Source of the DNA: Candidatus Omnitrophota bacterium
Lineage (GTDB): Bacteria > Omnitrophota > Gorgyraeia > Duberdicusellales > 4484-171
Assembly: GCA_043823745.1 (NCBI GenBank)
Contig: JBDRAN010000028.1
Span: 3,116 to 67,115 of the forward strand
Reading direction: 5' to 3'
Length of the DNA stretch: 64,000 bases
Positions within the stretch are counted from its first letter, which is position 1. Each line of letters begins with the position of its first letter. The notes beneath the pieces are model-generated. The model saw nothing but the letters and a program-made list of their open reading frames with translations. It searched no databases and was not told the DNA's origin. Below are positions 1 through 64,000 of this stretch, piece by piece. The position numbers and the translations under genes are program-made.

Positions 1-576
1 CCGTAAGGTATCGGTAAAGAATTTGAATATATTGCGGGCAGATATTTTTTCTATCGGGCTGCCATGCGGGTGGGTGAGATAGAATTGGAGCATGTTTCTG
101 TAGTTACAGTATGCACGTGATACGCAGTCCAAAGCGAATTTTTCATTTCGGTGTTGATACCTTTCTTTCGGCAATGGATCGCCGTAGAGCGGTTTATACA
201 CAAAAGGAAGCTCGCATGCTCCCATGTCCCCGTAGGCAAGCCATCCCTGGATTGTTTGTCCAGTCGCTATGAGGTTGAATTCGTCAAAAAGAGGAATAAT
301 GTTTTTTAATAAGGAATGAAACTTAAAAAATCTCCGTATTCTTCGGAACTCTGTTGGCGCGTCGACATCATCGATTGTTATAATCATGTCGAGATCGCTG
401 AGGCCGGCTATAAAGTCCTTGTTGTCCAGCCCCCATTTGAGATAAATCGCCCGCGCCGGGAGCATTGCCTTGGCGAGACATAAAAATATATATAACGCCA
501 ATCGATAGATGAGCGCATAGAGCTTGTTATAAGGGAACACCAGGGCAGTTCTCTGTATAAATCTTTTAAGCACCAT
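1..576 (-). CDS. Hypothetical protein, N-terminal 192 codons only; the ORF runs off the window start. There is a possible nucleotidyltransferase-like GLSDLDMIITIDD motif.
   Basis: I translated the minus strand by hand. An ATG at 574-576 opens a frame that stays stop-free all the way to position 1. It is missing from the ORF track because it has no in-window stop codon. Confidence 0.4.
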   Translation of the reverse strand, partial: MVLKRFIQRTALVFPYNKLYALIYRLALYIFLCLAKAMLPARAIYLKWGLDNKDFIAGLSDLDMIITIDDVDAPTEFRRIRRFFKFHSLLKNIIPLFDEFNLIATGQTIQGWLAYGDMGACELPFVYKPLYGDPLPKERYQHRNEKFALDCVSRAYCNYRNMLQFYLTHPHGSPIEKISARNIFKFFTDTLR

Positions 577-811
577 TTTTTCACCAGATAATTCTTGTTT
601 ATAGTATGTCGATAGATGTAATTATACATTTTGAGTGCAAAAAGAAAAGCACTATCATGGATATCACTTAGGCGAAGGTATCAGGGGGGCCATGAGTTGA
701 TACATGAGATAGAACGAAAGATGCAGTAGAGCGCTGCTCTCGCACAGGCTTTCGGTAGGGTGAGGCTCTTTTCCTGAATTTTTATGGTGACCGTTGAACG
801 CCTGTCGTTTT

Positions 812-1831
812 TTAATCGTTATGAGGCTTGTATTGTTCGAGAAAGGAGAGTAGCGTTGAGGTATTTTCTTCTTTATCTTGCCCAAGATAGAAAACGAATG
901 TTTTTGATCCTTTGATGACTTTTAAAGAATTTCTCAGGCGTGAGAGCCCGAGTGGGATCTTCAATAATATCTCCCGGGGGCCTTTCTGAAAAATATATTC
1001 TATTCCCTGGTACAGGCCGACCCCGACAACGGAGTTTTTTATGAATTCACCAAGCGCGGCATACTTTGAAACAGGCTCTATGCTTGGGTTTCTCCCTAAA
1101 ACGCGCTTGCCGAGAATTATCAGGTGCGGCCGCGCGGGGACAGTAGAGATTTTTTCCTTAAAATACTCTACGTCGATGAGTGTTTTCGGCCAGAATTCCT
1201 GCCTTTGGAAACGGCGCAGGTATTCGTGTGGGATGCCGTCCGGTACTTCTTGTTCATTGACGCCTATTCGTAGAGGAAAGGGGAGTATATCTCCGTGAGG
1301 ATTTATGAGTGGAGAATCTTCAGAAAGTAACTTTATTGTATTGCTTAAGGAAAGTATCTTTAAAGCCATGGTAGTTTTTCCGCCGCCCATATCCATGAGC
1401 AGAAGAACAGCTTTTTGTCCAATTGTAAACCCCAGGGCGTGCACGCGGTGTAGACCCATTGCGTCGAGCTCGCTTGCGACCAGAGACATGATCGTCATGT
1501 AGCAGATTTCATGGAGGAGCGGGTAGTCGATGCTATGCATATCGCAGCGTAGTTTATCCTGGTTAAAAATAACTAAGGCTTTGCCGGAATAATCGATGTA
1601 TTTTATGTGGTTATTGTAATAGCAGATGTTGCGCGGTGAGACATAACGAGCCACCATAGGGGGAAGGCTCGCGTAAGGGGGGCGCACGAACGAGGCGCTG
1701 ATAATAATTTTTGTCGTATCTTCTTTTGATGCGAAAAAAGAAAAATCCCTTTGAATGTCGCGGGTTAGCTCTTGATTGTCGCTCTTAAAGCATACCCCAA
1801 CTCCATAAAAATTTAAATGAACGTGGTGCAT
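812..1831 (-). CDS. Hypothetical protein with a Gly-rich nucleotide-binding-like motif, possibly linked to polysaccharide biosynthesis.
   Basis: It is a 339-aa ORF carrying the motif VLLLMDMGGGKTTMAL. It sits next to the FAD oxidoreductase and the GT39-like glycosyltransferase. Confidence 0.45.
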   Translation of the reverse strand: MHHVHLNFYGVGVCFKSDNQELTRDIQRDFSFFASKEDTTKIIISASFVRPPYASLPPMVARYVSPRNICYYNNHIKYIDYSGKALVIFNQDKLRCDMHSIDYPLLHEICYMTIMSLVASELDAMGLHRVHALGFTIGQKAVLLLMDMGGGKTTMALKILSLSNTIKLLSEDSPLINPHGDILPFPLRIGVNEQEVPDGIPHEYLRRFQRQEFWPKTLIDVEYFKEKISTVPARPHLIILGKRVLGRNPSIEPVSKYAALGEFIKNSVVGVGLYQGIEYIFQKGPREILLKIPLGLSRLRNSLKVIKGSKTFVFYLGQDKEENTSTLLSFLEQYKPHND

Positions 1832-1999
1832 ATTTTTCTTTAATTAGAGTCCTTTTCGTCTATAATGATATCTAAAGTATATACAATAATAGAAGAAATG
1901 TATAGAATTTTTTCTTACGTTAAACTACTGTGGTGCACACCGTAGTGCGTCGGAATGATTCTGGACGTATAGGTACGCACAGGATGAGGTTATTGCCGC

Positions 2000-3409
2000 A
2001 TGGATAATCCTAAGATAGTTATTATTGGAGCCGGGCCCGCGGGTATGGGGTGCGCGTACACATTGGCTCACGGAGGCGTTCCTTCCGTGCTGGTAGAACA
2101 GGAGGCTGACGTTGGCGGGCTCTGCCGGACGATTGATCATTTAGGATATCTTTTTGACATCGGTGGGCACCGGTTTATTACAAAATCAGACGAAGTAAAA
2201 AAAATATGGGAAGAGGTTCTCGGAAGCGAGTTTCTTTTGGTCAAGCGCTTATCGAGAATTTATTATCGTCAAAGGTTTTTTAGCTACCCGCTTCAGTTTT
2301 TCGATGTTGTCTGGCATTTAGGCCCTCTAGAAAGCCTTTTCTGTCTTTTTAGTTATCTGCGTGCGCGGTTTTTTCCTTGTCAGAACAATGACAGTTTCGA
2401 GGGTTGGATTATCAATCATTTCGGCCGGCGACTCTATAATATTTTTTTTAAAAGTTATTCGGAAAAAGTCTGGGAAATACCGTGCAGCAGTCTTTCTTCT
2501 GATTGGGCGCGCCAGAGGATCAGAGGGCTCTCCTTACGGGTTGCGTTAAAGAATTCCATATTCGCAGGCTCGCGCGAAACGCCAAAAACGTTAATTACGC
2601 AATTCAGCTATCCTAAAAGAGGCCCCGGTCAATTCTATCAGAGTTTACGGGACGCCTGTGTTACCATGGGCGGTGATTTTTCTCTTAACACCACCGTGCG
2701 TGCGATACGCCACGATAACAATAAAATTACCGCGATCGAAACGATTTCAAAAAGCTCAGGGGAGAAAAGGGTGCAGGATGTTGAGTATCTCTTTTCCAGT
2801 ATTCCGCTTCCTGAATTGATACAGGCGTTGCAGCCCCGGCCGCCGGATGAAGTCATTGCTGCCGTTGCGTGCCTCCAGTTTAGAAGCCTGATTGTTGTTA
2901 ATATTATTCTGGACAAAGAAGATGTGTTTCCCGATCAGTGGCTATATATCCATGAACCGAACGTAAAATTAGGGCGCATCCAGAATTTTAAAAACTGGAG
3001 CCACTATATGGTTACCGATACCAAGAAAACATCACTTGGGTTGGAATATTTTTGTAATAAAGGTGATTATTTGTGGAGTATGGATGATATTGAACTCAGG
3101 AATTTTGCTTTGAAGGAATTGAGCAAAATAGGATTTACGTTACGTCACCACCTTCTCGATAGTTTCGTGGTGCGTTCCGCCAACGCGTACCCCCGCTATA
3201 CGCTCGACTATCGCGAGCATCTTTCCGTGTTGCGCGCGTACGTGGCGCAGTTTTCAAATATGCAGACCATAGGCCGCGCCGGTCTTTTTCGATACGATAA
3301 CTCTGACCGCGCGTTACTTTCGGGGGTCTATGCCGCTCGTAATTTTTTATACCAGGAAAAACATGATTTATGGCAATTTGATACGGATCGTGATTTTATG
3401 GAATCATAG
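2000..3409 (+). CDS. NAD(P)/FAD-dependent oxidoreductase (amine-oxidase/UDP-galactopyranose-mutase-like fold).
   Basis: The N-terminus has a dinucleotide-binding motif, IVIIGAGPAGMGCAY...VLVEQEADVGG, and the protein is 469 aa. Confidence 0.7.
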   Translation: MDNPKIVIIGAGPAGMGCAYTLAHGGVPSVLVEQEADVGGLCRTIDHLGYLFDIGGHRFITKSDEVKKIWEEVLGSEFLLVKRLSRIYYRQRFFSYPLQFFDVVWHLGPLESLFCLFSYLRARFFPCQNNDSFEGWIINHFGRRLYNIFFKSYSEKVWEIPCSSLSSDWARQRIRGLSLRVALKNSIFAGSRETPKTLITQFSYPKRGPGQFYQSLRDACVTMGGDFSLNTTVRAIRHDNNKITAIETISKSSGEKRVQDVEYLFSSIPLPELIQALQPRPPDEVIAAVACLQFRSLIVVNIILDKEDVFPDQWLYIHEPNVKLGRIQNFKNWSHYMVTDTKKTSLGLEYFCNKGDYLWSMDDIELRNFALKELSKIGFTLRHHLLDSFVVRSANAYPRYTLDYREHLSVLRAYVAQFSNMQTIGRAGLFRYDNSDRALLSGVYAARNFLYQEKHDLWQFDTDRDFMES

Positions 3410-3500
3410 CGCGTTCCCGGTATCGTGAAGGCTTTTTTGCGGCGGGCTTTCGAGGCCGGTATGCGGTGAGCCGCAGGATTGCGATCGTCCCCGAGGTATC

Positions 3501-5192
3501 ATGAATATCCTCAAAAGAAAAATTTCGAAACATAGTGTAGTCATCGGGCTTATCATCGCCGCTGGTTTTCTGTTGCGTTTTCGTCAATATTTCTATAACA
3601 AGTCGCTATGGCTTGATGAAGCTTCTTTGGCGCTCAACATCATACACAGGCCGTGGTGGCAACTTTTTAAACCTCTTGATTATCTTCAGGGTGCCCCTGT
3701 CGGATTTTTACTCATAGAAAAGTTCTTTATCTACCTCTTCGGTAGTGGCGAGTATGTGTTGCGGCTCTTCCCTTTCATAAGCGCTCTTGCAGCACTTTTT
3801 CTTTTTTTTAATGTTGCGCGTTTTCTGCTTGATCGCGATGCGCTTGTTCTCGCAATGACTTTAATGAGTTTTTCGGGTGTCCTCATTTATTATTCCTCCG
3901 AGTGTAAGCAGTATTCCTCAGATGTTTTTTTAGCTTTGATAGTCCTAAATATTTTTTTGCGCCCGTACCGGCCTATGATATCAGTCGTTCGCGCGTTAGC
4001 CTTGGGGCTTATGTGTGCGGTATTTATTTTCATTTCGCATCCGATATTTTTTGTTTTGCTTGGTATAGCGGTGGTTAACGTTGGTTCGTGCATACGAGAG
4101 AAAAAGTGGCTTACGATGGCCGGTTTGTTGTCTGTTTTTGTGTTTGGATTGATAAGTTTTGTGATCGCTTATTTTGTTTCGCTGCGTTCTTTGACGATGA
4201 CACAACCGCTCGTGGGCTGGAGCAGGGGGTTTGTGCCGCACCTTTCTTTTTCCCTACGTAGCTTACAATCGCTTACACAATGGTTTCAGGGTAATGACAG
4301 TCTTGGTTTTTTGATAGACGTTCGCCCCGCATGGGTGAGCCTGGGGCTTCTTGTAATCGGTAGTTACTCGATGTTCCGTGAGAGAAGACGAGATTTTTTA
4401 ATTCTCGGGCTGCCGGTGTTTTTTGTTTTCGTGGCATCAGTATTCCATAAATATCCGTTTTATCAGAGGATGCTCTTGTTCCTGATTCCATCAGTACTCA
4501 TTATATTATCAAAAGGTTTCTCAGAATTGCTTCGATTTCTTCCAAGTAACAAAGTAAAATCGATACTTATCATCTTATGCATGTGTTTTCTGCTCTTTGT
4601 TCCTGTTGTTAAGGCCATGATATCCGGTTTCTTTCCGTATGGGGCTGAGTCTCTGAAGCCGGTCCTTTCGTATGTTAGTTCGTATGCTCGCTCTTTTCCA
4701 AGGACTAATCCAACGGTCTATCTTTCGAACCGTGCGGTATCCGCGTTTCAATACTATGCCCCGCGCTATGGGCTTGATAAGAATAGATGTATTGTGATGC
4801 CGTATAAACCATCGCGCGCGGAATTTAAAAAGGATATGAATCGATTGGTAGGCACAAAAAAAGTTTGGGTGATTGCCTCGGGTATTTCTGAAGCTCGGCA
4901 GATAGAGGAAGAAAGCTTCTACCTCGGTTATCTGGATCGTAAGGGGCCGCGCCTGAGGGCTTTTAAATGTAATGATGCATCAGCCTACCTGTATGATTTA
5001 AGCCGTCCGCGTCGTGCGGGTACCAATTCTGTTCCAGCGAAAACCTTAAAAGTTGAGGGTAGCGGAAAGTATGTTCGGCGGGCGACACGGGCTCTTTGGT
5101 TCATCGAACGGGTGACCGGCTCGCGCTGTGTGCCGTGCCTTCTTATTCTTGAGCGATTTTTTAATGCGTTGCGCGCGTACGTATACAGTTAG
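3501..5192 (+). CDS. GT39 / ArnT-PMT-like polytopic membrane glycosyltransferase.
   Basis: It is 563 aa with many TM helices. An early loop carries WLDEA, and the C-terminal domain is soluble, which is typical of undecaprenyl/dolichyl-phosphate-sugar dependent glycosyltransferases. Confidence 0.55.
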   Translation: MNILKRKISKHSVVIGLIIAAGFLLRFRQYFYNKSLWLDEASLALNIIHRPWWQLFKPLDYLQGAPVGFLLIEKFFIYLFGSGEYVLRLFPFISALAALFLFFNVARFLLDRDALVLAMTLMSFSGVLIYYSSECKQYSSDVFLALIVLNIFLRPYRPMISVVRALALGLMCAVFIFISHPIFFVLLGIAVVNVGSCIREKKWLTMAGLLSVFVFGLISFVIAYFVSLRSLTMTQPLVGWSRGFVPHLSFSLRSLQSLTQWFQGNDSLGFLIDVRPAWVSLGLLVIGSYSMFRERRRDFLILGLPVFFVFVASVFHKYPFYQRMLLFLIPSVLIILSKGFSELLRFLPSNKVKSILIILCMCFLLFVPVVKAMISGFFPYGAESLKPVLSYVSSYARSFPRTNPTVYLSNRAVSAFQYYAPRYGLDKNRCIVMPYKPSRAEFKKDMNRLVGTKKVWVIASGISEARQIEEESFYLGYLDRKGPRLRAFKCNDASAYLYDLSRPRRAGTNSVPAKTLKVEGSGKYVRRATRALWFIERVTGSRCVPCLLILERFFNALRAYVYS

Positions 5193-5382
5193 AGGCTTGG
5201 GCATTTTTTATGCAGCACAAATAAGCACGCGCCCCCCATGCTGCTTTGGTATAGCCGTGATTTTACTTGCTAGTTCGAGATATAATTTGCTTGTTTCCAC
5301 CCGTACTTGGGCTATAATACAGTTTCGTATAGGGAATTTATTTATTTACGGAGCATAGGAGCGCTTGAGAGAATGAGGATTT

Positions 5383-6105
5383 ATGGCCAAAGATAAGATT
5401 TTCAGCAAAAAGCAGTCAGCGATTGACTTTAATTTTAAAAAGAAGACGGCAGCGGTCTTTGATGATATGCTTAACCGCTCGGTCCCGTTTTATCGGGAGA
5501 TCCAGCGCATGACGACCGAGATCGCCGCTGATTTTGCCTTACCCGGGACTAATGTGTATGATTTGGGTTGTTCGACAGGGACTACGCTGCTTGCGCTGGA
5601 TAAGAAATTACCGGAGGATGTTTCGTATATCGGGTTCGATTACTCTCAGGATATGCTCAATAAGGCAGAGGAGAAAATAAAAGCTCATAAGGTTAAGCGG
5701 CCGTATAAACTTTTCTGCCGCGATTTAAATAACGGGGTTCCGGTTGAGAACGCCTCAGTGGTGATTTTTACGCTTACGCTGCAGTTTGTGCGCCCCCTGG
5801 TGCGCCAGAAAGTTATCGAGGAGATCGCCCGGGGAATCAATAAGGGGGGATGCCTCATTTTGATTGAGAAAGTTTTGAGCCTTGATTCCAAGCTTAACAG
5901 GCTTTTTATTAACTATTACTATGAGTTTAAGAAGCGGCAGGGATACAGCCGGCTTGAGATCGCGCAGAAGCGCGAAGCGCTTGAGAACGTGTTGATTCCC
6001 TACCGGCCGGAGGAGAACCGCCAGCTGCTGCTTGAAAGCGGTTTTAAAGAATGCGATATGTTTTTTAAGTGGTATAACTTCTGCGGAATGCTCGCCTTAA
6101 AATAA
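5383..6105 (+). CDS. cmoA: Carboxy-S-adenosyl-L-methionine synthase CmoA.
   Basis: Similarity to E. coli CmoA is strong. Matching blocks are VFDDMLNRSVPFY, GTNVYDLGCSTG, NASVVIFTLTLQF, GYSRLEIAQKREALENV and YNFCGMLALK. Confidence 0.8.
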   Translation: MAKDKIFSKKQSAIDFNFKKKTAAVFDDMLNRSVPFYREIQRMTTEIAADFALPGTNVYDLGCSTGTTLLALDKKLPEDVSYIGFDYSQDMLNKAEEKIKAHKVKRPYKLFCRDLNNGVPVENASVVIFTLTLQFVRPLVRQKVIEEIARGINKGGCLILIEKVLSLDSKLNRLFINYYYEFKKRQGYSRLEIAQKREALENVLIPYRPEENRQLLLESGFKECDMFFKWYNFCGMLALK

Positions 6106-6106
6106 T

Positions 6107-6853
6107 ATGATAGTTGCCGCGTGGCGTACATTATTACTGACTACCGGAGCGTTTTTCTTCCGCTTCCGCAACTTTTTATTTCCCGCTTTTGTCATTATTC
6201 TGCTGGTGTTTACCAAGCCGGCGCTATTCCTGGGTCGGCGTGATCTTGATGCCATCATCGTTACGTTCGGGTTTCTTGTTGCTATGCTTGGCATATTCTT
6301 TCGGCTCTTTGTGATCGGGTTTGCCTATATTAAGCGCGGCGGCAAGGATGGCCGGGTGTATGCCGACAACCTTGTTATTGAAGGAGTGTACGCGCATGTG
6401 CGTAACCCGATGTATGTGGCTAATTTCTTTAATATCGTGGGTATCGCGTTGATTTACGGTTCGTTCTGGGTCTACGTGCTTGTCATCCCGTTTTTTACCT
6501 ATGTGTATCTCGCGATCGTTACCACGGAAGAAAATTATCTGCACAAGCGCTTTGGCGCGGAATTCGAAACATACTGCAAGGCGGTGAACCGTTTCATCCC
6601 CAATTTTTCCGGTATCAAACAAACCCTTGGGAAATTCTCCTATGATTGGACCAAGGCGCTGCGTAAAGAGTATGGAACGACCTTTGGGGTGCTCCTGGGA
6701 TGCTATGTCATGTGGCTGCGTAAGATGTATTCTTTTTACGGCGCCACCTTTAGCAGGCACACGGTATTTTTTGCGGTTGCACCCGTTGTTTTTCTCGTCC
6801 TCTTGTATTCCTTCGTGCGATACTTAAAGAAGAGCGGCCGACTTTCTTCGTAA
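6107..6853 (+). CDS. Membrane methyltransferase of the isoprenylcysteine carboxyl methyltransferase / phospholipid methyltransferase (ICMT/PEMT) family.
   Basis: It has multiple TM helices and the family motifs VRNPMYVANF and EENYLHKRFGAEFETY. It starts 1 nt after the cmoA stop. Confidence 0.65.
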   Translation: MIVAAWRTLLLTTGAFFFRFRNFLFPAFVIILLVFTKPALFLGRRDLDAIIVTFGFLVAMLGIFFRLFVIGFAYIKRGGKDGRVYADNLVIEGVYAHVRNPMYVANFFNIVGIALIYGSFWVYVLVIPFFTYVYLAIVTTEENYLHKRFGAEFETYCKAVNRFIPNFSGIKQTLGKFSYDWTKALRKEYGTTFGVLLGCYVMWLRKMYSFYGATFSRHTVFFAVAPVVFLVLLYSFVRYLKKSGRLSS

Positions 6854-7039
6854 AGAGCGAGAAGTTTCCCCGGCGCATGAACGCTTTCTTACCGGCATAT
6901 TGACAAAAAATGCTCATACAGTAAACTAACACAAAAGGAAGATCAGGTTTTTATACCGGGCCGGTCGGCAGCAGTAATACTGCGGGACTTCCAGGCAAGG
7001 GATTGACCGGGAACTATAAAAACATGGTTTTCCTTTTTT

Positions 7040-7118
7040 GTTTTGTGTAAACACAAAAAATGATTACACTGATTAGGAAATGATTACACAGATTATTAAA
7101 CACTGATTACACTGATTT
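7040..7118. promoter_or_regulatory. Perfect 8+8 palindrome TTTTGTGTaaACACAAAA at 7040-7057, followed by three direct repeats of TGATTACAC(T/A)GATT at 7061, 7081 and 7104. This is a candidate operator upstream of the P-type ATPase.
   Basis: The repeats can be read straight from the sequence. The copies are spaced 20 and 23 bp apart, and the ATPase start is 60 bp downstream. Confidence 0.4.
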
Positions 7119-7179
7119 GAATAAGATAATAAAGTCTTCACCAGTGATTTCAATCTTGTAATGTTCAAGAAGGAGACAA

Positions 7180-9729
7180 ATGCCTGTAGGTAAGAGCATC
7201 GCTAATATTCAAGGGCTCTCAGAGCGCCAGGCCCTTGAACGATTAAAAAAAGACGGCTATAACGAGCTCCCCGCTCAAAAGAAGAAGAATATTCTTTTAA
7301 TCTTATGGGGGATTCTCAGGGAGCCGATGCTGCTGCTTCTCGTCGGCAGCGGCCTGGTGTATTTATTCTTGGGTGAGGCGCAAGATGCGCTGATGCTTTT
7401 GTCGTTTGTCATTGTGGTGGTGGGTATCACGCTCTACCAGGAGCGTAAGACAGAGCGTGCCCTTGAGGCGTTACGTGATCTTTCCAGCCCCCGCGCGCTG
7501 GTTATCCGCGACGGGGAACAAAAGCGTATTGCCGGAAGATGTGTGGTACGCGATGATATTATTGTCCTATGTGAAGGCGATCGCGTTCCGGCTGATGCGA
7601 GGGTTATTTCGTGTGCTAATCTTTCGATTGATGAGTCTCTGTTGACCGGAGAATCCGCGCCGGTACGCAAAGCTGAAGGTAGCGATGCCGTGCCGGTTGC
7701 TCGGCCGGGAGGCGATGATCTGCCTTTTGTTTTCTCAGGAACCCTGGTTACCCAGGGCCATGGGTTTGCGTGTGTCTCGGCAATAGGTGTGCATACCGAG
7801 ATGGGTAAAATCGGCAAGGCTCTCGAGAATATCCGCGAAGAAGAAACGCTTCTAACAAAAGAAACCCGTCGTCTGGTCAGGAATTTTGCCGCGATCGGCC
7901 TTGTACTGTGCGTATGCGTGGTTGTTGTCTATGGCTTAAGCCGCGCCAGCTGGCTTGGAGGAATTCTTTCGGGTTTGACGCTTGGTATGGCCATGCTTCC
8001 CGAAGAGTTTCCGGTGGTACTCATGATTTTTATGGCGCTGGGGGCCTGGCGCATTTCAAAAAGTAAAGTTTTAACGCGCCGGGCTTATGCTATTGAAGCA
8101 TTGGGCGCTGCCACGGTGCTCTGCACGGATAAAACCGGGACGCTTACGGAAAATCGCATGCAATTATCAAGCTTGCATATTGCCGGGAAAGATTACGTAG
8201 TTGATGCCGCCACAATTGCCAGTTTGCCTGAGGAAACGCACGGTCTTATCGAATATGGTATTTTAGCCAGCCAGAAGGACCCGTTTGACCCTATTGAGAA
8301 AGGGATAAAAGAAATCGGAGAGTTTTATCTGGCGGCGACCGAGCACATCCATAAAAATTGGCAGATACTTAAAGAATACCCTTTGTCAAAGCAGCTTTTA
8401 GCGATTAGCCATGTCTGGGAATCTCCGGATAAGACACAGTATGTTATTGCGGCCAAGGGTTCTCCTGAAGCAATTGTTGACCTTTGTCATTTTAATGCAC
8501 AACAGCACCGGGAGCTTATCGATACCATTGAGCGTATGGCAAAGCAGGGGCTTCGCGTTCTGGGTGTGGCAAAAGCTCTATGGAAAAAAGAGAATCTTCC
8601 CGGCCTGCAGCATGATTTTGCGTTTGAGTTTGTGGGTTTGCTTGGCTTTCTTGACCCGATCAGGGAATCAGTGCCGGCATCAATTCGGGAGGCGCAAAAG
8701 GCCGGCGTTCGTGTGGTGATGATCACCGGAGATTATCCGGCAACCGCCGTGCATATTGCCCGGCAGATCGGAATTGAAAATCCTGCAGAATACATTACGG
8801 GGCCTGAAATAGAGAAGGTGGGGCATCAGGAGCTTCGAGTGCGATTGAAAATGGTGAATGTATTCGCCCGGGTTGTGCCGGAACAGAAGCTCGCGATCGT
8901 TAATGCGCTTAAGGCAAACGCTGAAGTTGTGGCGATGACCGGTGACGGGGTTAACGATGCACCGGCGCTGAAAGCCGCGCATATCGGCGTTGCCATGGGC
9001 CAGCATGGAACAGACGTGGCGCGTGAATCATCGGCGCTGGTGTTGCTTGGCGATGATTTTTCTTCAATTGTCGAGGCCGTGCGCCTGGGCAGGAGAATTT
9101 TTGATAATCTTAAAAAAGCGATCGCCTATATTTTTTCCGTGCATATCCCGATTGCGGGAATGTCTTTTTTGCCGGTCGTATTCGGGCTGCCGCTGGTGTT
9201 ACTTCCGGCGCATATCGCGTTCTTAGAATTAATCATCGACCCTGCCTGCTCAACGGTGTTTGAGTCGGTCCCGGAAGAACAAGGCATTATGAGCCGGCCC
9301 CCGCGGTCTTTGCGCGAATCGTTATTTAATAGGCGAGCGTTTATTATCAGTTTCTTGCAGGGGGTAAGCATTTTAGCGGTTGTGTTTGTTGTATATATCG
9401 TTTCGTTACGAATCCACCAGACAGAAGGTGAGTCGCGGACCTTGGCATTCGCGACACTGGTGTTCTCCAATATGATGCTTATTTTAACCAATCTTTCCTG
9501 GTCAAAGGGCCTGGTCTCGATTCTTAAAACAAAGAATAAGGCTTTATGGCTTGTCCTTTTAGGAACGCTCGCAGCCCTGGCGGCAGTCTTATATGTACCG
9601 TTTTTGCGCAGGCTATTCCATTTTTCAACGTTGTCGCTAGAGGATATCGGCATCGCGTTTGCCGCAGGCACGTTAAGCCTGGTGTGGTTTGAAGGGTTTA
9701 AGTTTATTGCGCGACGCGTCCACCGTTAA
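7180..9729 (+). CDS. Cation-transporting P-type ATPase (type II, Ca2+/Mg2+-like).
   Basis: The protein has the motifs TGES, DKTGTLT and TGDGVNDAPALKAAHIGVAMG, with 10 TM segments, and is 849 aa. Confidence 0.9.
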   Translation: MPVGKSIANIQGLSERQALERLKKDGYNELPAQKKKNILLILWGILREPMLLLLVGSGLVYLFLGEAQDALMLLSFVIVVVGITLYQERKTERALEALRDLSSPRALVIRDGEQKRIAGRCVVRDDIIVLCEGDRVPADARVISCANLSIDESLLTGESAPVRKAEGSDAVPVARPGGDDLPFVFSGTLVTQGHGFACVSAIGVHTEMGKIGKALENIREEETLLTKETRRLVRNFAAIGLVLCVCVVVVYGLSRASWLGGILSGLTLGMAMLPEEFPVVLMIFMALGAWRISKSKVLTRRAYAIEALGAATVLCTDKTGTLTENRMQLSSLHIAGKDYVVDAATIASLPEETHGLIEYGILASQKDPFDPIEKGIKEIGEFYLAATEHIHKNWQILKEYPLSKQLLAISHVWESPDKTQYVIAAKGSPEAIVDLCHFNAQQHRELIDTIERMAKQGLRVLGVAKALWKKENLPGLQHDFAFEFVGLLGFLDPIRESVPASIREAQKAGVRVVMITGDYPATAVHIARQIGIENPAEYITGPEIEKVGHQELRVRLKMVNVFARVVPEQKLAIVNALKANAEVVAMTGDGVNDAPALKAAHIGVAMGQHGTDVARESSALVLLGDDFSSIVEAVRLGRRIFDNLKKAIAYIFSVHIPIAGMSFLPVVFGLPLVLLPAHIAFLELIIDPACSTVFESVPEEQGIMSRPPRSLRESLFNRRAFIISFLQGVSILAVVFVVYIVSLRIHQTEGESRTLAFATLVFSNMMLILTNLSWSKGLVSILKTKNKALWLVLLGTLAALAAVLYVPFLRRLFHFSTLSLEDIGIAFAAGTLSLVWFEGFKFIARRVHR

Positions 9730-9936
9730 GCTTTATACGCGTTGAGCCCTCTGTGTGTTTGCGTAATTACCAGTTTCGTCTTACCGCATTGCGTTAATCG
9801 TCATCATCGTCTTTCTGCATTATCAGGATATCGCCCGATGTATACTCATCATATGCAACAGCGTATAAATTTGACAAAGTCTCCAGAAGCGATATCATAC
9901 TATTCATATATTTCATACAAACTGTAAGGAGGAAAC

Positions 9937-10179
9937 ATGCAAGCGATTTTTAGAGGTAAAACATACGGTGCCATATCGGTTGGCGAGCGAGGACAGATTG
10001 TGATTCCGGCCCAGTTGCGGAATGAGTTAAAGATAAGATCAGGGGATCGGCTCATGGTTTTTGCCAAGCCTGATCGAAGAGTAATTAGCCTTATGCCGGA
10101 GCGAGACTTCAGCCAATTTATAAAAAAAGCGGCTAAAGTAATCGATAAACTGGAAAAAGGCGTGTTAAAAAAACGATAA
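9937..10179 (+). CDS. AbrB/MazE (SpoVT-AbrB) family DNA-binding protein.
   Basis: It contains GQIVIPAQLRNELKIRSGDRL, typical of a swapped-hairpin beta-barrel. It is 80 aa and sits directly upstream of the efflux operon. Confidence 0.65.
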   Translation: MQAIFRGKTYGAISVGERGQIVIPAQLRNELKIRSGDRLMVFAKPDRRVISLMPERDFSQFIKKAAKVIDKLEKGVLKKR

Positions 10180-10189
10180 TCATATCGGT

Positions 10190-11479
10190 ATGCCTCGAAT
10201 TACGCGTTCTTCTTTATTATTTGTATTTTTGTGCGTCGGGATTCCTTTGACTGGGCATTGTGATGAGGCCATGACCTGGCAGGATTGCATTAAGGAAGCG
10301 CAGAAGTACCATCCTGATCTGATTTCCGCAGAAGAAAACGTCAAGCAATCGCAGGCAAATAAAAATATTGCCGCAAGCGGTCTTTTCCCGCAGGTTTCAA
10401 GCTCCATCAGCGCTACTATCAAAGATACCAATGCTTACTCGGCAGGCAATAAAACCCACACGGTGGCTGATACCTATAAATATGGCGGAACGGTAACGCA
10501 GCTTATTTTTGACAGTTTCAAAACCAGCTCTCATGTTAAGGCCGCCCGCGAAAATGTAAAAGCGGCTCGGTATAATTACCGTTTTACCTCATCGCAGGTG
10601 CGTTTTCGTTTACGTACCGCGTTTGTCGATCTTCTGAAAGCCCAGGAGGCAGTCACGATTGCCCAGGAAATCTATAAAATACGAAAGAGTAACCTGGACT
10701 TAATTTCTTTGCGTTACGACTCCGGTATTGAACATAAAGGAGCATTATTGACCGCCCAGGCGAATCTTGCCGAAGCAGAATTCGAAATTAGTCAAGCGCG
10801 CCGAGCGCTTGAAGTGGCACAGCGGGAGCTTCTTAAAGAAATCGGTAGAGAAAAGTTTTCAGCGCTTCGCGCAATTGGGGAATTGAGTGTTTCAAGCAAA
10901 GACTGCCAGAAGCCTGACTTTGAAGCTTTGGCGGACAATACGCCCACATTGCGAAAATTGATTGCCCAGCGTATTGCCGCTCGCTACGGAATACGAAGTG
11001 CGCAGGCAAATTTTTTACCCGAATTAAGCGCGCAAGGAGGCATCGCAAGGAGCGGCAACCGGTGGCCCACAACAAGCAGGGAATGGTCTGCGGGGCTTAC
11101 TTTGTCATTACCCTTATTTGAAGGAGGCCTGCGCCTTGCGGAACTTGCGGGCGCTCGAGCCGTTTTTAATCAGGCAAAAGCTGACGAACGAAGCGCAAAG
11201 GCAGGGATTATCCTTACGCTTGCGCAGCAATGGGCGGCGTTTCGGGATGCCGCCGAGACGGTAGAAGTGCAAAATAAATTTCTTGTTGCCGCCGAGGCAC
11301 GCGCTAAAATCGCCGAGGAACAATATTCGTTAGGATTGCTGCAATTTGATAACTGGACGATTATCGAGGATACTCTGGTCAGCGCCAAAAAGAGTTTTCT
11401 AAATGCCCAGACGAATGCCTTGTTGGCCCAGGCGAATTGGATCCAGGCGAAAGGAGAGACGTTGGAATATGTTGAATAA
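10190..11479 (+). CDS. TolC-family outer membrane efflux protein.
   Basis: It is 429 aa with a signal peptide, an internal tandem duplication and coiled-coil-rich segments, which fits the outer membrane factor (OMF) family. Confidence 0.75.
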   Translation: MPRITRSSLLFVFLCVGIPLTGHCDEAMTWQDCIKEAQKYHPDLISAEENVKQSQANKNIAASGLFPQVSSSISATIKDTNAYSAGNKTHTVADTYKYGGTVTQLIFDSFKTSSHVKAARENVKAARYNYRFTSSQVRFRLRTAFVDLLKAQEAVTIAQEIYKIRKSNLDLISLRYDSGIEHKGALLTAQANLAEAEFEISQARRALEVAQRELLKEIGREKFSALRAIGELSVSSKDCQKPDFEALADNTPTLRKLIAQRIAARYGIRSAQANFLPELSAQGGIARSGNRWPTTSREWSAGLTLSLPLFEGGLRLAELAGARAVFNQAKADERSAKAGIILTLAQQWAAFRDAAETVEVQNKFLVAAEARAKIAEEQYSLGLLQFDNWTIIEDTLVSAKKSFLNAQTNALLAQANWIQAKGETLEYVE

Positions 11480-12425
11480 AAAAATGCGGTTATTGTTTAT
11501 CATGGCGGTGGTGGTGATTATTGCGGTGGTATCGATAGCTAAGGCTATGCAGAAGAAAGCATCCGGTGACATTATTAAGGAAATACAACCGGTTATGAGT
11601 TCTATTAAAACGTTTATATCATGTACCGGGACCGTGTTGCCTAAGAATCGTTTGGAAATAAAACCACCGGTAAACGGAAGAATAGAACGTATTTTGGTTA
11701 AGGAAGGTGAGAAGGTAACCATAGGGCAGGTTCTTGTTTTGATGAGCTCGACTGAAAGGGCAGCGCTCCTGGATGCCGCGCGTGGTAAGGGCGAAGCTGC
11801 TTTTGCGTATTGGGAGGAGACGTATAAACCAATACCGTTGCCGGCACCTATTGACGGTGAAGTGATCGTAGCGACTACGCAACCAGGTCAAACCGTGACA
11901 ACCGCTGATGCGGCGGTGGTATTGTCTGATCATCTCATCGTCCGAGCGCAGGTTGATGAGACCGATATCGGAAAGATTGTATTGGGAATGAAGGCGATTA
12001 TCACGCTTGATGCCTATCCGGATGTAAAAATAAAAGCATCCGTTGAACATATGTATTACGAATCGAAAACAGTAAACAACGTAACTATGTATGAAGTGGA
12101 CCTGGTTCCGGAAAATGTACCTCAATTTTTCCGTTCGGGAATGAATGCTTCCGTTGATTTTGTACACCATGACAAAAAAAATATCTTAGTCATTCCGGTT
12201 GAGGCAGTGCATACGGATAATGGCGAATCGTATGTTTTATCAAAGCAGAAAAACAATACAGGGCCCGTAAAAACGAAGGTAGCATTAGGAGTCTCCGATG
12301 ATAAGAATGTAGAAGTAATCTCCGGAATTACTGAGGATAGCCGGATTATGGTTAAGTCGAAACGGTACGCGCTTCCTCAGAATGCTGCCGGAAAGAATCC
12401 GTTTATGCCTGGCCGGTCGCGATGA
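11469..12425 (+). CDS. macA: Periplasmic adaptor subunit (MacA/HlyD family).
   Basis: It has an N-terminal TM anchor and then a lipoyl/beta-barrel adaptor fold. The likely start, ATG 11469, overlaps the TolC stop. Confidence 0.7.
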   Translation: MLNKKMRLLFIMAVVVIIAVVSIAKAMQKKASGDIIKEIQPVMSSIKTFISCTGTVLPKNRLEIKPPVNGRIERILVKEGEKVTIGQVLVLMSSTERAALLDAARGKGEAAFAYWEETYKPIPLPAPIDGEVIVATTQPGQTVTTADAAVVLSDHLIVRAQVDETDIGKIVLGMKAIITLDAYPDVKIKASVEHMYYESKTVNNVTMYEVDLVPENVPQFFRSGMNASVDFVHHDKKNILVIPVEAVHTDNGESYVLSKQKNNTGPVKTKVALGVSDDKNVEVISGITEDSRIMVKSKRYALPQNAAGKNPFMPGRSR

Positions 12426-14395
12426 TGATTAAAGTAGATACGATACATAAAACATATCATATGGGGGTTGTCGAGGTCCGCGCCTTGCAGGGTGTGTCGC
12501 TTGAGATTGCAACCGGAGAATTTGTGGCGATCATGGGTCCTTCAGGGTCGGGGAAGTCGACATTAATGCATATTCTTGGTCTTCTTGATAGGCCTGACGC
12601 CGGTGAGTTCTATCTGGGACAAAGGAAGATTAACGATCTTTCTGATGAGGAATTATCCGCGATCCGCAATCGGCTGGTTGGGTTTGTCTTCCAGCAATTT
12701 CATTTATTACCCCGGATGACGGCTTTAGAGAACGCCGAGTTACCGCTTATTTATGCGGGTAAACGGCATTTAAAAGAAAAAGCAGAGCGGAGGATCCAAG
12801 AGGTCGGGCTCGCCACACGAATGGATCACCGGCCGAATGAGCTTTCCGGAGGCCAGCAGCAGCGGGTTGCGATCGCCCGGTCACTTGTCAATGACCCGTT
12901 AATTATTATGGCTGATGAGCCGACAGGAAACCTTGACTCAAAAAGCCAGGAAGAGATTATGGCCATCCTTGAAAATTTAAATCAAAAAGGAAAGACCATT
13001 ATTATGGTTACGCACGAAAAGGAAGTCGCGGCGCACGCGAGGCGCATCATACATATGCGCGATGGGCGTATTACTTCTGATGAGAAATCGTACACCTCTT
13101 CTCAATCGCCCGAAGAAAATCAGGCAGATGCGATCATCGATGTGGTTTTATCGAAGTCTGAAAGAAAGGCCAGGCAAACTGAGTTCTGGGATTATCTGCA
13201 CCAGGCAGCAGGCGCCATGGTATCGCATAAAATGCGTTCGTTTTTATCTATCCTGGGCATACTCATCGGGGTAGCTGCGGTTATCGCTATGCTTGCGGTC
13301 GGCCAGGGAGCGAAAGAATCGATCGAGAAACAGTTGGCGGGGCTTGGCTCTAATCTTTTAGTGGTCAGGCCCGGCTCTGCAAGGGTCCACGGGGTAGCCA
13401 TGGAGTCCGGGGCAGTAACACGTTTTACCTTACAGGATGTTGCGTCTATCGCTAAACTGAGCGATGTGGTAAAGAGGGCGAGCCCCTCGGTAGCCGGCAG
13501 AGGCCAGATGGTATATGGAAATAAAAACTGGAATACGCGGGTTGAGGGAGTAGGAGTTGATTATGCCCAGATGCGCGCCGCAAAGCCGGAAATAGGAAGA
13601 TTTTTTACCGACGACGAGGTTAAAACGAGGGAAAAGGTTATTTTGCTCGGGACCACGGTGGCTCGGGAGCTTTTTGGAGATGCGAATCCTCTGGGCGAAA
13701 CAATAAAATTGAACTTGGGTAATTTTAGGGTCATCGGGATACTGCCTTCAAAAGGAGCGAATACGTTTCACGACCAGGACGACACGGCAATCATCCCCAT
13801 CACGACCGCCATGTTCAGGGTTTTCGGTAAGGAATACGTTGACTCTATCAATGTAGAGGCAAAAAGTGCTGATCTCATTGATGCTGCGCAGGCCGCCATA
13901 TCCGGACTTATCATAAAAGAGCACCGTTTAAGCAGTAAGGACGCAGAAGATTCGTTCCAGATCCGTAACATGTCAGACATTAAAGATACGCTTGAGGCTA
14001 CCACTAAAACAATGTCGTTGCTCCTGGGGTCAATTGCCGCTATTTCGCTTTTAGTCGGAGGCATCGGCATTATGAATATCATGCTGGTATCGGTTACCGA
14101 ACGCACGCGCGAAATCGGTTTACGTAAGGCGATCGGCGCCACCAATAAAGATGTGATGGTGCAATTTCTTATTGAGGCGATTCTTATGTCGCTTATCGGC
14201 GGCGCCGGCGGCATCGTCTTGGGGACAGGGATATCGTTTCTTATAACTCTTTTTGCCGGCTGGACCGTGAGTGTTTCTTCGTCTTCAATTATTCTTGCCA
14301 CAACTTTTTCGTTAATGATTGGCGTAATTTTTGGCCTTATGCCGGCGCAAAAAGCCTCGCGGCTTGACCCTATAGAGGCTTTGCGGTATGAATAA
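12422..14395 (+). CDS. macB: MacB-type ABC transporter, with ATPase and FtsX-like permease domains fused.
   Basis: It has Walker [10 protein letters not shown], the signature [13 protein letters not shown] and Walker [15 protein letters not shown]-terminal 4-TM FtsX domain follows. The ATGA overlap with macA suggests coupling. Confidence 0.85.
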
Positions 14396-14615
14396 TACCC
14401 TTTTTATTCTTGTGGGTACTACGAGCGCTTGATGCGCGGTCGCGACAATTGCGTAACAGCCGTTCGTTATTGACGCAGTCACGATAAAGAAATTTTTGCC
14501 GGCTGATAGCGGTTTTACTTTCTATCGCGCGGGTGTTATTGTATGGTATACTGGTTTTCTTTGGGAGTACGAAAAGAGCCCTTATTGAAGAAATAATATA
14601 TACGGAGTACCTGAT

Positions 14616-15332
14616 ATGCGCAGCGTACTGAATGTTTTATTAGGTGTTATCTGCAGTATTGCGGTAGGATACTGCACCGGGCAACAGGTTTTTGCTTATG
14701 ACGGTACGGGTGAGAGAATTATTTACGTAATTTCTCCCTTTGGAACCGCTGAATATAACGATAAAGGGATCATAGAGCTTGAAGGTAAAGCGGTGCGCTT
14801 CACTACCTTTGAAACGCGCCTGACCGGATTCTCTGATTTAGAAAAGATCTATTCGGATGCGCAAAGCTTGTTGCCGTTGCGCGTAGAGCGGTTTGTTGCC
14901 TTTCCGATCGGAGCAGAATATCTGGTTGAGGAATATACCCCGGACGAAAACACGCTGGTTATAAACAAGTTTGTCGGAAAAAAGAAGGTCAAAGAATATC
15001 GTTATAAGGCCCAAGGACCGATGTATAACGCGATCATGCTCCCTTTTTATTTGCGCACGGTCCCGGATCTGGCTCTTGGGTGGTCGTTTCGCGCGCGGCT
15101 TCCCGTTCAATTCACGGTTACACTTTCCTCGATGGATGAGGTTATTGTCCCTGCCGGAACATTCCAGGCGTATCATTTTACGAGTGTACCGGCGAAATTT
15201 GAAATTTGGATCAGTGCCGATCAATATCGGATCCCTTTAAAAATAAAGGGATTAGGCGGGTATCGGTATACCTTATTTCTGAAAAAGTACTATCCTGCGA
15301 AAAAAAATACCCCACCGGCAGTTCCCGCTTAA
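14616..15332 (+). CDS. Hypothetical secreted protein (beta-rich, DUF3108-like).
   Basis: It has a signal peptide and an RBS (GGAG), and there are no competing ORFs. Confidence 0.5.
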   Translation: MRSVLNVLLGVICSIAVGYCTGQQVFAYDGTGERIIYVISPFGTAEYNDKGIIELEGKAVRFTTFETRLTGFSDLEKIYSDAQSLLPLRVERFVAFPIGAEYLVEEYTPDENTLVINKFVGKKKVKEYRYKAQGPMYNAIMLPFYLRTVPDLALGWSFRARLPVQFTVTLSSMDEVIVPAGTFQAYHFTSVPAKFEIWISADQYRIPLKIKGLGGYRYTLFLKKYYPAKKNTPPAVPA

Positions 15333-15417
15333 ATTTCCTTGCCTCTTGTGATATTGGGCTTATAATAAGTGAACGTGACCAGGTACGCATTACGCGTTGA
15401 AATGAAAAGGGGGGCGC

Positions 15418-15717
15418 TTGAAGAAGATTTTTTTTGTGTTTTTTTTATTAGCGGGAATTATCGGGTGCGCGCAGCCGGAACGCGCGGGTATTCACTCCGC
15501 GGCAGCTACGATCACGGGCAATTCCGCGAAAGAGGATCGAGCGGTTCGCGCAGCGCAGCGGCCCGCGGATACACCGGCCGTTACTGTTATTGTTTTGGAA
15601 AACGAACGGATCGCTGATGAGGGTAAGTGGGGACTTTCCGTTTATAATCCTTCAACGGGCGTTACCGAGTATTATACGAGCGGTGGCGTGTTTCTGGCAC
15701 GTAGGATGAGGAGTTAA
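15418..15717 (+). CDS. Hypothetical small lipoprotein.
   Basis: It has a signal peptide with the lipobox LLAGIIGC. Confidence 0.45.
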   Translation: MKKIFFVFFLLAGIIGCAQPERAGIHSAAATITGNSAKEDRAVRAAQRPADTPAVTVIVLENERIADEGKWGLSVYNPSTGVTEYYTSGGVFLARRMRS

Positions 15718-15735
15718 TTCAGAACGCTTTATGCT

Positions 15736-16548
15736 ATGCGTGTGTTAAAAGGAACAATTCAAACAGGACGATTCACTATACCGTACCGGCTTTATGACAA
15801 TGCCGGTCCGCGCATTATTTGCTTAAACGGTGTTCAACAATCGATGGCCATGTGGCAGACGTTTGTTCACCGGTTTGGCGACACATACGCAATCACCATT
15901 TTTGATTTTCCCAATCAAGGCAAGGGAGAGATTATTTCCGGTTCGCATTCGGTATCGCTCGATGAACAAATTGAAATTCTCGATGCCGTCATCAAGAAGA
16001 CGTTTCCTCACGGGCACCTGATTATGTGTTCCGCTTCCTGGGGCGGGGTGGTCGCAGCGGCCTATGCGGTGCGGCATCCGGCGCGCGTCAAAACATTGGT
16101 CCTGGCAAGCCTTGGAACGCGGCCCAACAAGAATATGGTTGAAACCATCAGGAGGGGAGCGCTGATTGCCGGTGAAAATCGCCGGGAAATGGCTGAAACC
16201 CTGATAAAAAGTTTCGGCGGAAATCTTCCTGATGCGATGAAAAACCGGATCATCGGCCAATTTGAGCGCATGAGCCAGGAATCATTGAGGGCGTTTTACG
16301 AACACGGTCTTTTTGTTATCTCGACGAAAGAGATAAACAAAGCGGTCAACGTGGGCGCTATCGCCTGCAGAACCATACTTTTAAACGGCGAAAAAGACAC
16401 CATTATTGATTTAGAGGACGTAAAATACCTCGCTGCCCAGATCCCTCATGCAGAATTAAGGATCATCAAAGACGTCGGGCATTTCCTGCATTTGGAAAAA
16501 GAGGAGATGCTGGATGTGTATGAGAATATTCTTGATTCATGTAAATAA
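15736..16548 (+). CDS. Alpha/beta-fold hydrolase.
   Basis: It has a nucleophile elbow, CSASWGG (GXSXG), and a C-terminal GHFLHLE histidine motif. Confidence 0.7.
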   Translation: MRVLKGTIQTGRFTIPYRLYDNAGPRIICLNGVQQSMAMWQTFVHRFGDTYAITIFDFPNQGKGEIISGSHSVSLDEQIEILDAVIKKTFPHGHLIMCSASWGGVVAAAYAVRHPARVKTLVLASLGTRPNKNMVETIRRGALIAGENRREMAETLIKSFGGNLPDAMKNRIIGQFERMSQESLRAFYEHGLFVISTKEINKAVNVGAIACRTILLNGEKDTIIDLEDVKYLAAQIPHAELRIIKDVGHFLHLEKEEMLDVYENILDSCK

Positions 16549-16607
16549 GAAATTGATTTGCTTCAAGCTACAGGCCGCAGCCCCGTTACTCATAATAATA
16601 TTATTAA

Positions 16608-16735
16608 GCTTCGGGGCGTCCCGCACCTAATTATATTACTATAGGAAACGGGACAGCACCCGTTTTCTTTAATTGTTTATCAAGGTTCGGGGCGTCCCGC
16701 ACCTAAATAAAATATTTAGGAAACGGGACAGGCTT
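16608..16735. repeat. Two tandem copies of a roughly 55-nt structured element, TTCGGGGCGTCCCGCACCTAA-N11-TAGGAAACGGGACAG, in the leader of the SMR pair.
   Basis: The copies lie at 16608-16665 and 16685-16735. Each has GTCCCG paired with CGGGAC, and the first ends in a hairpin followed by TTTTCTTT. Confidence 0.5.
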
Positions 16736-16761
16736 CAAGCCTCAGATTTGAATTCTATATA

Positions 16762-17169
16762 ATGAAAAAATTAACCTTTAAGATTTTTCTGCTTCTGATA
16801 CTGACAGATGTGCTTGAAACATCTTTGCAGTTTTGTTTCAAAAAGAGCGCCGTGTCTGCTCAAGGCGTAACGATTACCTCTAGCGGTGACCTCGCCGCCT
16901 TTATCGCAACGGTTATCGTTTCGCCTTTTTTGTGGCTGGCGCTAACCCTCGTGTTGGTTACTTTTCTTGTCTGGTCGTATGTCCTGACCAAGATTGATTT
17001 AAGCGTGGCAACTCCGGTGGCAAGCTTCAGCTATATCGGTGTACCTCTGGTGTCGATGGTATTTTTGCATGAGGTAATATCGCCGGTGCGCTGGGCAGGT
17101 ATTGTGCTTATACTGGTCGGCGTTGTGCTGGTTTCGGTAAGCGCCCGAAGTAAGAAGGTTTTGGCATGA
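16762..17169 (+). CDS. Small 4-TM transporter subunit of the SMR/EamA-like family (ArnE/Gdx-like).
   Basis: It is 135 aa with four TM helices. Its stop overlaps the start of the next gene (ATGA). Confidence 0.6.
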   Translation: MKKLTFKIFLLLILTDVLETSLQFCFKKSAVSAQGVTITSSGDLAAFIATVIVSPFLWLALTLVLVTFLVWSYVLTKIDLSVATPVASFSYIGVPLVSMVFLHEVISPVRWAGIVLILVGVVLVSVSARSKKVLA

Positions 17170-17546
17170 GCCACAATATTTTTTTAATAATCGGTCTTAT
17201 TTTTGCTACGGATCTTTTCGATACCACCTGTCAGTTGATCCTTAAATCAAGCATCAACAGGCTCGGTATTCATGTTAATAGTTTCAAATCTGCATGTATC
17301 TTTATCGGTAGGCTTATGTGTATCCCGCGGGTTTGGCTTGGGTTTTTATTCAGCACTATTTCGCTTATGCTCTGGCTCGTTGTTCTCTCCCGCGCAGACC
17401 TTAATCTTTCGTTTTCCCTTGACAGCATGCGCTATATTTTAATTGCCTTCGCTTCCGCCGCAATCCTTAGAGAAAGGATTGATCCCTTGCGCTGGGTCGG
17501 TATTTTTTGCGTTGTCTCGGGGATCACGCTTGTTGCTGTGGGGTAG
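17166..17546 (+). CDS. Small 4-TM transporter subunit, SMR/EamA-like, forming a heterodimer with the upstream gene.
   Basis: It is 126 aa with four TM helices and is translationally coupled to the gene before it. Confidence 0.6.
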   Translation: MSHNIFLIIGLIFATDLFDTTCQLILKSSINRLGIHVNSFKSACIFIGRLMCIPRVWLGFLFSTISLMLWLVVLSRADLNLSFSLDSMRYILIAFASAAILRERIDPLRWVGIFCVVSGITLVAVG

Positions 17547-17595
17547 CGATTGGGGACGTCCGCGTACGCTCGGATGTTGGACGATTACAGATAGA

Positions 17596-17680
17596 GAAGG
17601 CGTATTGAGTACAGAGTATTGAGTATTGTGCAGGGAATAGAAATAATATTTAGTAAACTCAATACCCAATACTCGATACT
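17596..17680. repeat. Palindromic repeat family A, copy A1 (AGTATTGAGTA arms, with the core AAACTCAATACCCAATACTC).
   Basis: The inverted arms GTATTGAGTA...GAGTATTGAGTATTG and CAATACCCAATACTCGATAC are visible directly. The same 20-mer occurs at about 36335 and about 42892. Confidence 0.6.
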
Positions 17681-17785
17681 TTTAATTAACTGTGGCGTAA
17701 GCTAATTCGCGGAAATTCGCGTTCCTCAATTAGCGGCAATTCGCGTTTAGCTACTTACTACTTAAAAATTGCACCAGGAGAGCCC

Positions 17786-18916
17786 TTGAATCTTCGCACC
17801 ATTGTTGTACGAAAAATTGAAGAAATTCCCCCCAAAGACTGGCTGGCTGTATTTCCGCACGTACTTGAAAATTATTATTTCTTTAAAACCCTCGATGAGT
17901 CAAGCATTGATCAGTTTTCTTTATCCTATATTATGGTTTATGACGGCGATACGCCGATAGGAGCCACCTCATGCTTCCTGATGCGTTTCCCCCTGCACAT
18001 AACGGTTACGGGCTTTCTACGAAAGTTCTATGAGGGCCTCAATAAAATTTTTCACGATCTTTTAACCCCGCGGGTATTGATGTGCGGGCTTCCGATGGGC
18101 CAAGGCAGGATCGGTGTCCGCGGCGAGCCGGCTCGCGTTATTGAGGTGATCCGTGTCGCCCTCGATGAGATTGCTTCGAGAGAAAAAGCTTCGTTGATCA
18201 TTTTTAAGGATTTTGTCGCCGCCTATGATTCTTTACTCGCACCTCTGACCAAGCGGGGTTTTTCAAAGATTGAGAGCCTTCCGTCAACGGGAATGAAGAT
18301 ATCCTGGAAGAGTTTTGATGAATATTTGAAGTCACTCAGTCGCGTCTCACGTGATGGCTTAAAAAGAAAATATAAGAAAACCGATGCCGCAGTAAAAATT
18401 GAGTGCGAAGAGCTTGGCGCGCTTGATGAGTCTACCGTCAGCGAAGTGTACGGCCTTTATATGCAAACGTTTATCAAGCTTGATATGGGGTTTGAGAAAT
18501 TGACGCCGGAATTTTTCAGACACGTTTCCGTGAATATGCCGCGCGAGGTAAAATATTTTCTTTGGAGGATAGACGGTAAGCTTGTGACCTTTGCGCTTGG
18601 TTTGGTTTCGGGAGATTATTTTATTGATTATTATCTTGGGTTTGATTACGGCGTGGCTCACGAATACAATTTGTATTTTATCCGGTTTCGTGACTTGCTT
18701 CGGTGGTGTATTCGAAACGGTATTGCTTATTATGAGATGGGCGTGACAACGTATGAGCCTAAGCGTCGCCTTGGTTTTGATTTTATCCGCCTGTATTTTT
18801 ACATGAAGCACCGCAACCGGTTCATCAATTTTTTCTTTGGCTTCTTCAGCCACTTCTTCAAGCCCGAGAACTTTGATTCTGTTTTTGACGATATGGAAGA
18901 AGAGAAGCCATCGTAG
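17786..18916 (+). CDS. GNAT-fold N-acyltransferase of the DUF482/FemAB-like type (COG3146).
   Basis: It is 376 aa, the right length and composition for that family. The start is a TTG. Confidence 0.45.
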   Translation: MNLRTIVVRKIEEIPPKDWLAVFPHVLENYYFFKTLDESSIDQFSLSYIMVYDGDTPIGATSCFLMRFPLHITVTGFLRKFYEGLNKIFHDLLTPRVLMCGLPMGQGRIGVRGEPARVIEVIRVALDEIASREKASLIIFKDFVAAYDSLLAPLTKRGFSKIESLPSTGMKISWKSFDEYLKSLSRVSRDGLKRKYKKTDAAVKIECEELGALDESTVSEVYGLYMQTFIKLDMGFEKLTPEFFRHVSVNMPREVKYFLWRIDGKLVTFALGLVSGDYFIDYYLGFDYGVAHEYNLYFIRFRDLLRWCIRNGIAYYEMGVTTYEPKRRLGFDFIRLYFYMKHRNRFINFFFGFFSHFFKPENFDSVFDDMEEEKPS

Positions 18917-19101
18917 AACGCCCGCCAGCAATAGTTGGCGAGGTCTCGCCCGAAGGCGGATGGGACTCAGCACTCAATACTCAATATGGTTTTTATACTA
19001 TGCGCTAAATCGGGGATACGGATGATAGATTCCTTTGACTTTTCCTGCCGGAGTGCTATAATTCTTTCGCTCGTCAGGTTATCTAACGATGCAATGTACC
19101 C

Positions 19102-20373
19102 ATGACCCATCACGTTACTCCACATAATCATCCTTCCGCGGCCTCCCCTCAGCCAACGGCAACGTTCTATGGCCTCGGTATCGCGCCTAAAATTCTTGAT
19201 ATTCTTGAACGTATCAAGTTTACGATCCCCACGCCTATTCAAACCAAAGCAATTCCTTTGGCAATTCAGGGGCAAGATATCGTTGGTATCGCGCAAACAG
19301 GTACTGGTAAGACCCATGCCTTCGCAATCCCTATGGTGCAGCACTTAGCACAGGGAAAAGGCAAGGGGCTTGTGCTTGCTCCTACGCGTGAGCTTGCGAT
19401 TCAAATTGATGAAGCGTTCAAGCCTCTGGCACAGGCATTTGGTATGTATACGGCCTGTCTCATCGGAGGAGCTCCCATGGAATCCCAAATTGCAGCGCTC
19501 CATAAAAAACCGCGTGTAATTATCGCGACGCCCGGAAGGCTTATTGATCATATTTGGCGGGGGAAGGTGTTGACAGATGATGTGGTAATGCTTGTGCTCG
19601 ATGAAGCGGATCGGATGCTTGATATGGGTTTTGCTCCTCAAATTGAACAGATTTTACGTTTTCTGCCGCGTGAGCGACAGACTATGCTTTTTTCCGCGAC
19701 GATCCCTAAGGAAATCATGATTATCGCGACGCAGCACATGAAGCTTCCCATAAGTGTTGAAGTAGCTCCCTCAGGAACTACCGCGGAGCGCGTTACCCAG
19801 GAGCTCTTTATCGTGCGTAGGGAAGCTAAGCTTAAATTGTTGCATAGCGTGTTGGCGCACTATCATGGTTCCGTTCTTTTATTTTCCCGCACCAAACACG
19901 GCGCCACTAAAATTGCCCGTAGTATCAGGGATATGCGCCACAGCGCCGCTGAAATACATTCCGACAGAACTCTGGGGCAGCGCAGACAGGCGCTTGAGGG
20001 TTTTAAGACAGGTAAATACCGGATACTGGTTGCTACCGATATCGCTGCCCGGGGCATTGATGTAACCGGGATTGAGCTGGTGATTAATTACGATCTCCCC
20101 GACGATGCGCAAAATTACGTGCATCGAATCGGACGCACCGGACGGGCAGGCTGTAAGGGGCATGCGATTTCTTTTGCTACACCTGAACAGAGCGATGAGG
20201 TGCGAGCGATAGAGAATGTTATCAGGGCAAACCTGCCTATTTCCCGTAATCCTGGATCTGCGCCCGAACAATTCAGCGAAGTACCACGCGTGCACCCTGC
20301 ACGGCGTTTTTCTTCCCACAACCGGAACCCACGTCAGAATTTCCACAGGCGTCCCGGTTCGTCGTCTCATTAA
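19102..20373 (+). CDS. DEAD-box ATP-dependent RNA helicase.
   Basis: It has the Q-motif, AQTGTGKT, VLDEADRMLDMGF, SAT and HRIGRTGRAG, plus a basic C-terminal tail. Confidence 0.85.
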   Translation: MTHHVTPHNHPSAASPQPTATFYGLGIAPKILDILERIKFTIPTPIQTKAIPLAIQGQDIVGIAQTGTGKTHAFAIPMVQHLAQGKGKGLVLAPTRELAIQIDEAFKPLAQAFGMYTACLIGGAPMESQIAALHKKPRVIIATPGRLIDHIWRGKVLTDDVVMLVLDEADRMLDMGFAPQIEQILRFLPRERQTMLFSATIPKEIMIIATQHMKLPISVEVAPSGTTAERVTQELFIVRREAKLKLLHSVLAHYHGSVLLFSRTKHGATKIARSIRDMRHSAAEIHSDRTLGQRRQALEGFKTGKYRILVATDIAARGIDVTGIELVINYDLPDDAQNYVHRIGRTGRAGCKGHAISFATPEQSDEVRAIENVIRANLPISRNPGSAPEQFSEVPRVHPARRFSSHNRNPRQNFHRRPGSSSH

Positions 20374-20538
20374 CAAATCGTTACTCCGAATCCCATCAGA
20401 AAAACCGCTTTTTTTAAGGGGTTGTGTCCAGCCCGTCAAAAAAATGGGTTGTGATTTTTTCTTCGGATGGTCCTTTATTTAAATAAAATAAATTGATTTG
20501 TAGTGATAAAAGGCTGGGTACGTAATTTTAATTAGACG

Positions 20539-21387
20539 TTAGGACGCTTTTGCGAATCGTCTGATGTGGTCGATAACTTCTTTGGTGGTAGCTTGGGGGG
20601 TGGAGGAGCCGGAGGTGATGCCGACGCTTGCGGCATGTGTAAACCACGCTTTGCGCAACTGGAGTTTTGAATTTACCCAGTAACTACGTTTATTTAAAGA
20701 TTTTGAGATCTCATGAAGGCGTCGGGTATTAGCGCTGGTTTTTGAGCCGATGATGATCATCACGTCGTTAGCCAGCGGCATGATTCGTATTTCTTCCTGC
20801 TTTAAACGTGTTGGGCGGCATATGGTGTTAATAAATTGCAGGTTTGGCATAAAGCGCTTGAGTGTTTCAATGAGCGCTAGTGTTTCTTTAAGGTTTTGTG
20901 TTGATTGTACTATCGCGCACGCTTTTTTTAAATTTTTAAGCGCGGCTACCGGTATGCGATCCGGGCCATCGAGGACAATAGCTTTACCTTTAAGTTGGCC
21001 GATGATCCCCCTAACTTCATCATGATTTTTGTCCCCGACGACAATGATATCATGACCCTTTTTTTCCATCGTTGCGGCTATGGTGTGTATTTCTTTAACC
21101 ATCGGGCAGGTCGCGTCGATAACGTCATAGTCCAACGTTTGCATGGTGGTGAGAGTTTTTTTGTCAATACCATGGGCGCGGATAAGGAGGGTTTTTCCTG
21201 TACCGACCCTGAGTTTTTTTACTTTTTTTATGCCGGCGTTACGGATTTGCGCGACCACATCTTCATTGTGGACGATATCACCGAGCATATAGATATTTTT
21301 TTTCTGACCGGCAGCTTTTAACGCGATATCAATCGCGCGCTGTACCCCGAAACAAAACCCGCTTGATTTGGCGATGTTTATTTTCAT
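20539..21387 (-). CDS. ispH: 4-hydroxy-3-methylbut-2-enyl diphosphate reductase.
   Basis: It has the SSGFCFGVQRAI N-terminus, DATCPMV and the conserved Cys triad for the 4Fe-4S cluster. Confidence 0.85.
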   Translation of the reverse strand: MKINIAKSSGFCFGVQRAIDIALKAAGQKKNIYMLGDIVHNEDVVAQIRNAGIKKVKKLRVGTGKTLLIRAHGIDKKTLTTMQTLDYDVIDATCPMVKEIHTIAATMEKKGHDIIVVGDKNHDEVRGIIGQLKGKAIVLDGPDRIPVAALKNLKKACAIVQSTQNLKETLALIETLKRFMPNLQFINTICRPTRLKQEEIRIMPLANDVMIIIGSKTSANTRRLHEISKSLNKRSYWVNSKLQLRKAWFTHAASVGITSGSSTPQATTKEVIDHIRRFAKAS

Positions 21388-21403
21388 AGTATAGTAGTTA
21401 ACG

Positions 21404-21600
21404 CTAATTAACGCTAATTGGAAACGCTAATTTACGCGAATCAAACGCGAATTCTCGCGAATAAATTGTCCTACGTCCAAGTGAGCCTGGCGCTCCTGCG
21501 CCGTGCGAACGAACGTCCCACGTCCTACGTCCCACATTCCCACACGTCCCAGCGTACGCTGACGTTCCACGCTTACATTTTATACTGGATATCCTAACAT
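21404..21600. repeat. Short direct-repeat region (AACGCTAATT x3, CGCGAAT x3, GTCCCACGTCC x2) in the divergent ispH/DUF134 promoter region. It is related to the repeats at 17690-17760.
   Basis: The repeats are visible in the sequence. Confidence 0.35.
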
Positions 21601-21694
21601 ACAAACCCGCCAAGCGCAAATGGGGCATGCGATGGGCTTGACAACGCCAGGGTGTCTGGTATTATGAACGCATGTTCATAACCAAGGAGCGTGC

Positions 21695-22006
21695 ATGAGG
21701 CCTAAAAAAACGCGTTGGATCAAATGCGTGCCGCAGGTTCGTTGTTTTAAGCCCCTGTGTAAGTCGTTGCGCCGCGCCGGCAAGGTATACGTAAGCCTTG
21801 ATGAGTTTGAAGCTTTGCGGCTTGCAGACTTAGAGGGCTTGGATCAGGTCAATGCGGCGGCCGCGATGCATGTTTCCCGACCGACTTTTTCCCGTATCGT
21901 TAGCGCGGCGCGTAAAAAAGTCGCCGATGGTTTAGTTAATATCAAAGTTATATGTATCGAGGGAGGCTGTTGCAAGATTAAGCGTAAGAGAAAAGACATA
22001 CGATGA
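21695..22006 (+). CDS. DUF134 (UPF0251) predicted DNA-binding protein.
   Basis: It contains the DUF134 signature LDEFEALRLADLEGLDQVNAAAAMHVSRPTFSRI and a Cys-rich C-terminus. Confidence 0.6.
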   Translation: MRPKKTRWIKCVPQVRCFKPLCKSLRRAGKVYVSLDEFEALRLADLEGLDQVNAAAAMHVSRPTFSRIVSAARKKVADGLVNIKVICIEGGCCKIKRKRKDIR

Positions 22007-22111
22007 AGGAGAGAAGGTTTTTTTGAATATTCGGGGAGTATTCTTAGCAGGTATCTATATAAAAAAAGGCAGGACTTAGGCCGCGATTACCTTAATTACA
22101 GGGGGGGGAAA

Positions 22112-22549
22112 TTGAAGAAACTATTTTTCGCTTTTCTGGTGTCTGTCGCACTAAGTAGCGGCGGCATACTATTTTCACCGTTAGCGCACGCAGCAGATGT
22201 TGCAGAAGGTACTCACGTGGTTGCGTATTATTTTCACGGGATATTTCGTTGTCCGACATGCCACAAGCTTGAGCAGTATTCAAAGGAAGCCATAGAATCT
22301 AACTTCAAAGATGCGCTTTCTTCCGGCACGTTGGAGTTTAAAGTCGTAAACATAGAAGATAAAGGCAATGAACACTACGGAAACGATTACCAGCTTTATA
22401 CTAAATCGCTCATTCTGTCATTATTTAAAGACGGTAGGGAAGTAAAGTGGAAAAACCTTAATAAGATTTGGGAATACGTCGGTAACAAACAAAGATTTAT
22501 TGATTATGTTAAGGGCGGAGTAACCGATTTCCTGAAGGAAGCTAAATGA
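22112..22549 (+). CDS. Secreted thioredoxin-like protein with a CxxC motif.
   Basis: It has a signal peptide and FRCPTCHKLE. The start is TTG. Confidence 0.5.
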   Translation: MKKLFFAFLVSVALSSGGILFSPLAHAADVAEGTHVVAYYFHGIFRCPTCHKLEQYSKEAIESNFKDALSSGTLEFKVVNIEDKGNEHYGNDYQLYTKSLILSLFKDGREVKWKNLNKIWEYVGNKQRFIDYVKGGVTDFLKEAK

Positions 22550-23235
22550 CAGAGATATTAATAGGTTTTGTATCAGCGTTATGGCTAGGAATTCTGACAT
22601 CCATTAGTCCGTGTCCTTTGGCCAGCAATGTGGCTGCAATTTCATTTCTCTCTAAGAAAATAACTCATCCGGCGCTTGTGTTTATTTCCGGTCTTGCCTA
22701 CACGCTCGGTAGAATGCTCTCGTATGCAGTTTTAGGATGGATTATTATCAATTCTTTTTTAAGTGTTCCCCTCATTGCCCAGTTTTTGCAGAAGTATATG
22801 GGGAAAGTCCTGGGGCCGCTTTTAATTCTTACCGGTTTCATTCTATTTGGGTTAATTACTATCCGTTTGCCGAAAGTGTCACTATCGCAGGGGCATCAGA
22901 ATAAACTTGCGGAGTCCGGCGCTTTGGGTGCCTTTTTACTCGGCTTTATTTTTGCTCTGGCTTTTTGTCCTATTTCTGCCGCGTTATACTTCGGGAGCAT
23001 TATCCCCTTAGCGATTAACTGTAAAGGCGGCATTGTTCTGCCGTTTATTTATGGGATAGGCACCGGGTTACCGGTTCTTGTATTTGCTGTTGCCATTGCC
23101 TTGGGGGTGACATCCTTGAGCCATTGGTTTAAAAAAATTGCACGGCTTGAATACTACACTCGTAAAATTACCGGAGCCATATTTATTATTGTGGGTTTGT
23201 ATTATATAGGAATGTATATAGTACGGTTATTTTAA
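22546..23235 (+). CDS. CcdA/DsbD-family transmembrane thiol-disulfide electron transporter.
   Basis: It has six TM helices, with Cys in TM1 (SISPCPLAS) and in TM4 (LAFCPISAA). Confidence 0.65.
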
Positions 23236-23248
23236 TGAGGAGGCACAC

Positions 23249-24457
23249 GTGGAGAGAGCTATGTATAAAAAAAGAAGCTTAAGTTTCTTTGAGAGATATC
23301 TTACGCTGTGGGTTTTTGTATGTATCGCGTTAGGTGTATTGATCGGTACGATTGCTCCGCCGGCGGCGAAATTTCTTGACGGTCTTTCGATTTATGTAAG
23401 TGGTGCGCCGGTTGTTTCTATCCCTATAGCTATTTGTCTTTTTTTTATGATGTATCCCATAATGGTAAAGATTGATTTTGCAGAAGTTATAAAAGCAGGA
23501 AAATCCCCCAAACCGGTATGGTTGACGCTTTTTGTAAATTGGGCAATAAAACCTTTTACCATGTACGGTATTGCGTTTCTGTTTTTGGGGGTCCTATTTA
23601 AAGGGTTCATCGGAGTAGAGGCGGTTGATTTTGTGAAGCTTCCTCCGGGAGCTGACTGGTTGTTGGGCTCCATACACGGCGCAGGAATGGTTGTTATGCA
23701 CGAAGGTTTAAAAATGCTTCAAGTGCCGCTCTGGCGCAGTTATTTTGCCGGGTGTATTCTGCTCGGTATTGCTCCCTGTACCGCTATGGTTTTGGTATGG
23801 GGGTTTCTTGCCAAAGGTAATGACGGCCACACGCTCATTATGGTTGCGATTAATTCGCTGACCATGCTTTTATTGTATGGAGTTTTGGGCGGATTCCTTT
23901 TAGGCGTTGGAAAAATGCCGGTTCCCTGGCAGGCGTTATTATTATCGATCGTTATCTATGTAGCGTTGCCCCTTGTGGCAGGATACTTTTCGCGCAAGCT
24001 GATAGTATCACGTAAAGGCATAGTGTGGTTTAACGAGAAGTTCCTTCATATATTGTCACCCGTTTCAATTATTGCACTTTTATTTACTCTGGTGTTGCTG
24101 TTTTCTTTTAAGGGAGAAATTATTCTTGTGCAGCCGTTAACGATTTTCTGGATAGCGATCCCGCTTTTTATCCAAACGTGTTTAATCTTCGCAATTACCT
24201 ACTGGACGGCAAAGAAATTAAAGTTACGCTACGAGGACGCGGCTCCATCGGCAATGATCGGCGCAAGCAATCACTTTGAAGTTGCTATTGCCACCGCGAC
24301 TATGCTTTTCGGGATTTCATCAGGAGCGGCGCTGGCTACCGTTGTCGGCGTTCTCATTGAAGTACCGGTTATGTTGATGCTTGTTAAATTCTGCTTACAA
24401 ACACAGAATTGGTTTACCCCGTTAGAAAGAAGGCCCCGCCCCCTGTGGGAGGGGTAA
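23249..24457 (+). CDS. acr3: ACR3-family arsenite efflux transporter.
   Basis: It has the [11 protein letters not shown]-terminus and 10 TM helices, which fits the ArsB/Acr3 family. Confidence 0.8.
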
Positions 24458-24466
24458 GATATTCAG

Positions 24467-24498
24467 AGCTCACACGGGGTTTAAAGCCCGTGTGAGCT
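24467..24498 (+). terminator. A 12-bp stem hairpin, AGCTCACACGGG-gtttaaag-CCCGTGTGAGCT, downstream of acr3.
   Basis: The inverted repeat is perfect, but the U-tract is weak (TTTC). Confidence 0.35.
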
Positions 24499-24558
24499 TT
24501 CTAACGGGGTTTACGCGCGAAAATACTTAAGAAAAGGAATAATTCGAAAGGAGGAGTC

Positions 24559-24714
24559 ATGGGAGAGAAAAAAAGTGAAAAGAGCGCCGGTAAGTGTAAA
24601 GGGTTTCTTGGACGCTTGATTGAAAAAATGGATAAAAAACTTCTCGAGAAAGCGAAAAAAAATTCCTGCTGTTGCGGGGATGACCGGACCGGAAAGGATT
24701 CATGCTGCAAGTAG
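24559..24714 (+). CDS. Small Cys-rich protein of 51 aa, [51 protein letters not shown].
   Basis: I translated it by hand. An AGGAGG RBS sits 4 nt upstream. It is below the ORF-track size cut-off. Its 3' end overlaps the start of the next gene. Confidence 0.4.
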
Positions 24715-25661
24715 CGGTTGACCGGCTGACCTATTCATTATTGGGGTTTAACCCGGCATCGCGCCTGGCGCAGGCGTTTAATTTTTTTATCTACGATTCG
24801 GTAAAAATCCTTGCGCTTCTTTTTGTGTTGATCGCAGTTATAGGATTTTTTCGCAGCTTTCTACCCGCGCGTGTTGTGAAAGCATGGCTGGTGCGCGGCA
24901 GGGGTGTTGCAAATTTTCTTGCGTCGGCTTTTGGCGCGGTAACGCCGTTTTGTTCCTGTTCCTCAATTCCTATTTTTCTAAGTTTCCTTGAGGCGGGGGT
25001 ACCCTTGGGTGTTTCCTTTTCGTTTTTGATAACCTCGCCGCTCATTAATGAGTACCTGGTGATTTTGATGGTGAGTTTTTTTGGCCGGAAGATCACCGCC
25101 GCCTATGTCGCAAGCGGTCTTCTCATGGGAACAATACTTGGGATTATTCTTGGAAAAATGAATCTTGAAAAATATCTGGTTGCCGATATCGCTGAATATG
25201 CACACGCCAACATTCGCGAAAGAGATTACCGTGGTTTTAGCGCGCGTGCGATTTTTGGTTTGAATGAAGCTATTTCAATTGTCAAAAAATTGTGGCTTTG
25301 GGTGCTTGCAGGGGTTGCGTTGGGCGCTTTTATTCATAACTATGTCCCTCAAGACGCCATTCAAGCTATTATTGCCAAGACAGGCTTGTTTTCCGTTCCA
25401 ATCGCAACCCTCCTGGGGGTACCGATGTACGCCAGCTGCGCCGCCATTGTTCCGGTCGCCGTAGTGCTCTTTTCCAAGGGTGTGCCTCTGGGCACCGCGC
25501 TTTCCTTTATGATGGCAACTGCCGCTCTTAGCCTTCCTGAAGCGGTCATGTTGCGCCGGGCGATGAAACTTACCCTTATCGCTATCTTTTTCGGGGTTAC
25601 CACGCTGGCGATTATTCTGACCGGTTATCTTTTTAATTTTCTGCAGCATATTTTATCCTAG
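24702..25661 (+). CDS. arsP: DUF318 permease, ArsP-like (organoarsenical efflux).
   Basis: It has 8-10 TM helices and the [10 protein letters not shown] motif characteristic of ArsP. Confidence 0.6.
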
Positions 25662-25761
25662 ACATTTCTTTATAACGGTATTTACTTATGTGTTCGTTCT
25701 GAGTACAATGCTCTCTTGAGTGCGTTGCGTACGTATACTTTTATAACGAAGTTTATGATGT

Positions 25762-27261
25762 ATGGAATATGATGCAATCGTAATCGGCGCCGGCGTTGGA
25801 GGATTAACGGCAGCGTTAAAGCTTGCAAAAGGAGGCAAGCGCGTTCTTGTGTTTGAGCGCCAAGCCGGCCCCGGCGGGGTCGCTACAAGTTTTAAAAGAA
25901 AAGGGTTTACCTTTGAGTCGGTTTTACACTACGTTGACTCGTTATCGGTAGGCCAGGAGGTAAGAACATTTCTTGATGAGCATGGTGTCAGTCCCGCCCT
26001 TACGTTTATCGATATTAAAGAATTCGGCCGTGTGGTGTATCCTGAACATGATTTTGTGATACGCTATGGTTTTGACGATTTAAAAAAATGGCTCATCGAA
26101 ACGTTTCCTCAAGAAAAAGATGGTCTTGAAGTCTTTTTTCACCAGATTAATAGATTTTACCGGCAATTAGATCATTTCAGTAACGCAAAGCTTCCTTTAT
26201 GGTTTAAGTTGGCTGTCTCTTTGGTTCTATATCCACAAATCGTAAAAACTTCATGCATGACGCTTGAGCAATACATGACGAAAAAAATCAAAGATAAAAA
26301 AGCGCGCGCCATTCTAGGCTCGATTTGGGGTTTTGTCGGCCTGCCGCCTCAGGAACTCTCATCGTTTTATTATTTAATTATTTTGCGGGGCTGCTGGTTT
26401 GAAAGCACCATGTTTGTCAAGGGCGGATACAGCAGGTTATTTAGCGCGATGGTAGAGCGGATACGCGAGTGTGGTTCGCAGGTCATATATAGCAGGACCG
26501 TTACCAAGATTATAACCGATTGCGGCAGGCGCGTTATCGGTGTTGTCACCGATAAGGGAGAAGAGGTTAAAGCACGCGTAATCATTTCAAACGCTAATAG
26601 TATCGATACCTTGACGAAACTTATTGATGATGACACAAGAAAAGCTGATTATGCGAAAAAATTGAAGCAAATGGAAAAATCCCTGTCAGCGGTCACGGTC
26701 TATCTAGGCTTGAGCGTGCCCGCAAAAGAAATCGGTATGCAGCAACCTTTGTTATCTATTCATCCGAGTTATGACCATACCGCAGGCTACCAGCATAGTC
26801 GTGCGGGCGATGCCGAAGAGCTTCCCATGGCGGTTGTTGATCATTCCCAGTTCGATCCTGATTTAGCGCCTGCCGGAAAATCAACGTTATGCGCAATGGT
26901 GTTTGCTGAATATAAGCAATGGGAAGGCCTTTCTCAAGAGGCGTACGACCGTAAAAAAAGCGAAGCTGCCAGACGTATCGTTAGGCAGCTTGAGCGCTAT
27001 TTGCCCGGCTTGAGTAATCATATAGAATGTATAGAGGTAGCAACACCTAAGACTATGGAGCGCTATCCGATGCTACCTGAGGGGGCGATATACGGATTTG
27101 CGGAAACGGTTCCGCAGTCAAGCATAAATCGTTTACCTCAAACCACCAAGATAAAAGGATTATTCCTCACGGGGGCCTGGACTACGCCGGGTTGTGGAGT
27201 ACATGGCTGTTTTGTGTCCGGATTCGATGCGGCGGATTTAGCTGAGCGTGATTTACGATAA
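25762..27261 (+). CDS. FAD-dependent oxidoreductase of the phytoene desaturase / amine oxidase family.
   Basis: The N-terminus reads YDAIVIGAGVGGLTAALKLAKGGKRVLVFE, and the protein is 499 aa. Confidence 0.7.
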   Translation: MEYDAIVIGAGVGGLTAALKLAKGGKRVLVFERQAGPGGVATSFKRKGFTFESVLHYVDSLSVGQEVRTFLDEHGVSPALTFIDIKEFGRVVYPEHDFVIRYGFDDLKKWLIETFPQEKDGLEVFFHQINRFYRQLDHFSNAKLPLWFKLAVSLVLYPQIVKTSCMTLEQYMTKKIKDKKARAILGSIWGFVGLPPQELSSFYYLIILRGCWFESTMFVKGGYSRLFSAMVERIRECGSQVIYSRTVTKIITDCGRRVIGVVTDKGEEVKARVIISNANSIDTLTKLIDDDTRKADYAKKLKQMEKSLSAVTVYLGLSVPAKEIGMQQPLLSIHPSYDHTAGYQHSRAGDAEELPMAVVDHSQFDPDLAPAGKSTLCAMVFAEYKQWEGLSQEAYDRKKSEAARRIVRQLERYLPGLSNHIECIEVATPKTMERYPMLPEGAIYGFAETVPQSSINRLPQTTKIKGLFLTGAWTTPGCGVHGCFVSGFDAADLAERDLR

Positions 27262-27356
27262 AACGATAGCGGGCAGGCGTGACGCTCTATTGTGCACCCG
27301 TTGTTTTTTTACATGATTTCTTTCATACATACTTTTTATCTATTCCAAGGAGGCCT

Positions 27357-28136
27357 ATGTCATTTACTCAATGGTTGATCGTTAATGTTCCGTCAGCGCT
27401 TCTTGGCGCGCTTGTGGTCGTGGTGTCGGTCGGGATATCAGCGGTAAGTTTATTTCTGGTACGCCGCTTCATTCCGCATAAAAAATTCAAGGTTCATAAT
27501 GATGTTGCCGGCGCGATGTTTGGTACAGTGGGCGTCGCCTACGCGGTGTTACTTGCGTTTGTGGCAGTCATTGTTTGGGGTGATTTTAATAAGGCAAGTG
27601 AAAACGTGGAGCGCGAGGCAAATTGCGTTGCCAGTCTTTACGCGTATACTGAAGCGTTTGCTCCTTCGTCGGCTGTGCCGATACGCGCGGCGTTAAAAAA
27701 ATATGCCCGACTGGTTACACATGAGGAGTGGCCGATGCTTGCAATAGCGCAAGAGAGCAATCGTGTGGCAGAATGCGTTCAGGAGATCGGAACGCTCTAT
27801 GCCGGCTATCTTCCGGCCGGGACGACCGATACTGTTTATTTCTCTCTTTCAGTTGAAAAATTTAACGAGCTTTGTCAATTGCGGCGCGAACGCCTGTATG
27901 CCGCGGGAAATGGTGTTCATCCGGTATTCTGGGTTGTGCTTATTGCCGGCGCCCTGGTGACCATCACCTTTACTGTTTTTTTCGGCTCGGAAAATACCGG
28001 CGCGCATCATATGATGGCATTGCTTCTCGCGACCCTTATCGGCCTTATCCTTTTTACGGTTCTGGTGTTTGATTATCCTTTTAGCGGCAGCGTGAGTATA
28101 CCTGCCCGGGCGTTTAACCGGATCCTCTCATATTAG
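27357..28136 (+). CDS. Hypothetical membrane protein (DUF4239-like: 2 TM, a soluble region, then 2 TM).
   Basis: The most plausible start is MSFTQWLIV, which has an AGGAGG RBS ahead of it. Confidence 0.45.
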   Translation: MSFTQWLIVNVPSALLGALVVVVSVGISAVSLFLVRRFIPHKKFKVHNDVAGAMFGTVGVAYAVLLAFVAVIVWGDFNKASENVEREANCVASLYAYTEAFAPSSAVPIRAALKKYARLVTHEEWPMLAIAQESNRVAECVQEIGTLYAGYLPAGTTDTVYFSLSVEKFNELCQLRRERLYAAGNGVHPVFWVVLIAGALVTITFTVFFGSENTGAHHMMALLLATLIGLILFTVLVFDYPFSGSVSIPARAFNRILSY

Positions 28137-28298
28137 TGCGCCTGCCGCCAACGAGTCAACTAAGAAATATTCTTTTGATGATGGAGGAGGCGCGTAGGTC
28201 GTCATCACTTAGCAGCGGGATAATATCTTGTCAGCGTTAAAGAAAAGCGTATAATAACGAATAGATTTATAGTGATACTAGCGGCCATATAAACACAT

Positions 28299-28844
28299 AT
28301 GTTTTCCGGGTTTGCCATTACCGCACGAGTTATTTCGTTCCTTGAGGGGGGAATTTCCCGGCGTTCGATCGCCTGGGGGGTTTGTCTTGCCATGTTCTTG
28401 GGTTTTGTTCCCCTGGCCGGGCCCATGACTATCCTGCTTACTATTGTATTCTTTATTTTTAAGTTTAACCGGATATCAACCATTATAACCTTGCCGCTTT
28501 TTAAAGTTTTGTATCTTAGCGGTATATATCGGGTGACCGAGGCCCTCGGCAGTTACCTGCTTATTAAAGCAGGCGTGCTGACCAATTTTTGGGAATGGTT
28601 CCTGGGCCTTCCGGTTATCGCACTTCTTGATATCAATAATACCTTGGTTGCCGGAGGGTTCGCGTTCTCTTTTTTGTTATGCGCGCCGGTGTATTGGCTG
28701 TCAAAAAGAGCTGCCGGATACCTGCAGGCCCGGTACGCCAAAAAAATTGCCGGTTCGCGTTTCGGTAAATGGGTTAATCGCTGTAAACTTCCGCTTCAGG
28801 TTATCGGTCGGGCCCAGCAGGTCAAAAATATCGCAGACAAATGA
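28299..28844 (+). CDS. DUF2062 membrane protein (TIGR03546-like).
   Basis: It has the block GGISRRSIAWGVCLAMFLGFVPLAGPMTILL. Confidence 0.55.
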   Translation: MFSGFAITARVISFLEGGISRRSIAWGVCLAMFLGFVPLAGPMTILLTIVFFIFKFNRISTIITLPLFKVLYLSGIYRVTEALGSYLLIKAGVLTNFWEWFLGLPVIALLDINNTLVAGGFAFSFLLCAPVYWLSKRAAGYLQARYAKKIAGSRFGKWVNRCKLPLQVIGRAQQVKNIADK

Positions 28845-30175
28845 AATATCTTAATACGAGAAATGCTATCATTGTTTTGATCATCGCTCTGTGCCTGCAT
28901 CTAGGCGTAGGATTTTTAGCCAGTCCCCTCGTAAGCCGTGTTGCGCTCAGCGCTCTCAACCAGCATACCAAGGCCAAGATAACGCTTGAAGGTTTTAACG
29001 TCTGGCCGCTTACCTTGTCTTTTTCAATGCGAGGTTTAAGTGTCTTTGACCCGCAGGATGTTTCAAAGCGCATCGTGCGTGTCAATAATGCTTCAGCGCG
29101 TCTTAGCTTTTTAGGTCTTCTTTCGCGTCGCGTGGCTATTGCCGGCGCCAACGTTGATGGCGTTGATGTAAATGTAGAAGGAGCTCCTGACGGAAGTTTC
29201 AATATTGAGAAGGTCATGAAACCGGCGAGTCCTTCTGAACCGTCCGGTCCCGTATCGGTGCCGCAAGGTCTCGATACATACAAGGATTGGTTCGGTAAAG
29301 CGCGAAGAGCGCTTGCGAAACGTTTTTCACAACAAACAACCGCACAAGAGGCGGCTCGGAAAAAAGAAGGCACCGCGGTCAAGCGCGAAGTGAGTCCGTT
29401 CCCTCGGGGTAAGCGCGTGTATTTTAAGAAATATCGTGATAGTTATATCTTTGAGGTCGGACGCCTGAATATAAAAAATGCCGTTGTCCACATTAAAACA
29501 AGTGACGGTGTCGCACTGGACGTCACCGGCATGACTTTACGTCTTTCCGGATTGGGTATTGACCCTGCCGATGGCATGCGGCTTACCCAAGCTGTACTGG
29601 AAGGCGCTGTTTCCCGGGAAAGCAAGCCCGTTGGAAACGTACGCGCGCATTTTGTAAAAAAAGCCGGCAAGGATATCAAGGAAACGTATGAGATCGCCAC
29701 GCGCGATCTTGACCTTTCGGCGATACGTTTTATCTATCAGGAATCGTTGCCGGTTAATCTGGTCAAGGGGTTCTTGACGCTTGATTCAAAAACTACCTTT
29801 GTGAACGAAAATATCAATTCACACAATAGTATCGTTCTGCGGGACCATGAGCTCGGCCCCAAAGCAGGGGTTGACGTGGGCGGATTCCTGCCCCCGGACG
29901 TTGTTTTTAAAGCCTTAAACGATGTAAATCCGCTTAATCTCGATTTTGTTATTACCGGCACGATTGATAAGCCTGAATTCAAGGGTTTTCAGCAGTCATT
30001 GATGCAGATTGTTGCGCCCTCGGCAAAAGCTATCGGTGAGGAGTTTAAGAAAAAAGGTTTAAGCATGGTCAATGATCTTCTTAAGAAAAATAGTGGTTCT
30101 TCCGGGTCTTCGAGCAATGATACGTCTTCGGACACCATCGATTCTTTCAAAAGTCTTTTCAAGAAGAAGAAATAA
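28841..30175 (+). CDS. AsmA-like/DUF748-family protein (TIGR03545-like) with an N-terminal membrane anchor.
   Basis: It is 444 aa, with an N-terminal TM helix and a C-terminal Ser-rich tail. Its ATGA overlap with the DUF2062 gene is the pairing usually seen for these two families. Confidence 0.5.
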   Translation: MKYLNTRNAIIVLIIALCLHLGVGFLASPLVSRVALSALNQHTKAKITLEGFNVWPLTLSFSMRGLSVFDPQDVSKRIVRVNNASARLSFLGLLSRRVAIAGANVDGVDVNVEGAPDGSFNIEKVMKPASPSEPSGPVSVPQGLDTYKDWFGKARRALAKRFSQQTTAQEAARKKEGTAVKREVSPFPRGKRVYFKKYRDSYIFEVGRLNIKNAVVHIKTSDGVALDVTGMTLRLSGLGIDPADGMRLTQAVLEGAVSRESKPVGNVRAHFVKKAGKDIKETYEIATRDLDLSAIRFIYQESLPVNLVKGFLTLDSKTTFVNENINSHNSIVLRDHELGPKAGVDVGGFLPPDVVFKALNDVNPLNLDFVITGTIDKPEFKGFQQSLMQIVAPSAKAIGEEFKKKGLSMVNDLLKKNSGSSGSSSNDTSSDTIDSFKSLFKKKK

Positions 30176-30185
30176 CACGTATATT

Positions 30186-30313
30186 TAGCGTGGAGCGTAG
30201 AGCGTTTGCTACAATTTAGCGTAGAGCGTGGAGCGTTTAGCGTAGAGCAAAAAATACTTAAAGTTCTACGTTCCCTCTTCCTATACGCTCTCCGCTATCC
30301 GCTCTACGCTTAT
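30186..30313. repeat. Palindromic repeat family B, copy B1 (TAGCGTAGAGCG / CGCTCTACGCT arms).
   Basis: The left arm is TTTAGCGTGGAGCGTAGAGCG...TTTAGCGTAGAGCGTGGAGCGTTTAGCGTAGAGC and the right arm is CGCTCTCCGCTATCCGCTCTACGCT. Confidence 0.6.
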
Positions 30314-30485
30314 TCCCCTCGGGGCGGTGTGGTAAAAAGTCAGAAGAAAGTAGAAAACAGCCATTGGCGGGAAAGACCCCGAAGAGTACACTGACGAGTG
30401 TAAGGGTGTGCGTGAAGATGTATGGTGGGCTCGCCGGCTCGAACGTTTTATTGTTCGCCCTCTCCTTTGGCGGCGATGAGGGAAG

Positions 30486-33446
30486 ATGTCAAATCTCATT
30501 CGTGTGCTCATTGTTGAAGATTCTGAAGATGATGCCTTACTGATTGTGCGCCATCTTAAAGCCGGCGGCTACGAGCCCCAGTGGCAGCGCGTGGACACCG
30601 TGTATGCGATGAGCGCCGCACTCGCCCAAGCCTGGGATGTGGCGATTATTGATTATTCTCTCCCGCAGTTAAACGGTATTGATGCGCTTGGCTTAATTAA
30701 GGAAACCGGCATCGACCTTCCGGCCATTATCGTTTCGGGTGTTTATGGCGAAGAGATAGCGGTTGAGGTAATGAAAGCAGGCGCTGCCGATTATGTTTTA
30801 AAAGAAAAACTTTCCCGCCTGGTTCCTGCCCTTAGCCGCGAATTGCAGCAAGCCAAAATACGAAAAGAACGTATTCATGCCCAAGAGAACTTCAACCGCG
30901 AAAAGCTTTTAAGTGAAAGTATTATCAATAATATTCCGGCCGGGGTTGCCTTTCTTGACAATAATTTTGTGCTGCGCCGCCATAACGTTGCCTACGCAAG
31001 CTTTCTGCGCCGCTATGCTCTCTATGCTCCGGAGCAGGCCATGGGGATGGCTTATTTTGATTATATGCCCGGCAGCAGGCCGCAGGTCGAAGAGTGGTTT
31101 GTCCGCGTCAGAGATTCGGGGTGCCCTGAAGTACGCTATAATTTTGAACTTTCCGTCGAGAAGAACGGAAAGAAGCAATTAACCTGGTGGGATACCAGTA
31201 TTGCGCCGGTGTTTGACGCCTATGGGGCGACTGAGGGCATTTTGCTTTTGACGCAGGATGTAACCGAGCGGGTGCAGATAACGCGGGATCGCGACCGGCT
31301 TTTTAATTTTTCCATCGATATGTTTTCTATTACCGGCTTCGACGGCTATTTCAAGGAAGTTAATCCCGCCTGGCAAAAGACTCTCGGTTTTACAAAAAAA
31401 GAATTATTAGCGAAACCCCTGATCCATTTTGTGTATCCGCTTGATCGGGCGGCAACGAAACTTGCCCTGGCGCAACTGCGCCAAGGGAGAGAAGTTGTTG
31501 GTTTTGATAGCCGGTTTTGTTGCAAAGACGGTACGTTTAAATGGATTTCCTGGAATGCGTTTCCTTTACCGGAGGAAAACGTTATTTTTTCTGTCGCGCG
31601 TGATATCTTGGTCCAGAAACTCGCGCATGAGTTATTGCAGCGCAGCGAAGCTCGCTACCGCACGTTGATTGAGCGGGCTACTGACGCCATATTCATGTAT
31701 ACTCGGCAAGGGAAAATCGTTGACGTTAACCCGGCCGCGCTTAAGAGTTTGGGGTATAGCCGTAAAGAATTGTTATCGATGTCTCTTTTTGATATTGAGG
31801 TTGATCGTAATCATACAACCATCCAAAGAATCATACGTAAGGCGTTGTCAGGGGCGCCGGTAATTTTTGAGGGGTGGTATCGGCGTAAAGATGGTTCGCG
31901 ATTTCCCGTTGAAATCAACATCGGTAGTTTTGAGGGTGACTGTGTTGGCGGCAAGGGGCTGATTGCTGTTGTTCGTGATGCGAGCGAGCGTAACCGTACG
32001 CAGGAAGCGCTTGCAGAGGCTCAACGTAAGCTTGTAACGTTGATGAGCAACCTCCCCGGTATGGCGTATCGTTGTCGTAACGATAAAAATTGGACCATGG
32101 AATTTGTCAGCCGGGGTTGCAAGGCGCTGACCGGATATAGCCCCGAGGCAATACTGGGAAATAGTGTTCTTTCCTATGCGGATATTATAGCGCCCCAATA
32201 CCGGGATTATGTGTGGAGTACGGTTCAGGAAGCTTTAAAGCTTCGAAAACCGTTCCAGCTTATTTACCGCATTAAAATCTCAAACGGAAAGATAAAATGG
32301 GTATGGGAGCAGGGTAGTGGTGTGTATGGCGAGAAAGGAGAACTTCAGGCATTAGAGGGTTTTATTACCGACATTTCTGATCGTAAGAACATGGAAGAAT
32401 CTTTACGTATTTCTGAGGAGCAGTACCGTCTTCTTTTTGAAAATAACCCGCATCCAATGTGGGTGGCCGATGCGAAGAGTTTCAGGTTTCTCGCGGTTAA
32501 TGACGCGGCCTTGCGTCACTATGGATATTCACGCCAGGAATTTCTTCGTATGGGCGCTGCGGATATCCGTCCCAAGGAAGATGTTTCCCGGTTTAACGAG
32601 TATCTAAAGGCAAAAAAGAACGATGCTGTTCGCACGTCAAGCCAGTGGCGCCACCGGAAACAAGACGGTACGGTTATTGATGTTGATGTGGCCTCGCATG
32701 CCATCGTATTTGCCGGGAAAAAAGCCCGTCTGGTGCTGGCCCAAGACATTACTGAGCGCAAACGGGTAGAAGTGATGCGTGAAGCGCTTATCCGTAATGT
32801 CTCTCATGAGCTGAAAACCCCTGTCGCGATGCTTTCGATGGTGCATGATATGGCTACGCGCGCAATAGCCGCCGGCGACATCGAACAGATTAAAAAAAGC
32901 TACAGCATTATGCATGAGTGTATTGTTCGTCTTAAAAAAGATATTTCTAATATTTTGCAAATCTCGGCTCTTGAGAAAATGAAAAAGAGTAAAACGCGCG
33001 CGTTATCGTTTGTGCGCATTGAATTACGCCGAATTATTGATAGAATGCCGTTGACGAAAAAGGGTATTTCTTTTTCCTGCACGATCCCTCCCGCAGCGGA
33101 TAAAATAGGTATTTCGGCGCATCACCTGCATACCCTTCTGTACAATCTTCTTGATAACGCGGTTAAATTTAGCACGGCAGGGAGTATAAAAATTCGGGGG
33201 CGGGGTGCCGGCAACAAGGTCATTCTTTACGTGCGGGATGCCGGTTGCGGCATGACGCGTGAGCAGCAGGGTAATGTATTCACCCGGTTTTTCAAGGCAC
33301 ATCCTTCCTTTTCGGGGACAGGATTGGGGCTTGCGATTTGCAAGGACATCGTAGATCTTTACGGTGGAAGCATTGCGGTTTCCTCAGCAGGGAAAAATAA
33401 GGGTACAACAGTGACGCTCGTGCTGCCACGGGCCCGGGGTCATTAA
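30486..33446 (+). CDS. Hybrid sensor histidine kinase: N-terminal REC, multiple PAS domains, then HisKA and HATPase_c.
   Basis: The REC domain has IVEDSEDDALL..D..IIDYSLP. There are 4-5 PAS repeats. The H-box is VSHELKTPVAM and the G-box is GTGLGLAICKDIV. Confidence 0.85.
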   Translation: MSNLIRVLIVEDSEDDALLIVRHLKAGGYEPQWQRVDTVYAMSAALAQAWDVAIIDYSLPQLNGIDALGLIKETGIDLPAIIVSGVYGEEIAVEVMKAGAADYVLKEKLSRLVPALSRELQQAKIRKERIHAQENFNREKLLSESIINNIPAGVAFLDNNFVLRRHNVAYASFLRRYALYAPEQAMGMAYFDYMPGSRPQVEEWFVRVRDSGCPEVRYNFELSVEKNGKKQLTWWDTSIAPVFDAYGATEGILLLTQDVTERVQITRDRDRLFNFSIDMFSITGFDGYFKEVNPAWQKTLGFTKKELLAKPLIHFVYPLDRAATKLALAQLRQGREVVGFDSRFCCKDGTFKWISWNAFPLPEENVIFSVARDILVQKLAHELLQRSEARYRTLIERATDAIFMYTRQGKIVDVNPAALKSLGYSRKELLSMSLFDIEVDRNHTTIQRIIRKALSGAPVIFEGWYRRKDGSRFPVEINIGSFEGDCVGGKGLIAVVRDASERNRTQEALAEAQRKLVTLMSNLPGMAYRCRNDKNWTMEFVSRGCKALTGYSPEAILGNSVLSYADIIAPQYRDYVWSTVQEALKLRKPFQLIYRIKISNGKIKWVWEQGSGVYGEKGELQALEGFITDISDRKNMEESLRISEEQYRLLFENNPHPMWVADAKSFRFLAVNDAALRHYGYSRQEFLRMGAADIRPKEDVSRFNEYLKAKKNDAVRTSSQWRHRKQDGTVIDVDVASHAIVFAGKKARLVLAQDITERKRVEVMREALIRNVSHELKTPVAMLSMVHDMATRAIAAGDIEQIKKSYSIMHECIVRLKKDISNILQISALEKMKKSKTRALSFVRIELRRIIDRMPLTKKGISFSCTIPPAADKIGISAHHLHTLLYNLLDNAVKFSTAGSIKIRGRGAGNKVILYVRDAGCGMTREQQGNVFTRFFKAHPSFSGTGLGLAICKDIVDLYGGSIAVSSAGKNKGTTVTLVLPRARGH

Positions 33447-33454
33447 GGAGCGTT

Positions 33455-33820
33455 ATGAAGAATATTCTAATTGTTGATGACGAGCCGGCGATGCATGAGT
33501 TGTATCGGGACATGTTTTCGTTGGCCCAAGATCGGTATGATATCGAGATCCAGTTTGATGCAGCTGAGGCGCTGGTCCGCGCGCATCAGAAAAAGTTTGA
33601 CCTTATCATTCTTGATATTATCATGGAGCCGATGGCGGGAGATTCTCTGCTTGTGTACTTAAGAAAAGACAGCCAGACTAAAGATATACCGGTCCTTATC
33701 GCCAGCGCCTTAAACCCGGCAATATTGCGAACGTTGCAGACGATCAATCACCTTACAATTATCCAGAAGCCTTTTAAGGCGAAAGACCTTTTTGAGAATC
33801 TTGATAGAATATTGAATTAA
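33455..33820 (+). CDS. Stand-alone single-domain response regulator (CheY-like REC).
   Basis: It has ILIVDDEPAMHELY...LIILDIIMEP and is 121 aa. Confidence 0.8.
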   Translation: MKNILIVDDEPAMHELYRDMFSLAQDRYDIEIQFDAAEALVRAHQKKFDLIILDIIMEPMAGDSLLVYLRKDSQTKDIPVLIASALNPAILRTLQTINHLTIIQKPFKAKDLFENLDRILN

Positions 33821-33877
33821 TGGGGAGAGATGGGCATCCGCATGCTTCGCAAGCTTAAGGCGCTCGTCGCAAGCAGG

Positions 33878-33950
33878 AAAATTACTAATGACTGAGCATA
33901 AATTACTAAATAAAAATATTTCGTAATTATAATTTAGTAATTAGTAATTT
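33878..33950. repeat. Inverted-repeat family C, copy C1 (AAATTACTAAT ... TTAGTAATTAGTAATT).
   Basis: It is visible in the sequence, and a second copy lies at 39425-39495. Confidence 0.45.
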
Positions 33951-34018
33951 GTTTGGCGCCTTGACGCTTGACACAATGCGTAATGCGTTTTAGGCTATAG
34001 GTATACAGGAGGGCCGAG

Positions 34019-34747
34019 GTGTCGTATACGATCCTTTTGGTTGATGATGATAAAGAGTTCAGGTCGGTGTTTAAAAAATACCTGGAGGGGTACCGGATTA
34101 TTGAAACCGATAGCGGCGCTGCGGCGCTTGCTATCTTAAAGAAACCCAACGATATTGATTTGGTGATACTTGATGTGGTAATGCCCGGCCTGCAGGGGAT
34201 CGATGTGTTGCGGGAAATTCGCAAGGTAAACGAAAAGTTGAGCGTTATCATGCTGACCGCATATGGTTCTAAAGATGTAGCGGTCGAGGCGCTGCGCAGC
34301 CACGCCGACGATTTTATCGAGAAGGGTATGTCCATCAGTGAGATAGAGAGGGTTATCACCAGGGTTATGGAGGCTCATGGCATTTCCGCGGGCATTCATG
34401 GCAACGGCCTCGCTGCGAAAATCGAAAAAGCAAAACGGTATGCCGAAATAAACTGTTATAAAAAATTTTCTTTACGGGATGCTGCCGAGAGCGTATGTTT
34501 GAGCCCGAAATATTTAAGCCGCGTGTTTAAGGAGTATGCAGGTACCGGATTTAGCGCGTATCGCCTGGCTATAAAGATAAAGGAAGCTCGCCGCCTTCTT
34601 GCGCATGCGACTTGTAACGTGAGTCAGATTGCCGATAAGCTAGGATATAAAAATGTAGAATCTTTTATTCGTCAGTTCAAGAAAATGACCGGTACCACCC
34701 CTTCGGTGTTCCGCAAGAGTAAAATCAAAAAAACTAAGCGCTCATGA
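34019..34747 (+). CDS. Response regulator with an AraC-type HTH output (REC + HTH_AraC).
   Basis: It has ILLVDDDKEFRSVF...LVILDVVMPG, and the C-terminus carries the AraC signature IADKLGYKNVESFIRQFKKMTG. Confidence 0.8.
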   Translation: MSYTILLVDDDKEFRSVFKKYLEGYRIIETDSGAAALAILKKPNDIDLVILDVVMPGLQGIDVLREIRKVNEKLSVIMLTAYGSKDVAVEALRSHADDFIEKGMSISEIERVITRVMEAHGISAGIHGNGLAAKIEKAKRYAEINCYKKFSLRDAAESVCLSPKYLSRVFKEYAGTGFSAYRLAIKIKEARRLLAHATCNVSQIADKLGYKNVESFIRQFKKMTGTTPSVFRKSKIKKTKRS

Positions 34748-35270
34748 CCGCGAACACAGGGACACGAACGAAAATAAAAAATCCCAAATCTCAAACTCAA
34801 AACAAATTCCAATTATCAAAACTATCCGCCGAAGGCGAGACCTCGCCAGCTATCGCTGACGGGCAATGTTCTAAACGGGATCATTTTTTGTCAGGCCCTT
34901 CCTTTAGTCGGAACAGGGAAGCCTACCCTTTAGGGTTATTGGATAATTGGAGTTTGGAACTTATTTATGTTTTTCCGCCCCTTTGGGCGAGATCTCGCCT
35001 ATATACACTAATTAATGTGGCGGAGGTGCTTGCCATTTGGAATTTTTTACACCCCTCGTCCGAGCGTATGCGGCCGCACGTCGTCGGATAACGAGCTTGT
35101 ATCCTGACGTTTTGGTGTCTACCGCCTCACGCTCCCCAAAAGCTCGCTGCTGAGTGCTTAGAGATAGTAGAAAAAAGTCAATAAAAAGTGGAAAACCCCT
35201 CTTTACCGGTTATGGGTAAGTTAGTAATATTTATATACTTAATTATAGTAGCGGATAGTGGTTACTGGAG

Positions 35271-35352
35271 AAAGTATTGAGTATCGAGTACAGAGCATTA
35301 AGTACGTAGTTCTAAAGCGCAACACTCAATACGCAATGCTCAATACGAAAGC
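35271..35352. repeat. Family A-related partial copy A4 (AGTATTGAGTATCGAGTACAGAGC ... ACTCAATACGCAATGCTCAATACG).
   Basis: It is visible in the sequence. Confidence 0.45.
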
Positions 35353-35505
35353 GGAATAGTTTGTGGCGTAAGGCTAACGTGGCGCGCAAGGCGCCATGTA
35401 TTCCAAAAAAATCCGTGGCTTGGGCTTTACGCCACCTGTCTTTATATAGAGATTCCAGAGATCAGGAAAAGATTACCTGTAATCATTTTTTTAATCGCTG
35501 TAATC

Positions 35506-35712
35506 TTGAGCAATATTCATTATACTAAAATGGTACAAGTTCAATGTAAAAAATGTGGCGAGATACGCTTTACTGCCTATCCGCAGATATCGGTATGCGT
35601 TTGTGGCGGGAGATTTAAAGCTATTGATTTCGACCGCCAGGACAAGGAATGCCCTGCGGAGAAAAAATGCCAACACTTGATTGATTCCTTAGAGTACCTA
35701 CGGGAAACGTAA
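35506..35712 (+). CDS. Putative small zinc-ribbon protein (CKKCG...CVCGG).
   Basis: It is a 68-aa ORF with two CxxC/CxC pairs. The RBS is weak, and it is the only ORF in a 1.1 kb gap. Confidence 0.3.
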   Translation: MSNIHYTKMVQVQCKKCGEIRFTAYPQISVCVCGGRFKAIDFDRQDKECPAEKKCQHLIDSLEYLRET

Positions 35713-35884
35713 CACGTAGCCAACCGCTCCCGCGAGTGCAAAAATTCGCTTTCTTTTTGACGCAAGCGTGTATACAATAGAAATATTATATGACTCATGC
35801 GTGGCCGATGATGCGGTTCTTGAGGCAATTCTTTTCCTGTAGGGAGGGGTTGCCTTTTTTTATTGATGGATATGTAATTGCGCA

Positions 35885-36262
35885 ATGAAGAAAACGATCC
35901 TCATAGTCGATGATGATCCGGCGATGCATGAAGTATATGGTGATATGTTTCGGCAATCAGACCGGTACCAGCTTGCGCGCGCCTATAGCGTCGAGGAGGC
36001 TTTGAAGGGATTGAAAACTCGGCGCATTGACCTGATACTGCTTGATATCATCATGGAACCGATACCGGGCTCCTATCTGTATCTTAAAGTAGCGCGGGAT
36101 AAAAAAATACAAAACGAGAAAATACCTATCATCGTCGTCAGCGTTCTTAAAGAACATGAGCTTGGCTCTTTGGGAAAACTCGACAACCTTATATTTTTTG
36201 CCAAGCCCTTTAAGAAAGAGGCGTTGATGGGGAAGATTGAGGAATTGTTGGGAAGCGATTAG
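35885..36262 (+). CDS. Stand-alone single-domain response regulator, paralogous to the one at 33455.
   Basis: It has ILIVDDDPAMHEVYGDMF...LILLDIIMEP. Confidence 0.8.
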   Translation: MKKTILIVDDDPAMHEVYGDMFRQSDRYQLARAYSVEEALKGLKTRRIDLILLDIIMEPIPGSYLYLKVARDKKIQNEKIPIIVVSVLKEHELGSLGKLDNLIFFAKPFKKEALMGKIEELLGSD

Positions 36263-36264
36263 CA

Positions 36265-36368
36265 AAAAGTATTGAGTATCGAGTATAGAGCATCGAGCAT
36301 TGAACAGGGAATAAAAAATGAGTATTTAATAAACTCAATACCCAATACTCACTGCACAATACGTAATA
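36265..36368. repeat. Repeat family A, copy A2.
   Basis: The sequence reads AAAAGTATTGAGTATCGAGTATAGAGCATCGAGC...AAACTCAATACCCAATACTCACTGCACAATACG. Confidence 0.6.
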
Positions 36369-36379
36369 AGGGGGGGAAT

Positions 36380-36745
36380 ATGCTTAAGAAAAAAATATTA
36401 GTTGTTGATGATGAACGTGATTTTCTTAATTTAATACGCATACGGCTTGAGTCAAGCAAATACGAAGTTATTACTGCTTGCGACGGCGTCGATGCGCTCT
36501 TAAAATTTGATGAATGCCCGCCGGACGCAGTCATGCTCGATATTCTCATGCCCAACATGGACGGCCTGGAAGTTTTAAAGAAAATAAGAGCCAAGGACAA
36601 AAATATCCCTATCTTCATCATTACCGCGTTTTCTAATGAGGAGCGACTGAAGCTTGCCAAGGAATTAAATGTTAACGGTTTCATGGATAAAACCGCCGAT
36701 TTAAAAACCGAAATAGAGCATGTGGCGGAAGCGCTCGGGAAATAG
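36380..36745 (+). CDS. Stand-alone single-domain response regulator.
   Basis: It has ILVVDDERDFLNLI...AVMLDILMPNMDG. Its stop codon TAG is the first TAG of the family-B repeat. Confidence 0.8.
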   Translation: MLKKKILVVDDERDFLNLIRIRLESSKYEVITACDGVDALLKFDECPPDAVMLDILMPNMDGLEVLKKIRAKDKNIPIFIITAFSNEERLKLAKELNVNGFMDKTADLKTEIEHVAEALGK

Positions 36746-36774
36746 CGTAGAGCGGATAGCGTAGAGCGTAGAGG
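36742..36774. repeat. Family B left-arm copy, B2 (ATAGCGTAGAGCGGATAGCGTAGAGCGTAGAGG).
   Basis: It is visible in the sequence. Confidence 0.5.
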
Positions 36775-36811
36775 AAGAAAAATATACAGGAATAGCGCAA
36801 AAGGAAAGAAA

Positions 36812-37162
36812 ATGGTAACAAAGAGCTTCAAAGATCTGATAGTTTGGCAGAAAGCATATGCTTTAACTATAGAGATTTATAAGGTGGCTAGTCATTTCCC
36901 TGCTGTTGAGTTGTATGGCTTGCGGCAACAGATGTGTCGTGCCGCAATATCCATACCGTCCAATATCGCTGAAGGATATGGCCGTTCGTATCGTAAGGAA
37001 TATTCACAATTTCTCTCTATAGCCTATGGGTCCTTGTGCGAGCTGGAAACGCAGTATTTATTAGCACTTGAATTTGGTTATCTCAAAAAAACCGAAACGA
37101 TTGAACTTTTAATAAAAGAAGTGGGAAGTATGCTTTATTGTATGATAAATCCCAGAAAATAG
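36812..37162 (+). CDS. Four-helix-bundle protein of the TIGR02436 / 23S rRNA intervening-sequence protein type.
   Basis: It has WQKAYALTIEIYKVASHFP...ISIPSNIAEGYGR...ELETQ, and the RBS is AAAGGAAAG. Confidence 0.75.
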   Translation: MVTKSFKDLIVWQKAYALTIEIYKVASHFPAVELYGLRQQMCRAAISIPSNIAEGYGRSYRKEYSQFLSIAYGSLCELETQYLLALEFGYLKKTETIELLIKEVGSMLYCMINPRK

Positions 37163-37165
37163 GAG

Positions 37166-37252
37166 AAAGCGGAGAGCGTAGAGAAAGAAGGAGCGTAGAA
37201 TTTTACATTATTTATTTTCCCCTCTACGCTATCCGCTCCACGCTCTACGCTA
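37166..37252. repeat. Family B, copy B3: a complete hairpin element directly downstream of the four-helix-bundle gene.
   Basis: The left arm is GCGGAGAGCGTAGAGAAAGAAGGAGCGTAGAA. The loop is TTTTACATTATTTATTTTC. The right arm is CCCTCTACGCTATCCGCTCCACGCTCTACGCTAG. Confidence 0.6.
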
Positions 37253-37268
37253 GAAAAAAGGAGGATCA

Positions 37269-37658
37269 ATGGATGCCAAGAAAAAAGTTTTGATTATTGA
37301 CGATGAAGAAAATTTTACCAAAATCATCAAACTGAACCTTGAGGCAACGGGAAAATACGATGTCTTTGTCGAGAACGATTCAATCCGGGGCTTGAGCAGT
37401 GCAAAAAAAAATATGCCTGACGTGATACTACTCGATATTCTTATGCCTAAGATTGACGGGTTTGAGCTTTTGCGTGCACTTAAGAAAGATATGCCTACAA
37501 TCGCGATCCCGGTAATTATGCTTACCGCGGTAATGGCCGATGAAGCAAAGGCTATGGCCGCCCGGTTGTATGATGAGTCGTATATGGTGAAGCCGGTTGC
37601 CGCCGAGGTGCTTGAGAAAGAAATAGAGAGAGTGTTGGCGCGCCACAGTGGTAATTAG
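37269..37658 (+). CDS. Stand-alone single-domain response regulator.
   Basis: It has VLIIDDEENFTKII...VILLDILMPKIDG. Confidence 0.8.
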   Translation: MDAKKKVLIIDDEENFTKIIKLNLEATGKYDVFVENDSIRGLSSAKKNMPDVILLDILMPKIDGFELLRALKKDMPTIAIPVIMLTAVMADEAKAMAARLYDESYMVKPVAAEVLEKEIERVLARHSGN

Positions 37659-37843
37659 GTCCTTTCATCGTCTATTCTTCGTAGTCCGTTCCCTTCGGGG
37701 ATCCCCTGACGGGGAGGCTTCGCACGGCTCCGCACTCGTTAGTCGTCCGTGACGGAATACGAACGAGTGCATAGCCTGCCGCAGGGCACGGGATACGGAA
37801 GACGGTCGACGAGATAATTATTTATTAAAGAAAGGAGCCTGCT

Positions 37844-39349
37844 ATGTTTGATTCCCAAAGTCTAAGCGCGCAACCCGAAATAATACATGTTTTACTTATT
37901 GAAGATAATCCCGGAGACGTGCGGTTGTTCAAAGAGTTGTTATCGGAGATTCCCGAGACCCCGTTTACCGTAGAATGCGTCAGCCGGCTCGGCGAGGCTT
38001 TAGCGCGCCTTGAAAAAAGGGGTATTGACGTCATTGTCGTTGATCTCGGCCTTCCTGATAGCAAGGGTATTGACACATTTAGGAGTATTTATACTACCGC
38101 GCCTCGCGTGCCGATCGTGGTTGTTACGGGAATGCATGGTCAAGCTTTGAGCGTTTTGGCTCAGGGCGCCCAGGATTATCTTATCAAAGGAAACGTCGAC
38201 GCTGCCATTATATCGCGGACATTGCGATATGCGATTGAGCGTAACAAGCTTAAAACCGCGTATGAGGATTTAGTGAATACGATCACGCATGAGTTGCGCA
38301 TCCCCCTTGGTATTGTACGGGAGGGGGTTTCCCAGATTTGCGATGGCCTGCACGGGGAGATATCCGAAAAAAGCAAAGAATTTCTGGTGCTGGCAATCCA
38401 CAATATCGACAGGCTCAAGCGGCTTATCGATAATCTTTTAGGTGTCGCCAAGCTCGATGCGGGAAAGGTGAAGTTACATAAGTCCATTTTTGATATAACC
38501 GAGCTGGCGCGCGAAATGAGCGCTATTTTTTCAACTCGTGTACAGGGGCGTGACGTGGAGTTGCGTTGTCGTTTTCCCGGCAGCGTCATTAACGTGTATG
38601 CCGATCGGGATAAGATCGTGGAAGTGTTTACCAACCTGATCGGAAACGCGCTTAAGTTTACCGAACGGGGCCTCATCGAGATTGTGCTTCTTGAGAAAGA
38701 GGATTATGTCGCCTGCGCGGTGCGTGATACCGGTTACGGTATTCCTGCGGAACACCTGCCGCATATCTTCGATAAATTTCAGCAATTCTCGCGTAAAGTA
38801 GCTTTCGGGGAAAAAGGTACCGGCCTTGGCCTTGCGATCGTGAAGGGTATTCTTGAGTTGCACGATGAAGCAATCGACGTAGAAAGCGCGATTGGAGCCG
38901 GCACAACGTTTACGTTTACGCTCCATAAGCATCTGGCGCAGCCGCCCTGCAAGGAGCACATTGATGCGTGCATTGCGCAGGCTGGGCTCAAAAACGTGTC
39001 TTTTTCTTTGATCGCGGTCTCGGGCATTAATCTGGAGACATTAAAACACGTTGCGACGCCGGAATCGGCAACGCAAATCATGACGCAGGTACACGCAATA
39101 TTTAAAAGTAGCCTGCGTCGTGCCGAGGATAGCGTTTTTGATTTAACGAGTGAGATACTCGTGCTTTTGATTGACTGTGACAAAGAGGGTGTTGGGGTGG
39201 TTAAGTCCCGGCTTGCCCAACAATTATTCAATTATCTGGCGAGCAACGGATTTTCTGATAGAATATATCTTAAATTTGGCTGTGTCACCTATCCCGATGA
39301 TGCGACCAGCCGGGAAGGGTTACTCGCTGCGGTAATATCGCAACTGTAG
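37844..39349 (+). CDS. Hybrid histidine kinase: REC, HisKA, HATPase_c, and a C-terminal degenerate GGDEF-like domain.
   Basis: The REC domain has VLLIEDNPGDVRLF..VIVVDLGLPD. The H-box is ITHELRIPLG and the G-box is GTGLGLAIVKGI. In the C-terminal roughly 150 aa the GG(D/E)EF motif is replaced by DLTSE, while the RAED (RxxD) I-site is kept. Confidence 0.8.
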   Translation: MFDSQSLSAQPEIIHVLLIEDNPGDVRLFKELLSEIPETPFTVECVSRLGEALARLEKRGIDVIVVDLGLPDSKGIDTFRSIYTTAPRVPIVVVTGMHGQALSVLAQGAQDYLIKGNVDAAIISRTLRYAIERNKLKTAYEDLVNTITHELRIPLGIVREGVSQICDGLHGEISEKSKEFLVLAIHNIDRLKRLIDNLLGVAKLDAGKVKLHKSIFDITELAREMSAIFSTRVQGRDVELRCRFPGSVINVYADRDKIVEVFTNLIGNALKFTERGLIEIVLLEKEDYVACAVRDTGYGIPAEHLPHIFDKFQQFSRKVAFGEKGTGLGLAIVKGILELHDEAIDVESAIGAGTTFTFTLHKHLAQPPCKEHIDACIAQAGLKNVSFSLIAVSGINLETLKHVATPESATQIMTQVHAIFKSSLRRAEDSVFDLTSEILVLLIDCDKEGVGVVKSRLAQQLFNYLASNGFSDRIYLKFGCVTYPDDATSREGLLAAVISQL

Positions 39350-39424
39350 TAACGCAGGGTCGTAGGGTTCAATACGTGACAATGTGCCAAGGCATCAAAG
39401 TGTCAAAGCATCAACGCGTCAGAG

Positions 39425-39495
39425 TAAATTACTAATTGCTAAATTCTAATGACGAACCATTTCCTTTTAGTAATTCGTGCTTAGTAATTAGTGAT
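39425..39495. repeat. Inverted-repeat family C, copy C2.
   Basis: It has AAATTACTAATTGCTAAATTC...TTTTAGTAATTCGTGCTTAGTAATTAGTGATT. Confidence 0.45.
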
Positions 39496-39562
39496 TTTTC
39501 TGCTCTACGTTAGACTTGATACCCTGACACTTTTCCATTGATGTTTTTCAACCAATACCTGA

Positions 39563-40552
39563 ATGGTTAATTTCTTCTACTCCATAAGCGGCTATATCTT
39601 TTTTTCCATCTTTCTTGTTTCTGTATTCTGCCTTTTATGTATCACCCTTTTTATAATTCTGAGACAGCGTAAAAAATTACAAAGTCAGTCGTTGCGCCTT
39701 TTAGCGGTGACCGAAGAAGAGCGTTTTACGCTCGAGCGGGCGCGTCATTTTGTTTACCGCCTCGATACGCGGGGGATTGCGCGCTATGTTTCTGCCTCGA
39801 TTGAAAGGATTACCGGCCGCCTGCCACAGGAGTGGCGTGCGCACTACGCTACCTTTCTTACTGATAATATCTGTAATCAGAAAGCGATCGAATATATTGA
39901 GAAGGCGCTGCGCGCCGGCGAGAAGCCCCCGGTTTTTGAGCTGGAGATGTTTCATAAAAACGGCAGGCGTATTTATCTTGAGATGAGCCTGCAGCCGACG
40001 CGTGAAGTCGGGAACGTAACCGGCATTGCGGGTATCGCGCGGGATATCAGCGAGCGCAAAGAAATGGAGAGGGAGCTGGCGAAAGCTCACGAACTTAGCC
40101 TTTCAATCATCAAAGCGCTTCCTTTCGGGATGGATATTGTAGATTATAACGGTAATATCCTGTATGCGAGCGAAAAGTTTATTGCAGCATTTGGGCATGA
40201 TATTATCGGTAAGAAGTGCTGGATTCTTTATCGGGACGATAAAAAGCAGTGCACCAGCTGTCCCCTGATAAAAGGTGTGGCGGTCGGACAGGTCCTGGTT
40301 TCAGAGGTGGGCGGTGTTTTGGACGGAAAAATATTTGAGATAACGCACGTCGGTCTTGTTTTTAACGGGGCACCCGCGGTACTTGAATTTTTTAACGATA
40401 TTACCGAGCACAAGCGTATTCAAGATGATCTTAATACAAAGGTCCAGGCGCTCCAGCGTTTCCAGAGCGTGACGATTGACCGTGAGTTAAAAATGAAAGA
40501 GCTTAAAGCGCGGATTGCCGAGCTTGAGGAGAAACTAGAAAAATATACATAG
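39563..40552 (+). CDS. Membrane-anchored tandem-PAS protein with a C-terminal coiled coil and no output domain.
   Basis: It has an N-terminal TM helix, two PAS-like segments and a final heptad-rich tail. Its stop TAG lies inside a family-B repeat. Confidence 0.65.
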   Translation: MVNFFYSISGYIFFSIFLVSVFCLLCITLFIILRQRKKLQSQSLRLLAVTEEERFTLERARHFVYRLDTRGIARYVSASIERITGRLPQEWRAHYATFLTDNICNQKAIEYIEKALRAGEKPPVFELEMFHKNGRRIYLEMSLQPTREVGNVTGIAGIARDISERKEMERELAKAHELSLSIIKALPFGMDIVDYNGNILYASEKFIAAFGHDIIGKKCWILYRDDKKQCTSCPLIKGVAVGQVLVSEVGGVLDGKIFEITHVGLVFNGAPAVLEFFNDITEHKRIQDDLNTKVQALQRFQSVTIDRELKMKELKARIAELEEKLEKYT

Positions 40553-40722
40553 CGTAGAGTCCCCTTTGGGGGAGGCTTCGCACCGTATAGCGTAGAGCGT
40601 AGAGGAAGAGAGGGTAAGTGTGAGAGGCGTAGTTTTAGAAATTTTTCTTTATTTTCTACTCTACGCTAAACGCTCCACGCTCTACGCTAAATCGTAGCAA
40701 ACGTTCTACGCTCCACGCTAGG
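40550..40722. repeat. Family B, copy B4: a long hairpin element that includes the 34-mer GTCCCCTTTGGGGGAGGCTTCGCACCGTATAGCG.
   Basis: The left arm is TAGCGTAGAGCGTAGAGGAAG. The loop is AT-rich. The right arm is ACTCTACGCTAAACGCTCCACGCTCTACGCTAAATCGTAGCAAACGTTCTACGCTCCACGCTA. Confidence 0.6.
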
Positions 40723-40739
40723 ATATGGATAACTAAATT

Positions 40740-42818
40740 ATGCTTAACCTAAAATTCGGAATCAGGCAGAAAGTAATCGTGATGATTTTTATTTCTGTTT
40801 TTGCCGCGGTTATCCTGACGGCAGGATTTTATTACTTTCTTGGGTACCGGTTCCAGGAGAAGGTTATGAGCGCGCAGTATTACCGTAGCGCCCAGATTCT
40901 TTCGCAAGCGTTAGGGAAAATGTTTAACGACCAGATGCAGTTTATACGAGTACAGGTGGCTACGTACCCATGGAACGACGACTTGGTTCGGGTCAATGCG
41001 CAGTATCAGGGTCGCGCGCAGGAATCGATTGTTGCCGAGCTTATGGAGAAAGATCAACATTGGATAGCGGATCAAGGCCAGGATGGAATCATCCGGCAAT
41101 ATTTGCAAAATCCCGCAAGCGAAAAGCTTGTGCGCCTGGTAGCTGCCGACCCTAAAATTGCGGAAATCTTTATTACCGATGCGTACGGTGGCCTAGTGGC
41201 TGCCTCGGGAAGAACTTCAGATTTTTATCAGGCGGACGAACAGTGGTGGCAGGACGGCTATGCCGGAGGAGCCGGGCGCGATTGCGTCGGTGACGTCGAG
41301 TATGACGCGTCCGCGAAGACCTTGAGTATTCCGTTTATAACGCCGGTGCGCGATGAAAAGGGGAACGTCTCAGGGGTTTGCAAGGCAGTGCTTAACCTTG
41401 AGGCGTTCCTTGAACCCCTCTCAAGCCTTTCGATCGGAAAAACCGGTCACGCCGCGTTGCTCAACGCAAACGGGCAGATCATTTTTCATCAGGGTATTAC
41501 CCCGTTAAGCCGGTTATTTTCCGACCGGAAAGATTTCAGCGTTTTCCTTGCGGAGCAACAAAAGTTCTCAATAGCGCCCTTGTCTCACGAGCAGAACGAA
41601 CGAAGGTTTTTCGTTAGCGTGCCTTTTATCTCGTCGTTATTCGCGGACAAACAAATGCGGTGGTATGTAGTGATTGAGCAGGCCGCGTCTGAGGTATTTG
41701 CACCGCTTGTTGAGCTGAACATCAAGCTTATGGCTGTTGCCGGGGTTACGCTTATTCTGATGCTGCCTTTGGGGTTTTTATTGGGGGGTGTTTTTTCCCG
41801 GCCTATCCTCGCTCTCCATAAGGCGATCACTAAAATTACCGAAGGTGTATGGGATTATGCGGTTGAGATTAAAAGCGGAGACGAGGTTGAACAATTTGCC
41901 GAAGCGTTTAAGAAAATGATTTTAACGACACGTAATAAACAGCGGGAGCTGATTGCCGCAAAAAATGAGCTTGAAGCGTTGGCAAAAAGCCTTGAAGATA
42001 AGGTCCGGGAGCGTACGGGGGAGCTTGAGCGTGTTAATAAGGCGAGCCTTAATATTCTTGAAGATCTGACCGAAGCGAAAAGAAATTTAAGCAAGTATTC
42101 CAAGGATCTTAAGGAAGCGATCATTGTTAAGTCAGACTTTACGTCTATGGTTTCTCATGAGTTACGCACGCCCCTGACCGCGATCAAAGAAGGTATTTCG
42201 ATCGTGCTTGACGGCACAACCGGGCAGCTCAACAAAGACCAGGAGAACTTTCTTTCGATAGCCAAAAGCAATGTTGACCGCCTCACGCGGCTCATTAACG
42301 ACATTCTTGATTTTCAGAAGCTCGAGGCGGGTAAATTAGAGTTTACGATGAAGGTGTATGACATAACCGAAGTTCTTTGGGAAGTTCAGAATACGATGGA
42401 ATCGGCGATTAAGGCGAAAAAGCTTACCTTTGCCTCTGAATTCCCCGGGAATCTGCCTGAATTGACCTTCGATCGCGATAGAATCATTCAGGTGATCATG
42501 AACCTTATTACCAACGCATGTAAGTTTACCGAACGCGGCGGCATTATCTTGCGCGCAGAACTGTTGGGTGAGTATGTTCGGGTATGCGTCGAGGATACCG
42601 GTTGTGGTGTTTCCGAGGGGGATATCCCTAAGCTTTTTCAGAAATTTACTCAACTGGAGACCGGTGTCAGCAGAAAAGTCGGCGGCACCGGGCTTGGCCT
42701 TGCGATCTCAAAACAAATTATCGACGCGCACGGCGGAAAAATTTGGCTTGAATCGGTAGCCGGCAAAGGCTCGAAGTTTTATTTTACCTTACCGATTAAG
42801 AAAGCGGATAGCGTATAG
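40740..42818 (+). CDS. Sensor histidine kinase with a periplasmic Cache-like domain, then HAMP, HisKA and HATPase_c.
   Basis: It has two TM helices flanking a periplasmic domain of about 280 aa. The H-box is VSHELRTPLTAIKEG and the G-box is GTGLGLAISKQII. It ends in KADSV, which is encoded by the repeat. Confidence 0.85.
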   Translation: MLNLKFGIRQKVIVMIFISVFAAVILTAGFYYFLGYRFQEKVMSAQYYRSAQILSQALGKMFNDQMQFIRVQVATYPWNDDLVRVNAQYQGRAQESIVAELMEKDQHWIADQGQDGIIRQYLQNPASEKLVRLVAADPKIAEIFITDAYGGLVAASGRTSDFYQADEQWWQDGYAGGAGRDCVGDVEYDASAKTLSIPFITPVRDEKGNVSGVCKAVLNLEAFLEPLSSLSIGKTGHAALLNANGQIIFHQGITPLSRLFSDRKDFSVFLAEQQKFSIAPLSHEQNERRFFVSVPFISSLFADKQMRWYVVIEQAASEVFAPLVELNIKLMAVAGVTLILMLPLGFLLGGVFSRPILALHKAITKITEGVWDYAVEIKSGDEVEQFAEAFKKMILTTRNKQRELIAAKNELEALAKSLEDKVRERTGELERVNKASLNILEDLTEAKRNLSKYSKDLKEAIIVKSDFTSMVSHELRTPLTAIKEGISIVLDGTTGQLNKDQENFLSIAKSNVDRLTRLINDILDFQKLEAGKLEFTMKVYDITEVLWEVQNTMESAIKAKKLTFASEFPGNLPELTFDRDRIIQVIMNLITNACKFTERGGIILRAELLGEYVRVCVEDTGCGVSEGDIPKLFQKFTQLETGVSRKVGGTGLGLAISKQIIDAHGGKIWLESVAGKGSKFYFTLPIKKADSV

Positions 42819-42834
42819 CGATTAGCGGATAGCA

Positions 42835-42928
42835 GGAAGTATTGGGTATAGAGTACAGAGTATTGAGTAGAGAATGAAAAATAAGGATTTATAAACTCAA
42901 TACCCAATACTCGTACACAATACGAACG
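42835..42928. repeat. Repeat family A, copy A3.
   Basis: It has GGAAGTATTGGGTATAGAGTACAGAGTATTGAGTAGAG...AAACTCAATACCCAATACTCGTACACAATACG. Confidence 0.6.
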
Positions 42929-42984
42929 CAAAAAACATCGTGATAATTGAGAGAAAGAGTGTATAATAACTCAATATTACAAGA

Positions 42985-43102
42985 AAGCGTTTAGCGGTTA
43001 GTCCCCTTTGGGGGAGGCTTCGCACCGTATAGCGAGAGAAAAAAGGAGTATAGAATTTCACATTCTTTATTTTCCGCCTCTATGCTACCCACTCTACGCT
43101 AG
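42985..43102. repeat. Family B, copy B5, which shares the 34-mer with B4.
   Basis: It has GCGTTTAGCGGTTAGTCCCCTTTGGGGGAGGCTTCGCACCGTATAGCG...CCTCTATGCTACCCACTCTACGCTAG. Confidence 0.6.
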
Positions 43103-43122
43103 ATCCCGGATGATGATAGTAA

Positions 43123-43539
43123 ATGCTTAACAATATGCCAAAATTAACTATATTGCTGGCTGATGATGAAAAAGATTTCCTGACTATGTTGGCTATGCGC
43201 CTTAAGGCGTGGGGGTATGAGGTCATCGTAGCGGAGGAAGGAGCAGAGGCAGTTAGGTTGGTACGCGATAAAAAACCCGATGTCGTTATCATTGACTATA
43301 TGATGCCTGAAATGGACGGTGTTGCGGCCTTGCGGGAGATTCGAAAAACCAATGCGGATGTGCCCGTTATTATGCTTACCGCGTATCCCGATAAACATTC
43401 TATCAAGGGGGCTGAAACGTTGGATGTTCTCGCGTATATACCTAAAGTGAGCGCTCATTCCGACACACAAGCGCTCCTGCGATCAGCGCTGCGTATGGCA
43501 GAGAGGGCGATCGGCAAAGGGAAAGCGGATAGCGTTTAG
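43123..43539 (+). CDS. Stand-alone single-domain response regulator.
   Basis: It has ILLADDEKDFLTML...VVIIDYMMPEMDG. It ends in KADSV plus a TAG supplied by a family-B repeat. Confidence 0.8.
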   Translation: MLNNMPKLTILLADDEKDFLTMLAMRLKAWGYEVIVAEEGAEAVRLVRDKKPDVVIIDYMMPEMDGVAALREIRKTNADVPVIMLTAYPDKHSIKGAETLDVLAYIPKVSAHSDTQALLRSALRMAERAIGKGKADSV

Positions 43540-43633
43540 CGGATAGCGCAGAGCGTAGAGGAAACGGAGAGTTTAGAAAATACTGTTCTTTTTATTCTCC
43601 ACTCTACGCTAAACGCTCCACGCTCTACGCTAG
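43524..43633. repeat. Family B, copy B6, which shares a 31-mer, ACTCTACGCTAAACGCTCCACGCTCTACGCTA, with B4.
   Basis: It has AAAGCGGATAGCGTTTAGCGGATAGCGCAGAGCGTAGAGGAAACGG...loop...ACTCTACGCTAAACGCTCCACGCTCTACGCTAG. Confidence 0.6.
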
Positions 43634-43641
43634 AATTAACA

Positions 43642-44967
43642 TTGAGGAAAATGGACGAAACAATCAGCCCCGCACAATTAGGTTCTATCAGAAGCGAAGA
43701 GGTAAGAAGGTTGTTTGAAGACATCGGCGGCCGCACCAAGCCGGTTCTGCAAAAACATGTTCTTGATCTATTGTCCGCCTATGGTGCTGGCAAAGAAGTG
43801 GCGGCTACGTTTGAGTTTAAGCGCTGCCTTGATATCCTTGTTGAAAAAATAGCGAATCTTCTTTCTGTTGAGATCGTTTCCCTGATGCTTAAGGAAAAAG
43901 GGACTGATGAGCTGGTGATGGAGATTTCCCGCGGTATAGAAAATGACGCGGCAAAAAGCGCCAAAGTAAAGATTGGCGATGGCATTGCCGGCTGGATCGC
44001 CTCAAGCGGCGAAGCGCTGCTGGTTGAGGATATAACGAAAGATGAGCGTTTCAGTTCTTGCGGCGGAAAGTATTATACTAATTCGTTATTGAGCGTGCCG
44101 CTTACCGTGAACAACGAAGTTATCGGTGTTATCAACGTTAACAATAAAACCTCAAAAACGGTTTTCTCAAGCGACGACCTCGACATATTAAGGATCGTCG
44201 CTGATCTTGCCGCGGTGGCTATTGAGAACGCTCGTTTTCGCAGGGATGCGGCCGCGCGCGAGCAGTTTAAATCAGATTTTATTTCCAACGTCTCGCATGA
44301 GCTGCGTACCCCGCTTACGGCTATCAAGGAAGCGGTGGGCATGACGTTAGACGGTATTACCGGAGAGGTGAACGATGACCAGAAGCGTTTCTTGCGCATG
44401 GCGCAGCAGAATATTGATCGTCTAAGCCGCCTGATCAGCGAGATGCTTGCGCTTGCCGCGTGTGAGTCAAGGCACACGGTACGCCGGCAGCTCTTTGACG
44501 TTGTCGAAGTCGTCAAGGATGCCGCTTTGTTTCTAAAGCCGCTGGCAAAAGAGCGAATGATTACATTCCTGGAGATGCTTCCCTCCAGTGTCATCGGAGT
44601 TTGGGCTGACCGGGATAAGATCAGCCAGGTTTTTATTAATCTTATCGGCAATGCGATCAAATATAATCGTGAACACGGACGGGTGGAGGTAGCGGTCGAG
44701 GACTCCGGCGATTTTGTTAAGATTGTAGTCTCCGATAACGGCATCGGTATCCCGGCGCAGGATCTGGAGCGTATTTTTGAGCGTTTTTACCGGGTTCAGC
44801 AGCGTGCCGAGCATAAGAACCGGGAAGGTTCCGGATTGGGCCTTGCCATTACCAAAGAAATTATCGACGCTTCAGGCGGAGAGATTTTTGTCAGCTCCCA
44901 GGTCGGGCGCGGCAGCGCGTTCACGGTAGCATTACCTAAAGATATGAGGAAGAGCGGCCATGGATAA
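43642..44967 (+). CDS. GAF-domain sensor histidine kinase (GAF, HisKA, HATPase_c).
   Basis: It has a GAF segment (IAGWIASSGEALLVEDI...VPLTVNNEVIGVINV). The H-box is VSHELRTPLTAIKEA and the G-box is GSGLGLAITKEII. Confidence 0.85.
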   Translation: MRKMDETISPAQLGSIRSEEVRRLFEDIGGRTKPVLQKHVLDLLSAYGAGKEVAATFEFKRCLDILVEKIANLLSVEIVSLMLKEKGTDELVMEISRGIENDAAKSAKVKIGDGIAGWIASSGEALLVEDITKDERFSSCGGKYYTNSLLSVPLTVNNEVIGVINVNNKTSKTVFSSDDLDILRIVADLAAVAIENARFRRDAAAREQFKSDFISNVSHELRTPLTAIKEAVGMTLDGITGEVNDDQKRFLRMAQQNIDRLSRLISEMLALAACESRHTVRRQLFDVVEVVKDAALFLKPLAKERMITFLEMLPSSVIGVWADRDKISQVFINLIGNAIKYNREHGRVEVAVEDSGDFVKIVVSDNGIGIPAQDLERIFERFYRVQQRAEHKNREGSGLGLAITKEIIDASGGEIFVSSQVGRGSAFTVALPKDMRKSGHG

Positions 44968-45334
44968 AAAAAGAATTTTGCTGGTTGATGATGAAAAAGA
45001 CCTTTCGGATACCGTACGCTTTCGTCTCCAGCATGCCGGTTACGATGTTTTGTGCGCGTATGACGGCTTAGAGGCAATTGAGTGCGCGCGTAAAGAAAAA
45101 CCCGACCTTATTATTCTTGATTTAATGCTGCCTAAGCTCGACGGCTATAAAGTGTGCCGCATGCTTAAGTTTGACGAGCAGTATAAAAAAATTCCGATAA
45201 TCCTTTTTAGCGCCAAAGCGCAAGAATCCGATAAGCAGCTGGGTAAGGAGGTAGGCGCCGATTCCTATATTACAAAACCATTTGAGCCCAGCGTACTTCT
45301 TGATAAGATTAAAGAACTGCTCGCATTACAATAG
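44960..45334 (+). CDS. Stand-alone single-domain response regulator (PilH/CheY-like) directly upstream of pilB.
   Basis: It has ILLVDDEKDLSDTV...LIILDLMLPKLDG. It overlaps the kinase stop by 8 nt. Confidence 0.8.
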   Translation: MDKKRILLVDDEKDLSDTVRFRLQHAGYDVLCAYDGLEAIECARKEKPDLIILDLMLPKLDGYKVCRMLKFDEQYKKIPIILFSAKAQESDKQLGKEVGADSYITKPFEPSVLLDKIKELLALQ

Positions 45335-45508
45335 GTGCCCGTCCGCGCGTGGCTATTGCAGCGTCTGTATAGAACGTTTTCCTCTGTTTTTGGTTTTGGT
45401 ACTATACCGTACGTATTACGGTTTTTGTCCGTATAACGGCAGCCTTTCGTCTGGTGTGCCGTATGATGTTCGTTCCCGGTGATGCCGGCGGCAGGAATCT
45501 GTGGAGGA

Positions 45509-47167
45509 ATGATGTGGCAGAAAGTCGATATTATTCAGTTATTGCTGAAACAGGGGATTATCAGCGCTGAGCAGCTTGCCAAAGCAAACGATGAAGTAAA
45601 GCGTACGGGCCTCTCGCTTGAGCGGGCACTGGAGAAGCTCGGGTTTATAAAAGAAGAAGATCTCACGAAAACAAAAGCTAATGCCCTGGGCCTTCCGTAT
45701 ATCAATTTAGAGAATTATATCGTGGATGCTGAGCTTATGAAGGTTATCCCCGAACCGGTCGCGCGCAAATACAATGCGGTCCCGCTCTTTAAGATCGGCG
45801 ATACGCTTACGGTCGGCATGATTAATCCGCAGGATATCGTAGCGCGGGATACGCTGCGCGCGCTCGCGAAGATCGAAACGATCGAGGCGGTGCTTGTATC
45901 CGAGCGGGGAATGCATACCGTTTTTGATTCTTATTATGGAGTTGTCGGTTCGATCGACGAGATCGTAAAGCTTATCGATAACGAAAAAAATCTGGGTGCC
46001 GGCGAGACGGCCGAGGCGCCCATCATTAAACTTGTTAACATGATGGTGCTGCAGGCGGTGAAGGAACGGGCTTCGGATATTCATGTAGAACCCGAAGAAG
46101 CAAGCGTGCGGATACGGTACCGTGTTGACGGCCTTCTGCATGAGATAAGCCTCCTGCCCAAGAAACTTCAAAATTCGGTTATTTCGCGCATTAAGATACT
46201 TTCGAATATGGATATCGCCGAGAGCAGAAAGCCGCAAGACGGGAGGATCCGTTTAGTCATGGAAGGGAAAGATCTCGACATACGAGTTTCTACGTTCCCG
46301 GTGGTTCATGGCGAGAACGTGGTTATGCGTCTGCTTAATAAATCGTCGGTTGTGTTGGGTCTTGAGCAGGTAGGATTCCTTGAGCGCGATGGCGCGGCTT
46401 TCGCTAAAATCATCCGCAGGCCTAACGGTATCGTGCTGATCGCAGGGCCGACCGGAAGCGGTAAAACGACTACGTTATACGCCGCATTGACGACGATCAG
46501 CACCATGGAAAAAAATATCATTACCATAGAGGATCCGGTAGAGTATGAATTACCGCTCATCCGGCAGACACAGGTTAACGTAAAGGCGGGGTTAACGTTT
46601 GCCAACGGCTTACGTAGTATCCTGCGCCAAGACCCCGATATTATTATGGTAGGAGAAATTCGCGATAAAGAAACCGCTGAGATCGCGATACAGGCCGCGT
46701 TGACCGGCCATTTGGTTTTCTCAACATTGCATACCAATGACGCTCCCAGCGCCGTAACGCGCTTGATCGATATGGGAGTCGAGCCATTTCTTATTTCAAG
46801 CTCTCTGGTCGGAATCCTGGCGCAGCGGTTGGTTCGCGTTGTGTGCCCGAAGTGTAAAGAAAAGCGCGTTGTGGCGGATGATGCGCTGCGGTCTTTAGGG
46901 ATCGCGCGCGATACGGAGCTCTATTACGGTAAAGGGTGTAGTTTTTGTAAGAATACCGGTTTTTTGGGGCGGACCGGCATTTTTGAACTATGTATTATCA
47001 CCGAAGAGGTCAAAAAATTAATCGACAGGAAAGCTTCGGCTGACGAGATAAAGGGAAAAGCTATGGAGCAGGGAATGCAAACGTTATGTGTTGACGGCGC
47101 CGTTAAGATAACGCGGGGCATCACAACGCCGGAAGAAGTCCTGCAGGTTGTTGAGACAAGCGGATGA
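45509..47167 (+). CDS. pilB: Type IV pilus assembly ATPase PilB (GspE family), with an N-terminal T2SSE_N domain.
   Basis: It has Walker A GPTGSGKTT and the Asp box, plus the His box and a tetracysteine CPKC...CSFC. An RBS GGAGGA precedes the ATG at 45509. Confidence 0.85.
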   Translation: MMWQKVDIIQLLLKQGIISAEQLAKANDEVKRTGLSLERALEKLGFIKEEDLTKTKANALGLPYINLENYIVDAELMKVIPEPVARKYNAVPLFKIGDTLTVGMINPQDIVARDTLRALAKIETIEAVLVSERGMHTVFDSYYGVVGSIDEIVKLIDNEKNLGAGETAEAPIIKLVNMMVLQAVKERASDIHVEPEEASVRIRYRVDGLLHEISLLPKKLQNSVISRIKILSNMDIAESRKPQDGRIRLVMEGKDLDIRVSTFPVVHGENVVMRLLNKSSVVLGLEQVGFLERDGAAFAKIIRRPNGIVLIAGPTGSGKTTTLYAALTTISTMEKNIITIEDPVEYELPLIRQTQVNVKAGLTFANGLRSILRQDPDIIMVGEIRDKETAEIAIQAALTGHLVFSTLHTNDAPSAVTRLIDMGVEPFLISSSLVGILAQRLVRVVCPKCKEKRVVADDALRSLGIARDTELYYGKGCSFCKNTGFLGRTGIFELCIITEEVKKLIDRKASADEIKGKAMEQGMQTLCVDGAVKITRGITTPEEVLQVVETSG

Positions 47168-47171
47168 CGGT

Positions 47172-48386
47172 ATGATTTCATTTCATTATCGTGCGCGGGA
47201 TAAATTTGGGAAGGTTGCGCGGGGAGTTATTACCGCTTCCTCGGAAGAGGACGTCGTAACGCAACTGAAGCAGGCCGGATATACCCCTGTCATTATCCTA
47301 AAAATCAAGCCGGCGGGCAGTTTCCAGAAGTTCATCAAAAGGTTCTCCGGAGTGCGTTTCGTTGATCTCAACATTTTTACGCGTCAGCTTTTTACGTTGC
47401 AGCGCGCGGGCATACCTCTTTTAAGCGCACTTCTTGCGCTCCAGGAACAGGCGACGAACGTGGTCTTAAAAGACGTTATCAGCCGCGTGGTCAAGGATAT
47501 TGAGGCTGGTACGAGTTTGTCGGGAGCCTTTGCGGCTCACCCTAAGGTTTTTAGCATTTTGTATATCAATATGATTAAAGCAGGTGAGGCCTCCGGAAGG
47601 CTCGAGGAGATATTGGAGCGCCTGGCTTTTTTAGGCGAACACGAAGAGAAAGTTCGCCAGCGTATAAGAGCGGCCATACGATACCCGATTATGGTCGTTG
47701 TCGCTATTTGCATCGCGTTTCTGACCCTTATTACCTTTGTCATTCCGCGATTCGCCAGTATTTATAGTCAATTTACCGTCGAGCTTCCGCTTCCGACCCG
47801 TATCCTTTTATTGATCAATCATATTGTCGTCTATTACTGGTGGCTGGTAGTATCGTGTGGAATCGCGGTTATTGTGTTTTTTTGGAGATTTTTCAAAACC
47901 AAAAAAGGGCGTTTGTGGCGGGATGATCTTATTCTCAAAATTCCTATCTTCGGCCCGCTTTTGCTTAAAATTATTCTTTCTCGTTTTGCGCGTATTACCG
48001 GGATCCTGTTACGCAGCGGCGTCAGACTTCTTGAAATTCTTGAGCTTACGCAGGAGGGCGTAGGCAATGTAGTCGTCGCGCGGGTTATTGACAATGTTCA
48101 TGATAGCGTTAACGCGGGGCGCGGGATGTCAGAGCCGATCCGGATCAGCGGAATGTTTCCCGCCGTCGTTGTCCAGATGATTACCGTTGGCGAAAATAGC
48201 GGTAAGCTCGACGAACTCTTATTATATATTTCCGACTACTATGATTCCGAGGTCGATTATATCATTGATAATCTTGTTTCATTGATCGAACCGATACTGG
48301 TTATTTTTTTAGGGTGCGCCGTGCTCTTTATGGCGCTGGGCATATTCTTGCCGATGTGGAATCTGATGAGCTTGTTTAAGCAGTAG
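47172..48386 (+). CDS. pilC: Type IV pilus inner-membrane platform protein PilC (GspF family).
   Basis: It has two GspF-type repeats and about 3-4 TM helices. Confidence 0.8.
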   Translation: MISFHYRARDKFGKVARGVITASSEEDVVTQLKQAGYTPVIILKIKPAGSFQKFIKRFSGVRFVDLNIFTRQLFTLQRAGIPLLSALLALQEQATNVVLKDVISRVVKDIEAGTSLSGAFAAHPKVFSILYINMIKAGEASGRLEEILERLAFLGEHEEKVRQRIRAAIRYPIMVVVAICIAFLTLITFVIPRFASIYSQFTVELPLPTRILLLINHIVVYYWWLVVSCGIAVIVFFWRFFKTKKGRLWRDDLILKIPIFGPLLLKIILSRFARITGILLRSGVRLLEILELTQEGVGNVVVARVIDNVHDSVNAGRGMSEPIRISGMFPAVVVQMITVGENSGKLDELLLYISDYYDSEVDYIIDNLVSLIEPILVIFLGCAVLFMALGIFLPMWNLMSLFKQ

Positions 48387-48389
48387 CGT

Positions 48390-48782
48390 ATGCGAAGCTT
48401 TCTGCGCGACCATAGTTCGCTCTTTGAGATTGTCGTTGCCATAACGATTATTATATTGTTAATCGGAACTTTTCTTTCATATAGTAATCGGGTCACGCGG
48501 GTGGCGAAAGAAGTCAGACTTGTGTATGAGCTGAAAGACTTTCGTCTCTGCGTAACATTATTTAAGGCGTTACGCGGTAACAATCCCGGAGATTTAAAAA
48601 TACTCATGGAGACGTCGCGCAATGCGGTGGATGCGCGCAAAGGGAATTTTCGTGAAAATTTCTTATTAACGCTCGCGCGGGATTCTGACGGCTATCCGCT
48701 TGATCCTTTCGGTAAACGGTATGGCTACAATGCGCGTACTGGGATAGTTTCCTGCCAGTCGTCGGGGTATGAAGCCTGGTGA
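48390..48782 (+). CDS. Pseudopilin-like protein with a GspG-type C-terminal motif and a non-canonical prepilin leader.
   Basis: It has a hydrophobic N-terminal helix SLFEIVVAITIIILLIG and LDPFGKRYGY, which resembles the GspG DPWGxxYxY motif. There is no Gly at -1. Confidence 0.45.
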   Translation: MRSFLRDHSSLFEIVVAITIIILLIGTFLSYSNRVTRVAKEVRLVYELKDFRLCVTLFKALRGNNPGDLKILMETSRNAVDARKGNFRENFLLTLARDSDGYPLDPFGKRYGYNARTGIVSCQSSGYEAW

Positions 48783-48791
48783 AAATGCGTT

Positions 48792-48808
48792 TGGGGTTAG
48801 GGTTTGCG
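48792..48808 (+). promoter_or_regulatory. Possible sigma-54 (-24/-12) promoter, TGGGGTTAGGGTTTGCG, upstream of pilA.
   Basis: It has GG-N10-GC spacing with a TTGC -12 element, about 35 nt upstream of the pilA start. No NtrC-type activator is present in the window. Confidence 0.25.
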
Positions 48809-48840
48809 TAAGGAGGGAGTATATAAAAAAAGGAGGGTGT

Positions 48841-49203
48841 ATGAGGAAGAAAGGGTTTACGCTCATTGAGCTTATCATGATCATTGTGATACTCGGCATT
48901 CTTGCTGCGGTGGCTATTCCTAAGTATTATGATTTATCAAGCGATGCAAAGAATGCCACCGAAAAAGGCGTCGTCGGCGGCGTGCGCGCCGGTATCTCCA
49001 CTTTTTTTGCCAACAATAAGACGTTTCCTTCGACGCTTGATAACGCTTCAAGCGCAGCCTGCACCAAGGCAAATCCTTGCTTTACCAATGTGCTTGGTCA
49101 GGGGGGGGTTACTGATGATTGGAGCAAAACTTCAGGGACCACCTATACCGGGCCGGCGAGTAACACCTATACCTACAACAGCACCGGCGGTGAGTTTAGT
49201 TGA
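48841..49203 (+). CDS. pilA: Type IV major pilin (prepilin with an N-terminal cleavage/methylation domain).
   Basis: It starts MRKKG|FTLIELIMIIVILGILAAVAIP, so it has Glu5. A C-terminal Cys pair, CTKANPC, is present. The RBS is AAGGAGGG. Confidence 0.75.
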   Translation: MRKKGFTLIELIMIIVILGILAAVAIPKYYDLSSDAKNATEKGVVGGVRAGISTFFANNKTFPSTLDNASSAACTKANPCFTNVLGQGGVTDDWSKTSGTTYTGPASNTYTYNSTGGEFS

Positions 49204-49353
49204 TAGTAGGTACCGGTTTTCCCGCGACATGAATGCTTCCTGATGCGCAAGGCGCCGCGAACGCGGATGACTCTTGTGCGCGTGCGCGTCTTTTGCCGGC
49301 AGCATACTCGTTACTGTAATCAAAACGCGTAGCTTGCCGGAATAAGGAGGAGC

Positions 49354-50148
49354 GCTCTGAAGAGAAAAGGTATCACCTTTATTGCTTCGTTGATGCTCAT
49401 TGTGTTTGTTTCGATCGCTGTTCTGGGGGTAACGGTTTTTATCGTTCAGCGCCTCCAGGGGGTAGCGTCTGAACGCAACCGCATTGCCAGTCTCTATTGC
49501 GCTCAGGCAGGCATGCATAACGTTATTTATGCGTTTCGCTATAACGATACAATTTCAAACGGTAACTTCAGCACAGGTCAGACTGCCATCGATGCCAACA
49601 ATTCTTTTGTCATCGGCCCCAACAGCACCGAGGGCCGTGACGCCTACCTGCTTGTGGTAGATAGCAACGCCACCTATCAGCCCGCTAACGAAAGAAGTCT
49701 TCTTGATCTTAGGGTCCAGGATGCGGCTCGTTCGCGTAATATTAGGCTTGCCTTTATGAATCTTAGCTGGTCAGGCTCTCCGAATAACAGAAGGTTACGA
49801 ACCATCACAATCGGCGATACTGAGGTTTGGAGCGGTAACGTGGGGTCTCCCGTCGACGCCGATATCTCTGATTTTACGCTTGATAAAGACTCAACGATCT
49901 ACCCGGTTAACGTAACATTTAATAGCCAGGTGACGCTTACTGCTTTTAACGCGACGTTTGGTATGAATGATACTTCGCGCACGGATGCTTATAAGGTTTA
50001 TCCCGCATCGAACAATAATACGTTTTTTACTTTTGAGTCAACGGGCCGAAGCGGTAACGCGTGGCGCACGATCATCGCCCGGTACAATGCGGCAACCGGT
50101 AATGTCAGTGTTATGCGCGAGAATCAGACGGTGCAGGTTTTTCCGTAA
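49354..50148 (+). CDS. PilX-like minor pilin with an atypical leader.
   Basis: It has the hydrophobic N-terminal helix ITFIASLMLIVFVSIAVLGVTVF, as in PilX_N. The in-frame start is uncertain: either CTG at 49354 after the RBS AAGGAGGA, or ATG at 49390. The remainder is Asn/Thr/Ser-rich. Confidence 0.5.
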   Translation, partial: ALKRKGITFIASLMLIVFVSIAVLGVTVFIVQRLQGVASERNRIASLYCAQAGMHNVIYAFRYNDTISNGNFSTGQTAIDANNSFVIGPNSTEGRDAYLLVVDSNATYQPANERSLLDLRVQDAARSRNIRLAFMNLSWSGSPNNRRLRTITIGDTEVWSGNVGSPVDADISDFTLDKDSTIYPVNVTFNSQVTLTAFNATFGMNDTSRTDAYKVYPASNNNTFFTFESTGRSGNAWRTIIARYNAATGNVSVMRENQTVQVFP

Positions 50149-50318
50149 TGGCTCGACAGAAGCGGTGTGACATGTATGGTATGAATTTTCAGGGCGCAAC
50201 CAGGCGCGCGTTTACCCCGTTAGAGAAAGCCACCGACAAAGTCGGTGGTGACTACCCAACAGGGTGTCCTGTTGGACTATCTAGAGCTTGCCCCGTTAGA
50301 AACTTTATTTCTAACGGG

Positions 50319-50720
50319 GTGAAAGAACGAGGTTCTCTAACGGGGTTTACCTTAATTGAGCTGATCATGACGATCGTGGTGGTGGCGATTATTGCGTTGC
50401 CGCTTTCGGTCATGCTTAGTCAGCAGGTGCAGAGTACATTTCGGTCGTCCGATTATTCGAGCGCGCTTAACTTGGCGCGCCTTGAAATGGAAAAAGTTAA
50501 TAATCTGGCGTACGACAGTATCGCCAGCGGAACGTTCGCAAGTTATGAAGGGTATCCTTTTGACGTAACGCGCACCGTAAATTTCGCTCCAGGGAGCGGT
50601 GTAATACTGTCGGAGAGCTTAAAACAGATAAAGGTCGAGGTACGCAAGGCCGGTGATGTCACCGTCTTGGCCGAATTAGTTACGTATATTGCTAGAAATG
50701 TGAATTACGGATCCCCATGA
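50319..50720 (+). CDS. Minor pilin (prepilin N-terminal domain).
   Basis: It starts at GTG 50319, giving KERGSLTG|FTLIELIMTIVVVAIIALP. The longer ORF-track extension upstream contains two strong hairpins and is unlikely to be coding. Confidence 0.65.
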   Translation: MKERGSLTGFTLIELIMTIVVVAIIALPLSVMLSQQVQSTFRSSDYSSALNLARLEMEKVNNLAYDSIASGTFASYEGYPFDVTRTVNFAPGSGVILSESLKQIKVEVRKAGDVTVLAELVTYIARNVNYGSP

Positions 50721-51256
50721 AAAAAGCATTTACTTTTATTGAATTAGTGATGGTTATCCTTATTATCGGGATCATTGCCGCCGCCGGAGCGTGGCTCCTG
50801 ATGTATGTCGTTCAAAACGCGGTGTTTATCCCCAACCGGCTTACCACCGATATGCTTGCGCAAAATGCGTTAAATGTGATCATCGAAGGAGACACCGTTG
50901 CCCGGGGCCTTCGTTTTAGCGCGAACATTACGACAAGCCAGCCCAATACATTGATCTTTACCAACCAAGACAATCAGCTGGTTAACTATACCGTGACTGG
51001 CAATAAGCTCTACCGGCAGATCAACGCGAGCGCGCCGGCGCTGTCTCCGGCGTATCAGGTGGGCGCGATCGGTGTCAGTGGCCGCAACGGTACGTTGTTT
51101 ACCTATTACGATGCTAATGATGTTGCGACAGCGACTGCTGCGAGTGTGCGGCGCGTAAGGATCGATGTTACGGTTTTGACCGGAACCGGCTCCTACGCCG
51201 ATTGGCAAAGCAGCTCGAATCAGAGTTCGTCGGTTTCAGTCAAGCGGCTTTCGTAG
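50717..51256 (+). CDS. Minor pilin (PilW/FimT-like, prepilin N-terminal domain).
   Basis: It starts MKKA|FTFIELVMVILIIGIIAAA. Confidence 0.65.
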   Translation: MKKAFTFIELVMVILIIGIIAAAGAWLLMYVVQNAVFIPNRLTTDMLAQNALNVIIEGDTVARGLRFSANITTSQPNTLIFTNQDNQLVNYTVTGNKLYRQINASAPALSPAYQVGAIGVSGRNGTLFTYYDANDVATATAASVRRVRIDVTVLTGTGSYADWQSSSNQSSSVSVKRLS

Positions 51257-51327
51257 CGAAAACCTTGTAGGGGGAGATGCTCATATATCGAGTGCGCAGT
51301 ATCTGCGCGCCAGGGGGGGGGAGGTGG

Positions 51328-51567
51328 ATGATGCTATTTTTGATTTTTTCTGGTATAATTGCGTTGGTATTCGGGATATTATTTTTATGCGCTCCGCGCA
51401 CGCTGCGCGCGTTAAGCGAAAAGACGAACAGGGCGATCCTTCTTTTGGATGAGAAATTTTTCCGTTTGCGGATCGGTATCGGCGTATCTTTAGTACTATC
51501 CTCGGTGCTTGTGTTATTTGTAGCGTATTATCTGTTTAAGAAATACGGAGTAACGATTGCAGTCTGA
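51328..51567 (+). CDS. Hypothetical small 2-TM membrane protein.
   Basis: It is an internal start (MMLFLIFSG) of the ORF at 51277, and the region is hydrophobic. Confidence 0.3.
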   Translation: MMLFLIFSGIIALVFGILFLCAPRTLRALSEKTNRAILLLDEKFFRLRIGIGVSLVLSSVLVLFVAYYLFKKYGVTIAV

Positions 51568-51592
51568 GAACCCGCAGGGAGTAATTTCCTTA

Positions 51593-53182
51593 ATGCGCGC
51601 GAAAAAAAATTTTTTAGCGTTGGAATTCGGGGAAAGCACCGCTAAGCTTGTCTGGTGCGAAAAGCAGAGAAATACGCTTATCGTACGGGCCTACGCTCTT
51701 AAAACACTGCCCTCACTGCCTGCCGAGCGGGAATCATTCCTTGCAGGCTTTGTTAAGGATTTTGTAAATCTGCACGCTCACCCGACGCATGAAGTCTATC
51801 TGGTTATTCCTGAAACGAACAATTTATTTCTCCGCAGCCTGTCCTTGCCGGTCATGCCGTCTGCGGAGATCGCGCAGGCGGCCGGTTGGCAGCTTAAGGA
51901 TGAGATCCCGTTTGCGTTACGCGATGCGGTATGTAGCTGGTATCTGATCCGTGCCTACGGTGATGCTGATGGCGCAAAAAAGAACGAAATTTTGTTCGCG
52001 GCGGCAGAGCGAAGCAGCATCGACCGTTACTGCGCCCTCGCGAGCCGTTGCGGGCTCTCGGTCGCAGGTATTACGTGCGCAAGCGTAAGCTACGCCAGTC
52101 TTTTGGGCGTCTCGGCGGCGCCGTCGTCCTGTGCCGTGATCGACATCGGGTATACCGCAACGACGTTGAGCATCTATGCGCACGATAAATTGCGCTTTAC
52201 GCGTAAACTTGTTTTTTCTTCCTCAGGCCTCACCAGCGTGCTGATGGGGACTCTTGGTTCAGACAAAGGACCCGTTACTCTTTCTCTTGTCCAGACCGAG
52301 GAGGTGAAGAATACCATTGGTATTCCGCGCGACGGATCGGCCATGATCAACGATTCGATTTCCGCCACGCACGTAATCGCCCTTATGCGGCCTTCTCTTG
52401 AGGCCCTGGTGCGCGAGCTGAAGCTTTCATTTGATTATTTTATCTCGACGCTTGAAGGCGAAAAGCCCCAGGTGTTGTACCTGGCGGGTGGCGGTGTGAA
52501 CCTTAAAAATCTTGATACCTATCTTACCGAGGAGCTTGCCGTGCCGACGGATTTTTTTCCATTGCCTGCGTGTGTTGATACCCGCGGCGTAGACGCCGAT
52601 GATTTTAGGGCGCGGCGTAACCAGCTGTGTGCGCTCCTGGGTGCGGGATTACAGGGTAAACATACGATTGACTTTTTACCTGGCGATGTAAAGTCAAGGA
52701 GAGCCGAATCGGTGCAGAAAATCTCCTTGCGCCTTATTTCATTTGTTCTCGCGGCAGTTTTTGTTGTTTTGTTCTCTTTCGTAAGACTTGAGATCGGGAA
52801 TTACCGTAACAGGCTTGGTGCGTTACGGCTTCATCTGCAGGCTACGACTTCAGTCGCAGACCTGTATCAGAAAATAGTAGCCCGCGAGCGTCTTATCGAA
52901 ACAATAGAACAAGGAAGGACTCCCTTTGAGGGAATTCTGAAGCTGGTTACCGTGCTGCAGCCGCGGGAAATAACATTGGGTGAAATGTCAATGAACCAGA
53001 ACAGCCATACGCTCTTTTTACGCGGCATCGTTGCCGCCGGAGAAGGGGAAGCGGAACGCATCGTAACCGAGTTCATACAGAAGCTTGAATCAACTCATTT
53101 TGTTGTTGAAGCGCGGCTGGTATCGATAGAAAAAGGCGACGGGAACCAACAGTTTCAGATACAAGGCGACCTCGCCCATTAG
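51593..53182 (+). CDS. pilM: PilM (actin-like ATPase) fused to PilN.
   Basis: It starts FLALEFGESTAKLVW, like PilM, and has an actin-fold region of about 370 aa. That is followed by a TM helix, ISLRLISFVLAAVFVVLF, and a PilN-like periplasmic domain. Confidence 0.7.
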   Translation: MRAKKNFLALEFGESTAKLVWCEKQRNTLIVRAYALKTLPSLPAERESFLAGFVKDFVNLHAHPTHEVYLVIPETNNLFLRSLSLPVMPSAEIAQAAGWQLKDEIPFALRDAVCSWYLIRAYGDADGAKKNEILFAAAERSSIDRYCALASRCGLSVAGITCASVSYASLLGVSAAPSSCAVIDIGYTATTLSIYAHDKLRFTRKLVFSSSGLTSVLMGTLGSDKGPVTLSLVQTEEVKNTIGIPRDGSAMINDSISATHVIALMRPSLEALVRELKLSFDYFISTLEGEKPQVLYLAGGGVNLKNLDTYLTEELAVPTDFFPLPACVDTRGVDADDFRARRNQLCALLGAGLQGKHTIDFLPGDVKSRRAESVQKISLRLISFVLAAVFVVLFSFVRLEIGNYRNRLGALRLHLQATTSVADLYQKIVARERLIETIEQGRTPFEGILKLVTVLQPREITLGEMSMNQNSHTLFLRGIVAAGEGEAERIVTEFIQKLESTHFVVEARLVSIEKGDGNQQFQIQGDLAH

Positions 53183-53195
53183 GAAGGCTATAGCT

Positions 53196-53756
53196 ATGTC
53201 ATCGGCGCAAAAAAACATACTGATTGCATTCGCGGGAATCATAGGGGTATTTACGTGCTTTTGGTTTTTTGTGTATGCGCCAAGCCGTATGCAGCTTGCA
53301 GGAATTCAGGAAGAAATTACGGTCATCGAACATAAGCTGGCGCAGGTCGCGGCAATTACCCGGGAGGCAAAAAATCTCAATGAAGGCATGCAGATGCTTG
53401 AGAAACAGTACCAGGCATTAGGGGGGATGTTTCCTACCAAGGAAGAAGAAGCGTTGCGCGTAGTATCCTCGCTGGCAAAAGAGGCAAACATTGCCGTTTT
53501 GTCGTTGCGGCCGCAATCGCGGGAAGCTTTTATCGGCATGAATGGGGAAGCATGCGGGCTTGAGGGAAAAACGTGTCAGAAAATGTCTGTTTCATTAGCA
53601 ATGACCTGCACGTATCAGGAGTTGCTGAATTTTGTAAGTGCTCTCGGAGCCCAAATCTCGGCATACACGACCATCGAAGGCTTGCGTATCACCAGGCCCC
53701 CTGAAGGTAAACGGCTTGATATCGCAATGGAGCTTAATGTGTATTTGTTGGCATAG
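53196..53756 (+). CDS. pilO: PilO-like pilus assembly protein.
   Basis: It has an N-terminal TM helix, a coiled coil and a C-terminal periplasmic domain. Its position after pilMN supports the call. Confidence 0.55.
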   Translation: MSSAQKNILIAFAGIIGVFTCFWFFVYAPSRMQLAGIQEEITVIEHKLAQVAAITREAKNLNEGMQMLEKQYQALGGMFPTKEEEALRVVSSLAKEANIAVLSLRPQSREAFIGMNGEACGLEGKTCQKMSVSLAMTCTYQELLNFVSALGAQISAYTTIEGLRITRPPEGKRLDIAMELNVYLLA

Positions 53757-53759
53757 ATT

Positions 53760-54203
53760 ATGATACAGAGTGAAAAGGTAAAACTTGGCGTAACCATTAT
53801 TCTGGTAGGCGTTTTTTTATATATGGCTGCGGGCGCGCTTAAGCGGATTCGCCTTGAATCAGCACGCCCTACGCCTTCCGCAGGAAACGTTTCGGTTAAG
53901 CCTCTCGCGGATGCCGCGGCCCGGTCCGCGCCTGCGCTGGCGTTATATAAGCGATTAGAGCAACAAACAGCGGGGATGGCGCTGGGGAGTGACCCGTTTA
54001 CGCATATGCCTCTGGGGGCCTATACGGTTAAGACGGTTAAGCTTACGGGAATCTTGTGGGATGCGCACGCCCCCAGAGCCATTGTTGCCGGAAAGTTTCT
54101 TAAAACCGGCGATCGTGTCGGCGCTATCACAATCGTTTCGATACAGCAAGACAAAGTTATCGTTAGCGACGGAAACCGTGAAATGGAATTGCGTCTTGAA
54201 TAG
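53760..54203 (+). CDS. PilP-like protein.
   Basis: It has an N-terminal TM helix or signal, and DPF...VKLTGIL...VIVSDGNREMELRL, which looks like a beta-sandwich. Confidence 0.5.
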   Translation: MIQSEKVKLGVTIILVGVFLYMAAGALKRIRLESARPTPSAGNVSVKPLADAAARSAPALALYKRLEQQTAGMALGSDPFTHMPLGAYTVKTVKLTGILWDAHAPRAIVAGKFLKTGDRVGAITIVSIQQDKVIVSDGNREMELRLE

Positions 54204-54285
54204 TTGTATAGTCCGTAGCAGGCGCCGTGCCATGTTCCTTCCTTAAGTATATCAATCGAACAAATTTTTTTGTGTAGGGAGGCCG

Positions 54286-54639
54286 ATGAGAAAAATTCTA
54301 GCGTTATCAGGAATTATTTTTATTGTTATGGGAGCCTTCCTGAGCCCGGCGGCTACGCACTTTTCAGTTTCGGGCCTTGAGATTCCTATGATCGAGGCTG
54401 TTTCTCCGGTTACCCGTGCCCATCACGTGGGCTCCAGTGAGGTGGCAACGTATCAAACGCAGGCTTCATTCGCCGAGGCGGTGCGTTTTTATAGTTCTTT
54501 TTTTTCGCAAAATAATTTTATGGTGCTGGGGAACGAGGAAGCCGGTGAATATAACGTTGCCGTAAAAAAAGAAGATGTTATGTTTACGATGCGTATCTAT
54601 CGAAACCAAGGAAAAATCTACGTGCAATGTATATGGTAA
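54286..54639 (+). CDS. Hypothetical secreted protein.
   Basis: It has a signal peptide, and the RBS is GGGAGG. Confidence 0.4.
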   Translation: MRKILALSGIIFIVMGAFLSPAATHFSVSGLEIPMIEAVSPVTRAHHVGSSEVATYQTQASFAEAVRFYSSFFSQNNFMVLGNEEAGEYNVAVKKEDVMFTMRIYRNQGKIYVQCIW

Positions 54640-55400
54640 AAAAAATTCGTTTTTTCCCGTACCTGTGCGCGCTAAGCCTGTGTCTTGGCGGTTGCGCAAC
54701 GCTTCACAATCCGGCGACAGGAAGGAATGAATTTATTCTTATTAATAGTGCCACCGAATCGGCATTGGGCAAAACGGCGGATGCCCAGATGCGTAAAGAA
54801 CATCCGGCCAGTAGCGATCGCATCGTACACGCGCGCCTTGAAAACATTGGAAAGCGCGTCGCCGCGGTCTCTGACCGCATGGACATCTCTTATAGTTTTA
54901 CGGTGCTTGCTGATCGCGAACTTAATGCGGTGACCCTCCCCGGCGGCCGCATTTATGTGAACCAAGGATTGATGAACGCGCTCGGTGACGATGAGCTTGC
55001 GTATGTCGTAGCGCACGAAACAGGCCATGTTGCGGCCCGGCACATTGCCAAAAAAATTCAGGCAAATATGGGGTATCAATTGTTGCTCAGTCTTGCGTTT
55101 GCGGCGTACGGTGAGAAGGTAGGCGATAACGCGCAGGATATCGCGCGGGGTGCGACAACCGTGTATACTATCGTCGGACTTGCGTACAGTCGAAGTGACG
55201 AATACGAGGCGGATCGGCTGGCGGTAAAATACGCTCGAGCCGCTGGTTTTGATCATTACGCGTCAATGGGGGCATTAGCTAAGCTTAAAAAATACGAAGG
55301 CCCCAATTCTAAGATCGCGGGGTATTTTCGTACTCATCCCTATGTGGATGATCGTATTGCGGCGCTGAAGAAAGAGTTAAGTGGCGTTCAGCAAAAATAG
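54627..55400 (+). CDS. M48-family zinc metallopeptidase lipoprotein.
   Basis: It has the lipobox LCLGGCA, the HEXXH motif VAHETGHV, and a downstream EADRLAV. Confidence 0.7.
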   Translation: MYMVKKIRFFPYLCALSLCLGGCATLHNPATGRNEFILINSATESALGKTADAQMRKEHPASSDRIVHARLENIGKRVAAVSDRMDISYSFTVLADRELNAVTLPGGRIYVNQGLMNALGDDELAYVVAHETGHVAARHIAKKIQANMGYQLLLSLAFAAYGEKVGDNAQDIARGATTVYTIVGLAYSRSDEYEADRLAVKYARAAGFDHYASMGALAKLKKYEGPNSKIAGYFRTHPYVDDRIAALKKELSGVQQK

Positions 55401-55488
55401 TCCACCGTCCATAGTCCACGGTTTAGAGGAGTTTATAATTGATAGCTTTTTGCGCAATACCCGATACGCATAACGCAATACGTCTTTT

Positions 55489-55689
55489 ATGTTTGGCATA
55501 GGCACTGAAGAATTAGCTTTCATTTTTTTTATCGCCTTTATTGTTTTTGGGCCAAAGCGGTTGCCTGAAATAAGCAGGTATCTGGCGCGGCTGGCCCGTC
55601 AGTATAAGCAGACAGTCAGTGCCGCGGGCTTGAGCGGTGAGGATGAGAACGTCTCGGGGAATGGGTATTCTGAGGCAAAACTTCCGTGA
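55489..55689 (+). CDS. tatA: Twin-arginine translocase subunit TatA/E.
   Basis: It has the TatA signature LAFIFFIAFIVFGPKRLPEISRYLAR. Confidence 0.7.
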   Translation: MFGIGTEELAFIFFIAFIVFGPKRLPEISRYLARLARQYKQTVSAAGLSGEDENVSGNGYSEAKLP

Positions 55690-55835
55690 GATGTGGGATA
55701 AAGGGAAGATCACAGATGATAGATCTCAGATTGCAGATAGGGGAATGAGAGACGAGGGATGACCGCTCACTTCGTTCGCTGGGACGATGGACGATAGATT
55801 CGTGTGAACTCGTGTTTCCCGATTTGTGTTAATTC

Positions 55836-56573
55836 GTGATTATGTACGAAAAAAGCCTGCCTCTTATTGTTCATTTGGCCGAATTACGCAAACGGATCAT
55901 CATTGCCTGTATCTCGGTGGTCATTGCCTCTTTTCTCGCTATGCCTTTTTCTTCCGCGTTGCTCGGTGTGCTTACCGCACCGGCTCAAAGCCTTCTGGGT
56001 AAGCTCGCTGTCTTCAGCCCCCAAGAGGCTTTGGCGGTCTATGTGCGTATTGGTATCGTAAGCGGTATTGTTGCGAGCGTCCCGGTAATTCTGTACCAGG
56101 CCTGGTTGTTTATCGTGCCGGCTCTTGGCTTGCGCACCAGGCGTTATGCGTTTTGGTTTATTGCCACAGCCGCGCTTGCGTTTTTTGCGGGTTGTATGTT
56201 CGCATATTTTATTTTAATCCCGCCGGCGCTGCGGTTTTTGCTGAGCATAGGTACGAATGATTTTATGCCGCTTATTTCGGCTTCAAAATATATCTCATTT
56301 ATCACTACGCTTATCCTTGCCTGTGGCGCGATGTTTCTGATGCCGATTATCATCTTTTTTTTGGCAAAGATCAGGATCGTCACCGCGCGGGCCTTGTGCA
56401 GGTATTTTTCCATTGCGGTAGTTGGAATGCTTATTATTGCCGCTGTTATTACGCCAACCACCGATATTTTTAATATGATGGCTCTGGCAGTGCCGATGAT
56501 AGCGTTGTATAGCGTAAGCATTGGGCTTGCCTGGTTCGCCGGCCGGGGCGAGGCGCGTAAGGAGGGTGCATGA
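55836..56573 (+). CDS. tatC: Twin-arginine translocase subunit TatC.
   Basis: It has PLIVHLAELRKRII and six TM helices. The start is GTG 55836 or ATG 55842. Confidence 0.8.
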   Translation: MIMYEKSLPLIVHLAELRKRIIIACISVVIASFLAMPFSSALLGVLTAPAQSLLGKLAVFSPQEALAVYVRIGIVSGIVASVPVILYQAWLFIVPALGLRTRRYAFWFIATAALAFFAGCMFAYFILIPPALRFLLSIGTNDFMPLISASKYISFITTLILACGAMFLMPIIIFFLAKIRIVTARALCRYFSIAVVGMLIIAAVITPTTDIFNMMALAVPMIALYSVSIGLAWFAGRGEARKEGA

Positions 56574-56694
56574 AAAAAATAATGTGTGGCTATGGCGGGT
56601 TTTTTCAAGAATTTTCTCGCGTCGTCCAGTTCTTCATGATTTTAGGCGTACGTTGTGCCGTCATGATGCTGGTTTAAGCGAGAATACATACTTC

Positions 56695-57402
56695 ATGAGG
56701 ATAACACAAAAGATTAAACAGGAATTACGAAGTTACGCGCGGCCAGAAAAAGCGCGGATTCTGGCGCGGTTTTTTAAAACCGGCCCCGGTGAATATGCCG
56801 AAGGTGACGTTTTTATCGGGGTGATGGTGCCCCAGATTCGTATGGTCGTCAACGAGTATTGCGACGTACCTCTTGAGAGCGTAAAAAGGCTGCTTACGTC
56901 AAAAATTCATGAGGAGCGTTTGTGTGCCCTTCTTATTCTGGTTAAACAATATAAGAACGCCGGCGAGCAGGGTAAAAAAGATGTCTATGAATTATATTGT
57001 ACGCATACCCGTTTTATTAATAATTGGGATTTGATTGATTTGACCGCGAAGCATATTGTGGGTGCGTTTCTTTTTGATAAGGATAAAAAACCTCTCTATG
57101 TTTTGGCGCGCTCTAAAATGCTTTGGGAGCGCCGGATCGCTATACTCGCGACCTTTCATTGTATCGAGCGCAAAGAATTTGATGATGCGTTTGCTCTTGC
57201 TCTGCTGCTGCTTTCCGATACGCACGATCTAATCCAAAAGGCAGTCGGTTGGATGCTGCGTGAGATCGGAAAACGCGACATGCGGGCAGAGGAAGTTTTC
57301 TTAAAAAAATATTATCGTATCATGCCCCGCACCATGTTGCGCTATGCGATTGAACGTTTTCCCGAGAGAAAGCGGCAGGCGTACCTTAAGGGGAGAGCGT
57401 AG
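56695..57402 (+). CDS. DNA alkylation repair protein (AlkD/AlkC-like HEAT-repeat glycosylase family).
   Basis: It has ARILARFFKTGPGEYAEGDVFIGVMVPQIR and WDLIDL, which are typical of this family. Confidence 0.6.
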   Translation: MRITQKIKQELRSYARPEKARILARFFKTGPGEYAEGDVFIGVMVPQIRMVVNEYCDVPLESVKRLLTSKIHEERLCALLILVKQYKNAGEQGKKDVYELYCTHTRFINNWDLIDLTAKHIVGAFLFDKDKKPLYVLARSKMLWERRIAILATFHCIERKEFDDAFALALLLLSDTHDLIQKAVGWMLREIGKRDMRAEEVFLKKYYRIMPRTMLRYAIERFPERKRQAYLKGRA

Positions 57403-57419
57403 AAAAAAGCTCATAGCTC

Positions 57420-57665
57420 ATAAGCTCATGAGTGCATGGAAGCGATTTACGTCTATCGGTTGGGGTTGCGAGGCTCGTTTCGGTTACGTTAAACGTCAAT
57501 CGGCTTTATTGGTAAGATATTTTTTACGCAACCTTTTACTTACGTATGACGTAACGAGCTGCACACCAGTGCGTCCCGGTGAGGGGCTGCACACCAGTGC
57601 GTTCCGTAAGGGGCTTTGCACCCCCCTTCGGGGAGGCTACGCACGGCTTCGCACCGGTTAGCGTA
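57420..57665. repeat. Composite intergenic repeat region: GCTCATAGCTCATAAGCTCATGAG, two copies of GCTGCACACCAGTGCGT, and CCCCTTCGGGGAGGCTACGCAC.
   Basis: It is visible in the sequence. The CCCCTT(C/T)GGGG-GAGGCTTCGCAC motif recurs at about 37688, 40560 and 43003. Confidence 0.4.
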
Positions 57666-57929
57666 GAGGGTTCTGCCTGGTTTGGCCAATGGTTTTCGTG
57701 ATAGTGTTGACAAGTTTCCCGGGTATGCTAAACTATAATACTATTATTAGGAATTGTAGAGGAGGGTTCGGAAATGCAGATGCATTTTCGGAGGTTATGG
57801 TGATGGTCGGGCCGCCATCGTGCATAGCGCTATGCATGGTGACGGCTTTTTGTTTCGAAACCCGTTACCGCACGGTACGTACGTAAAAAGTTTATGCGAT
57901 ATAATGATGTGATAGGGAGTGTTTCGTCT

Positions 57930-59402
57930 ATGATGCTTCACTATATTTCAATTTTTTTGAGGAGCGTGAAGATCGTTGATATCGTTGATATCGCGATCAT
58001 TTCGTTGTTGATTTATATTTTGCTGATTTGGTTTACACGCGCCCGCGCGAAATTTATGTTTATCGGCATGGCAATTGTGGGCGGTATTTATTTTGTAGCG
58101 CGCTATTTCGGTCTCTATTTGACCACCATGGCGCTCCAGGGTTTTTTTGCGTTTACCCTTATTATGATTGTGGTGATATTCCAGGATGATTTTCGCCATT
58201 TCTTTGAAAGTATTGCTATGGTGGGCGTTCAGCCTAAGCGACGTCTGTCAGCCTCGTTCAGCCAGAACATCATGAGCGTAAGTAACTCCTTTACCAATTT
58301 TTCACGAAAAAGAATAGGAGCGCTCGTTATCATACGGGGGATTGATCCTCTTGACCGGCATCTTGAGGCGGGGAATGCCCTTGACGGTATGATAAGCCAA
58401 CCGTTGCTTGAAAGCATTTTTGATCGTCATACACCGACTCACGACGGCGCGGTCATCATCGAGGGAGATCGGATCGCTCGCTTTGGATGCTATCTGCCGC
58501 TTTCTACCAATAGTGAGGCTATCGGTCGCGCCGGAACGCGTCATGCGGCCGCATTAGGGCTTGCTGAGCGCGTGGACGCATTGTGCCTCGTTGTTTCAGA
58601 AGAGGATGGCAGCATCTCCGTAGCGCAAGAAGGACGGATGAGGCATTTGCGCGATGCCGCGCATCTTGATGCGATACTTGAGGCTTTTTATCAGAGAAAA
58701 TTCCCGCGTAAAAAGGGAAACATCATTGTCAGCTTTCTTACCAGGCATATCGCAGAAAAAATTATAGCCGTTATTCTCGCCTGTGGTTTCTGGTTTACGT
58801 TTGCCCATCACACCGAGCTTATTCGTCGCGATTTTGTCGTGCCCCTTGAGTATCGCAACCTCGCGCCGGCCGCAGTCATTAAAGAGCCTAAGCCGAAAGA
58901 AGCGACCGTTACCTTAAGCGGCACGCAGCAGGAGTTTAATCTTCTTAAGCCTCAGGAGTTAAAAATATCACTTAACATGGAAAACGTCGGCGACGGTGAG
59001 CACACGATCGAGCTCACCAGGGACTCGTTGGGACCTCTTGCGGGGCTTTCGGTGGTTAACATTGAACCTGCCGCGGTTACGCTTGATGTGTATAGAATTC
59101 TTACAGTGATGGTTCCGGTAGAACTTAAGACAAAAGGCAAGGCGCCTTCAGGCGTTACGATTGCCACGATACGCCTGGAGCCTGAGGAATTGACTGCGCT
59201 CATTTCAAGCACCCTCGCCCAGAAGGCGTTTACTATTGTCACCGAGCCCATTGATCTTAAGCTGATAACGGCGGATACGACACTTACGCCCGGATTCGTG
59301 GTTCCCCCGGATATCCGTTTTCCGGATAATAAACGACCGGAAGTTAAAGTGATTGTTGATGTTGTTGAGCGTGATCAAAGCCAAACATCCGGTACCCCGT
59401 AA
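57930..59402 (+). CDS. cdaA: Diadenylate cyclase CdaA fused to a CdaR-like regulator with YbbR-type repeats.
   Basis: It has three N-terminal TM helices. The DAC domain has DGAVIIEGDRIA and GTRHAAALG (RHR-like). A C-terminal beta-rich region of about 230 aa follows. An RBS AGGGAG sits 10 nt upstream of ATG 57930. Confidence 0.75.
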   Translation: MMLHYISIFLRSVKIVDIVDIAIISLLIYILLIWFTRARAKFMFIGMAIVGGIYFVARYFGLYLTTMALQGFFAFTLIMIVVIFQDDFRHFFESIAMVGVQPKRRLSASFSQNIMSVSNSFTNFSRKRIGALVIIRGIDPLDRHLEAGNALDGMISQPLLESIFDRHTPTHDGAVIIEGDRIARFGCYLPLSTNSEAIGRAGTRHAAALGLAERVDALCLVVSEEDGSISVAQEGRMRHLRDAAHLDAILEAFYQRKFPRKKGNIIVSFLTRHIAEKIIAVILACGFWFTFAHHTELIRRDFVVPLEYRNLAPAAVIKEPKPKEATVTLSGTQQEFNLLKPQELKISLNMENVGDGEHTIELTRDSLGPLAGLSVVNIEPAAVTLDVYRILTVMVPVELKTKGKAPSGVTIATIRLEPEELTALISSTLAQKAFTIVTEPIDLKLITADTTLTPGFVVPPDIRFPDNKRPEVKVIVDVVERDQSQTSGTP

Positions 59403-59440
59403 ACGCCAACCTAAACTGATGGTTAGAGGAGGACAGCGCT

Positions 59441-60490
59441 ATGTTTGAAAGATTCTCTAAAATCATAATTTTAAATAATTCTTTACTGAGCTACGGCGTG
59501 AGCCTGCTTATTTTTTTAGCAATCGTGGTGGTTGTTGTCCTGTTTAAGAAAATTATTCTCAAGAAACTAAAACGATGGTCTGAGAAAACAACGACGACGC
59601 TCGATGATTTTTTAATTTCCCTTATGCAACGCTATCTGCACCCGGTATCATATCTGGCAGCTTTTTACGTAAGCGCGCATTATCTCGTGTTGCCCGTATC
59701 GGTCGACAAGGCGATTGGTATTATTGTAACTATCGTATTGAGTTTCTCGATAATCCGCATTGTCATCGTGACCGTCGACTATATTTTCCAAAGCTATGTG
59801 TCGGCAAAAGAAAGTTTTGGCGCGGCTGCGCGTAGTTATAAAGGTATGCTTTCGGCAATTCAGGTTATCGTCTGGGGAATTGGAATAATTTTTCTTCTTG
59901 ATAATTTAGGTTTTAAGATATCGACGATCATCGCGGGCCTTGGTATCGGCGGTGTGGCGGTTGCCCTGGCCGCCCAGGCAATTTTAGGGGACCTTTTTAG
60001 CTATGTCGCGATATTAATGGACAGGCCTTTCGAGATTGGTGATTTTATCGTCGTGGGTGATTTTATGGGCACCATTGAGAACATTGGGATCAAGACGACA
60101 AGGATTCGCAGCCTGGGTGGTGAACAAATCGTTTTTTCTAATAGTGATCTTACCGGTTCGCGCATGCGTAATTATAAGCGCATGGATAAGCGCCGCATTG
60201 TCTTTCGGCTTGGTGTTACCTATCAGACTACCAGCGCGCAGGTAAAGGAAATCCCCCTGGTGATCAGGACGATCATCGCCAACGTTAAGAATGCTCTCGT
60301 TGACCGCGTGCATTTTTTTTCTTTCGGCGATTCCAGTTTAGTCTTTGAAGTTGTTTATTATGTCCTTAGCCAGGATTACAATATCTATATGGACGTTCAA
60401 CAGGAAATTAATTTTGCCATCAAAGAAGCGCTCGAGCAGCGGAATATCGAATTTGCATACCCAACACAAACCATTCATGTCAGCAAGTAA
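59441..60490 (+). CDS. MscS-family mechanosensitive channel.
   Basis: It has three TM helices, the pore helix LGIGGVAVALAAQAILGDLFS, and a beta domain. The RBS is AGAGGAGG. Confidence 0.8.
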   Translation: MFERFSKIIILNNSLLSYGVSLLIFLAIVVVVVLFKKIILKKLKRWSEKTTTTLDDFLISLMQRYLHPVSYLAAFYVSAHYLVLPVSVDKAIGIIVTIVLSFSIIRIVIVTVDYIFQSYVSAKESFGAAARSYKGMLSAIQVIVWGIGIIFLLDNLGFKISTIIAGLGIGGVAVALAAQAILGDLFSYVAILMDRPFEIGDFIVVGDFMGTIENIGIKTTRIRSLGGEQIVFSNSDLTGSRMRNYKRMDKRRIVFRLGVTYQTTSAQVKEIPLVIRTIIANVKNALVDRVHFFSFGDSSLVFEVVYYVLSQDYNIYMDVQQEINFAIKEALEQRNIEFAYPTQTIHVSK

Positions 60491-60762
60491 CACGCAGGGT
60501 TAGAGGTGGCTTTCCGGATAGGCATAGATACAAGAGGATATTGCCCATAAAAAGAATTCTGCTCTTTCTGTTGCCAATTTTAATTATCGCGACGATCATC
60601 TCCATGCTTTTTGGAATGCTGCAGCATCGTTTAAGAGGAAGAGAAACGTATGGATCTTCATAGGAAAGCCCCGTACCTCGTACGCTCAGTATTATTTGAA
60701 AAGCCCGCGGGAAGTGGTAAAATTGTTAATACCTATCGCTGTCATGGGGAGTGACCAACAAT

Positions 60763-61446
60763 ATGCCAAAGTTCGTTAAAGCTCAAGAGCCCTTCAGATT
60801 CTATACACGGTTGCACCTATCCGAGGTAACCGGTTTTCGGGCAGCTACGCTGGAGCAGCTGGTAAGCCTTATCAAGGGAGTGCCGGGCGCCTCGATTTAT
60901 CATCATACGCATCGTTTCTTGCAGCAACATCAGTATCTTTCTCCGGAACCACCCAATGATTTTGCGTATTGGATCAGCCATGGGTTAGGGGAAGAGGAGT
61001 TGGCAGAGAGGCTTGCGAGTATTGATACGGTTCAATTCTCCACGATCCGCGCCCTGCGGAATAAAATCGCCCGCACGATTGACGACTACTTGGAAGAATA
61101 TCCTTCGGCGAAGCTTAAGTTTACGCGTTCGGATGAAGAATTTTATTTCATAAAATCAATAAGTTTCGCCCTACCCACCAAATACAACGCTACCGACCTG
61201 GGAGAATTCTTGGATATTTTAAAAAAAGTAACGATCGATTCGATATATTTTCATGTTTTCGAGTCCCGGTTACGTCTTGAAAAAGAAACAAATGACTTTT
61301 CGTATTGGATGGAGACCTCATTGGGCAAGAAAGCATGCGCCGATGAAATTGCCCGGCTGGACCCGTACACCTATACGCTTGAGGATTTGCGGAAGGCAAT
61401 TATAAAGATTATTGAGAAAAAAGGTAGCGTTTATGTCGATCATTGA
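60763..61446 (+). CDS. Hypothetical protein with an internal tandem duplication.
   Basis: The repeats are FAYWISHGLGEEELAERLASIDTV...IRALRNKIARTID and FSYWMETSLGKKACADEIARLDPY...LEDLRKAIIKIIE. The RBS GGGGAG suggests a start at 60763. Confidence 0.5.
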   Translation: MPKFVKAQEPFRFYTRLHLSEVTGFRAATLEQLVSLIKGVPGASIYHHTHRFLQQHQYLSPEPPNDFAYWISHGLGEEELAERLASIDTVQFSTIRALRNKIARTIDDYLEEYPSAKLKFTRSDEEFYFIKSISFALPTKYNATDLGEFLDILKKVTIDSIYFHVFESRLRLEKETNDFSYWMETSLGKKACADEIARLDPYTYTLEDLRKAIIKIIEKKGSVYVDH

Positions 61447-62644
61447 ACAGTATGTACCTATCGTAGGGCAAGCCATCATCGATGATCTGCAGCTATTGGG
61501 TGAGAAGCTGCAAGGGAAAATCGTTCAGAATATTAATTCTACCGCGGTCGGCGGCGGGGTTGCGGAAATTTTAACCCGCATGGTTCCGCTTCTTAAAGAA
61601 CTTGGTGTTGACGCGCGCTGGGATGTTATCAAGGGTGGAGAGCATTTTTTTGAAGTGACCAAAAAGTTCCACAACGCATTGCATGGAAAAGCCGAAGAAA
61701 TTAATAAGGGTGATTTTGATGTTTTTCTTGAAACGAGTCGGCAGAATATTGAGGCAGTAGATACCTACGGGGATATTGTTTTTGTGCACGACCCCCAGCC
61801 TATCGCGCTTATCGAGAAGAGAGCTGCCAATAAATGGATATGGCGCTGCCATATTGATGTTTCCAAGCCCAGCCGGCAGGTTTGGAAATTTTTAATGAAT
61901 TATATCGTGAAATATGACTCTGCGGTATTTTCCGCTCCCAGTTTCTGCCAAAAGCTGCCGATACGGCAATTTTTAATTTCTCCCTCGATAGACCCTTTAA
62001 GCGATAAGAATAAGGAATTGCCCCAAGCAGTCATCGATGCGGTGTTGGAAAAATATCATATTTCTGTCGACAAGCCGATCGTAACCCAGATATCGCGTTT
62101 TGACCGGCTCAAAGACCCGCTTGGAGTAATCGAGGCGTACCGGCAGGTCAAGAGGTATATTGATTGCCAGCTTATCCTGGCCGGGGGAGGGGCTACCGAT
62201 GACCCCGAAGGCATGCAGGTTTTTGAGGAAGTGAAGGAAAAGGCGCGCGCCGATCGTGATATCCATATTTTATTATTGCCGCAGAATGATATCGAGGTTA
62301 ATGCGCTACAGCGGGCATCAACGGTCATCATCCAGAAATCGTTGAAGGAGGGTTTTGGGCTTACTGTCGCCGAGGCTCTCTGGAAATCAAAGCCGGTGGT
62401 TGCCTCGAATGTCGGAGGGATACCGTTGCAGATAAAACACAAATATTCTGGTTTGCTTTGTCATTCTATTGATGGTGCCGCGTTTGCGTTAAAACAGCTT
62501 TTAAACAGCCCTGCGTACGCCACCAAGCTCGGCGAATGCGGAAAAGAACATATACGGAATAATTTCCTGCTGACCCGCCACTTACGAGAGTATATGCTGC
62601 TATTTCTGTCTCTCTATCACCAAAACGATGTTGTCTATTTGTAG
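61433..62644 (+). CDS. treT: Trehalose glycosyltransferring synthase TreT (GT4).
   Basis: It has the TreT-like blocks INSTAVGGGVAEIL, DARWDVI, FFEVTKKFHNALHG, VHDPQPIALIE and WIWRCHIDVSKPS. It overlaps the end of the upstream gene by 14 nt. Confidence 0.65.
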   Translation: MSIIEQYVPIVGQAIIDDLQLLGEKLQGKIVQNINSTAVGGGVAEILTRMVPLLKELGVDARWDVIKGGEHFFEVTKKFHNALHGKAEEINKGDFDVFLETSRQNIEAVDTYGDIVFVHDPQPIALIEKRAANKWIWRCHIDVSKPSRQVWKFLMNYIVKYDSAVFSAPSFCQKLPIRQFLISPSIDPLSDKNKELPQAVIDAVLEKYHISVDKPIVTQISRFDRLKDPLGVIEAYRQVKRYIDCQLILAGGGATDDPEGMQVFEEVKEKARADRDIHILLLPQNDIEVNALQRASTVIIQKSLKEGFGLTVAEALWKSKPVVASNVGGIPLQIKHKYSGLLCHSIDGAAFALKQLLNSPAYATKLGECGKEHIRNNFLLTRHLREYMLLFLSLYHQNDVVYL

Positions 62645-62722
62645 TACAGAGGGGCGCACGGGAATTCATTGCGTTGGTCCGCATCGCGTTTTTATGTGCG
62701 CAGAATAAAAGAAAGGAGCATC

Positions 62723-62878
62723 ATGACGCCAAGCGGTTGGATATTCTTGATATTGTCTTGGGGAAGTATTTTGAGCCTCGCGATATTTTGTTTTAGCCGC
62801 ATTCTGCGAAAAGGCCTTGGAGACAATGGCGCAGGCAAGATATCACCGCGATCAAAACGCGGGCAAGGCAAAGAGTGA
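62723..62878 (+). CDS. Hypothetical small single-TM protein of 51 aa.
   Basis: An RBS AAAGGAG sits 5 nt before ATG 62723. The hydrophobic core is WIFLILSWGSILSLAIFCF. Confidence 0.3.
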   Translation: MTPSGWIFLILSWGSILSLAIFCFSRILRKGLGDNGAGKISPRSKRGQGKE

Positions 62879-63312
62879 ACAGGACTATCGCTTCGGACTG
62901 GGGGGTTTTACTGCTCTTGGGAGCTTTTTTTGTCTTTTCCGTCCACGTCTTCACTGAAAGCAAAAAAAACTACAGAAATAATAAAACGCATAAAAAGAAA
63001 AAGTAGTGCGGGCGGCCCATTTGATTCTAAGCGATATTTTTTACACTTGTTCCCTTTACGTGGGTATTAGCTTTACATTTCAAGGCAGCAACGGGGTTTA
63101 TAAGCCGCTTTTTTCTCACGCGCGCGCCGCCGACGCGTTTTTTACCCTGTCGGTTCTTTCTAAGCCGGAGCATTACGGTTATTATTTCTCTGTCTAGTGA
63201 TATCTGCCCGCGTCTTTCTCGTTTGGAAATATCTTGAATATCGTGAGCTTTTATAGTAAGATTTACCTTGTATTTACAGGGTCTTATTCTGTCCTCAGCC
63301 TTCTGTAATGTT

Positions 63313-64000
63313 ATGTCATCTTTAACGATTGTTTATATTATCACGGGAGTTTTGAGCGTTGTCGTTGCGTTACTTCTTGTCTACTTGGGAGGGTTATCTT
63401 CCCAGAATAAATCCCGTTTCGAACACAACCTTCCGTTAGGTCACGTCACGTCTCTTTCTTCAGAGGCATCTCTTGCAGATCAAATATTGGGCGAAATCGA
63501 AAATCTGGTTGGGTCGAAGCAGCAGGGTAAAGAGATTAGCCAGCGGGTTACGGCAGTTTTGGACAAAGAGCTCCAGAAGCGTGTTGCGCGCCAGGCGCAG
63601 GAACTGGCAAAACAATACGAAACTACTATCGAGCAGAAAGAAAAATCGGAGGAAATTGCCTGGGAGAAATATAAAAAGGTTATGATTGATAAAAAACAGA
63701 CTGAGGCGGTAATACGCAGTATCGCCGATGGTCTTGTCGTGGTTGATGCAGACGGGAATGTAATTATGATGAATCCTGCGGCGGAGAAACTTCTCGGTGT
63801 TTCAAAGAAAGATAAGATCGGTAAGCCAATAACCGGTGGAGTTAAGGATGAGCAGTTGGTTTCGTTTGCTCAAGGGGGGGCTGACCAGGAGGATAAGGAT
63901 ATTGAGCTCTCCAGCGGCCAGTCCGAAACTAAAAAAATCGTGCGGGCCTCAACCGCCGTTATTGAGAACGAAAACGGAAAAACCGTCGGTATGGTTTCGG
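63313..64000 (+). CDS. Membrane-anchored PAS sensor protein, N-terminal 229 codons only; the gene runs off the window end.
   Basis: I translated it by hand from ATG 63313 and found no stop before 64000. It has a TM helix IVYIITGVLSVVVALLLVYLGG, a coiled coil, and a PAS segment SIADGLVVVDADGNVIMMNPAAEKLLG. Confidence 0.55.
   Translation, partial: MSSLTIVYIITGVLSVVVALLLVYLGGLSSQNKSRFEHNLPLGHVTSLSSEASLADQILGEIENLVGSKQQGKEISQRVTAVLDKELQKRVARQAQELAKQYETTIEQKEKSEEIAWEKYKKVMIDKKQTEAVIRSIADGLVVVDADGNVIMMNPAAEKLLGVSKKDKIGKPITGGVKDEQLVSFAQGGADQEDKDIELSSGQSETKKIVRASTAVIENENGKTVGMVS

Follow-up and report, generated by a model that had tools for sequence, protein, structure and literature searches.

CmoA makes the rare cofactor carboxy-S-adenosyl-L-methionine (carboxy-SAM, Cx-SAM), and its usual partner is the tRNA enzyme CmoB. 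A cmoA gene in a Candidatus Omnitrophota genome is instead followed directly by a gene for a polytopic membrane protein with the ICMT/PEMT fold, and this pairing recurs across genomes far beyond chance. It suggests that some membrane molecule receives a carboxymethyl group in a modification not yet described. We consider it probable that the pair is a self-contained carboxymethylation cascade acting on the cytoplasmic side of the inner membrane, with a lipid phosphate as the best guess for the acceptor. The pair lies in a stretch of 64,000 nucleotides, which we refer to as the window. Its features are listed in Table 1.

Table 1. Features of the cmoA/membrane enzyme gene pair, in window coordinates.
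Feature	Position	Strand	Description
cmoA	5383..6105	+	240 aa; putative Cx-SAM synthase by TIGR00740 and full-length alignment with E. coli CmoA
Gene for ICMT/PEMT-fold integral-membrane enzyme	6107..6853	+	248 aa; assigned from PF04191, AF2 model and Foldseek
cmoA/membrane gene junction	6103..6109	+	TAA 6103-6105, T 6106, ATG 6107-6109; read from the sequence
R-N-P-M-Y motif	6401..6415	+	residues 99-103; cofactor-binding signature of the ICMT/PEMT superfamily
E-E-x-x-L-x-x-x-F-G motif	6527..6556	+	residues 141-150; second cofactor-binding signature
Arg66 codon	6302..6304	+	family-invariant; aligns with Tribolium ICMT Arg173
Family-specific loop K76-R77-G78-G79-K80-D81-G82	6332..6352	+	R77, G78 and G79 invariant
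C-terminal extension beyond the ICMT core	6605..6850	+	residues 167-248

The sequence-only reading had called the first gene cmoA, and this identity holds. Its product exceeds the cutoff of the NCBIfam CmoA equivalog TIGR00740 (238.5 bits against a cutoff of 193.3) and its alignment with E. coli CmoA (PDB 4GEK, 168.8 bits) spans the full length; with the enterobacterial model NF011995 it scores 173.5 bits, under the cutoff of 285. In CmoA, Arg199 forms a salt bridge to the carboxylate of Cx-SAM, and Tyr39, Asp89 and Phe137 are SAM contacts (PMC3663124). Of the 77 CmoA sequences aligned, 75 have an equivalent of Arg199, the window CmoA among them, and all 77 conserve the three SAM contacts. Both exceptions at Arg199 are divergent CmoA-like partners from Bdellovibrionales (loci L023 and L051) that have a serine at this position. 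With these residues and this family match, the window CmoA looks like a genuine Cx-SAM synthase. Identity among the paired CmoAs is 48-84%, but just 33-40% with the E. coli enzyme; judged by these values, they constitute a subfamily of their own, distinct from E. coli CmoA. A closely related CmoA, 73% identical, was found in a RiPP-like cluster together with another methyltransferase (locus L091).

The single nucleotide reported between the cmoA stop codon and the start of the membrane gene is exact, and the same junction is found in loci L001-L003. The ATG of the membrane gene has no Shine-Dalgarno-like purine run ahead of it, as would fit translational coupling to cmoA. Of 74 same-strand pairs, 41 offer a start codon that overlaps the stop (-4 or -1), and gene-caller data give 4-nt overlaps between cmoA and its partner in loci L082, L083 and L085. 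A scan for promoters and terminators around the pair returned counts no better than those from shuffled sequence. The 563-aa membrane protein encoded upstream (3501..5192) was considered as an ArnT/PMT_2-type glycosyltransferase, as present in nine other loci; this assignment was not established, as Pfam, NCBIfam and PDB gave no match to the protein and the hhalign probability was only 6%.

The second gene had been described as encoding a polytopic ICMT/PEMT-family membrane protein with two signature motifs, and both parts of that description are borne out. The protein matches the Pfam PEMT family PF04191 over residues 78-151 with 49 bits (cutoff 25), a match that speaks for the fold and cofactor-binding core only and does not demonstrate phospholipid N-methylation. 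Its score with the ICMT family PF04140 falls just short of the cutoff (23.8 bits against 24), and with the ICMT equivalog NF040696 it reaches 49.3 bits (cutoff 160). The best-scoring curated family, and in this sense the closest curated relative, is LmtA (TIGR04571), with 89.2 bits and an E value of 3.6e-25; this is below the cutoff of 325, so the protein is no member of LmtA. The LmtA alignment is collinear over 198 residues, with residues 13-210 matching profile positions 10-207. An AF2 model of the membrane enzyme is all-helical with a pLDDT of 88.6, and its top Foldseek matches are 4a2n and 5vg9 (probability 0.99). The family comprises 278 representatives at E<=1e-30, and its profile likewise matches Ma-ICMT (4A2N, E 3e-11) and Tc-ICMT (5VG9).

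The R-N-P-M-Y motif aligns with R-H-P-M-Y in Ma-ICMT and R-H-P-S-Y in Tc-ICMT. The second motif reads E-E-N-Y-L-H-K-R-F-G in the window protein, and its E141, E142 and L145 are invariant across the family. In Tribolium ICMT, Arg173 and Arg246 clamp the acceptor carboxylate beside the transferred group (PMC8358657). The second of these arginines aligns with Ile137 and is not conserved in the membrane enzyme. In CmoB (Lys91/Arg315) and CmoX (an Arg), basic residues contact the extra carboxylate of Cx-SAM and give selectivity over SAM. In the membrane enzyme this role could fall to the invariant R66 or to the K76-R77 loop; R66 is not discriminating because SAM-dependent ICMTs have it too. Residues 76-83 are the sole segment of the model with a pLDDT below 50, and the loop is predicted to be flexible; that it acts as a lid or binds the cofactor carboxylate is something we can only infer. 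The match to ICMT structures stops near residue 166-171. The extension beyond it holds a conserved basic segment, Y-D-W-K-K-A-L-R-K-D-Y-G-T, and two long helices, at 181-210 and 217-242 in the model. We infer that the C-terminus is cytoplasmic, because chorismate mutase, a cytoplasmic domain, follows that end in the fusion proteins of five clusters.

A survey of the cmoA-ICMT adjacency across genomes had been proposed along with the sequence-only reading, and in this survey the adjacency proved to be conserved. A CmoA homologue directly adjoins a relative of the membrane enzyme in 77 of 80 independent genome loci, which represent about 15 phylum-level lineages and otherwise unrelated gene contexts. 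The two genes are on the same strand in 73 pairs, with CmoA directly upstream in nearly all of them, and divergent in four. When sampling started from the CmoA side, a PF04191 gene was directly downstream in four of five clusters (65-70% identical, chosen blind to their neighbours). Three family members are without cmoA in the sequence examined, namely L049, which is a 2.6-kb contig, L063 and L069. The latter two were considered as natural SAM-dependent controls and were uninformative, as they retain all invariant residues.

Clustering of every ORF in the 80 loci, combined with a Pfam scan of 271 first and second neighbours, brought out no third conserved gene. Among the neighbours are ArnT-like PMT_2 glycosyltransferases (9 of the 80 loci), GT2 genes (8 loci) and, next to one pair, an LtaS/OpgB-like gene; envelope genes stand beside only about 10% of loci. 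A mirror-tree comparison of CmoA and its partner gave a Mantel r of 0.79 (0 of 999 permutations), a value that is expected of any co-inherited gene pair and is not specific. Candidate cmoA-ICMT fusions, seen as ORFs of 430-520 aa in high-GC loci, were rejected as ORF-extension artefacts in which the two genes occupy different frames. The genuine long proteins are chorismate mutase fusions, tandem double-ICMT proteins and one OmpA-like fusion.

Chorismate mutase makes prephenate, and prephenate is the co-substrate of CmoA. In five clusters at 50% identity (P0319, P0311, P0317, P0345 and P0363) the membrane enzyme carries a C-terminal chorismate mutase type II domain, which scores 56-66 bits against a cutoff of 27. 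The contigs of two of these five clusters were examined, and in both cmoA lies directly downstream of the fusion gene; the CmoAs adjoining the fusions score 220 bits with TIGR00740, over its cutoff. In six other loci, genes for chorismate mutase, DAHP synthase or a prephenate-dehydratase domain are located immediately upstream of cmoA, and chorismate mutase is encoded in four of the six. The fusions and the upstream shikimate/prephenate genes thus tie the membrane enzyme to prephenate in two independent ways. Since prephenate is needed only by the Cx-SAM branch, the fusions support the use of Cx-SAM, and we regard them, together with the upstream genes, as the strongest new evidence.

A different explanation would be that the membrane enzyme simply methylates a lipid with SAM, either as an LmtA-type lipid A phosphate methyltransferase or as an N-methyltransferase of PE or an aminolipid, that CmoA serves tRNA cmo5U through a distant cmoB, and that the adjacency reflects shared regulation or SAM economy. 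The cofactor motifs are standard for ICMT/PEMT enzymes, and LmtA, the closest curated family, uses SAM. CmoA might also, or only, serve tRNA, the search for cmoB having covered the window and the 80 loci. In the window, which had been said to contain no cmoB, tblastn with E. coli CmoB indeed found nothing at E<=1e-3 and at E<=10 a single noise match of 39 aa. The same query at E<=1e-3 detected no cmoB within 10 kb of the pair in the 80 loci (together about 1.2 Mb). The cmoA and cmoB genes of E. coli share 4 nt. Yet even in Gammaproteobacteria a paired cmoA has no cmoB within 10 kb, and the paired CmoA there is 53-65% identical to Omnitrophota CmoA versus 36-39% to E. coli CmoA. Moreover, an often coupled pairing that is this widespread and has no other conserved neighbour is hard to account for without a shared pathway, and a chorismate mutase fusion would be pointless for a plain methyltransferase. 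Nothing found in this analysis points to the use of plain SAM by the membrane enzyme, and we consider this explanation unlikely.

A Cx-SAM-dependent carboxymethylation system, which is how the sequence-only reading had interpreted the pair, is supported: of the refuting circumstances named with it, lack of conservation of the adjacency and use of plain SAM, neither was borne out. The chemistry of transfer and its acceptor can be proposed as follows. In a first step CmoA, as its family membership and conserved residues suggest, would carboxylate SAM at its methyl group with prephenate, giving Cx-SAM. The co-translated membrane enzyme would then bind Cx-SAM in its cytoplasm-facing cofactor pocket. 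Judging from the genomic linkage and the fusions, it would pass the carboxymethyl group (C2H2O2, +58 Da) on to a nucleophile of some common molecule embedded in the membrane, releasing SAH. In some lineages the fused chorismate mutase would supply prephenate at the membrane.

Because no dedicated gene for substrate synthesis travels with the pair, we expect a housekeeping lipid of the envelope as acceptor. We would guess first at a lipid phosphate, for example the 1-phosphate of lipid A or a different lipid phosphomonoester, since LmtA is the closest characterized relative; by this analogy the product would be a carboxymethyl phosphodiester. The collinearity with LmtA and the PMT_2, GT2 and LtaS-like neighbours give weak support to a lipid phosphate, given that the LmtA match is far below cutoff and that envelope genes occur at about one locus in ten. 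The amine of phosphatidylethanolamine or of an aminolipid, or a hydroxyl group, would be our guess for alternative acceptors. Products could accordingly range from lipid A, or some other phospholipid, bearing a carboxymethyl phosphodiester to N-carboxymethyl-PE. A membrane-embedded or lipid consumer of Cx-SAM was not found in the searchable literature on Cx-SAM and carboxymethyltransferases, and no paper was found there that treats CmoA and isoprenylcysteine together. We lean, by a little, toward the broader proposal that the partner is the first integral-membrane Cx-SAM enzyme, that it makes an unrecognized carboxymethylated envelope lipid, and that the two genes form a portable cassette spread over about 15 bacterial phyla.

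The acceptor could also be something other than a lipid, for instance a membrane-associated protein, a peptide, or a small hydrophobic or volatile molecule such as a thiol (compare MddA-type enzymes), so that the pair would be a protein-modification or detoxification module. We find this quite unlikely. It is true that ICMT canonically acts on a lipidated protein, that the CmoA of the RiPP-like cluster suggests that this CmoA subfamily also supplies Cx-SAM to peptide pathways, and that genes for lipid synthesis are not conserved next to the pair. However, neither a precursor-peptide gene nor a gene for a protein substrate is conserved there, the nearest characterized relative acts on lipid A, and the informative neighbours are envelope enzymes. 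It is very improbable that the membrane enzyme is instead a SAM-dependent carboxyl O-methyltransferase that caps a carboxymethyl group added by an unlinked Cx-SAM transferase, as CmoM methylates cmo5U: ICMT-family enzymes including the bacterial RhlM do methylate carboxylates (PMC11069360), Arg66 does align with a carboxylate-clamp arginine of Tc-ICMT, and the cmoA linkage and prephenate supply would still be accounted for, but such a scheme requires a second transferase, of which none is conserved near the pair, the other clamp arginine is replaced by isoleucine, and the two-gene module is autonomous in very different genomes.

Cx-SAM belongs to a very small set of natural SAM analogues, and each new consumer so far (acting on tRNA, a peptide thiol, a nucleotide antibiotic or phage DNA) has exposed a new modification. 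If the membrane enzyme does transfer a carboxymethyl group from Cx-SAM, this chemistry would extend to lipids or other membrane molecules, and a new fold would join the enzymes that choose Cx-SAM over the far more abundant SAM. A shift of +58.005 Da could then be searched for in lipidomes of Omnitrophota, Planctomycetota, Desulfobacterota, Binatia, Verrucomicrobiota and methanotrophs. The proposal lends itself to direct testing, as E. coli already makes Cx-SAM and the pair occurs in cultured Methylobacter, namely M. marinus A45, M. luteus and Methylobacter sp. sgz302048 (loci L029, L030 and L041). The complete genome NZ_CP197401.1 is among those with the pair. The automatic annotation of the whole paired-CmoA subfamily as tRNA-modification enzymes is probably misleading.

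Among the known systems, LmtA, the Leptospira lipid A Kdo2 1-phosphate O-methyltransferase, resembles the membrane enzyme in its membrane fold, its similar size and part of the extension that follows the ICMT core, but its family cutoff is far above the score of the window protein. LmtA is SAM-dependent, and we know of no report that links it to cmoA. ICMT/Ste14 proteins (Ma-ICMT and Tribolium ICMT) and the bacterial RhlM share with the membrane enzyme the C-terminal cofactor core, the RxPxY and EExxLxxxFG motifs and the Arg173 equivalent. In contrast to ICMT/Ste14, the membrane enzyme has Ile137 in place of the second clamp arginine, its own KRGGKDG loop and a C-terminal extension of 80 residues.

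As in E. coli CmoA/CmoB, the first enzyme is a CmoA with Arg199 retained, and the synthase gene is followed, often with an overlap, by the gene for what would be the Cx-SAM-consuming transferase. Unlike CmoB, which is a soluble Rossmann-fold enzyme, the partner is a polytopic ICMT/PEMT-fold membrane protein that has no similarity to CmoB, and its expected target is a membrane molecule as opposed to tRNA. The sequence-only reading had taken CmoB as the only known consumer of Cx-SAM. This is outdated, since TglF, the MccB C-terminal domain and the phage enzyme CmoX also use it, and all three are soluble Rossmann-fold enzymes (PMC10491745, PMC12783734). A CmoA beside a methyltransferase homologue other than CmoB was the clue behind the discovery of these experimentally proven carboxymethyltransferases (PMC12783734, PMC10491745), and ordinary methyltransferases are able to accept Cx-SAM (PMC7496830). 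Chorismate mutase fusions are not among the arrangements described for TglE/TglF, MccS/MccB-CTD and CmoA/CmoX (PMC10491745, PMC12783734). In TglE/TglF (3-thiaglutamate), MccS/MccB-CTD (Bacillus microcin C) and phage CmoA/CmoX (5-carboxymethylcytosine), as in the pair described here, a CmoA homologue has been recruited beside a non-tRNA transferase, which in those three systems carboxymethylates a new class of acceptor, and with CmoX the pair shares the genomic signature of a cmoA without cmoB that adjoins a methyltransferase homologue (PMC10491745, PMC12783734). Whereas TglF, MccB-CTD and CmoX are soluble class I (Rossmann) enzymes that act on peptides, nucleotides or DNA, the partner of CmoA in the window is an integral-membrane protein of the ICMT fold.

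The cmoA gene, whose product is predicted to make carboxy-SAM (Cx-SAM), and the gene that follows it match the sequence-only reading of this pair in every detail. A single T separates the two open reading frames, the downstream protein carries R-N-P-M-Y at residues 99-103 and E-E-x-x-L-x-x-x-F-G at residues 141-150, and a search of the window with E. coli MG1655 CmoB, the tRNA carboxymethyltransferase that consumes Cx-SAM, returned only a 39-aa noise match at E≤10. The CmoA protein scores 238.5 bits against the TIGR00740 equivalog for carboxy-SAM synthase CmoA (threshold 193.3), and its alignment with E. coli CmoA (PDB 4GEK) spans the full length. Its neighbor, hereafter the membrane enzyme, is recognized by the Pfam PEMT model (49 bits, cutoff 25) and lies just below the cutoff of the ICMT model (23.8 vs 24). 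Each of the two proteins has a 100%-identical NCBI entry from a Candidatus Omnitrophota metagenome-assembled genome, encoded on a 136-kb contig.

Coordinates of the cmoA-membrane enzyme pair and of surrounding genes in the window
Feature	Position	Strand	Remarks
339-aa ORF	812-1831	-	faint N-terminal match to HprK-related kinase B family TIGR04355 (18 bits, cutoff 200)
PRK07208-type FAD-dependent oxidoreductase	2000..3409		573.6 bits; upstream of pair
563-aa polytopic membrane protein	3501..5192		directly upstream of pair
cmoA	5383..6105	+	240 aa; TAA stop at 6103-6105
membrane enzyme	6107..6853	+	248 aa; ATG start at 6107
three consecutive ORFs	10190..11479, 11403..12425, 12422..14395		downstream of pair

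Searches of Pfam, NCBIfam and PDB gave no match for the 563-aa protein, and it bears no significant resemblance (hhalign probability 6%) to the ArnT/PMT_2 glycosyltransferases, the type that flanks the pair in nine other loci. The 339-aa ORF has no Pfam match. The last of the three downstream ORFs clusters with a MacB-type permease gene (MacB_PCD and FtsX domains) just upstream of the pair in another Omnitrophota locus (L001:98-1600), and this shared neighbor is probably a coincidence.

Conservation of the adjacency was surveyed with 33 aligned relatives of the membrane enzyme and a scan of one genome per GTDB species. The scan yielded 288 stretches encoding a relative, and we took the best 80 as loci; they come from Omnitrophota, Planctomycetota, Desulfobacterota, Verrucomicrobiota, Binatia, Gamma-, Beta- and Alphaproteobacteria, Calditrichota, KSB1, Eisenbacteria, Bdellovibrionota, Spirochaetota, Bacteroidota, Gemmatimonadota, Acidobacteriota and Krumholzibacteriota. 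A CmoA homologue adjoins the membrane gene in 77 of these 80 loci. The two genes share a strand in 73 cases, with cmoA immediately upstream in nearly all, and are divergent in four (three Methylobacter genomes and one KSB1 MAG). The 1-nt junction of the window is seen again in L001-L003, 41/74 same-strand pairs (window included) offer a start codon that overlaps the stop of cmoA, and 4-nt overlaps appear in independent gene calls; for comparison, cmoA and cmoB of E. coli MG1655 overlap by 4 nt. Three loci are without cmoA, namely a 2.6-kb contig (L049) and the near-identical L063 and L069, the sole clear cases of a family member that lacks cmoA in its vicinity. The latter two (L063:10001-10714 and L069:10001-10714, cmoA absent within 10 kb) have the same neighbors under different phylum labels (Solirubrobacteraceae vs Binatia) and are probably one lineage binned under two names.

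Linkage is also seen from the CmoA side. A PF04191 gene lies immediately downstream in 4 of 5 CmoA clusters chosen blind to neighboring genes, and at least 19 of the best 120 CmoA clusters share their longest-contig size with a cluster among the membrane-protein matches, which indicates that the two are encoded on the same contigs. The fifth sampled cluster, on metagenome contig SRR21285878_52419 (L091:1-6723), encodes a CmoA 73% identical to that of the window without an adjoining PEMT gene. It stands in a RiPP-like cluster in the order PqqD, ScmC, PqqD, radical SAM/SPASM, cmoA, a 654-aa protein bearing multiple methyltransferase domains (TRM5-TYW2 and class I) and another radical SAM/SPASM, and this cluster may represent a further undescribed Cx-SAM-dependent peptide modification. 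A CmoB search of the loci found no cmoB within 10 kb of any paired cmoA, and neither clustering of all ORFs in the loci nor a Pfam scan of 271 first and second neighbors revealed a third conserved gene beside the pair. Three cultured methanotrophs, Methylobacter marinus A45 (L029), M. luteus IMV-B-3098 (L030) and Methylobacter sp. sgz302048 (L041), carry the divergent pair around an intergenic region of ~0.5-0.7 kb in place of a coupled operon, and offer a genetic system for the function of the pair.

CmoA is set apart from ordinary methyltransferases by the salt bridge of Arg199 with the Cx-SAM carboxylate (PMC3663124). Of 77 aligned CmoA sequences, 75 retain this residue and all retain Tyr39, Asp89 and Phe137. 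Across phyla the paired CmoAs show 48-84% mutual identity (median 58%) and only 33-40% identity to E. coli CmoA. In Gammaproteobacteria such as Methylobacter they share 38% identity with the E. coli protein and 53-55% with Omnitrophota CmoA, a pattern indicating that the paired CmoAs are a subfamily of their own, which travels together with its partner. Judged by sequence, the paired CmoA is not the canonical tRNA orthologue. In two Bdellovibrionales MAGs (L023:9274-10735 and L051:172-3231) the membrane gene is partnered by a divergent CmoA-like protein (153-164 bits, under the 193 cutoff; 32-33% identity to the window CmoA) with Ser rather than Arg at position 199; this protein may produce another SAM derivative or hold Cx-SAM in a different way.

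To carboxylate SAM, CmoA depends on prephenate, which chorismate mutase produces (PMC10491745), and two independent observations tie the module to this metabolite. First, a shikimate/prephenate-pathway gene lies immediately upstream of cmoA in six loci of six lineages: three have chorismate mutase fused to DAHP synthase (L064, L071, L079), one a chorismate mutase on its own (L077), one a DAHP synthase (L016) and one, upstream of the divergent CmoA-like gene, a DAHP synthase that also carries a prephenate-dehydratase domain (L051). Second, a profile run against 1.84 billion representative proteins gave 278 family representatives at E≤1e-30, and in five 50%-identity clusters among the top matches (P0319, P0311, P0317, P0345, P0363) the membrane enzyme carries a C-terminal chorismate mutase type II domain (56-66 bits, cutoff 27). 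The contigs of the two fusion clusters examined, P0311 and P0363, encode a bona fide CmoA immediately downstream (220 bits, 37% identity to E. coli CmoA, Lys-Arg199 pair intact), with the gene order reversed so that the fusion comes first. Fusion-bearing loci are L087, L088 and L089, and a FabA-like dehydratase follows cmoA in L087. Such a fusion makes sense for an enzyme with a prephenate-derived cofactor, and an ordinary SAM-dependent lipid methyltransferase would lack any reason for it. The fusions and the distinct CmoA subfamily contradict the alternative that the membrane enzyme uses plain SAM while CmoA serves an unlinked cmoB, which we consider unlikely.

The fused domain also implies a cytoplasmic C-terminus for the membrane enzyme, and by analogy with ICMT structures its cofactor site would lie on the cytoplasmic side. 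Other architectures include a second, more distant ICMT-family paralogue immediately downstream of a family member (L010:4192-5617) and, among clusters P0241 (507 aa), P0379 (604 aa) and P0368 (442 aa), two tandem double ICMT-like domain proteins and one protein in which an additional hydrophobic helix precedes an OmpA-like peptidoglycan-binding domain.

The AlphaFold2 model of the membrane enzyme is all-helical and confident (pLDDT 88.6). Its top two Foldseek matches are Ma-ICMT (4A2N) and Tribolium ICMT, and the family profile matches the cofactor-binding core of both (E 3e-11 for 4A2N). Past this core the family has its own extension of ~80 residues, which comprises two additional helices and a conserved basic segment, and outside the core it has an invariant K-R-G-G-K-D-G loop of its own (residues 76-82) that is probably flexible. 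In Tc-ICMT two arginines, Arg173 and Arg246, hold the acceptor carboxylate beside the transferred group (PMC8358657). Invariant Arg66 aligns with Arg173, and Ile137 stands at the position of Arg246, so the membrane enzyme falls outside the true ICMTs. Among curated families it comes nearest to LmtA, the lipid A 1-phosphate O-methyltransferase, of which it is a distant relative and not a member (collinear over 198 residues, 89 bits vs a 325 cutoff).

From the computed linkage, fusions and family assignments we infer that, most likely, CmoA makes Cx-SAM and the co-translated membrane enzyme would pass the carboxymethyl group of Cx-SAM on to a nucleophile carried by a common membrane molecule, releasing SAH. 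The comparative genomics strongly supports the earlier interpretation, Cx-SAM-dependent carboxymethylation of a membrane lipid or small molecule, with carboxymethyl transfer as the presumed chemistry. The autonomy of the two-gene module in very different genomes argues for a housekeeping lipid as acceptor, and we regard a non-lipid acceptor as improbable. The relationship to LmtA, the ArnT-like PMT_2 glycosyltransferases in 9/80 loci and GT2 genes in 8/80, and an LtaS/OpgB-like gene that adjoins the pair beside a pst-phoU operon in L082 hint weakly at a cell-envelope lipid phosphate. In that locus (JGI metagenome 3300037044, L082:1-8765) an OmpR-type response regulator, a histidine kinase and the 723-aa phosphoglycerol-transferase-family gene lie upstream of the pair and phoU-pstB-pstA-pstC downstream, a context that hints at envelope remodelling tied to phosphate status. 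A CmoM-like methyl esterification capping a carboxymethyl group put on by another enzyme requires a second transferase, which is missing, and is very improbable.

The sequence-only reading took CmoB to be the only known Cx-SAM consumer, which is outdated since TglF, MccB's C-terminal domain and phage CmoX are also established (PMC10491745, PMC12783734). The searchable literature yielded no description of a Cx-SAM transferase that is embedded in the membrane or directed at lipids, and no paper mentioning CmoA together with ICMT. CmoX was discovered through the same genomic signature as the cmoA-membrane gene pair. The known consumers are all soluble Rossmann-fold proteins acting on nucleic acids, nucleotides or peptides, whereas the partner here is a membrane protein. 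As read from the genes, the pair would keep to the known CmoA-plus-transferase logic, while both the fold and the target class would be new.

Follow-up and report, generated by a model that had tools for sequence, protein, structure and literature searches.

A heptamer-armed hairpin family between tandem genes

What kind of element is a palindromic sequence of about 90 bases that recurs between the genes of a Candidatus Omnitrophota contig, and how did it reach its sites? The 64,000-nucleotide stretch analysed here, called the window below, had been described in a first-pass annotation as holding an extragenic, dispersed palindromic repeat whose 20-mer core is identical in at least three copies. 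This description was confirmed. The exact 20-mer AAACTCAATACCCAATACTC was found on the plus strand at 17655-17674, 36331-36350 and 42893-42912, with a chance expectation of 0 matches (100 shuffles), and it recurred with three mismatches at 35322-35341 in a diverged fourth copy, annotated earlier as a partial copy at 35271-35352. When the four copies of this family, family A, were used to build a covariance model, it returned the same four on the plus strand of the window with 84-92 bits, and no fifth copy. The copies, together with a solo array, are as follows.

17596..17684, plus strand: A1, family A, covariance model 91.7 bits; left arm 17602-17628, (GTATTGA/GTACAGA)x4; loop about 17629-17653; the 21-mer at 17654-17674 opens the right arm
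18962..18988, plus strand: solo right-arm-type array ACTCAGC ACTCAAT ACTCAAT, without left arm
35268..35350, plus strand: A2, diverged family A copy, 83.5 bits; right arm ACACTCAATACGCAATGCTCAATACG
36262..36368, plus strand: A3, family A, 89.8 bits
42833..42927, plus strand: A4, family A, 90.7 bits; left-arm/right-arm pair 94% complementary

In each family A copy the 20-mer forms the right arm of an imperfect hairpin of about 90 bases. The arms consist of tandem heptamers, (GAGTAnn)n on the left and (nnTACTC)n on the right; the tandem left arms had been recorded correctly in the annotation, the heptamer repeats of both arms having been overlooked. Left arms with period 7 were delimited by TRF at 17602-17628, 36268-36297 and 42838-42873, and the arms contain 3.4-5.1 copies of the 7-nt unit. 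Complementarity between paired arms is 77-94% over 17-23 nt, and 26-40 nt separate them. The exact identity in A1, A3 and A4 stretches to the 21-mer TAAACTCAATACCCAATACTC, which is perfectly conserved in these copies whereas the left arms are variable. The similarity forms a mosaic, with right arms common to A1, A3 and A4 and left arms common to A2 and A3 (96% identity over 28 nt, the A2 loop being different). The loops are conserved at 20/25 positions between A1 and A3 and at 15/17 between A1 and A4, and the flanks of the four copies are unrelated. The copies are mutually homologous, and their dispersal extends to at least four intergenic sites between same-strand genes. The interval 18961-18990, also annotated as a partial copy, proved to be the solo array, three right-arm-type units with no partner arm.

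Genomic setting of the copies

All four family A copies lie between same-strand genes, so that the earlier statement that they are intergenic and sit between convergent or tandem genes holds for the intergenic and tandem part, none being between convergent genes. A3 starts 3 nt past the stop codon of one response-regulator gene (35885-36262) and leaves about 12 nt to the start of the next (36380-36745), in a setting that looks like an operon, and A4 abuts the left array of a second family, family B (42800-42833), and is nested behind it. A2, A3 and A4 each precede paralogous response-regulator genes, the cluster around them containing duplicated gene segments. A1 is found in an EamA/FemAB context, upstream of an acyltransferase gene. 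The order EamA-EamA-FemAB is kept in relatives and the protein ends are conserved at the A1 junction, with a spacer of 239 bp in the window versus 4-6 bp in the relatives; the latter showed no period-7 array in 54 kb versus 22 in the 64 kb of the window. Judged by this sequence comparison, at least one family A copy (A1) sits in DNA that is absent from relatives. Since A1 is identical in a second assembly, from which 16 SNPs over 4.2 kb separate the present one, and A4 recurs in MAG GCA_018827245.1, on a contig of 10.6 kb that matches the window at 100% identity, family A is not an assembly artefact, in agreement with the annotation.

Other heptamer arrays in the window

Of the 34 intergenic spacers of the window, 14 contained period-7 arrays in further flavours (AGCGTAG, TAATTAC and more), and 21/24 of its heptamer arrays were intergenic. 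Several form hairpins of family B (AGCGTAG flavour) or family C (AATTACT/TAGTAAT heptamers), and one pair of arrays encloses a gene.

30187..30311, no strand assigned: family B hairpin, ORF-less, inverted relative to the other B copies
33879..33950, no strand assigned: family C hairpin (TRF, inverted-arm pair)
36742..37252, plus strand: PF05635 cassette; left array of AGCGTAG type 36742-36775, gene 36812-37162
39426..39493, no strand assigned: family C hairpin, second copy (TRF, inverted-arm pair)
40584..40689, plus strand: family B hairpin, ORF-less; right arm is the exact 31-mer CTCTACGCTAAACGCTCCACGCTCTACGCTA
42800..42833, plus strand: family B left array, overlapping the last six codons and stop (KADSV*) of the histidine-kinase gene 40740-42818
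43028..43102, plus strand: family B hairpin, degenerate; loop about 85% identical, by eye, to the copy at 37163-37252
43520..43632, plus strand: family B hairpin, ORF-less; right arm is the exact 31-mer CTCTACGCTAAACGCTCCACGCTCTACGCTA

Family B copies occur in both orientations: the 31-mer found at 40659 and 43602 recurs at 30217-30247, without mismatch, as its reverse complement. A 71-nt stretch is conserved at 94% identity. The left array of the 43520..43632 copy encodes the last codons (KADSV*) of the response-regulator gene 43135-43539. The family A covariance model gave weak matches to the B hairpins (19-35 bits). A small hairpin module, TCCCCTTTGGGGGAGGCTTCGCAC, is embedded in the family B arrays. 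Reportedly, the Nostoc SDR elements of Elhai et al. 2008 are likewise tiny hairpin modules set within arrays of tandem heptamers; unlike these inserts of 21-27 nt, family A is the heptamer hairpin itself. Flavours A, B and C of the window contain stop codons in all three frames, a property that fails as a general rule for several cyanobacterial flavours.

We considered whether family A could be a local product, with heptamers generated by polymerase slippage and template switching, copies arising by segmental duplication along with the paralogous two-component genes, and no mobility of the element itself. Many bacteria have an excess of heptameric simple repeats, for which slippage has been proposed as the cause (PMC4692102), orthologous arrays differ in unit number and variable positions, and the setting of A2, A3 and A4 amid duplicated segments speaks for such an origin. 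We judge it unlikely, since A1 carries the same exact 21-mer and loop motif in the unrelated EamA/FemAB context, the 21-mer is 100% identical whereas the neighbouring paralogous genes are at about 65-75%, the non-repetitive loops are conserved, and the B copies lie in both orientations with the 71-nt identity given above.

Heptamer arms enclose PF05635 genes

The gene at 36812-37162 encodes a four-helix-bundle "23S rRNA IVS protein" (PF05635, E=2.3e-36; PDB 2GSC, X. campestris XCC0516, E=1e-19). It is followed on its 3' side by an inner B hairpin (37163-37252) with the right array at 37222-37252, and the arms of the cassette form 27/32 Watson-Crick pairs. An identical protein is also encoded on a 136-kb contig, and more than 7,700 homologues were detectable. 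We examined 129 homologue loci, from metagenomes (71), plasmids (14) and viral contigs (44). In most of them inverted heptamer arrays stand on either side of the gene, in a flavour specific to the lineage, and the purine-rich arm comes first on the sense strand, a cassette feature derived here from these loci to which family A conforms. The 71 close metagenome homologues had an array upstream in 56 cases, downstream in 59 and on both sides in 47, with an array density of 4.29/kb within 220 nt of the gene compared to 0.44/kb beyond; an inverted-repeat score of at least 40 was reached by 19 metagenome loci versus 2 in the direct control and 0 in the shuffled control. All 14 plasmid homologues had heptamer arrays at the PF05635 gene, in other flavours. 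Among the 44 viral-contig homologues, 33 had an array upstream, 25 downstream and 23 both, and the viral flavour GAGTAGG/CCTACTC has the GAGTA core in common with family A. In every stem examined, that of a genuine Azospirillum 23S rRNA IVS included, the arms proved to be tandem heptamers. Our literature search found no published description of IVS or PF05635 stems as heptamer arrays.

Family A resembles these IVS/PF05635 cassettes in its inverted arms of tandem heptamers, forming a stem of at least 20 bp, and in its inserted and sporadic distribution. It differs from them in having no ORF and a loop of 26-40 nt, and it lies between protein-coding genes whereas the classical IVS lies in 23S rRNA helix 25 or 45. 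ORF-less forms are also found in family B, and elsewhere the loops of ORF-less B hairpins resemble the fused 5' and 3' ends of a PF05635 ORF. The motif AGGGAATA occurs on the plus strand of the window in the A1 and A3 loops alone, and in PF05635 loci 8/13 of its occurrences are at the ribosome-binding site of the gene; being short and noticed post hoc, it is no more than suggestive of a loop relic of a PF05635 cassette. In BLAST comparisons of family A loops with PF05635 loci no significant loop match was obtained, the arms alone matching.

Taken with the known systems, family A is best read as a dispersed IVS-like hairpin without an ORF, neither REP nor MITE. That it belongs, as an ORF-less form, to a widespread class of inserted hairpins with stem arrays of about 4-5 heptamers in tandem, a class that also encloses PF05635 genes, is the reading that we favour, with a probability of roughly 0.6. 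The heptamer of this class would comprise a constant core and 2-3 variable positions, with a purine-rich arm on the coding strand and a complementary arm opposite, and family A would have been spread, or homogenised by recombination, through a process common to the PF05635 cassettes.

The REP/MITE-like label given in the annotation did not survive this comparison. Like REP, BIME and REPIN sequences, family A consists of extragenic imperfect palindromes that are dispersed between co-transcribed genes and oriented as their neighbours; REPINs are widespread (PMC3116915), and such an element could be mobilised in trans by a RAYT (an IS200/IS605-like tyrosine transposase) whose gene lies outside the window. 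We hold this to be very improbable: REP/REPIN are single palindromes of 20-40 nt in inverted doublets that typically flank a RAYT (Y1 transposase) gene, whereas family A has 3-5 heptamers per arm and no doublets, and the gene enclosed by such arms, in the window as in other genomes, is PF05635 and not RAYT. Pfam scans of the approximately 60 window ORFs revealed no RAYT, Y1 transposase, other transposase, reverse transcriptase or integrase. With MITEs family A has in common that it is small, non-coding and palindromic, and possibly that it derives by internal deletion from a gene-carrying parent. Unlike them, it showed no direct repeats or target-site duplications at the borders of A1-A4, a check that the annotation had proposed, no transposase-type terminal repeats (none distinct from the heptamer arms was present) and no related insertion sequence in the window. 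No rRNA was found in the 64-kb window, and Rfam gave no match to family A, its sole window match above the gathering score being nhaA-I at 57764-57820.

Distribution of the family A flavour

Contrary to the earlier proposal that the repeat is specific to this genome, a scan of GTDB species genomes located the exact 20-mer in the genomes of 11 unrelated species (Planctomycetia, Pedobacter, Gillisia, Ignavibacteria, Melainabacteria and others), mostly within a CTCAATA/CCCAATA heptamer array or hairpin of this kind. No PF05635 gene was detected within 8 kb of the A-flavour arrays in these 11 genomes by tblastn and profile search. A-flavour arrays were present in metagenome contigs carrying PF05635 cassettes, and an A array stands beside a B array also in contigs L049, L057, L067 and L068; among the loci examined, no PF05635 gene was flanked by exactly the GAGTATT flavour. 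Two scans of viral contigs for family A hairpins gave 0 and 1 matches. Neither the 21-mer nor its combination with the loop had any match in JGI metagenomes, and since the combination was absent there, family A itself may be lineage-restricted. To our knowledge, no earlier heptamer element of this kind is known from Omnitrophota.

Folding and possible function

The folding check suggested in the annotation yielded stable hairpins, with plus-strand energies for the four copies of -24.1, -19.8, -18.6 and -27.5 kcal/mol and z-scores of -4.6, -1.5, -2.3 and -6.1. Folds of the minus strand were no less stable than those of the plus strand, and no compensatory covariation was present among the four copies. 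In 53 cassettes of known polarity, the arm mismatches were mostly transversions (200) and without G-U strand bias (35 vs 34), and selection on the stem at the RNA level is therefore not supported. The comparison of G-U with A-C mismatches as a guide to the functional RNA strand was likewise uninformative.

Stable hairpins placed, as these are, just 3' of stop codons might act as factor-independent terminators or attenuators between genes, and in viral contig L098 A-flavour arms stand on either side of a canonical terminator. Intrinsic terminators, however, have a GC-rich stem and a U tract, whereas the family A stems are AT-rich without a U tract; a terminator scan detected 0 family A copies, and the start codon that follows A3 is at a distance of about 12 nt, within an apparent operon. 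This role is very improbable.

A cis-regulatory site was also considered, in which the hairpin would control the downstream response-regulator genes through protein-bound heptamers, the candidate binders being a response regulator, a cold-shock or S1-type RNA binder or the PF05635 pentamer. Three family A copies lie upstream of response-regulator genes, and the right-arm 21-mer is perfectly conserved beside variable left arms. For TAACTGA heptamers a role in regulation has been suggested, and each CspB molecule binds a single heptamer (PMC4679880). In the arrays adjoining PF05635 genes 5 units is the commonest number, and the protein itself is pentameric (PMC4990558; 5 chains in PDB 2GSC). This explanation appears distinctly improbable, given that A1 precedes an unrelated acyltransferase gene, that many unrelated flavours have the same architecture, and that no consistent promoter or terminator consensus was found at the family A copies. 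Relatives have no family A element at the A1 junction, which is therefore not the site of a conserved regulatory feature.

As an IVS-like hairpin, family A would be co-transcribed with its flanking genes and form an imperfect stem of 20-30 bp. IVS stems are cut by RNase III, and IVS cassettes are considered selfish (PMC4990558). By analogy, we infer RNase III processing of family A; the stem would serve as a processing site, or as a structure that stabilises 3' ends within the operon. For the host, family A is more likely to be neutral or selfish in its net effect than to have a regulatory one.

Relation to other bacterial heptamer arrays

STRR-type heptamer arrays resemble family A in their intergenic position and 7-nt period; they were originally defined in heterocystous cyanobacteria, whereas family A comes from Candidatus Omnitrophota. 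Heptamer arrays frequently occur as inverted pairs, and Xanthomonas has 70-75 such pairs of GGGAATC heptamers (PMC4692102). TAACTGA repeats have a patchy phyletic distribution over Beggiatoaceae, Cyanobacteria and Bacteroidetes, and their arrays at times overlap ORF ends and vary in length between relatives (PMC4679880). All three have been described as simple repeats, in contrast to family A, which is dispersed and has a conserved non-repetitive loop and an exact 21-mer.

It is conceivable, if rather doubtful, that bacterial heptamer-array hairpins form one class, as stems of a mobile IVS-type cassette or as forms derived from it without the ORF, and that each of five PF05635 subunits reads one heptamer. 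One subunit per heptamer of a 5-unit array would account for the period of 7 nt as well as for the modal arm length. The single class so proposed would take in family A, the cyanobacterial STRRs, the inverted Xanthomonas GGGAATC pairs and perhaps the TAACTGA arrays. Its cargo would be the pentameric PF05635 protein, with family A as a non-autonomous member maintained or moved in trans. If the link were true, it would offer a common testable account of heptamer over-representation in bacterial genomes, of the nature of STRR-type arrays and of the origin and spread of 23S rRNA intervening sequences, and would bear on the function of the very large PF05635 "IVS protein" family. By itself, family A is a modest new repeat family from a poorly known phylum. 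Heptamer elements of this kind lie inside operons, where they provide stop codons for upstream genes and may split polycistronic mRNAs, and they break assemblies and confuse gene calling.

Architecture of family A

The hairpins of family A, whose arms are built of heptamers, form a new repeat family in Omnitrophota; the best reading is that of an insert without ORF that resembles the 23S rRNA intervening sequences (IVS). The palindromic family with an identical 20-mer, AAACTCAATACCCAATACTC, proposed in the first-pass annotation, is real, with none of the 20-mer expected by chance (0 in 100 dinucleotide-preserving shuffles). A window scan located it in four copies, three of which are identical over 21 nt:

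17596-17684, copy A1, perfect AAACTCAATACCCAATACTC at 17655 (+ strand)
35268-35350, copy A2, AAACTCAATACCCAATACTC with 3 mismatches at 35322
36262-36368, copy A3, perfect AAACTCAATACCCAATACTC at 36331 (+ strand)
42833-42927, copy A4, perfect AAACTCAATACCCAATACTC at 42893 (+ strand)

Tandem Repeats Finder, in concordance with a separate period-7 scan, showed period-7 arrays in both arms of all copies, and a repeat finder recognised the arms as inverted-repeat pairs 17-23 nt long, 77-94% complementary and 26-40 nt apart. Each arm is a tandem row of heptamers that share a constant core and differ at variable positions; the units read GAGTATT, GAGTACA, GAGTATC and GAGCATC on the coding strand, and the opposite arm carries their complement. 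All four copies folded as + strand RNA (-24.1, -19.8, -18.6 and -27.5 kcal/mol; z-scores -1.5 to -6.1), and a four-copy covariance model matched only these copies in the window, at 84-92 bits. No compensatory changes were found among them. Their similarity is a mosaic, which suggests recombination between copies. At 18961-18990, where a partial copy had been proposed, there are three units in a solo array. Concerning placement between convergent or tandem genes, only the second part held: all copies lie between same-strand genes and none between convergent ones. Terminator and promoter scans identified the copies as neither canonical terminators nor promoters.

Close to the copies, TGTGGCGTAAG (17691-17701, 35362-35372) was found within about 10-15 nt after A1 and A2; behind A1, decamers of the AATTCGCG type then form an array (17700-17750), to which the decamer array TTAACGCTAA/TTACGCGAA at 21398-21462 is related. 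A promoter-like GTGATA-16-TATAAT with TG in front (42940-42967) lies between A4 and the next hairpin of family B, another heptamer flavour, upstream of the response-regulator gene 43135-43539.

Insertion and recovery in independent assemblies

The EamA-EamA-FemAB gene order is kept in two relatives, where the EamA/FemAB gap is 4-6 bp; in the window, this gap is 239 bp and contains A1 and further repeat modules, with the EamA C-terminus and the FemAB N-terminus conserved around it. Over 54 kb of the relatives, period-7 arrays numbered zero. Names and database hits of its proteins assign the window to Candidatus Omnitrophota, and the closest orthologues of a flanking gene showed only about 60% identity. 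A1 carries the shared 21-mer and loop motif although its flanks bear no relation to those of the other three copies. The REP/MITE-like label does not apply in the strict sense. Pfam scans of about 60 window ORFs revealed no transposase, REP-associated Y1 transposase, reverse transcriptase or integrase.

A1 is unchanged in an independent assembly (MAG contig JAHJZK010000040.1) that differs by 16 SNPs elsewhere over 4.2 kb, and A4 is present on a 10.6-kb contig (JAHJZK010000317.1, MAG GCA_018827245.1) with 100% identity to the window. The copies are thus not assembly artefacts, the objection considered earlier. Fifteen of the 16 SNPs fall within 14674-15257, in a single gene (14616-15332) without Pfam match.

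Other heptamer flavours in the window

Period-7 arrays were present in 14 of the 34 window spacers of at least 40 bp, and 21 of the 24 window arrays are intergenic. Five ORF-less hairpins, their loops conserved, belong to family B (units AGCGTAG, AGCGGAT and similar). One B 31-mer is found unchanged at 40659 and 43602 and as a perfect reverse complement at 30217, B being therefore present in both orientations. A4 directly adjoins a B array. Family C hairpins and a ~24-nt module, TCCCCTTTGGGGGAGGCTTCGCAC, formed by a small GC hairpin and GGCTTCGCAC and located inside or adjoining AGCGTAG arrays, are positioned as follows:

33879-33950, family C hairpin (AATTACT/TAGTAAT)
39426-39493, family C hairpin (AATTACT/TAGTAAT), second copy
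37702-37725, 40560-40583, 43002-43025 and 57621-57644, TCCCCTTTGGGGGAGGCTTCGCAC module

The module resembles the 'small dispersed repeats' of Nostoc, reportedly situated inside heptamer arrays. A TAATTAG array like family C is found in an Ignavibacteria locus, L008 (2105-2151), which additionally carries a 117-nt GAGTATT array.

Two unrelated genes share the ending KADSV*, one for a histidine kinase (ending at 42801-42818) and one for a response regulator (ending at 43522-43539); B array sequence, AAAGCGGATAGCGT(A/T)TAG, encodes this ending. The stop codons 36743-36745 and 40550-40552 also fall in the first heptamer of a B array, and upstream genes therefore receive C-termini and stop codons from the arrays. 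Other repeats are a direct repeat with TTCGGGGCGTCCCGCACCTAA at 16610-16714 (spacing 76 nt) and a 28-nt tandem repeat, GTAAGGGGCTGCACACCAGTGCGTCCCG, at 57551-57615 (2.4 copies). An nhaA-I riboswitch (Rfam RF03057, 55.8 bits) at 57764-57820 precedes gene 57894-59402, which codes for a diadenylate cyclase with a YbbR domain, not for an ion transporter.

Heptamer arrays enclose most PF05635 genes examined

More interesting than family A itself is the association of PF05635 with heptamer-array stems. Gene 36812-37162 codes for a PF05635 '23S rRNA intervening-sequence protein' (E=2.3e-36) related to PDB 2GSC, an entry of five chains. It lies in a cassette (36742-37252) between inverted B arrays, in which 27/32 positions pair. 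Homologues of the protein number >7,700 at E<=1e-10, and loci were drawn from metagenome contigs, plasmids and viral contigs. Inverted tandem-heptamer arrays enclose the PF05635 genes in most of 129 loci (window 36742-37252, L018-L163), with lineage-specific flavours and five units as the commonest arm size.

Of 80 close metagenome homologues fetched, the count took in the 71 whose flanks extended 120 nt or more on both sides: a period-7 array was located within 220 nt of the gene upstream in 56, downstream in 59 and on both sides in 47. Array density was 4.29/kb near the gene vs 0.44/kb farther off, the flanks were inverted repeats (median score 32 vs 17 for the direct control and 20 for shuffles), and the flavour was the B flavour of the window. 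On plasmids, all 14 homologues had heptamer arrays next to them, in most cases paired in inverted orientation; the flavours differed from that of the window (including GGGAACA, AGGGTGT, AGGTGAC, AGGAGTC, AGGGCAG, AGGAGAT and AAGGTTY), in Nostoc, Calothrix, Anabaena, Stanieria, Geminocystis, Leptolyngbya, Picosynechococcus, Riemerella, Gemmatirosa and Azospirillum. Homologues on viral contigs showed arrays upstream in 33/44, downstream in 25/44 and on both sides in 23/44, one flavour being GAGTAGG/CCTACTC, whose GAGTA core is common to family A.

The Azospirillum lipoferum cassette (L113) interrupts a gene for LSU rRNA (604 bits to Rfam RF02541) and is a classical 23S IVS, its stem arms made of CAGAGGA/CGGATGA heptamers. 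Cassettes also sit precisely in short operon junctions: in another Omnitrophota MAG, the left arm contains the leuC stop and the right arm runs directly up to the leuD ATG, and further cassettes occupy cas10/cmr3 and cas6/cas4 junctions. Arm mismatches in 53 cassettes were mostly transversions (200), located at the variable positions, and a G-U strand bias was absent (35 vs 34); the arms therefore give no support for selection on an RNA stem.

IVS stems are about 28 bp long and cut by RNase III, and the elements, viewed as horizontally acquired and selfish, carry an ORF for S23p, a homopentamer (PMC4990558). Heptameric repeats are over-represented in bacteria, with 70-75 inverted pairs of GGGAATC arrays in Xanthomonas (PMC4692102), and TAACTGA heptamers occur without known mechanism in Beggiatoaceae, Cyanobacteria and Bacteroidetes (PMC4679880). 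Neither these three papers nor any other returned by our literature searches ties heptamer arrays to PF05635/IVS elements.

Family A and the PF05635 cassettes

The heptamer flavour of family A, first thought genome-specific, is not unique: the 20-mer occurs in 11 other genomes, where arrays or hairpins of the A type are present and no PF05635 gene was found within 8 kb of them. No PF05635 gene between exact GAGTATT arrays was found among the loci examined. Family A and the cassettes have a common architecture; A and B arrays adjoin in the window and in four further contigs (L049, L057, L067, L068), A-flavour arrays are present in 7/80 PF05635-bearing contigs, and the family A covariance model weakly matched B hairpins. 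On the window + strand, AGGGAATA is restricted to the loops of A1 and A3. Of its 13 occurrences in PF05635 loci, 8 lie at the ribosome-binding site of the gene, which makes the motif a suggestive tie between A loops and cassettes. The loops of ORF-less B hairpins on other contigs look like joined ORF ends, the pattern expected of internal-deletion derivatives.

A-flavour arms were also seen elsewhere. On an IMG/VR viral contig (L098), they flank a canonical rho-independent terminator (3980-4125), and a right arm stands alone behind a second terminator (10257-10337). In a Melainabacteria MAG (L012, 3900-3939), a GAGTATT/CTCAATA array lies apparently inside an open reading frame.

Follow-up and report, generated by a model that had tools for sequence, protein, structure and literature searches.

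A Cys-rich DUF134 protein as putative repressor of an ars-type operon in Candidatus Omnitrophota

Genes of the operon

The stretch of DNA analysed here, hereafter the window, comprises 64,000 nt of the forward strand of contig JBDRAN010000028.1 (assembly GCA_043823745.1) from a Candidatus Omnitrophota bacterium. Between positions 21695 and 25661 it contains six ORFs, all on the plus strand, encoding in this order a DUF134 protein, an ArsF-family protein, an ArsG-family protein, Acr3, a 51-aa Cys-rich ORF and an ArsP_1 permease. The six-gene order proposed in the initial annotation was recovered at the same coordinates, with families now assigned through Pfam and NCBIfam. The first gene (21695-22006) encodes a Cys-rich DUF134/UPF0251 HTH protein of 103 aa, which is 100% identical to a 'Candidatus Omnitrophota bacterium' MAG protein at NCBI and matches PF02001 with 87.4 bits (cutoff 27, E=1e-24) over residues 2-94, that is, model positions 6-96 of 98. 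A gap of 105 bp separates it from arsF, while relatives have overlapping genes; we assume that the window genes are co-transcribed from DUF134 to arsP.

The arsF gene (22112-22549) encodes a thioredoxin-like protein, predicted to be exported, that scores 109.7 bits against NCBIfam NF040494 (cutoff 60) and has no Pfam match. Its N-terminus, as read from the sequence, is signal-peptide-like and ends in AHA-A, and its CPTC (residues 47-50) corresponds to a CxxC kept in 98-100% of 50 orthologs. The arsG gene (22546-23235), overlapping arsF by 4 nt, encodes a DsbD_2/CcdA-like membrane protein (NF040495, 273.2 bits, cutoff 200; Pfam PF13386) whose transmembrane cysteines C23 and C141 are kept in 98-100% of 45 orthologs. 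The pair of thioredoxin-like and CcdA-like proteins first described at this locus is thus present, and its members can be given the more precise names ArsF and ArsG. Acr3, the arsenite efflux permease (23249-24457), reaches 374.7 bits against TIGR00832, whose equivalog cutoff is 282.8, and its Cys177, lying in GIAPCTAM, is kept in 100% of 40 orthologs.

The 51-aa Cys-rich ORF (24559-24714) combines a basic helix with two vicinal Cys pairs and matches no Pfam or NCBIfam family, but it is a real gene. Homologs of 48-60 aa occur in 13 of the 80 related loci described below, each directly before an ArsP_1 gene of the short (~319-aa) class; CC at 37-38 and at 49-50 is invariant or nearly so among them, and at none of the 80 loci does the small ORF co-occur with ArsE. 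The last gene (24702-25661), which overlaps the small ORF by 13 nt, encodes an ArsP_1/DUF318-family permease (PF03773, 208.4 bits) with a CSC motif, in agreement with the earlier description of a DUF318 permease carrying the ArsP motif: VTPFCSCSS is found at residues 80-88, and C84 and C86 are kept in 99-100% of 73 orthologs. PF03773 and the Cys-x-Cys motif are shared with the ArsP methylarsenite permease of the Campylobacter type, a match of family and motif, and the nearest curated NCBIfam models are SO_0444 (Cu/Zn efflux) and SaoE, both scoring far below cutoff.

The ArsEFG system of Shewanella putrefaciens 200, the subject of Chen, Zhang and Rosen (2019; PMID 31059239), is cited in PMC9144182. 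The window passes the ArsF and ArsG models and is without ArsE, so that the three-gene set is incomplete here, and many relatives carry a gene for a thioredoxin-like protein of the MTH895/ArsE family directly before ArsF. ArsEFG reportedly reduces the nitro groups of trivalent roxarsone and nitarsone and expels the aromatic amino-arsenicals that result. The sequence features would also fit a thiol-disulfide relay composed of a cytoplasmic CxxC protein, a CcdA-like protein with two transmembrane cysteines and an exported CxxC protein.

Conservation of the locus, its palindrome and its promoter

A similar DUF134 protein is encoded by at least 556 species-level genomes, and the analysis covered the 80 best loci; these come from species-representative genomes, nearly all Omnitrophota, and, as these genomes are related, the counts given here are of non-independent events. 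A DUF134 ortholog heads a same-strand ars-type operon in 76 of the 80 loci, the contigs of the other four stopping within 1 kb. DUF134 is first throughout, though flanking genes and gene order differ among loci. Its most constant partner is ArsP_1 (71 of 80 loci), followed by ArsF (49), ArsG (44), ArsE (41; MTH895/ArsE, TIGR00412, 106.8 bits vs 62), Acr3 (39), the arsenite methyltransferase ArsM (26; 358 bits vs 263 for the curated model) and an ArsC-like gene (7; LMW-PTP type, 129 bits, under the cutoff of 174). Four operons include a CDF transporter (ZitB-like). Usp and FeS-motif proteins are present in some of the relatives' operons. The order found in the window, with ArsF first in the cargo and the small ORF and ArsP last, is seen in none of the 80 relatives examined and, since relatives carry ArsM, ArsE and ArsC-like genes, the window represents a larger operon family in a reduced and rearranged form.

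Upstream of the DUF134 gene the window has a 20-bp palindrome, TTATGAAC-GCAT-GTTCATAA, at 21662-21681 (no strand assigned), which is the only match in the 64 kb even when two mismatches are allowed and which we regard as a putative DUF134 operator. All 80 loci have a palindrome of the form TTATGAAC-N4-GTTCATAA, one per locus, which precedes the DUF134 start by 9-22 nt, and the sequence around it is not conserved. The arms are perfect in 61 loci and carry one change in 14 and two in five, four of these five being symmetric (GAGC..GCTC in L036 and L082, GCAC..GTGC in L044 and L054). The flanks TTAT...ATAA are conserved to the same degree as the core.

The best promoter match between 21300 and 25900, on the plus strand, consists of the -35 hexamer TTGACA (21638-21643) and the -10 hexamer TATTAT (21660-21665), with 11 of 12 positions matching, a 16-nt spacer and TG before the -10; the latter shares 4 nt with the left arm of the palindrome. 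A ribosome-binding site, AAGGAG, was read from the sequence at 21684-21689 on the same strand, 5 nt before the ATG at 21695. Orthologous loci have TTGACA at the same relative position, with spacers of 16-18 nt. Among the 80 promoters scored (79 loci and the window), the distance from the end of the -10 to the palindrome is 1-4 nt in 71, with 56 of these at exactly 2 nt; in eight, the window among them, the two overlap. Because the -10 ends just before the palindrome, the transcription start is expected inside the left arm.

We also located the exact 20-mer (with ATAT as spacer) in metagenome contigs, where 121 sites were found. As many as 88 lie directly before a DUF134 gene of the subfamily, at most 60 nt from its start, and the remaining ones are mostly at contig ends or before other DUF134-family or NifX-like genes; about ten exact copies belong to an unrelated repeat element of 34 bp and have no DUF134 gene in their vicinity.

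ArsR homologs and the DUF134 family

A search for arsR and arsC, suggested in the initial annotation, was run on the window. We used phmmer with ArsR (R773), ArsR (pI258), SmtB, CadC, both ArsC types and the Omnitrophota ArsE, ArsM and ArsC as seeds, and none of the six-frame ORFs of the 64 kb proved to be a homolog of ArsR, ArsC, ArsE or ArsM, the sole match being a weak one to a generic methyltransferase at 5377-6102. The ArsR-family seeds find one another at E<=1e-8, indicating that the ArsR part of the screen works. The earlier claim that ArsR, ArsC, ArsD and ArsA are all missing thus stands for ArsR and ArsC across the window and, for ArsD and ArsA, within the six operon proteins, the part screened, none of which matches their Pfam or NCBIfam models. 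Without arsR and arsC, the locus is not a canonical ars operon of the arsRBC or arsRDABC kind. Nor was any ArsR/SmtB protein detected near the 80 loci with the four ArsR/SmtB seeds, and no ArsR-type family appears there among the 25 of 82 Pfam families listed.

The DUF134 protein itself has no ArsR-type match in Pfam or NCBIfam. Membership in ArsR/SmtB was rejected, its fold matching sigma70 region 4 and DeoR. In the AlphaFold model, the HTH (residues 34-80), of the sigma70-region-4/DeoR-SorC type, is confident, and by both sequence profile (E=1.4e-4) and fold search the closest solved structure is Bacillus subtilis DeoR, a SorC-family protein whose DNA-binding domain is 36% identical to the DUF134 HTH over ~50 residues and was solved on a palindromic operator. 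DeoR differs in having a large C-terminal effector domain that binds sugar phosphate, where the DUF134 protein carries nothing more than short tails with cysteines.

Its conserved cysteines sit in these N- and C-terminal tails, outside the HTH. Within the subfamily, C17, C22, C92 and C93 do not vary and C11 is found in 29 of 30 sequences, while Cys87 is not conserved; in the wider clade that retains the Cys pair, the most widely kept cysteines are C11 and C92-C93, a set of three. With pLDDT below 50 for residues 1-33 and 86-103, the model is unreliable for both Cys-bearing termini and hence for the geometry of any Cys site.

The family as a whole is large (3358 clusters at 50% identity in our search), and in the literature searched we found no publication on its function. 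Typical DUF134/UPF0251 proteins (PF02001) share with the window protein the N-terminal RP..R...P...F.P motif, the HTH, the IEGG motif and CATATG-centred palindromes upstream, but they have Y17 and G22, lack the Cys pair after GG, and usually adjoin or are fused with NifB/NifX proteins, their partners being NifX-like or DUF5320 genes and not ars genes. Divergent DUF134 proteins with the Cys pair, only 48-51% identical, stand first ahead of Acr3 (435 bits), of a MIP channel or of ArsP_1-ArsE-ArsF-ArsG, and each is accompanied by the operator variant ATGCAC-ATAT-GTGCA(T), whole or in part.

In the literature cited, ArsR is the regulator of ars operons. The likeness of the DUF134 protein to the ArsR repressors of arsRBC and arsRDABC lies in its small HTH, its presumed dimeric state, its position as first gene of its own operon and the palindrome in its promoter, and among its conserved cysteines, which might bind As(III) in three-coordinate fashion, is a vicinal pair. 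Pairs of this kind are used by the Acidithiobacillus and Corynebacterium ArsRs. Family and fold, however, are different: in place of a winged helix, the protein has an HTH of the sigma70-region-4/SorC-DeoR type.

Proposed regulation and alternative explanations

We consider it rather probable that the window holds an ars-type operon whose first gene, from a Cys-rich branch of DUF134, encodes its own repressor, released by trivalent arsenic. From the evidence above we infer DNA binding, dimerisation and repression by the DUF134 protein, as well as its effector and the substrate of each transporter. A DUF134 dimer would bind the palindrome at 21662-21681 and, as this site reaches into the -10 box and includes the position where transcription is expected to start, would block transcription of DUF134-arsF-arsG-acr3-small ORF-arsP. 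A trivalent arsenical, As(III) or possibly an organoarsenical(III), would then bind C11, C17, C22 and C92-C93, and the protein would leave the DNA, allowing the operon to be expressed. Acr3 would export arsenite, ArsP_1 together with its small CC-pair partner would probably export organoarsenicals or other thiol-reactive species, and ArsF and ArsG may have an ArsEFG-type function or form a periplasmic thiol-reductase relay. The suggestion, already made from this sequence, that the Cys-rich DUF134 protein is a regulator, a new role for its family, is well supported by comparative genomics, through the synteny (76 of 80), the palindrome (80 of 80), the subfamily-specific cysteines and the failure of the seed screen to detect an ArsR-family gene in these neighbourhoods.

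A broader scenario, which in our judgement could equally well be right or wrong, is that DUF134/UPF0251 proteins are widespread ligand-sensing autoregulators acting on CATATG-centred palindromes, and that one branch, dominant in Omnitrophota, lost the NifX-type partner, gained the Cys site (C11, C17, C22, C92-C93) and became an ars sensor and repressor, independent of ArsR/SmtB and replacing it phylum-wide. The repressors of bacterial ars operons characterised to date are, to our knowledge, all ArsR/SmtB proteins. If the proposal is true, a second, structurally unrelated family of regulators would exist, arsenic sensing having arisen repeatedly and from different protein folds, and a long-standing 'domain of unknown function' would receive its first function, operator and ligand hypothesis. 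For uncultured phyla it would also improve ars operon annotation, in which the lack of arsR is currently read as a sign of an unregulated or incomplete operon, and arsenic biosensors would gain a compact sensor of 100 residues together with a defined operator of 20 bp. One purified protein and one oligonucleotide would be enough to test the DUF134 system directly.

It could also be that the DUF134 protein autoregulates via the palindrome without sensing arsenic directly, its cysteines holding structural Zn, an Fe-S cluster sensitive to redox state or thiols, or other soft metals (Cd, Zn, Cu, Sb) and the operon answering a general thiol or metal stress. This we judge unlikely, as the curated models make the cargo overwhelmingly arsenic-specific (Acr3, arsenite methyltransferase, ArsE/F/G, ArsC-like), the divergent Cys-pair members again head Acr3 or ArsEFG, and the cysteines most kept in the wider clade are a set of three. 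On the other hand, the four to five conserved cysteines of the subfamily are more than the three needed for an As(III) site and might just as well be ligands of Zn or of an Fe-S cluster, and typical DUF134 proteins associate with cluster-binding proteins of the NifB/NifX type. Some operons contain CDF (ZitB-like), Usp and FeS-motif proteins, and ArsP_1, the partner found at most loci, has its best scores with the Cu/Zn (SO_0444) and SaoE efflux models. From these nearest models and from the CDF in four operons, it follows that the effector of the proposed repressor could span more soft metals and metalloids.

Much less probable, in our opinion, is that the palindrome is bound by another protein, for example of the LexA type, with DUF134 being an activator, an accessory factor or no regulator at all, and with ArsR perhaps acting in trans. 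The core GAAC-N4-GTTC does resemble the Gram-positive SOS box, and GAACATATGTTC presumably matches the Cheo-box consensus. A LexA (SOS) box was nevertheless rejected, as no SOS gene (lexA, recA, uvr) was obvious among the nearest genes inspected beside the 121 sites, and 88 of these precede subfamily DUF134 genes, most others being before DUF134-family or NifX-like ones. The TTAT...ATAA flanks, conserved like the core, also speak against such a binder. In enterobacteria, too, CATATG-centred palindromes are present upstream of DUF134-NifX loci, which points to DUF134 as the common factor, although the ~ten 20-mer copies in the repeat element have no DUF134 nearby. As to ArsR, the genome was searched in 64 kb only, but none was detected near any of the 80 operons.

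Finally, that the palindrome works as a hairpin in the 5' untranslated RNA, affecting how stable the mRNA is or how it is translated, and not as DNA bound by a protein, is highly improbable: symmetric double changes do preserve base-pairing, and seven of the 12 arm changes limited to one arm would give G-U pairs, but the other five would break pairing, the -10 ends so close to the palindrome (1-4 nt in 71 of 80 promoters, overlapping in eight) that a start ~7 nt after it would leave most of the left arm out of the RNA, and the ribosome-binding site lies downstream, outside the hairpin.

DUF134-headed arsenic operons

All six same-strand ORFs proposed in the initial annotation were found on the + strand of the window at 21695-25661, and their families were assigned using Pfam and NCBIfam. 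The first gene (21695-22006) encodes a DUF134 protein (PF02001, 87.4 bits, cutoff 27), identical to an annotated protein of a "Candidatus Omnitrophota bacterium" MAG. The next two genes, at 22112-22549 and 22546-23235, had been described as a secreted thioredoxin-like protein and its CcdA-like partner; the pair does exist, and since the scores exceed the family cutoffs its members belong to the named families ArsF (NF040494, 109.7 bits, cutoff 60, no Pfam match) and ArsG (NF040495, 273.2 bits, cutoff 200; DsbD_2 in Pfam). They are followed by Acr3 at 23249-24457 (TIGR00832, 374.7 bits, cutoff 282.8), a 51-aa Cys-rich ORF at 24559-24714 that has no match in Pfam or NCBIfam, and an ArsP_1 permease at 24702-25661 (PF03773, 208.4 bits). 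The genes on either side of the operon are unrelated: ispH/lytB, on the opposite strand, precedes it, and genes for a CrtI-like oxidoreductase and a bestrophin-like protein follow it.

A word-indexed search returned 2330 homologs of the DUF134 protein, the best 120 being 67-100% identical to it, and when one genome per species was scanned, at least 556 of them proved to encode a relative. From these the best 80 loci, nearly all in Omnitrophota MAGs, were analysed: same-strand ORFs downstream of DUF134 were called and clustered, and cluster representatives were checked against NCBIfam and Pfam. The most frequent cargo is the ArsP_1 permease (PF03773, 71 of the 80 loci), followed by ArsF (49), ArsG (44), the MTH895/ArsE thioredoxin-like protein (41; 106.8 bits, cutoff 62), Acr3 (39), the arsenite methyltransferase ArsM (26; 358 bits, cutoff 263), an LMW-PTP ArsC-like protein (7; 129 bits, under the cutoff of 174) and a CDF transporter (4). 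At least one of these genes is present in 76 of the 80 loci, and in the remaining four the contig stops less than 1 kb from DUF134. The genes flanking the operons vary from locus to locus.

The usual order in the relatives is DUF134-ArsP_1-(ArsM)-ArsE-ArsF-ArsG-Acr3, and long contigs from different assemblies carry DUF134, a 49-aa ORF, ArsP_1, a 144-aa protein, DsbD_2 and SBF. Relative to this, the window's operon is reduced and rearranged: ArsF is the first cargo gene in none of the 80 relatives, and a six-frame ORF screen of all 64 kb revealed no homolog of ArsE or ArsM (for ArsD and ArsA the screen covered the operon). In the relatives DUF134 overlaps the following gene or directly adjoins it, whereas in the window it is separated from arsF by a 105-bp gap with a T-run (22007-22111), in which neither a terminator nor a copy of the operator was detected. 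This gap may have been left behind by the rearrangement that put the small ORF and arsP last, and DUF134 and arsF are presumably co-transcribed across it.

Some operons carry additional genes: the CDF transporter, which is ZitB-like (loci L017, L037, L042, L060), a universal stress protein, Usp (L042, L050, L053), a 269-aa protein with a PF04060 Fe-S motif (L053, L062, L079) and a DGC-domain protein (L034, L035). Several of the 80 loci, L015, L020, L021 and L028 among them, are labelled "uncultured Planctomycetia/Planctomycetales", and L026 "Deltaproteobacteria"; mislabelling or misbinning is the probable cause, rather than spread to other phyla.

The functional cysteines of the cargo proteins are conserved: the CxxC of ArsF and the two transmembrane cysteines of ArsG at 98-100%, the CSC motif of ArsP_1 at 99-100% and Cys177 of Acr3 at 100%. 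Of ArsE, ArsF and ArsG, two have a CxxC: ArsE, which is cytoplasmic and 78 aa long, and ArsF, which is exported. The third, ArsG, is a CcdA/DsbD-like membrane protein whose two transmembrane cysteines are invariant. Judging from this layout, the ArsE-ArsF-ArsG runs (L012-L087 and L090) look like a transmembrane thiol-disulfide electron relay, with which the names "nitroreductase subunit" and "efflux permease" fit uneasily. The ArsE/F/G family names reportedly originate from Chen et al. 2019.

The 51-aa ORF is a genuine gene. Members of its cluster (C6, in loci L009-L085) share a basic helix and two vicinal CC pairs, and they always lie immediately upstream of an ArsP_1 permease of the ~319-aa class and occur with no other class. 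Across loci extending to ArsF/ArsG, neither ArsE nor ArsM accompanies the small ORF; ArsE occurs in 0 of 6 loci with it versus 35 of 44 without it. One may speculate that the small ORF assists the permease as a thiol partner or chaperone, or else that it takes the place of ArsE.

The promoter and its palindrome

The top sigma70-type promoter match in the region before DUF134 (11/12) consists of TTGACA at 21638 and, after a spacer of 16 nt, TATTAT, whose last base is 21665. It is overlapped by a perfect palindrome, TTATGAAC-GCAT-GTTCATAA, at 21662-21681, which is the sole match in the 64-kb window even with up to two mismatches allowed. The same palindrome lies 9-22 nt upstream of the DUF134 start codon in 80 of 80 loci; the 16 positions of its arms are perfect in 61, have one change in 14 and two changes in 5, and outside the -35 and -10 boxes there is no conservation of the sequence around it. 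When promoters were scored (79 loci plus the window), the -10 box was found to end exactly 2 nt before the palindrome in 56 of 80 and 1-4 nt before it in 71, and the two overlap in 8, the window included. From this spacing the start of transcription is expected within the left arm, a placement typical of a repressor site. In the model that we propose, the DUF134 protein would be an autoregulated repressor, a dimer of which would bind the palindrome and so block the promoter.

Between ispH and this promoter there are also degenerate short tandem repeats, at 21398-21462 and 21513-21535 (TTAACGCTAA-like units with period 10/21, and ACGTCCC x3.3), which are not conserved in the relatives.

Cysteines and predicted fold of the DUF134 protein

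In an alignment of 30 orthologs C17, C22, C92 and C93 of the 103-aa protein are invariant and C11 is kept in 29, whereas C87 is not conserved. The signature is specific to this subfamily. An exhaustive HMMER search gave 3358 DUF134 clusters at 50% identity; among the best 150 of them the usual residues are Y17, G22 and, at 92-93, N, P or S followed by V, Y or F, and only about ten have the GG-CC motif. Typical DUF134 proteins differ also in their company, having a NifB/NifX-type protein fused or next in line. A plasmid search for ars-linked DUF134 in cultured organisms returned about 200 DUF134 genes, and the two loci inspected, from E. coli and Morganella, are NifX-linked, neither of them being linked to ars genes.

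As a test, we examined the gene neighbourhoods of the four proteins that retain the Cys pair at the greatest divergence (48-51% identity). Downstream of P0122 are ArsP_1, ArsE (103.8 bits), ArsF (113.7) and ArsG (292.1); the gene for P0124 overlaps an Acr3 gene (435 bits), that for P0134 is followed by a MIP-family channel, and the contig of P0142 stops at the gene. The Cys pair and arsenic-type cargo therefore co-occur beyond the Omnitrophota core group, and in this wider clade the most widely kept cysteines are C11 and C92-C93. Palindromes of the ATGCAC-ATAT-GTGCA(T) type lie upstream of three of the four genes; the P0134 contig begins within the site, of which only the right half is present.

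PDB searches by sequence and by fold found no solved DUF134 structure, and their matches are confined to the HTH, the nearest chain being the DNA-binding domain of B. subtilis DeoR (E=1.4e-4). An AlphaFold2 model from the 30-sequence alignment has a mean pLDDT of 57.6; only a three-helix HTH (residues 34-80) is confident, and pLDDT is below 50 in both Cys-bearing tails. In this predicted model the HTH matches DeoR/SorC and sigma70 region 4, and is not the winged helix of ArsR/SmtB.

Binding of a trivalent arsenical to the cysteine thiolates would, as we propose, release the repressor from its site, the same regulatory logic as in ArsR but in a different fold. As the main alternative, which we consider rather unlikely, the same regulator could sense thiol or metal stress, or hold Zn or an Fe-S cluster. 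The CDF, Usp, Fe-S-motif and DGC genes hint that the operons' cargo is wider and includes metal or thiol-stress functions. With arsenic as the signal, this would be an ars operon of the ordinary kind, under metalloid control, with a regulator drawn from another family that is so far uncharacterised. In the arsenic literature retrieved, the ars regulator is ArsR/SmtB; a literature search found no functional study of DUF134, UPF0251, COG1342 or PF02001, and nothing on arsenic regulation in Omnitrophota.

Sites across the DUF134 family and the search for ArsR

With an ATAT spacer, the 20-mer has exact matches in at least 120 metagenome stretches, versus about one expected by chance according to our own estimate. 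At 88 of the 121 sites listed, a DUF134 gene of the Cys-rich subfamily starts no more than 60 nt away. The others fall into three groups: contig ends, a 34-bp repeat, and sites before other DUF134-family genes or their usual partners. This last group includes a DUF134-NifX fusion (L210), 138-aa DUF134 genes (L128, L178), DUF5320-like and DUF134 pairs (L111, L191) and NifX-like genes (L110, L131, L138). In the enterobacterial plasmid DUF134-NifX loci two GCATATGC palindromes are found upstream. Taken together, the DUF134 or NifX-like genes without ars cargo that have the 20-bp palindrome or the two-copy GCATATGC core are those of L210, L128/L178, L111/L191, L110, L131/L138, L094 and L095; a further palindrome, TTATGGGCATATGCCCATTA, directly adjoins this one in both L111 and L191. 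Palindromes centred on CATATG may be the DUF134 operator throughout the family, a hypothesis that the analysis offers in addition to the arsenic operon.

The 34-bp repeat is a palindrome, GGTCAGT-TTATGAACATATGTTCATAA-ACTGACC, that contains the exact 20-mer and has no DUF134 gene nearby (L098, L099, L107, L145 with two copies, L150, L165, L181, L200, L201). It looks like a separate and unrelated dispersed repeat element of some metagenomic organism. The GAAC-N4-GTTC core of the palindrome resembles the Gram-positive LexA box. A LexA site was therefore considered, and was rejected on the genes flanking the sites: no SOS genes were seen beside the 121 listed, and the resemblance therefore does not account for them.

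It could also be supposed that a different protein binds the palindrome, or that an ArsR acts in trans. The absence of arsR and arsC, claimed in the initial annotation, was borne out by a homology screen of the window's six-frame ORFs (64 kb) for ArsR/SmtB/CadC and both ArsC types, and phmmer with four family seeds found no ArsR/SmtB in the 80 loci (every ORF in a span running 3 kb upstream and 9 kb downstream). The seed sequences for ArsR/SmtB/CadC and ArsC may contain errors; those of the ArsR family find each other at E<=1e-8. When 150 small ORFs pooled from the neighbourhoods were scanned with Pfam, no ArsR-type family appeared among the 25 most frequent of 82 families, and since only these 25 were visible one weak match could escape; NikR, Fur and Rrf2 are singletons. 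What the palindrome sites share is a gene of the DUF134 family, which indicates DUF134 proteins as the predicted binding partners. Another binder or an ArsR acting in trans we consider quite improbable. That the palindrome acts as an RNA hairpin is suggested by symmetric changes in both arms, seen in four of the five doubly changed loci (GAGC..GCTC in L036 and L082, GCAC..GTGC in L044 and L054), but is very improbable given the promoter geometry, which would put most of the left arm outside the transcript and so argues against a 5'-UTR hairpin.

Elsewhere in the window an nhaA-I RNA (Rfam RF03057, a riboswitch class; 55.8 bits, gathering score 37) was found at 57764-57820 on the + strand, a short way upstream of a 502-aa ORF at 57894-59402.
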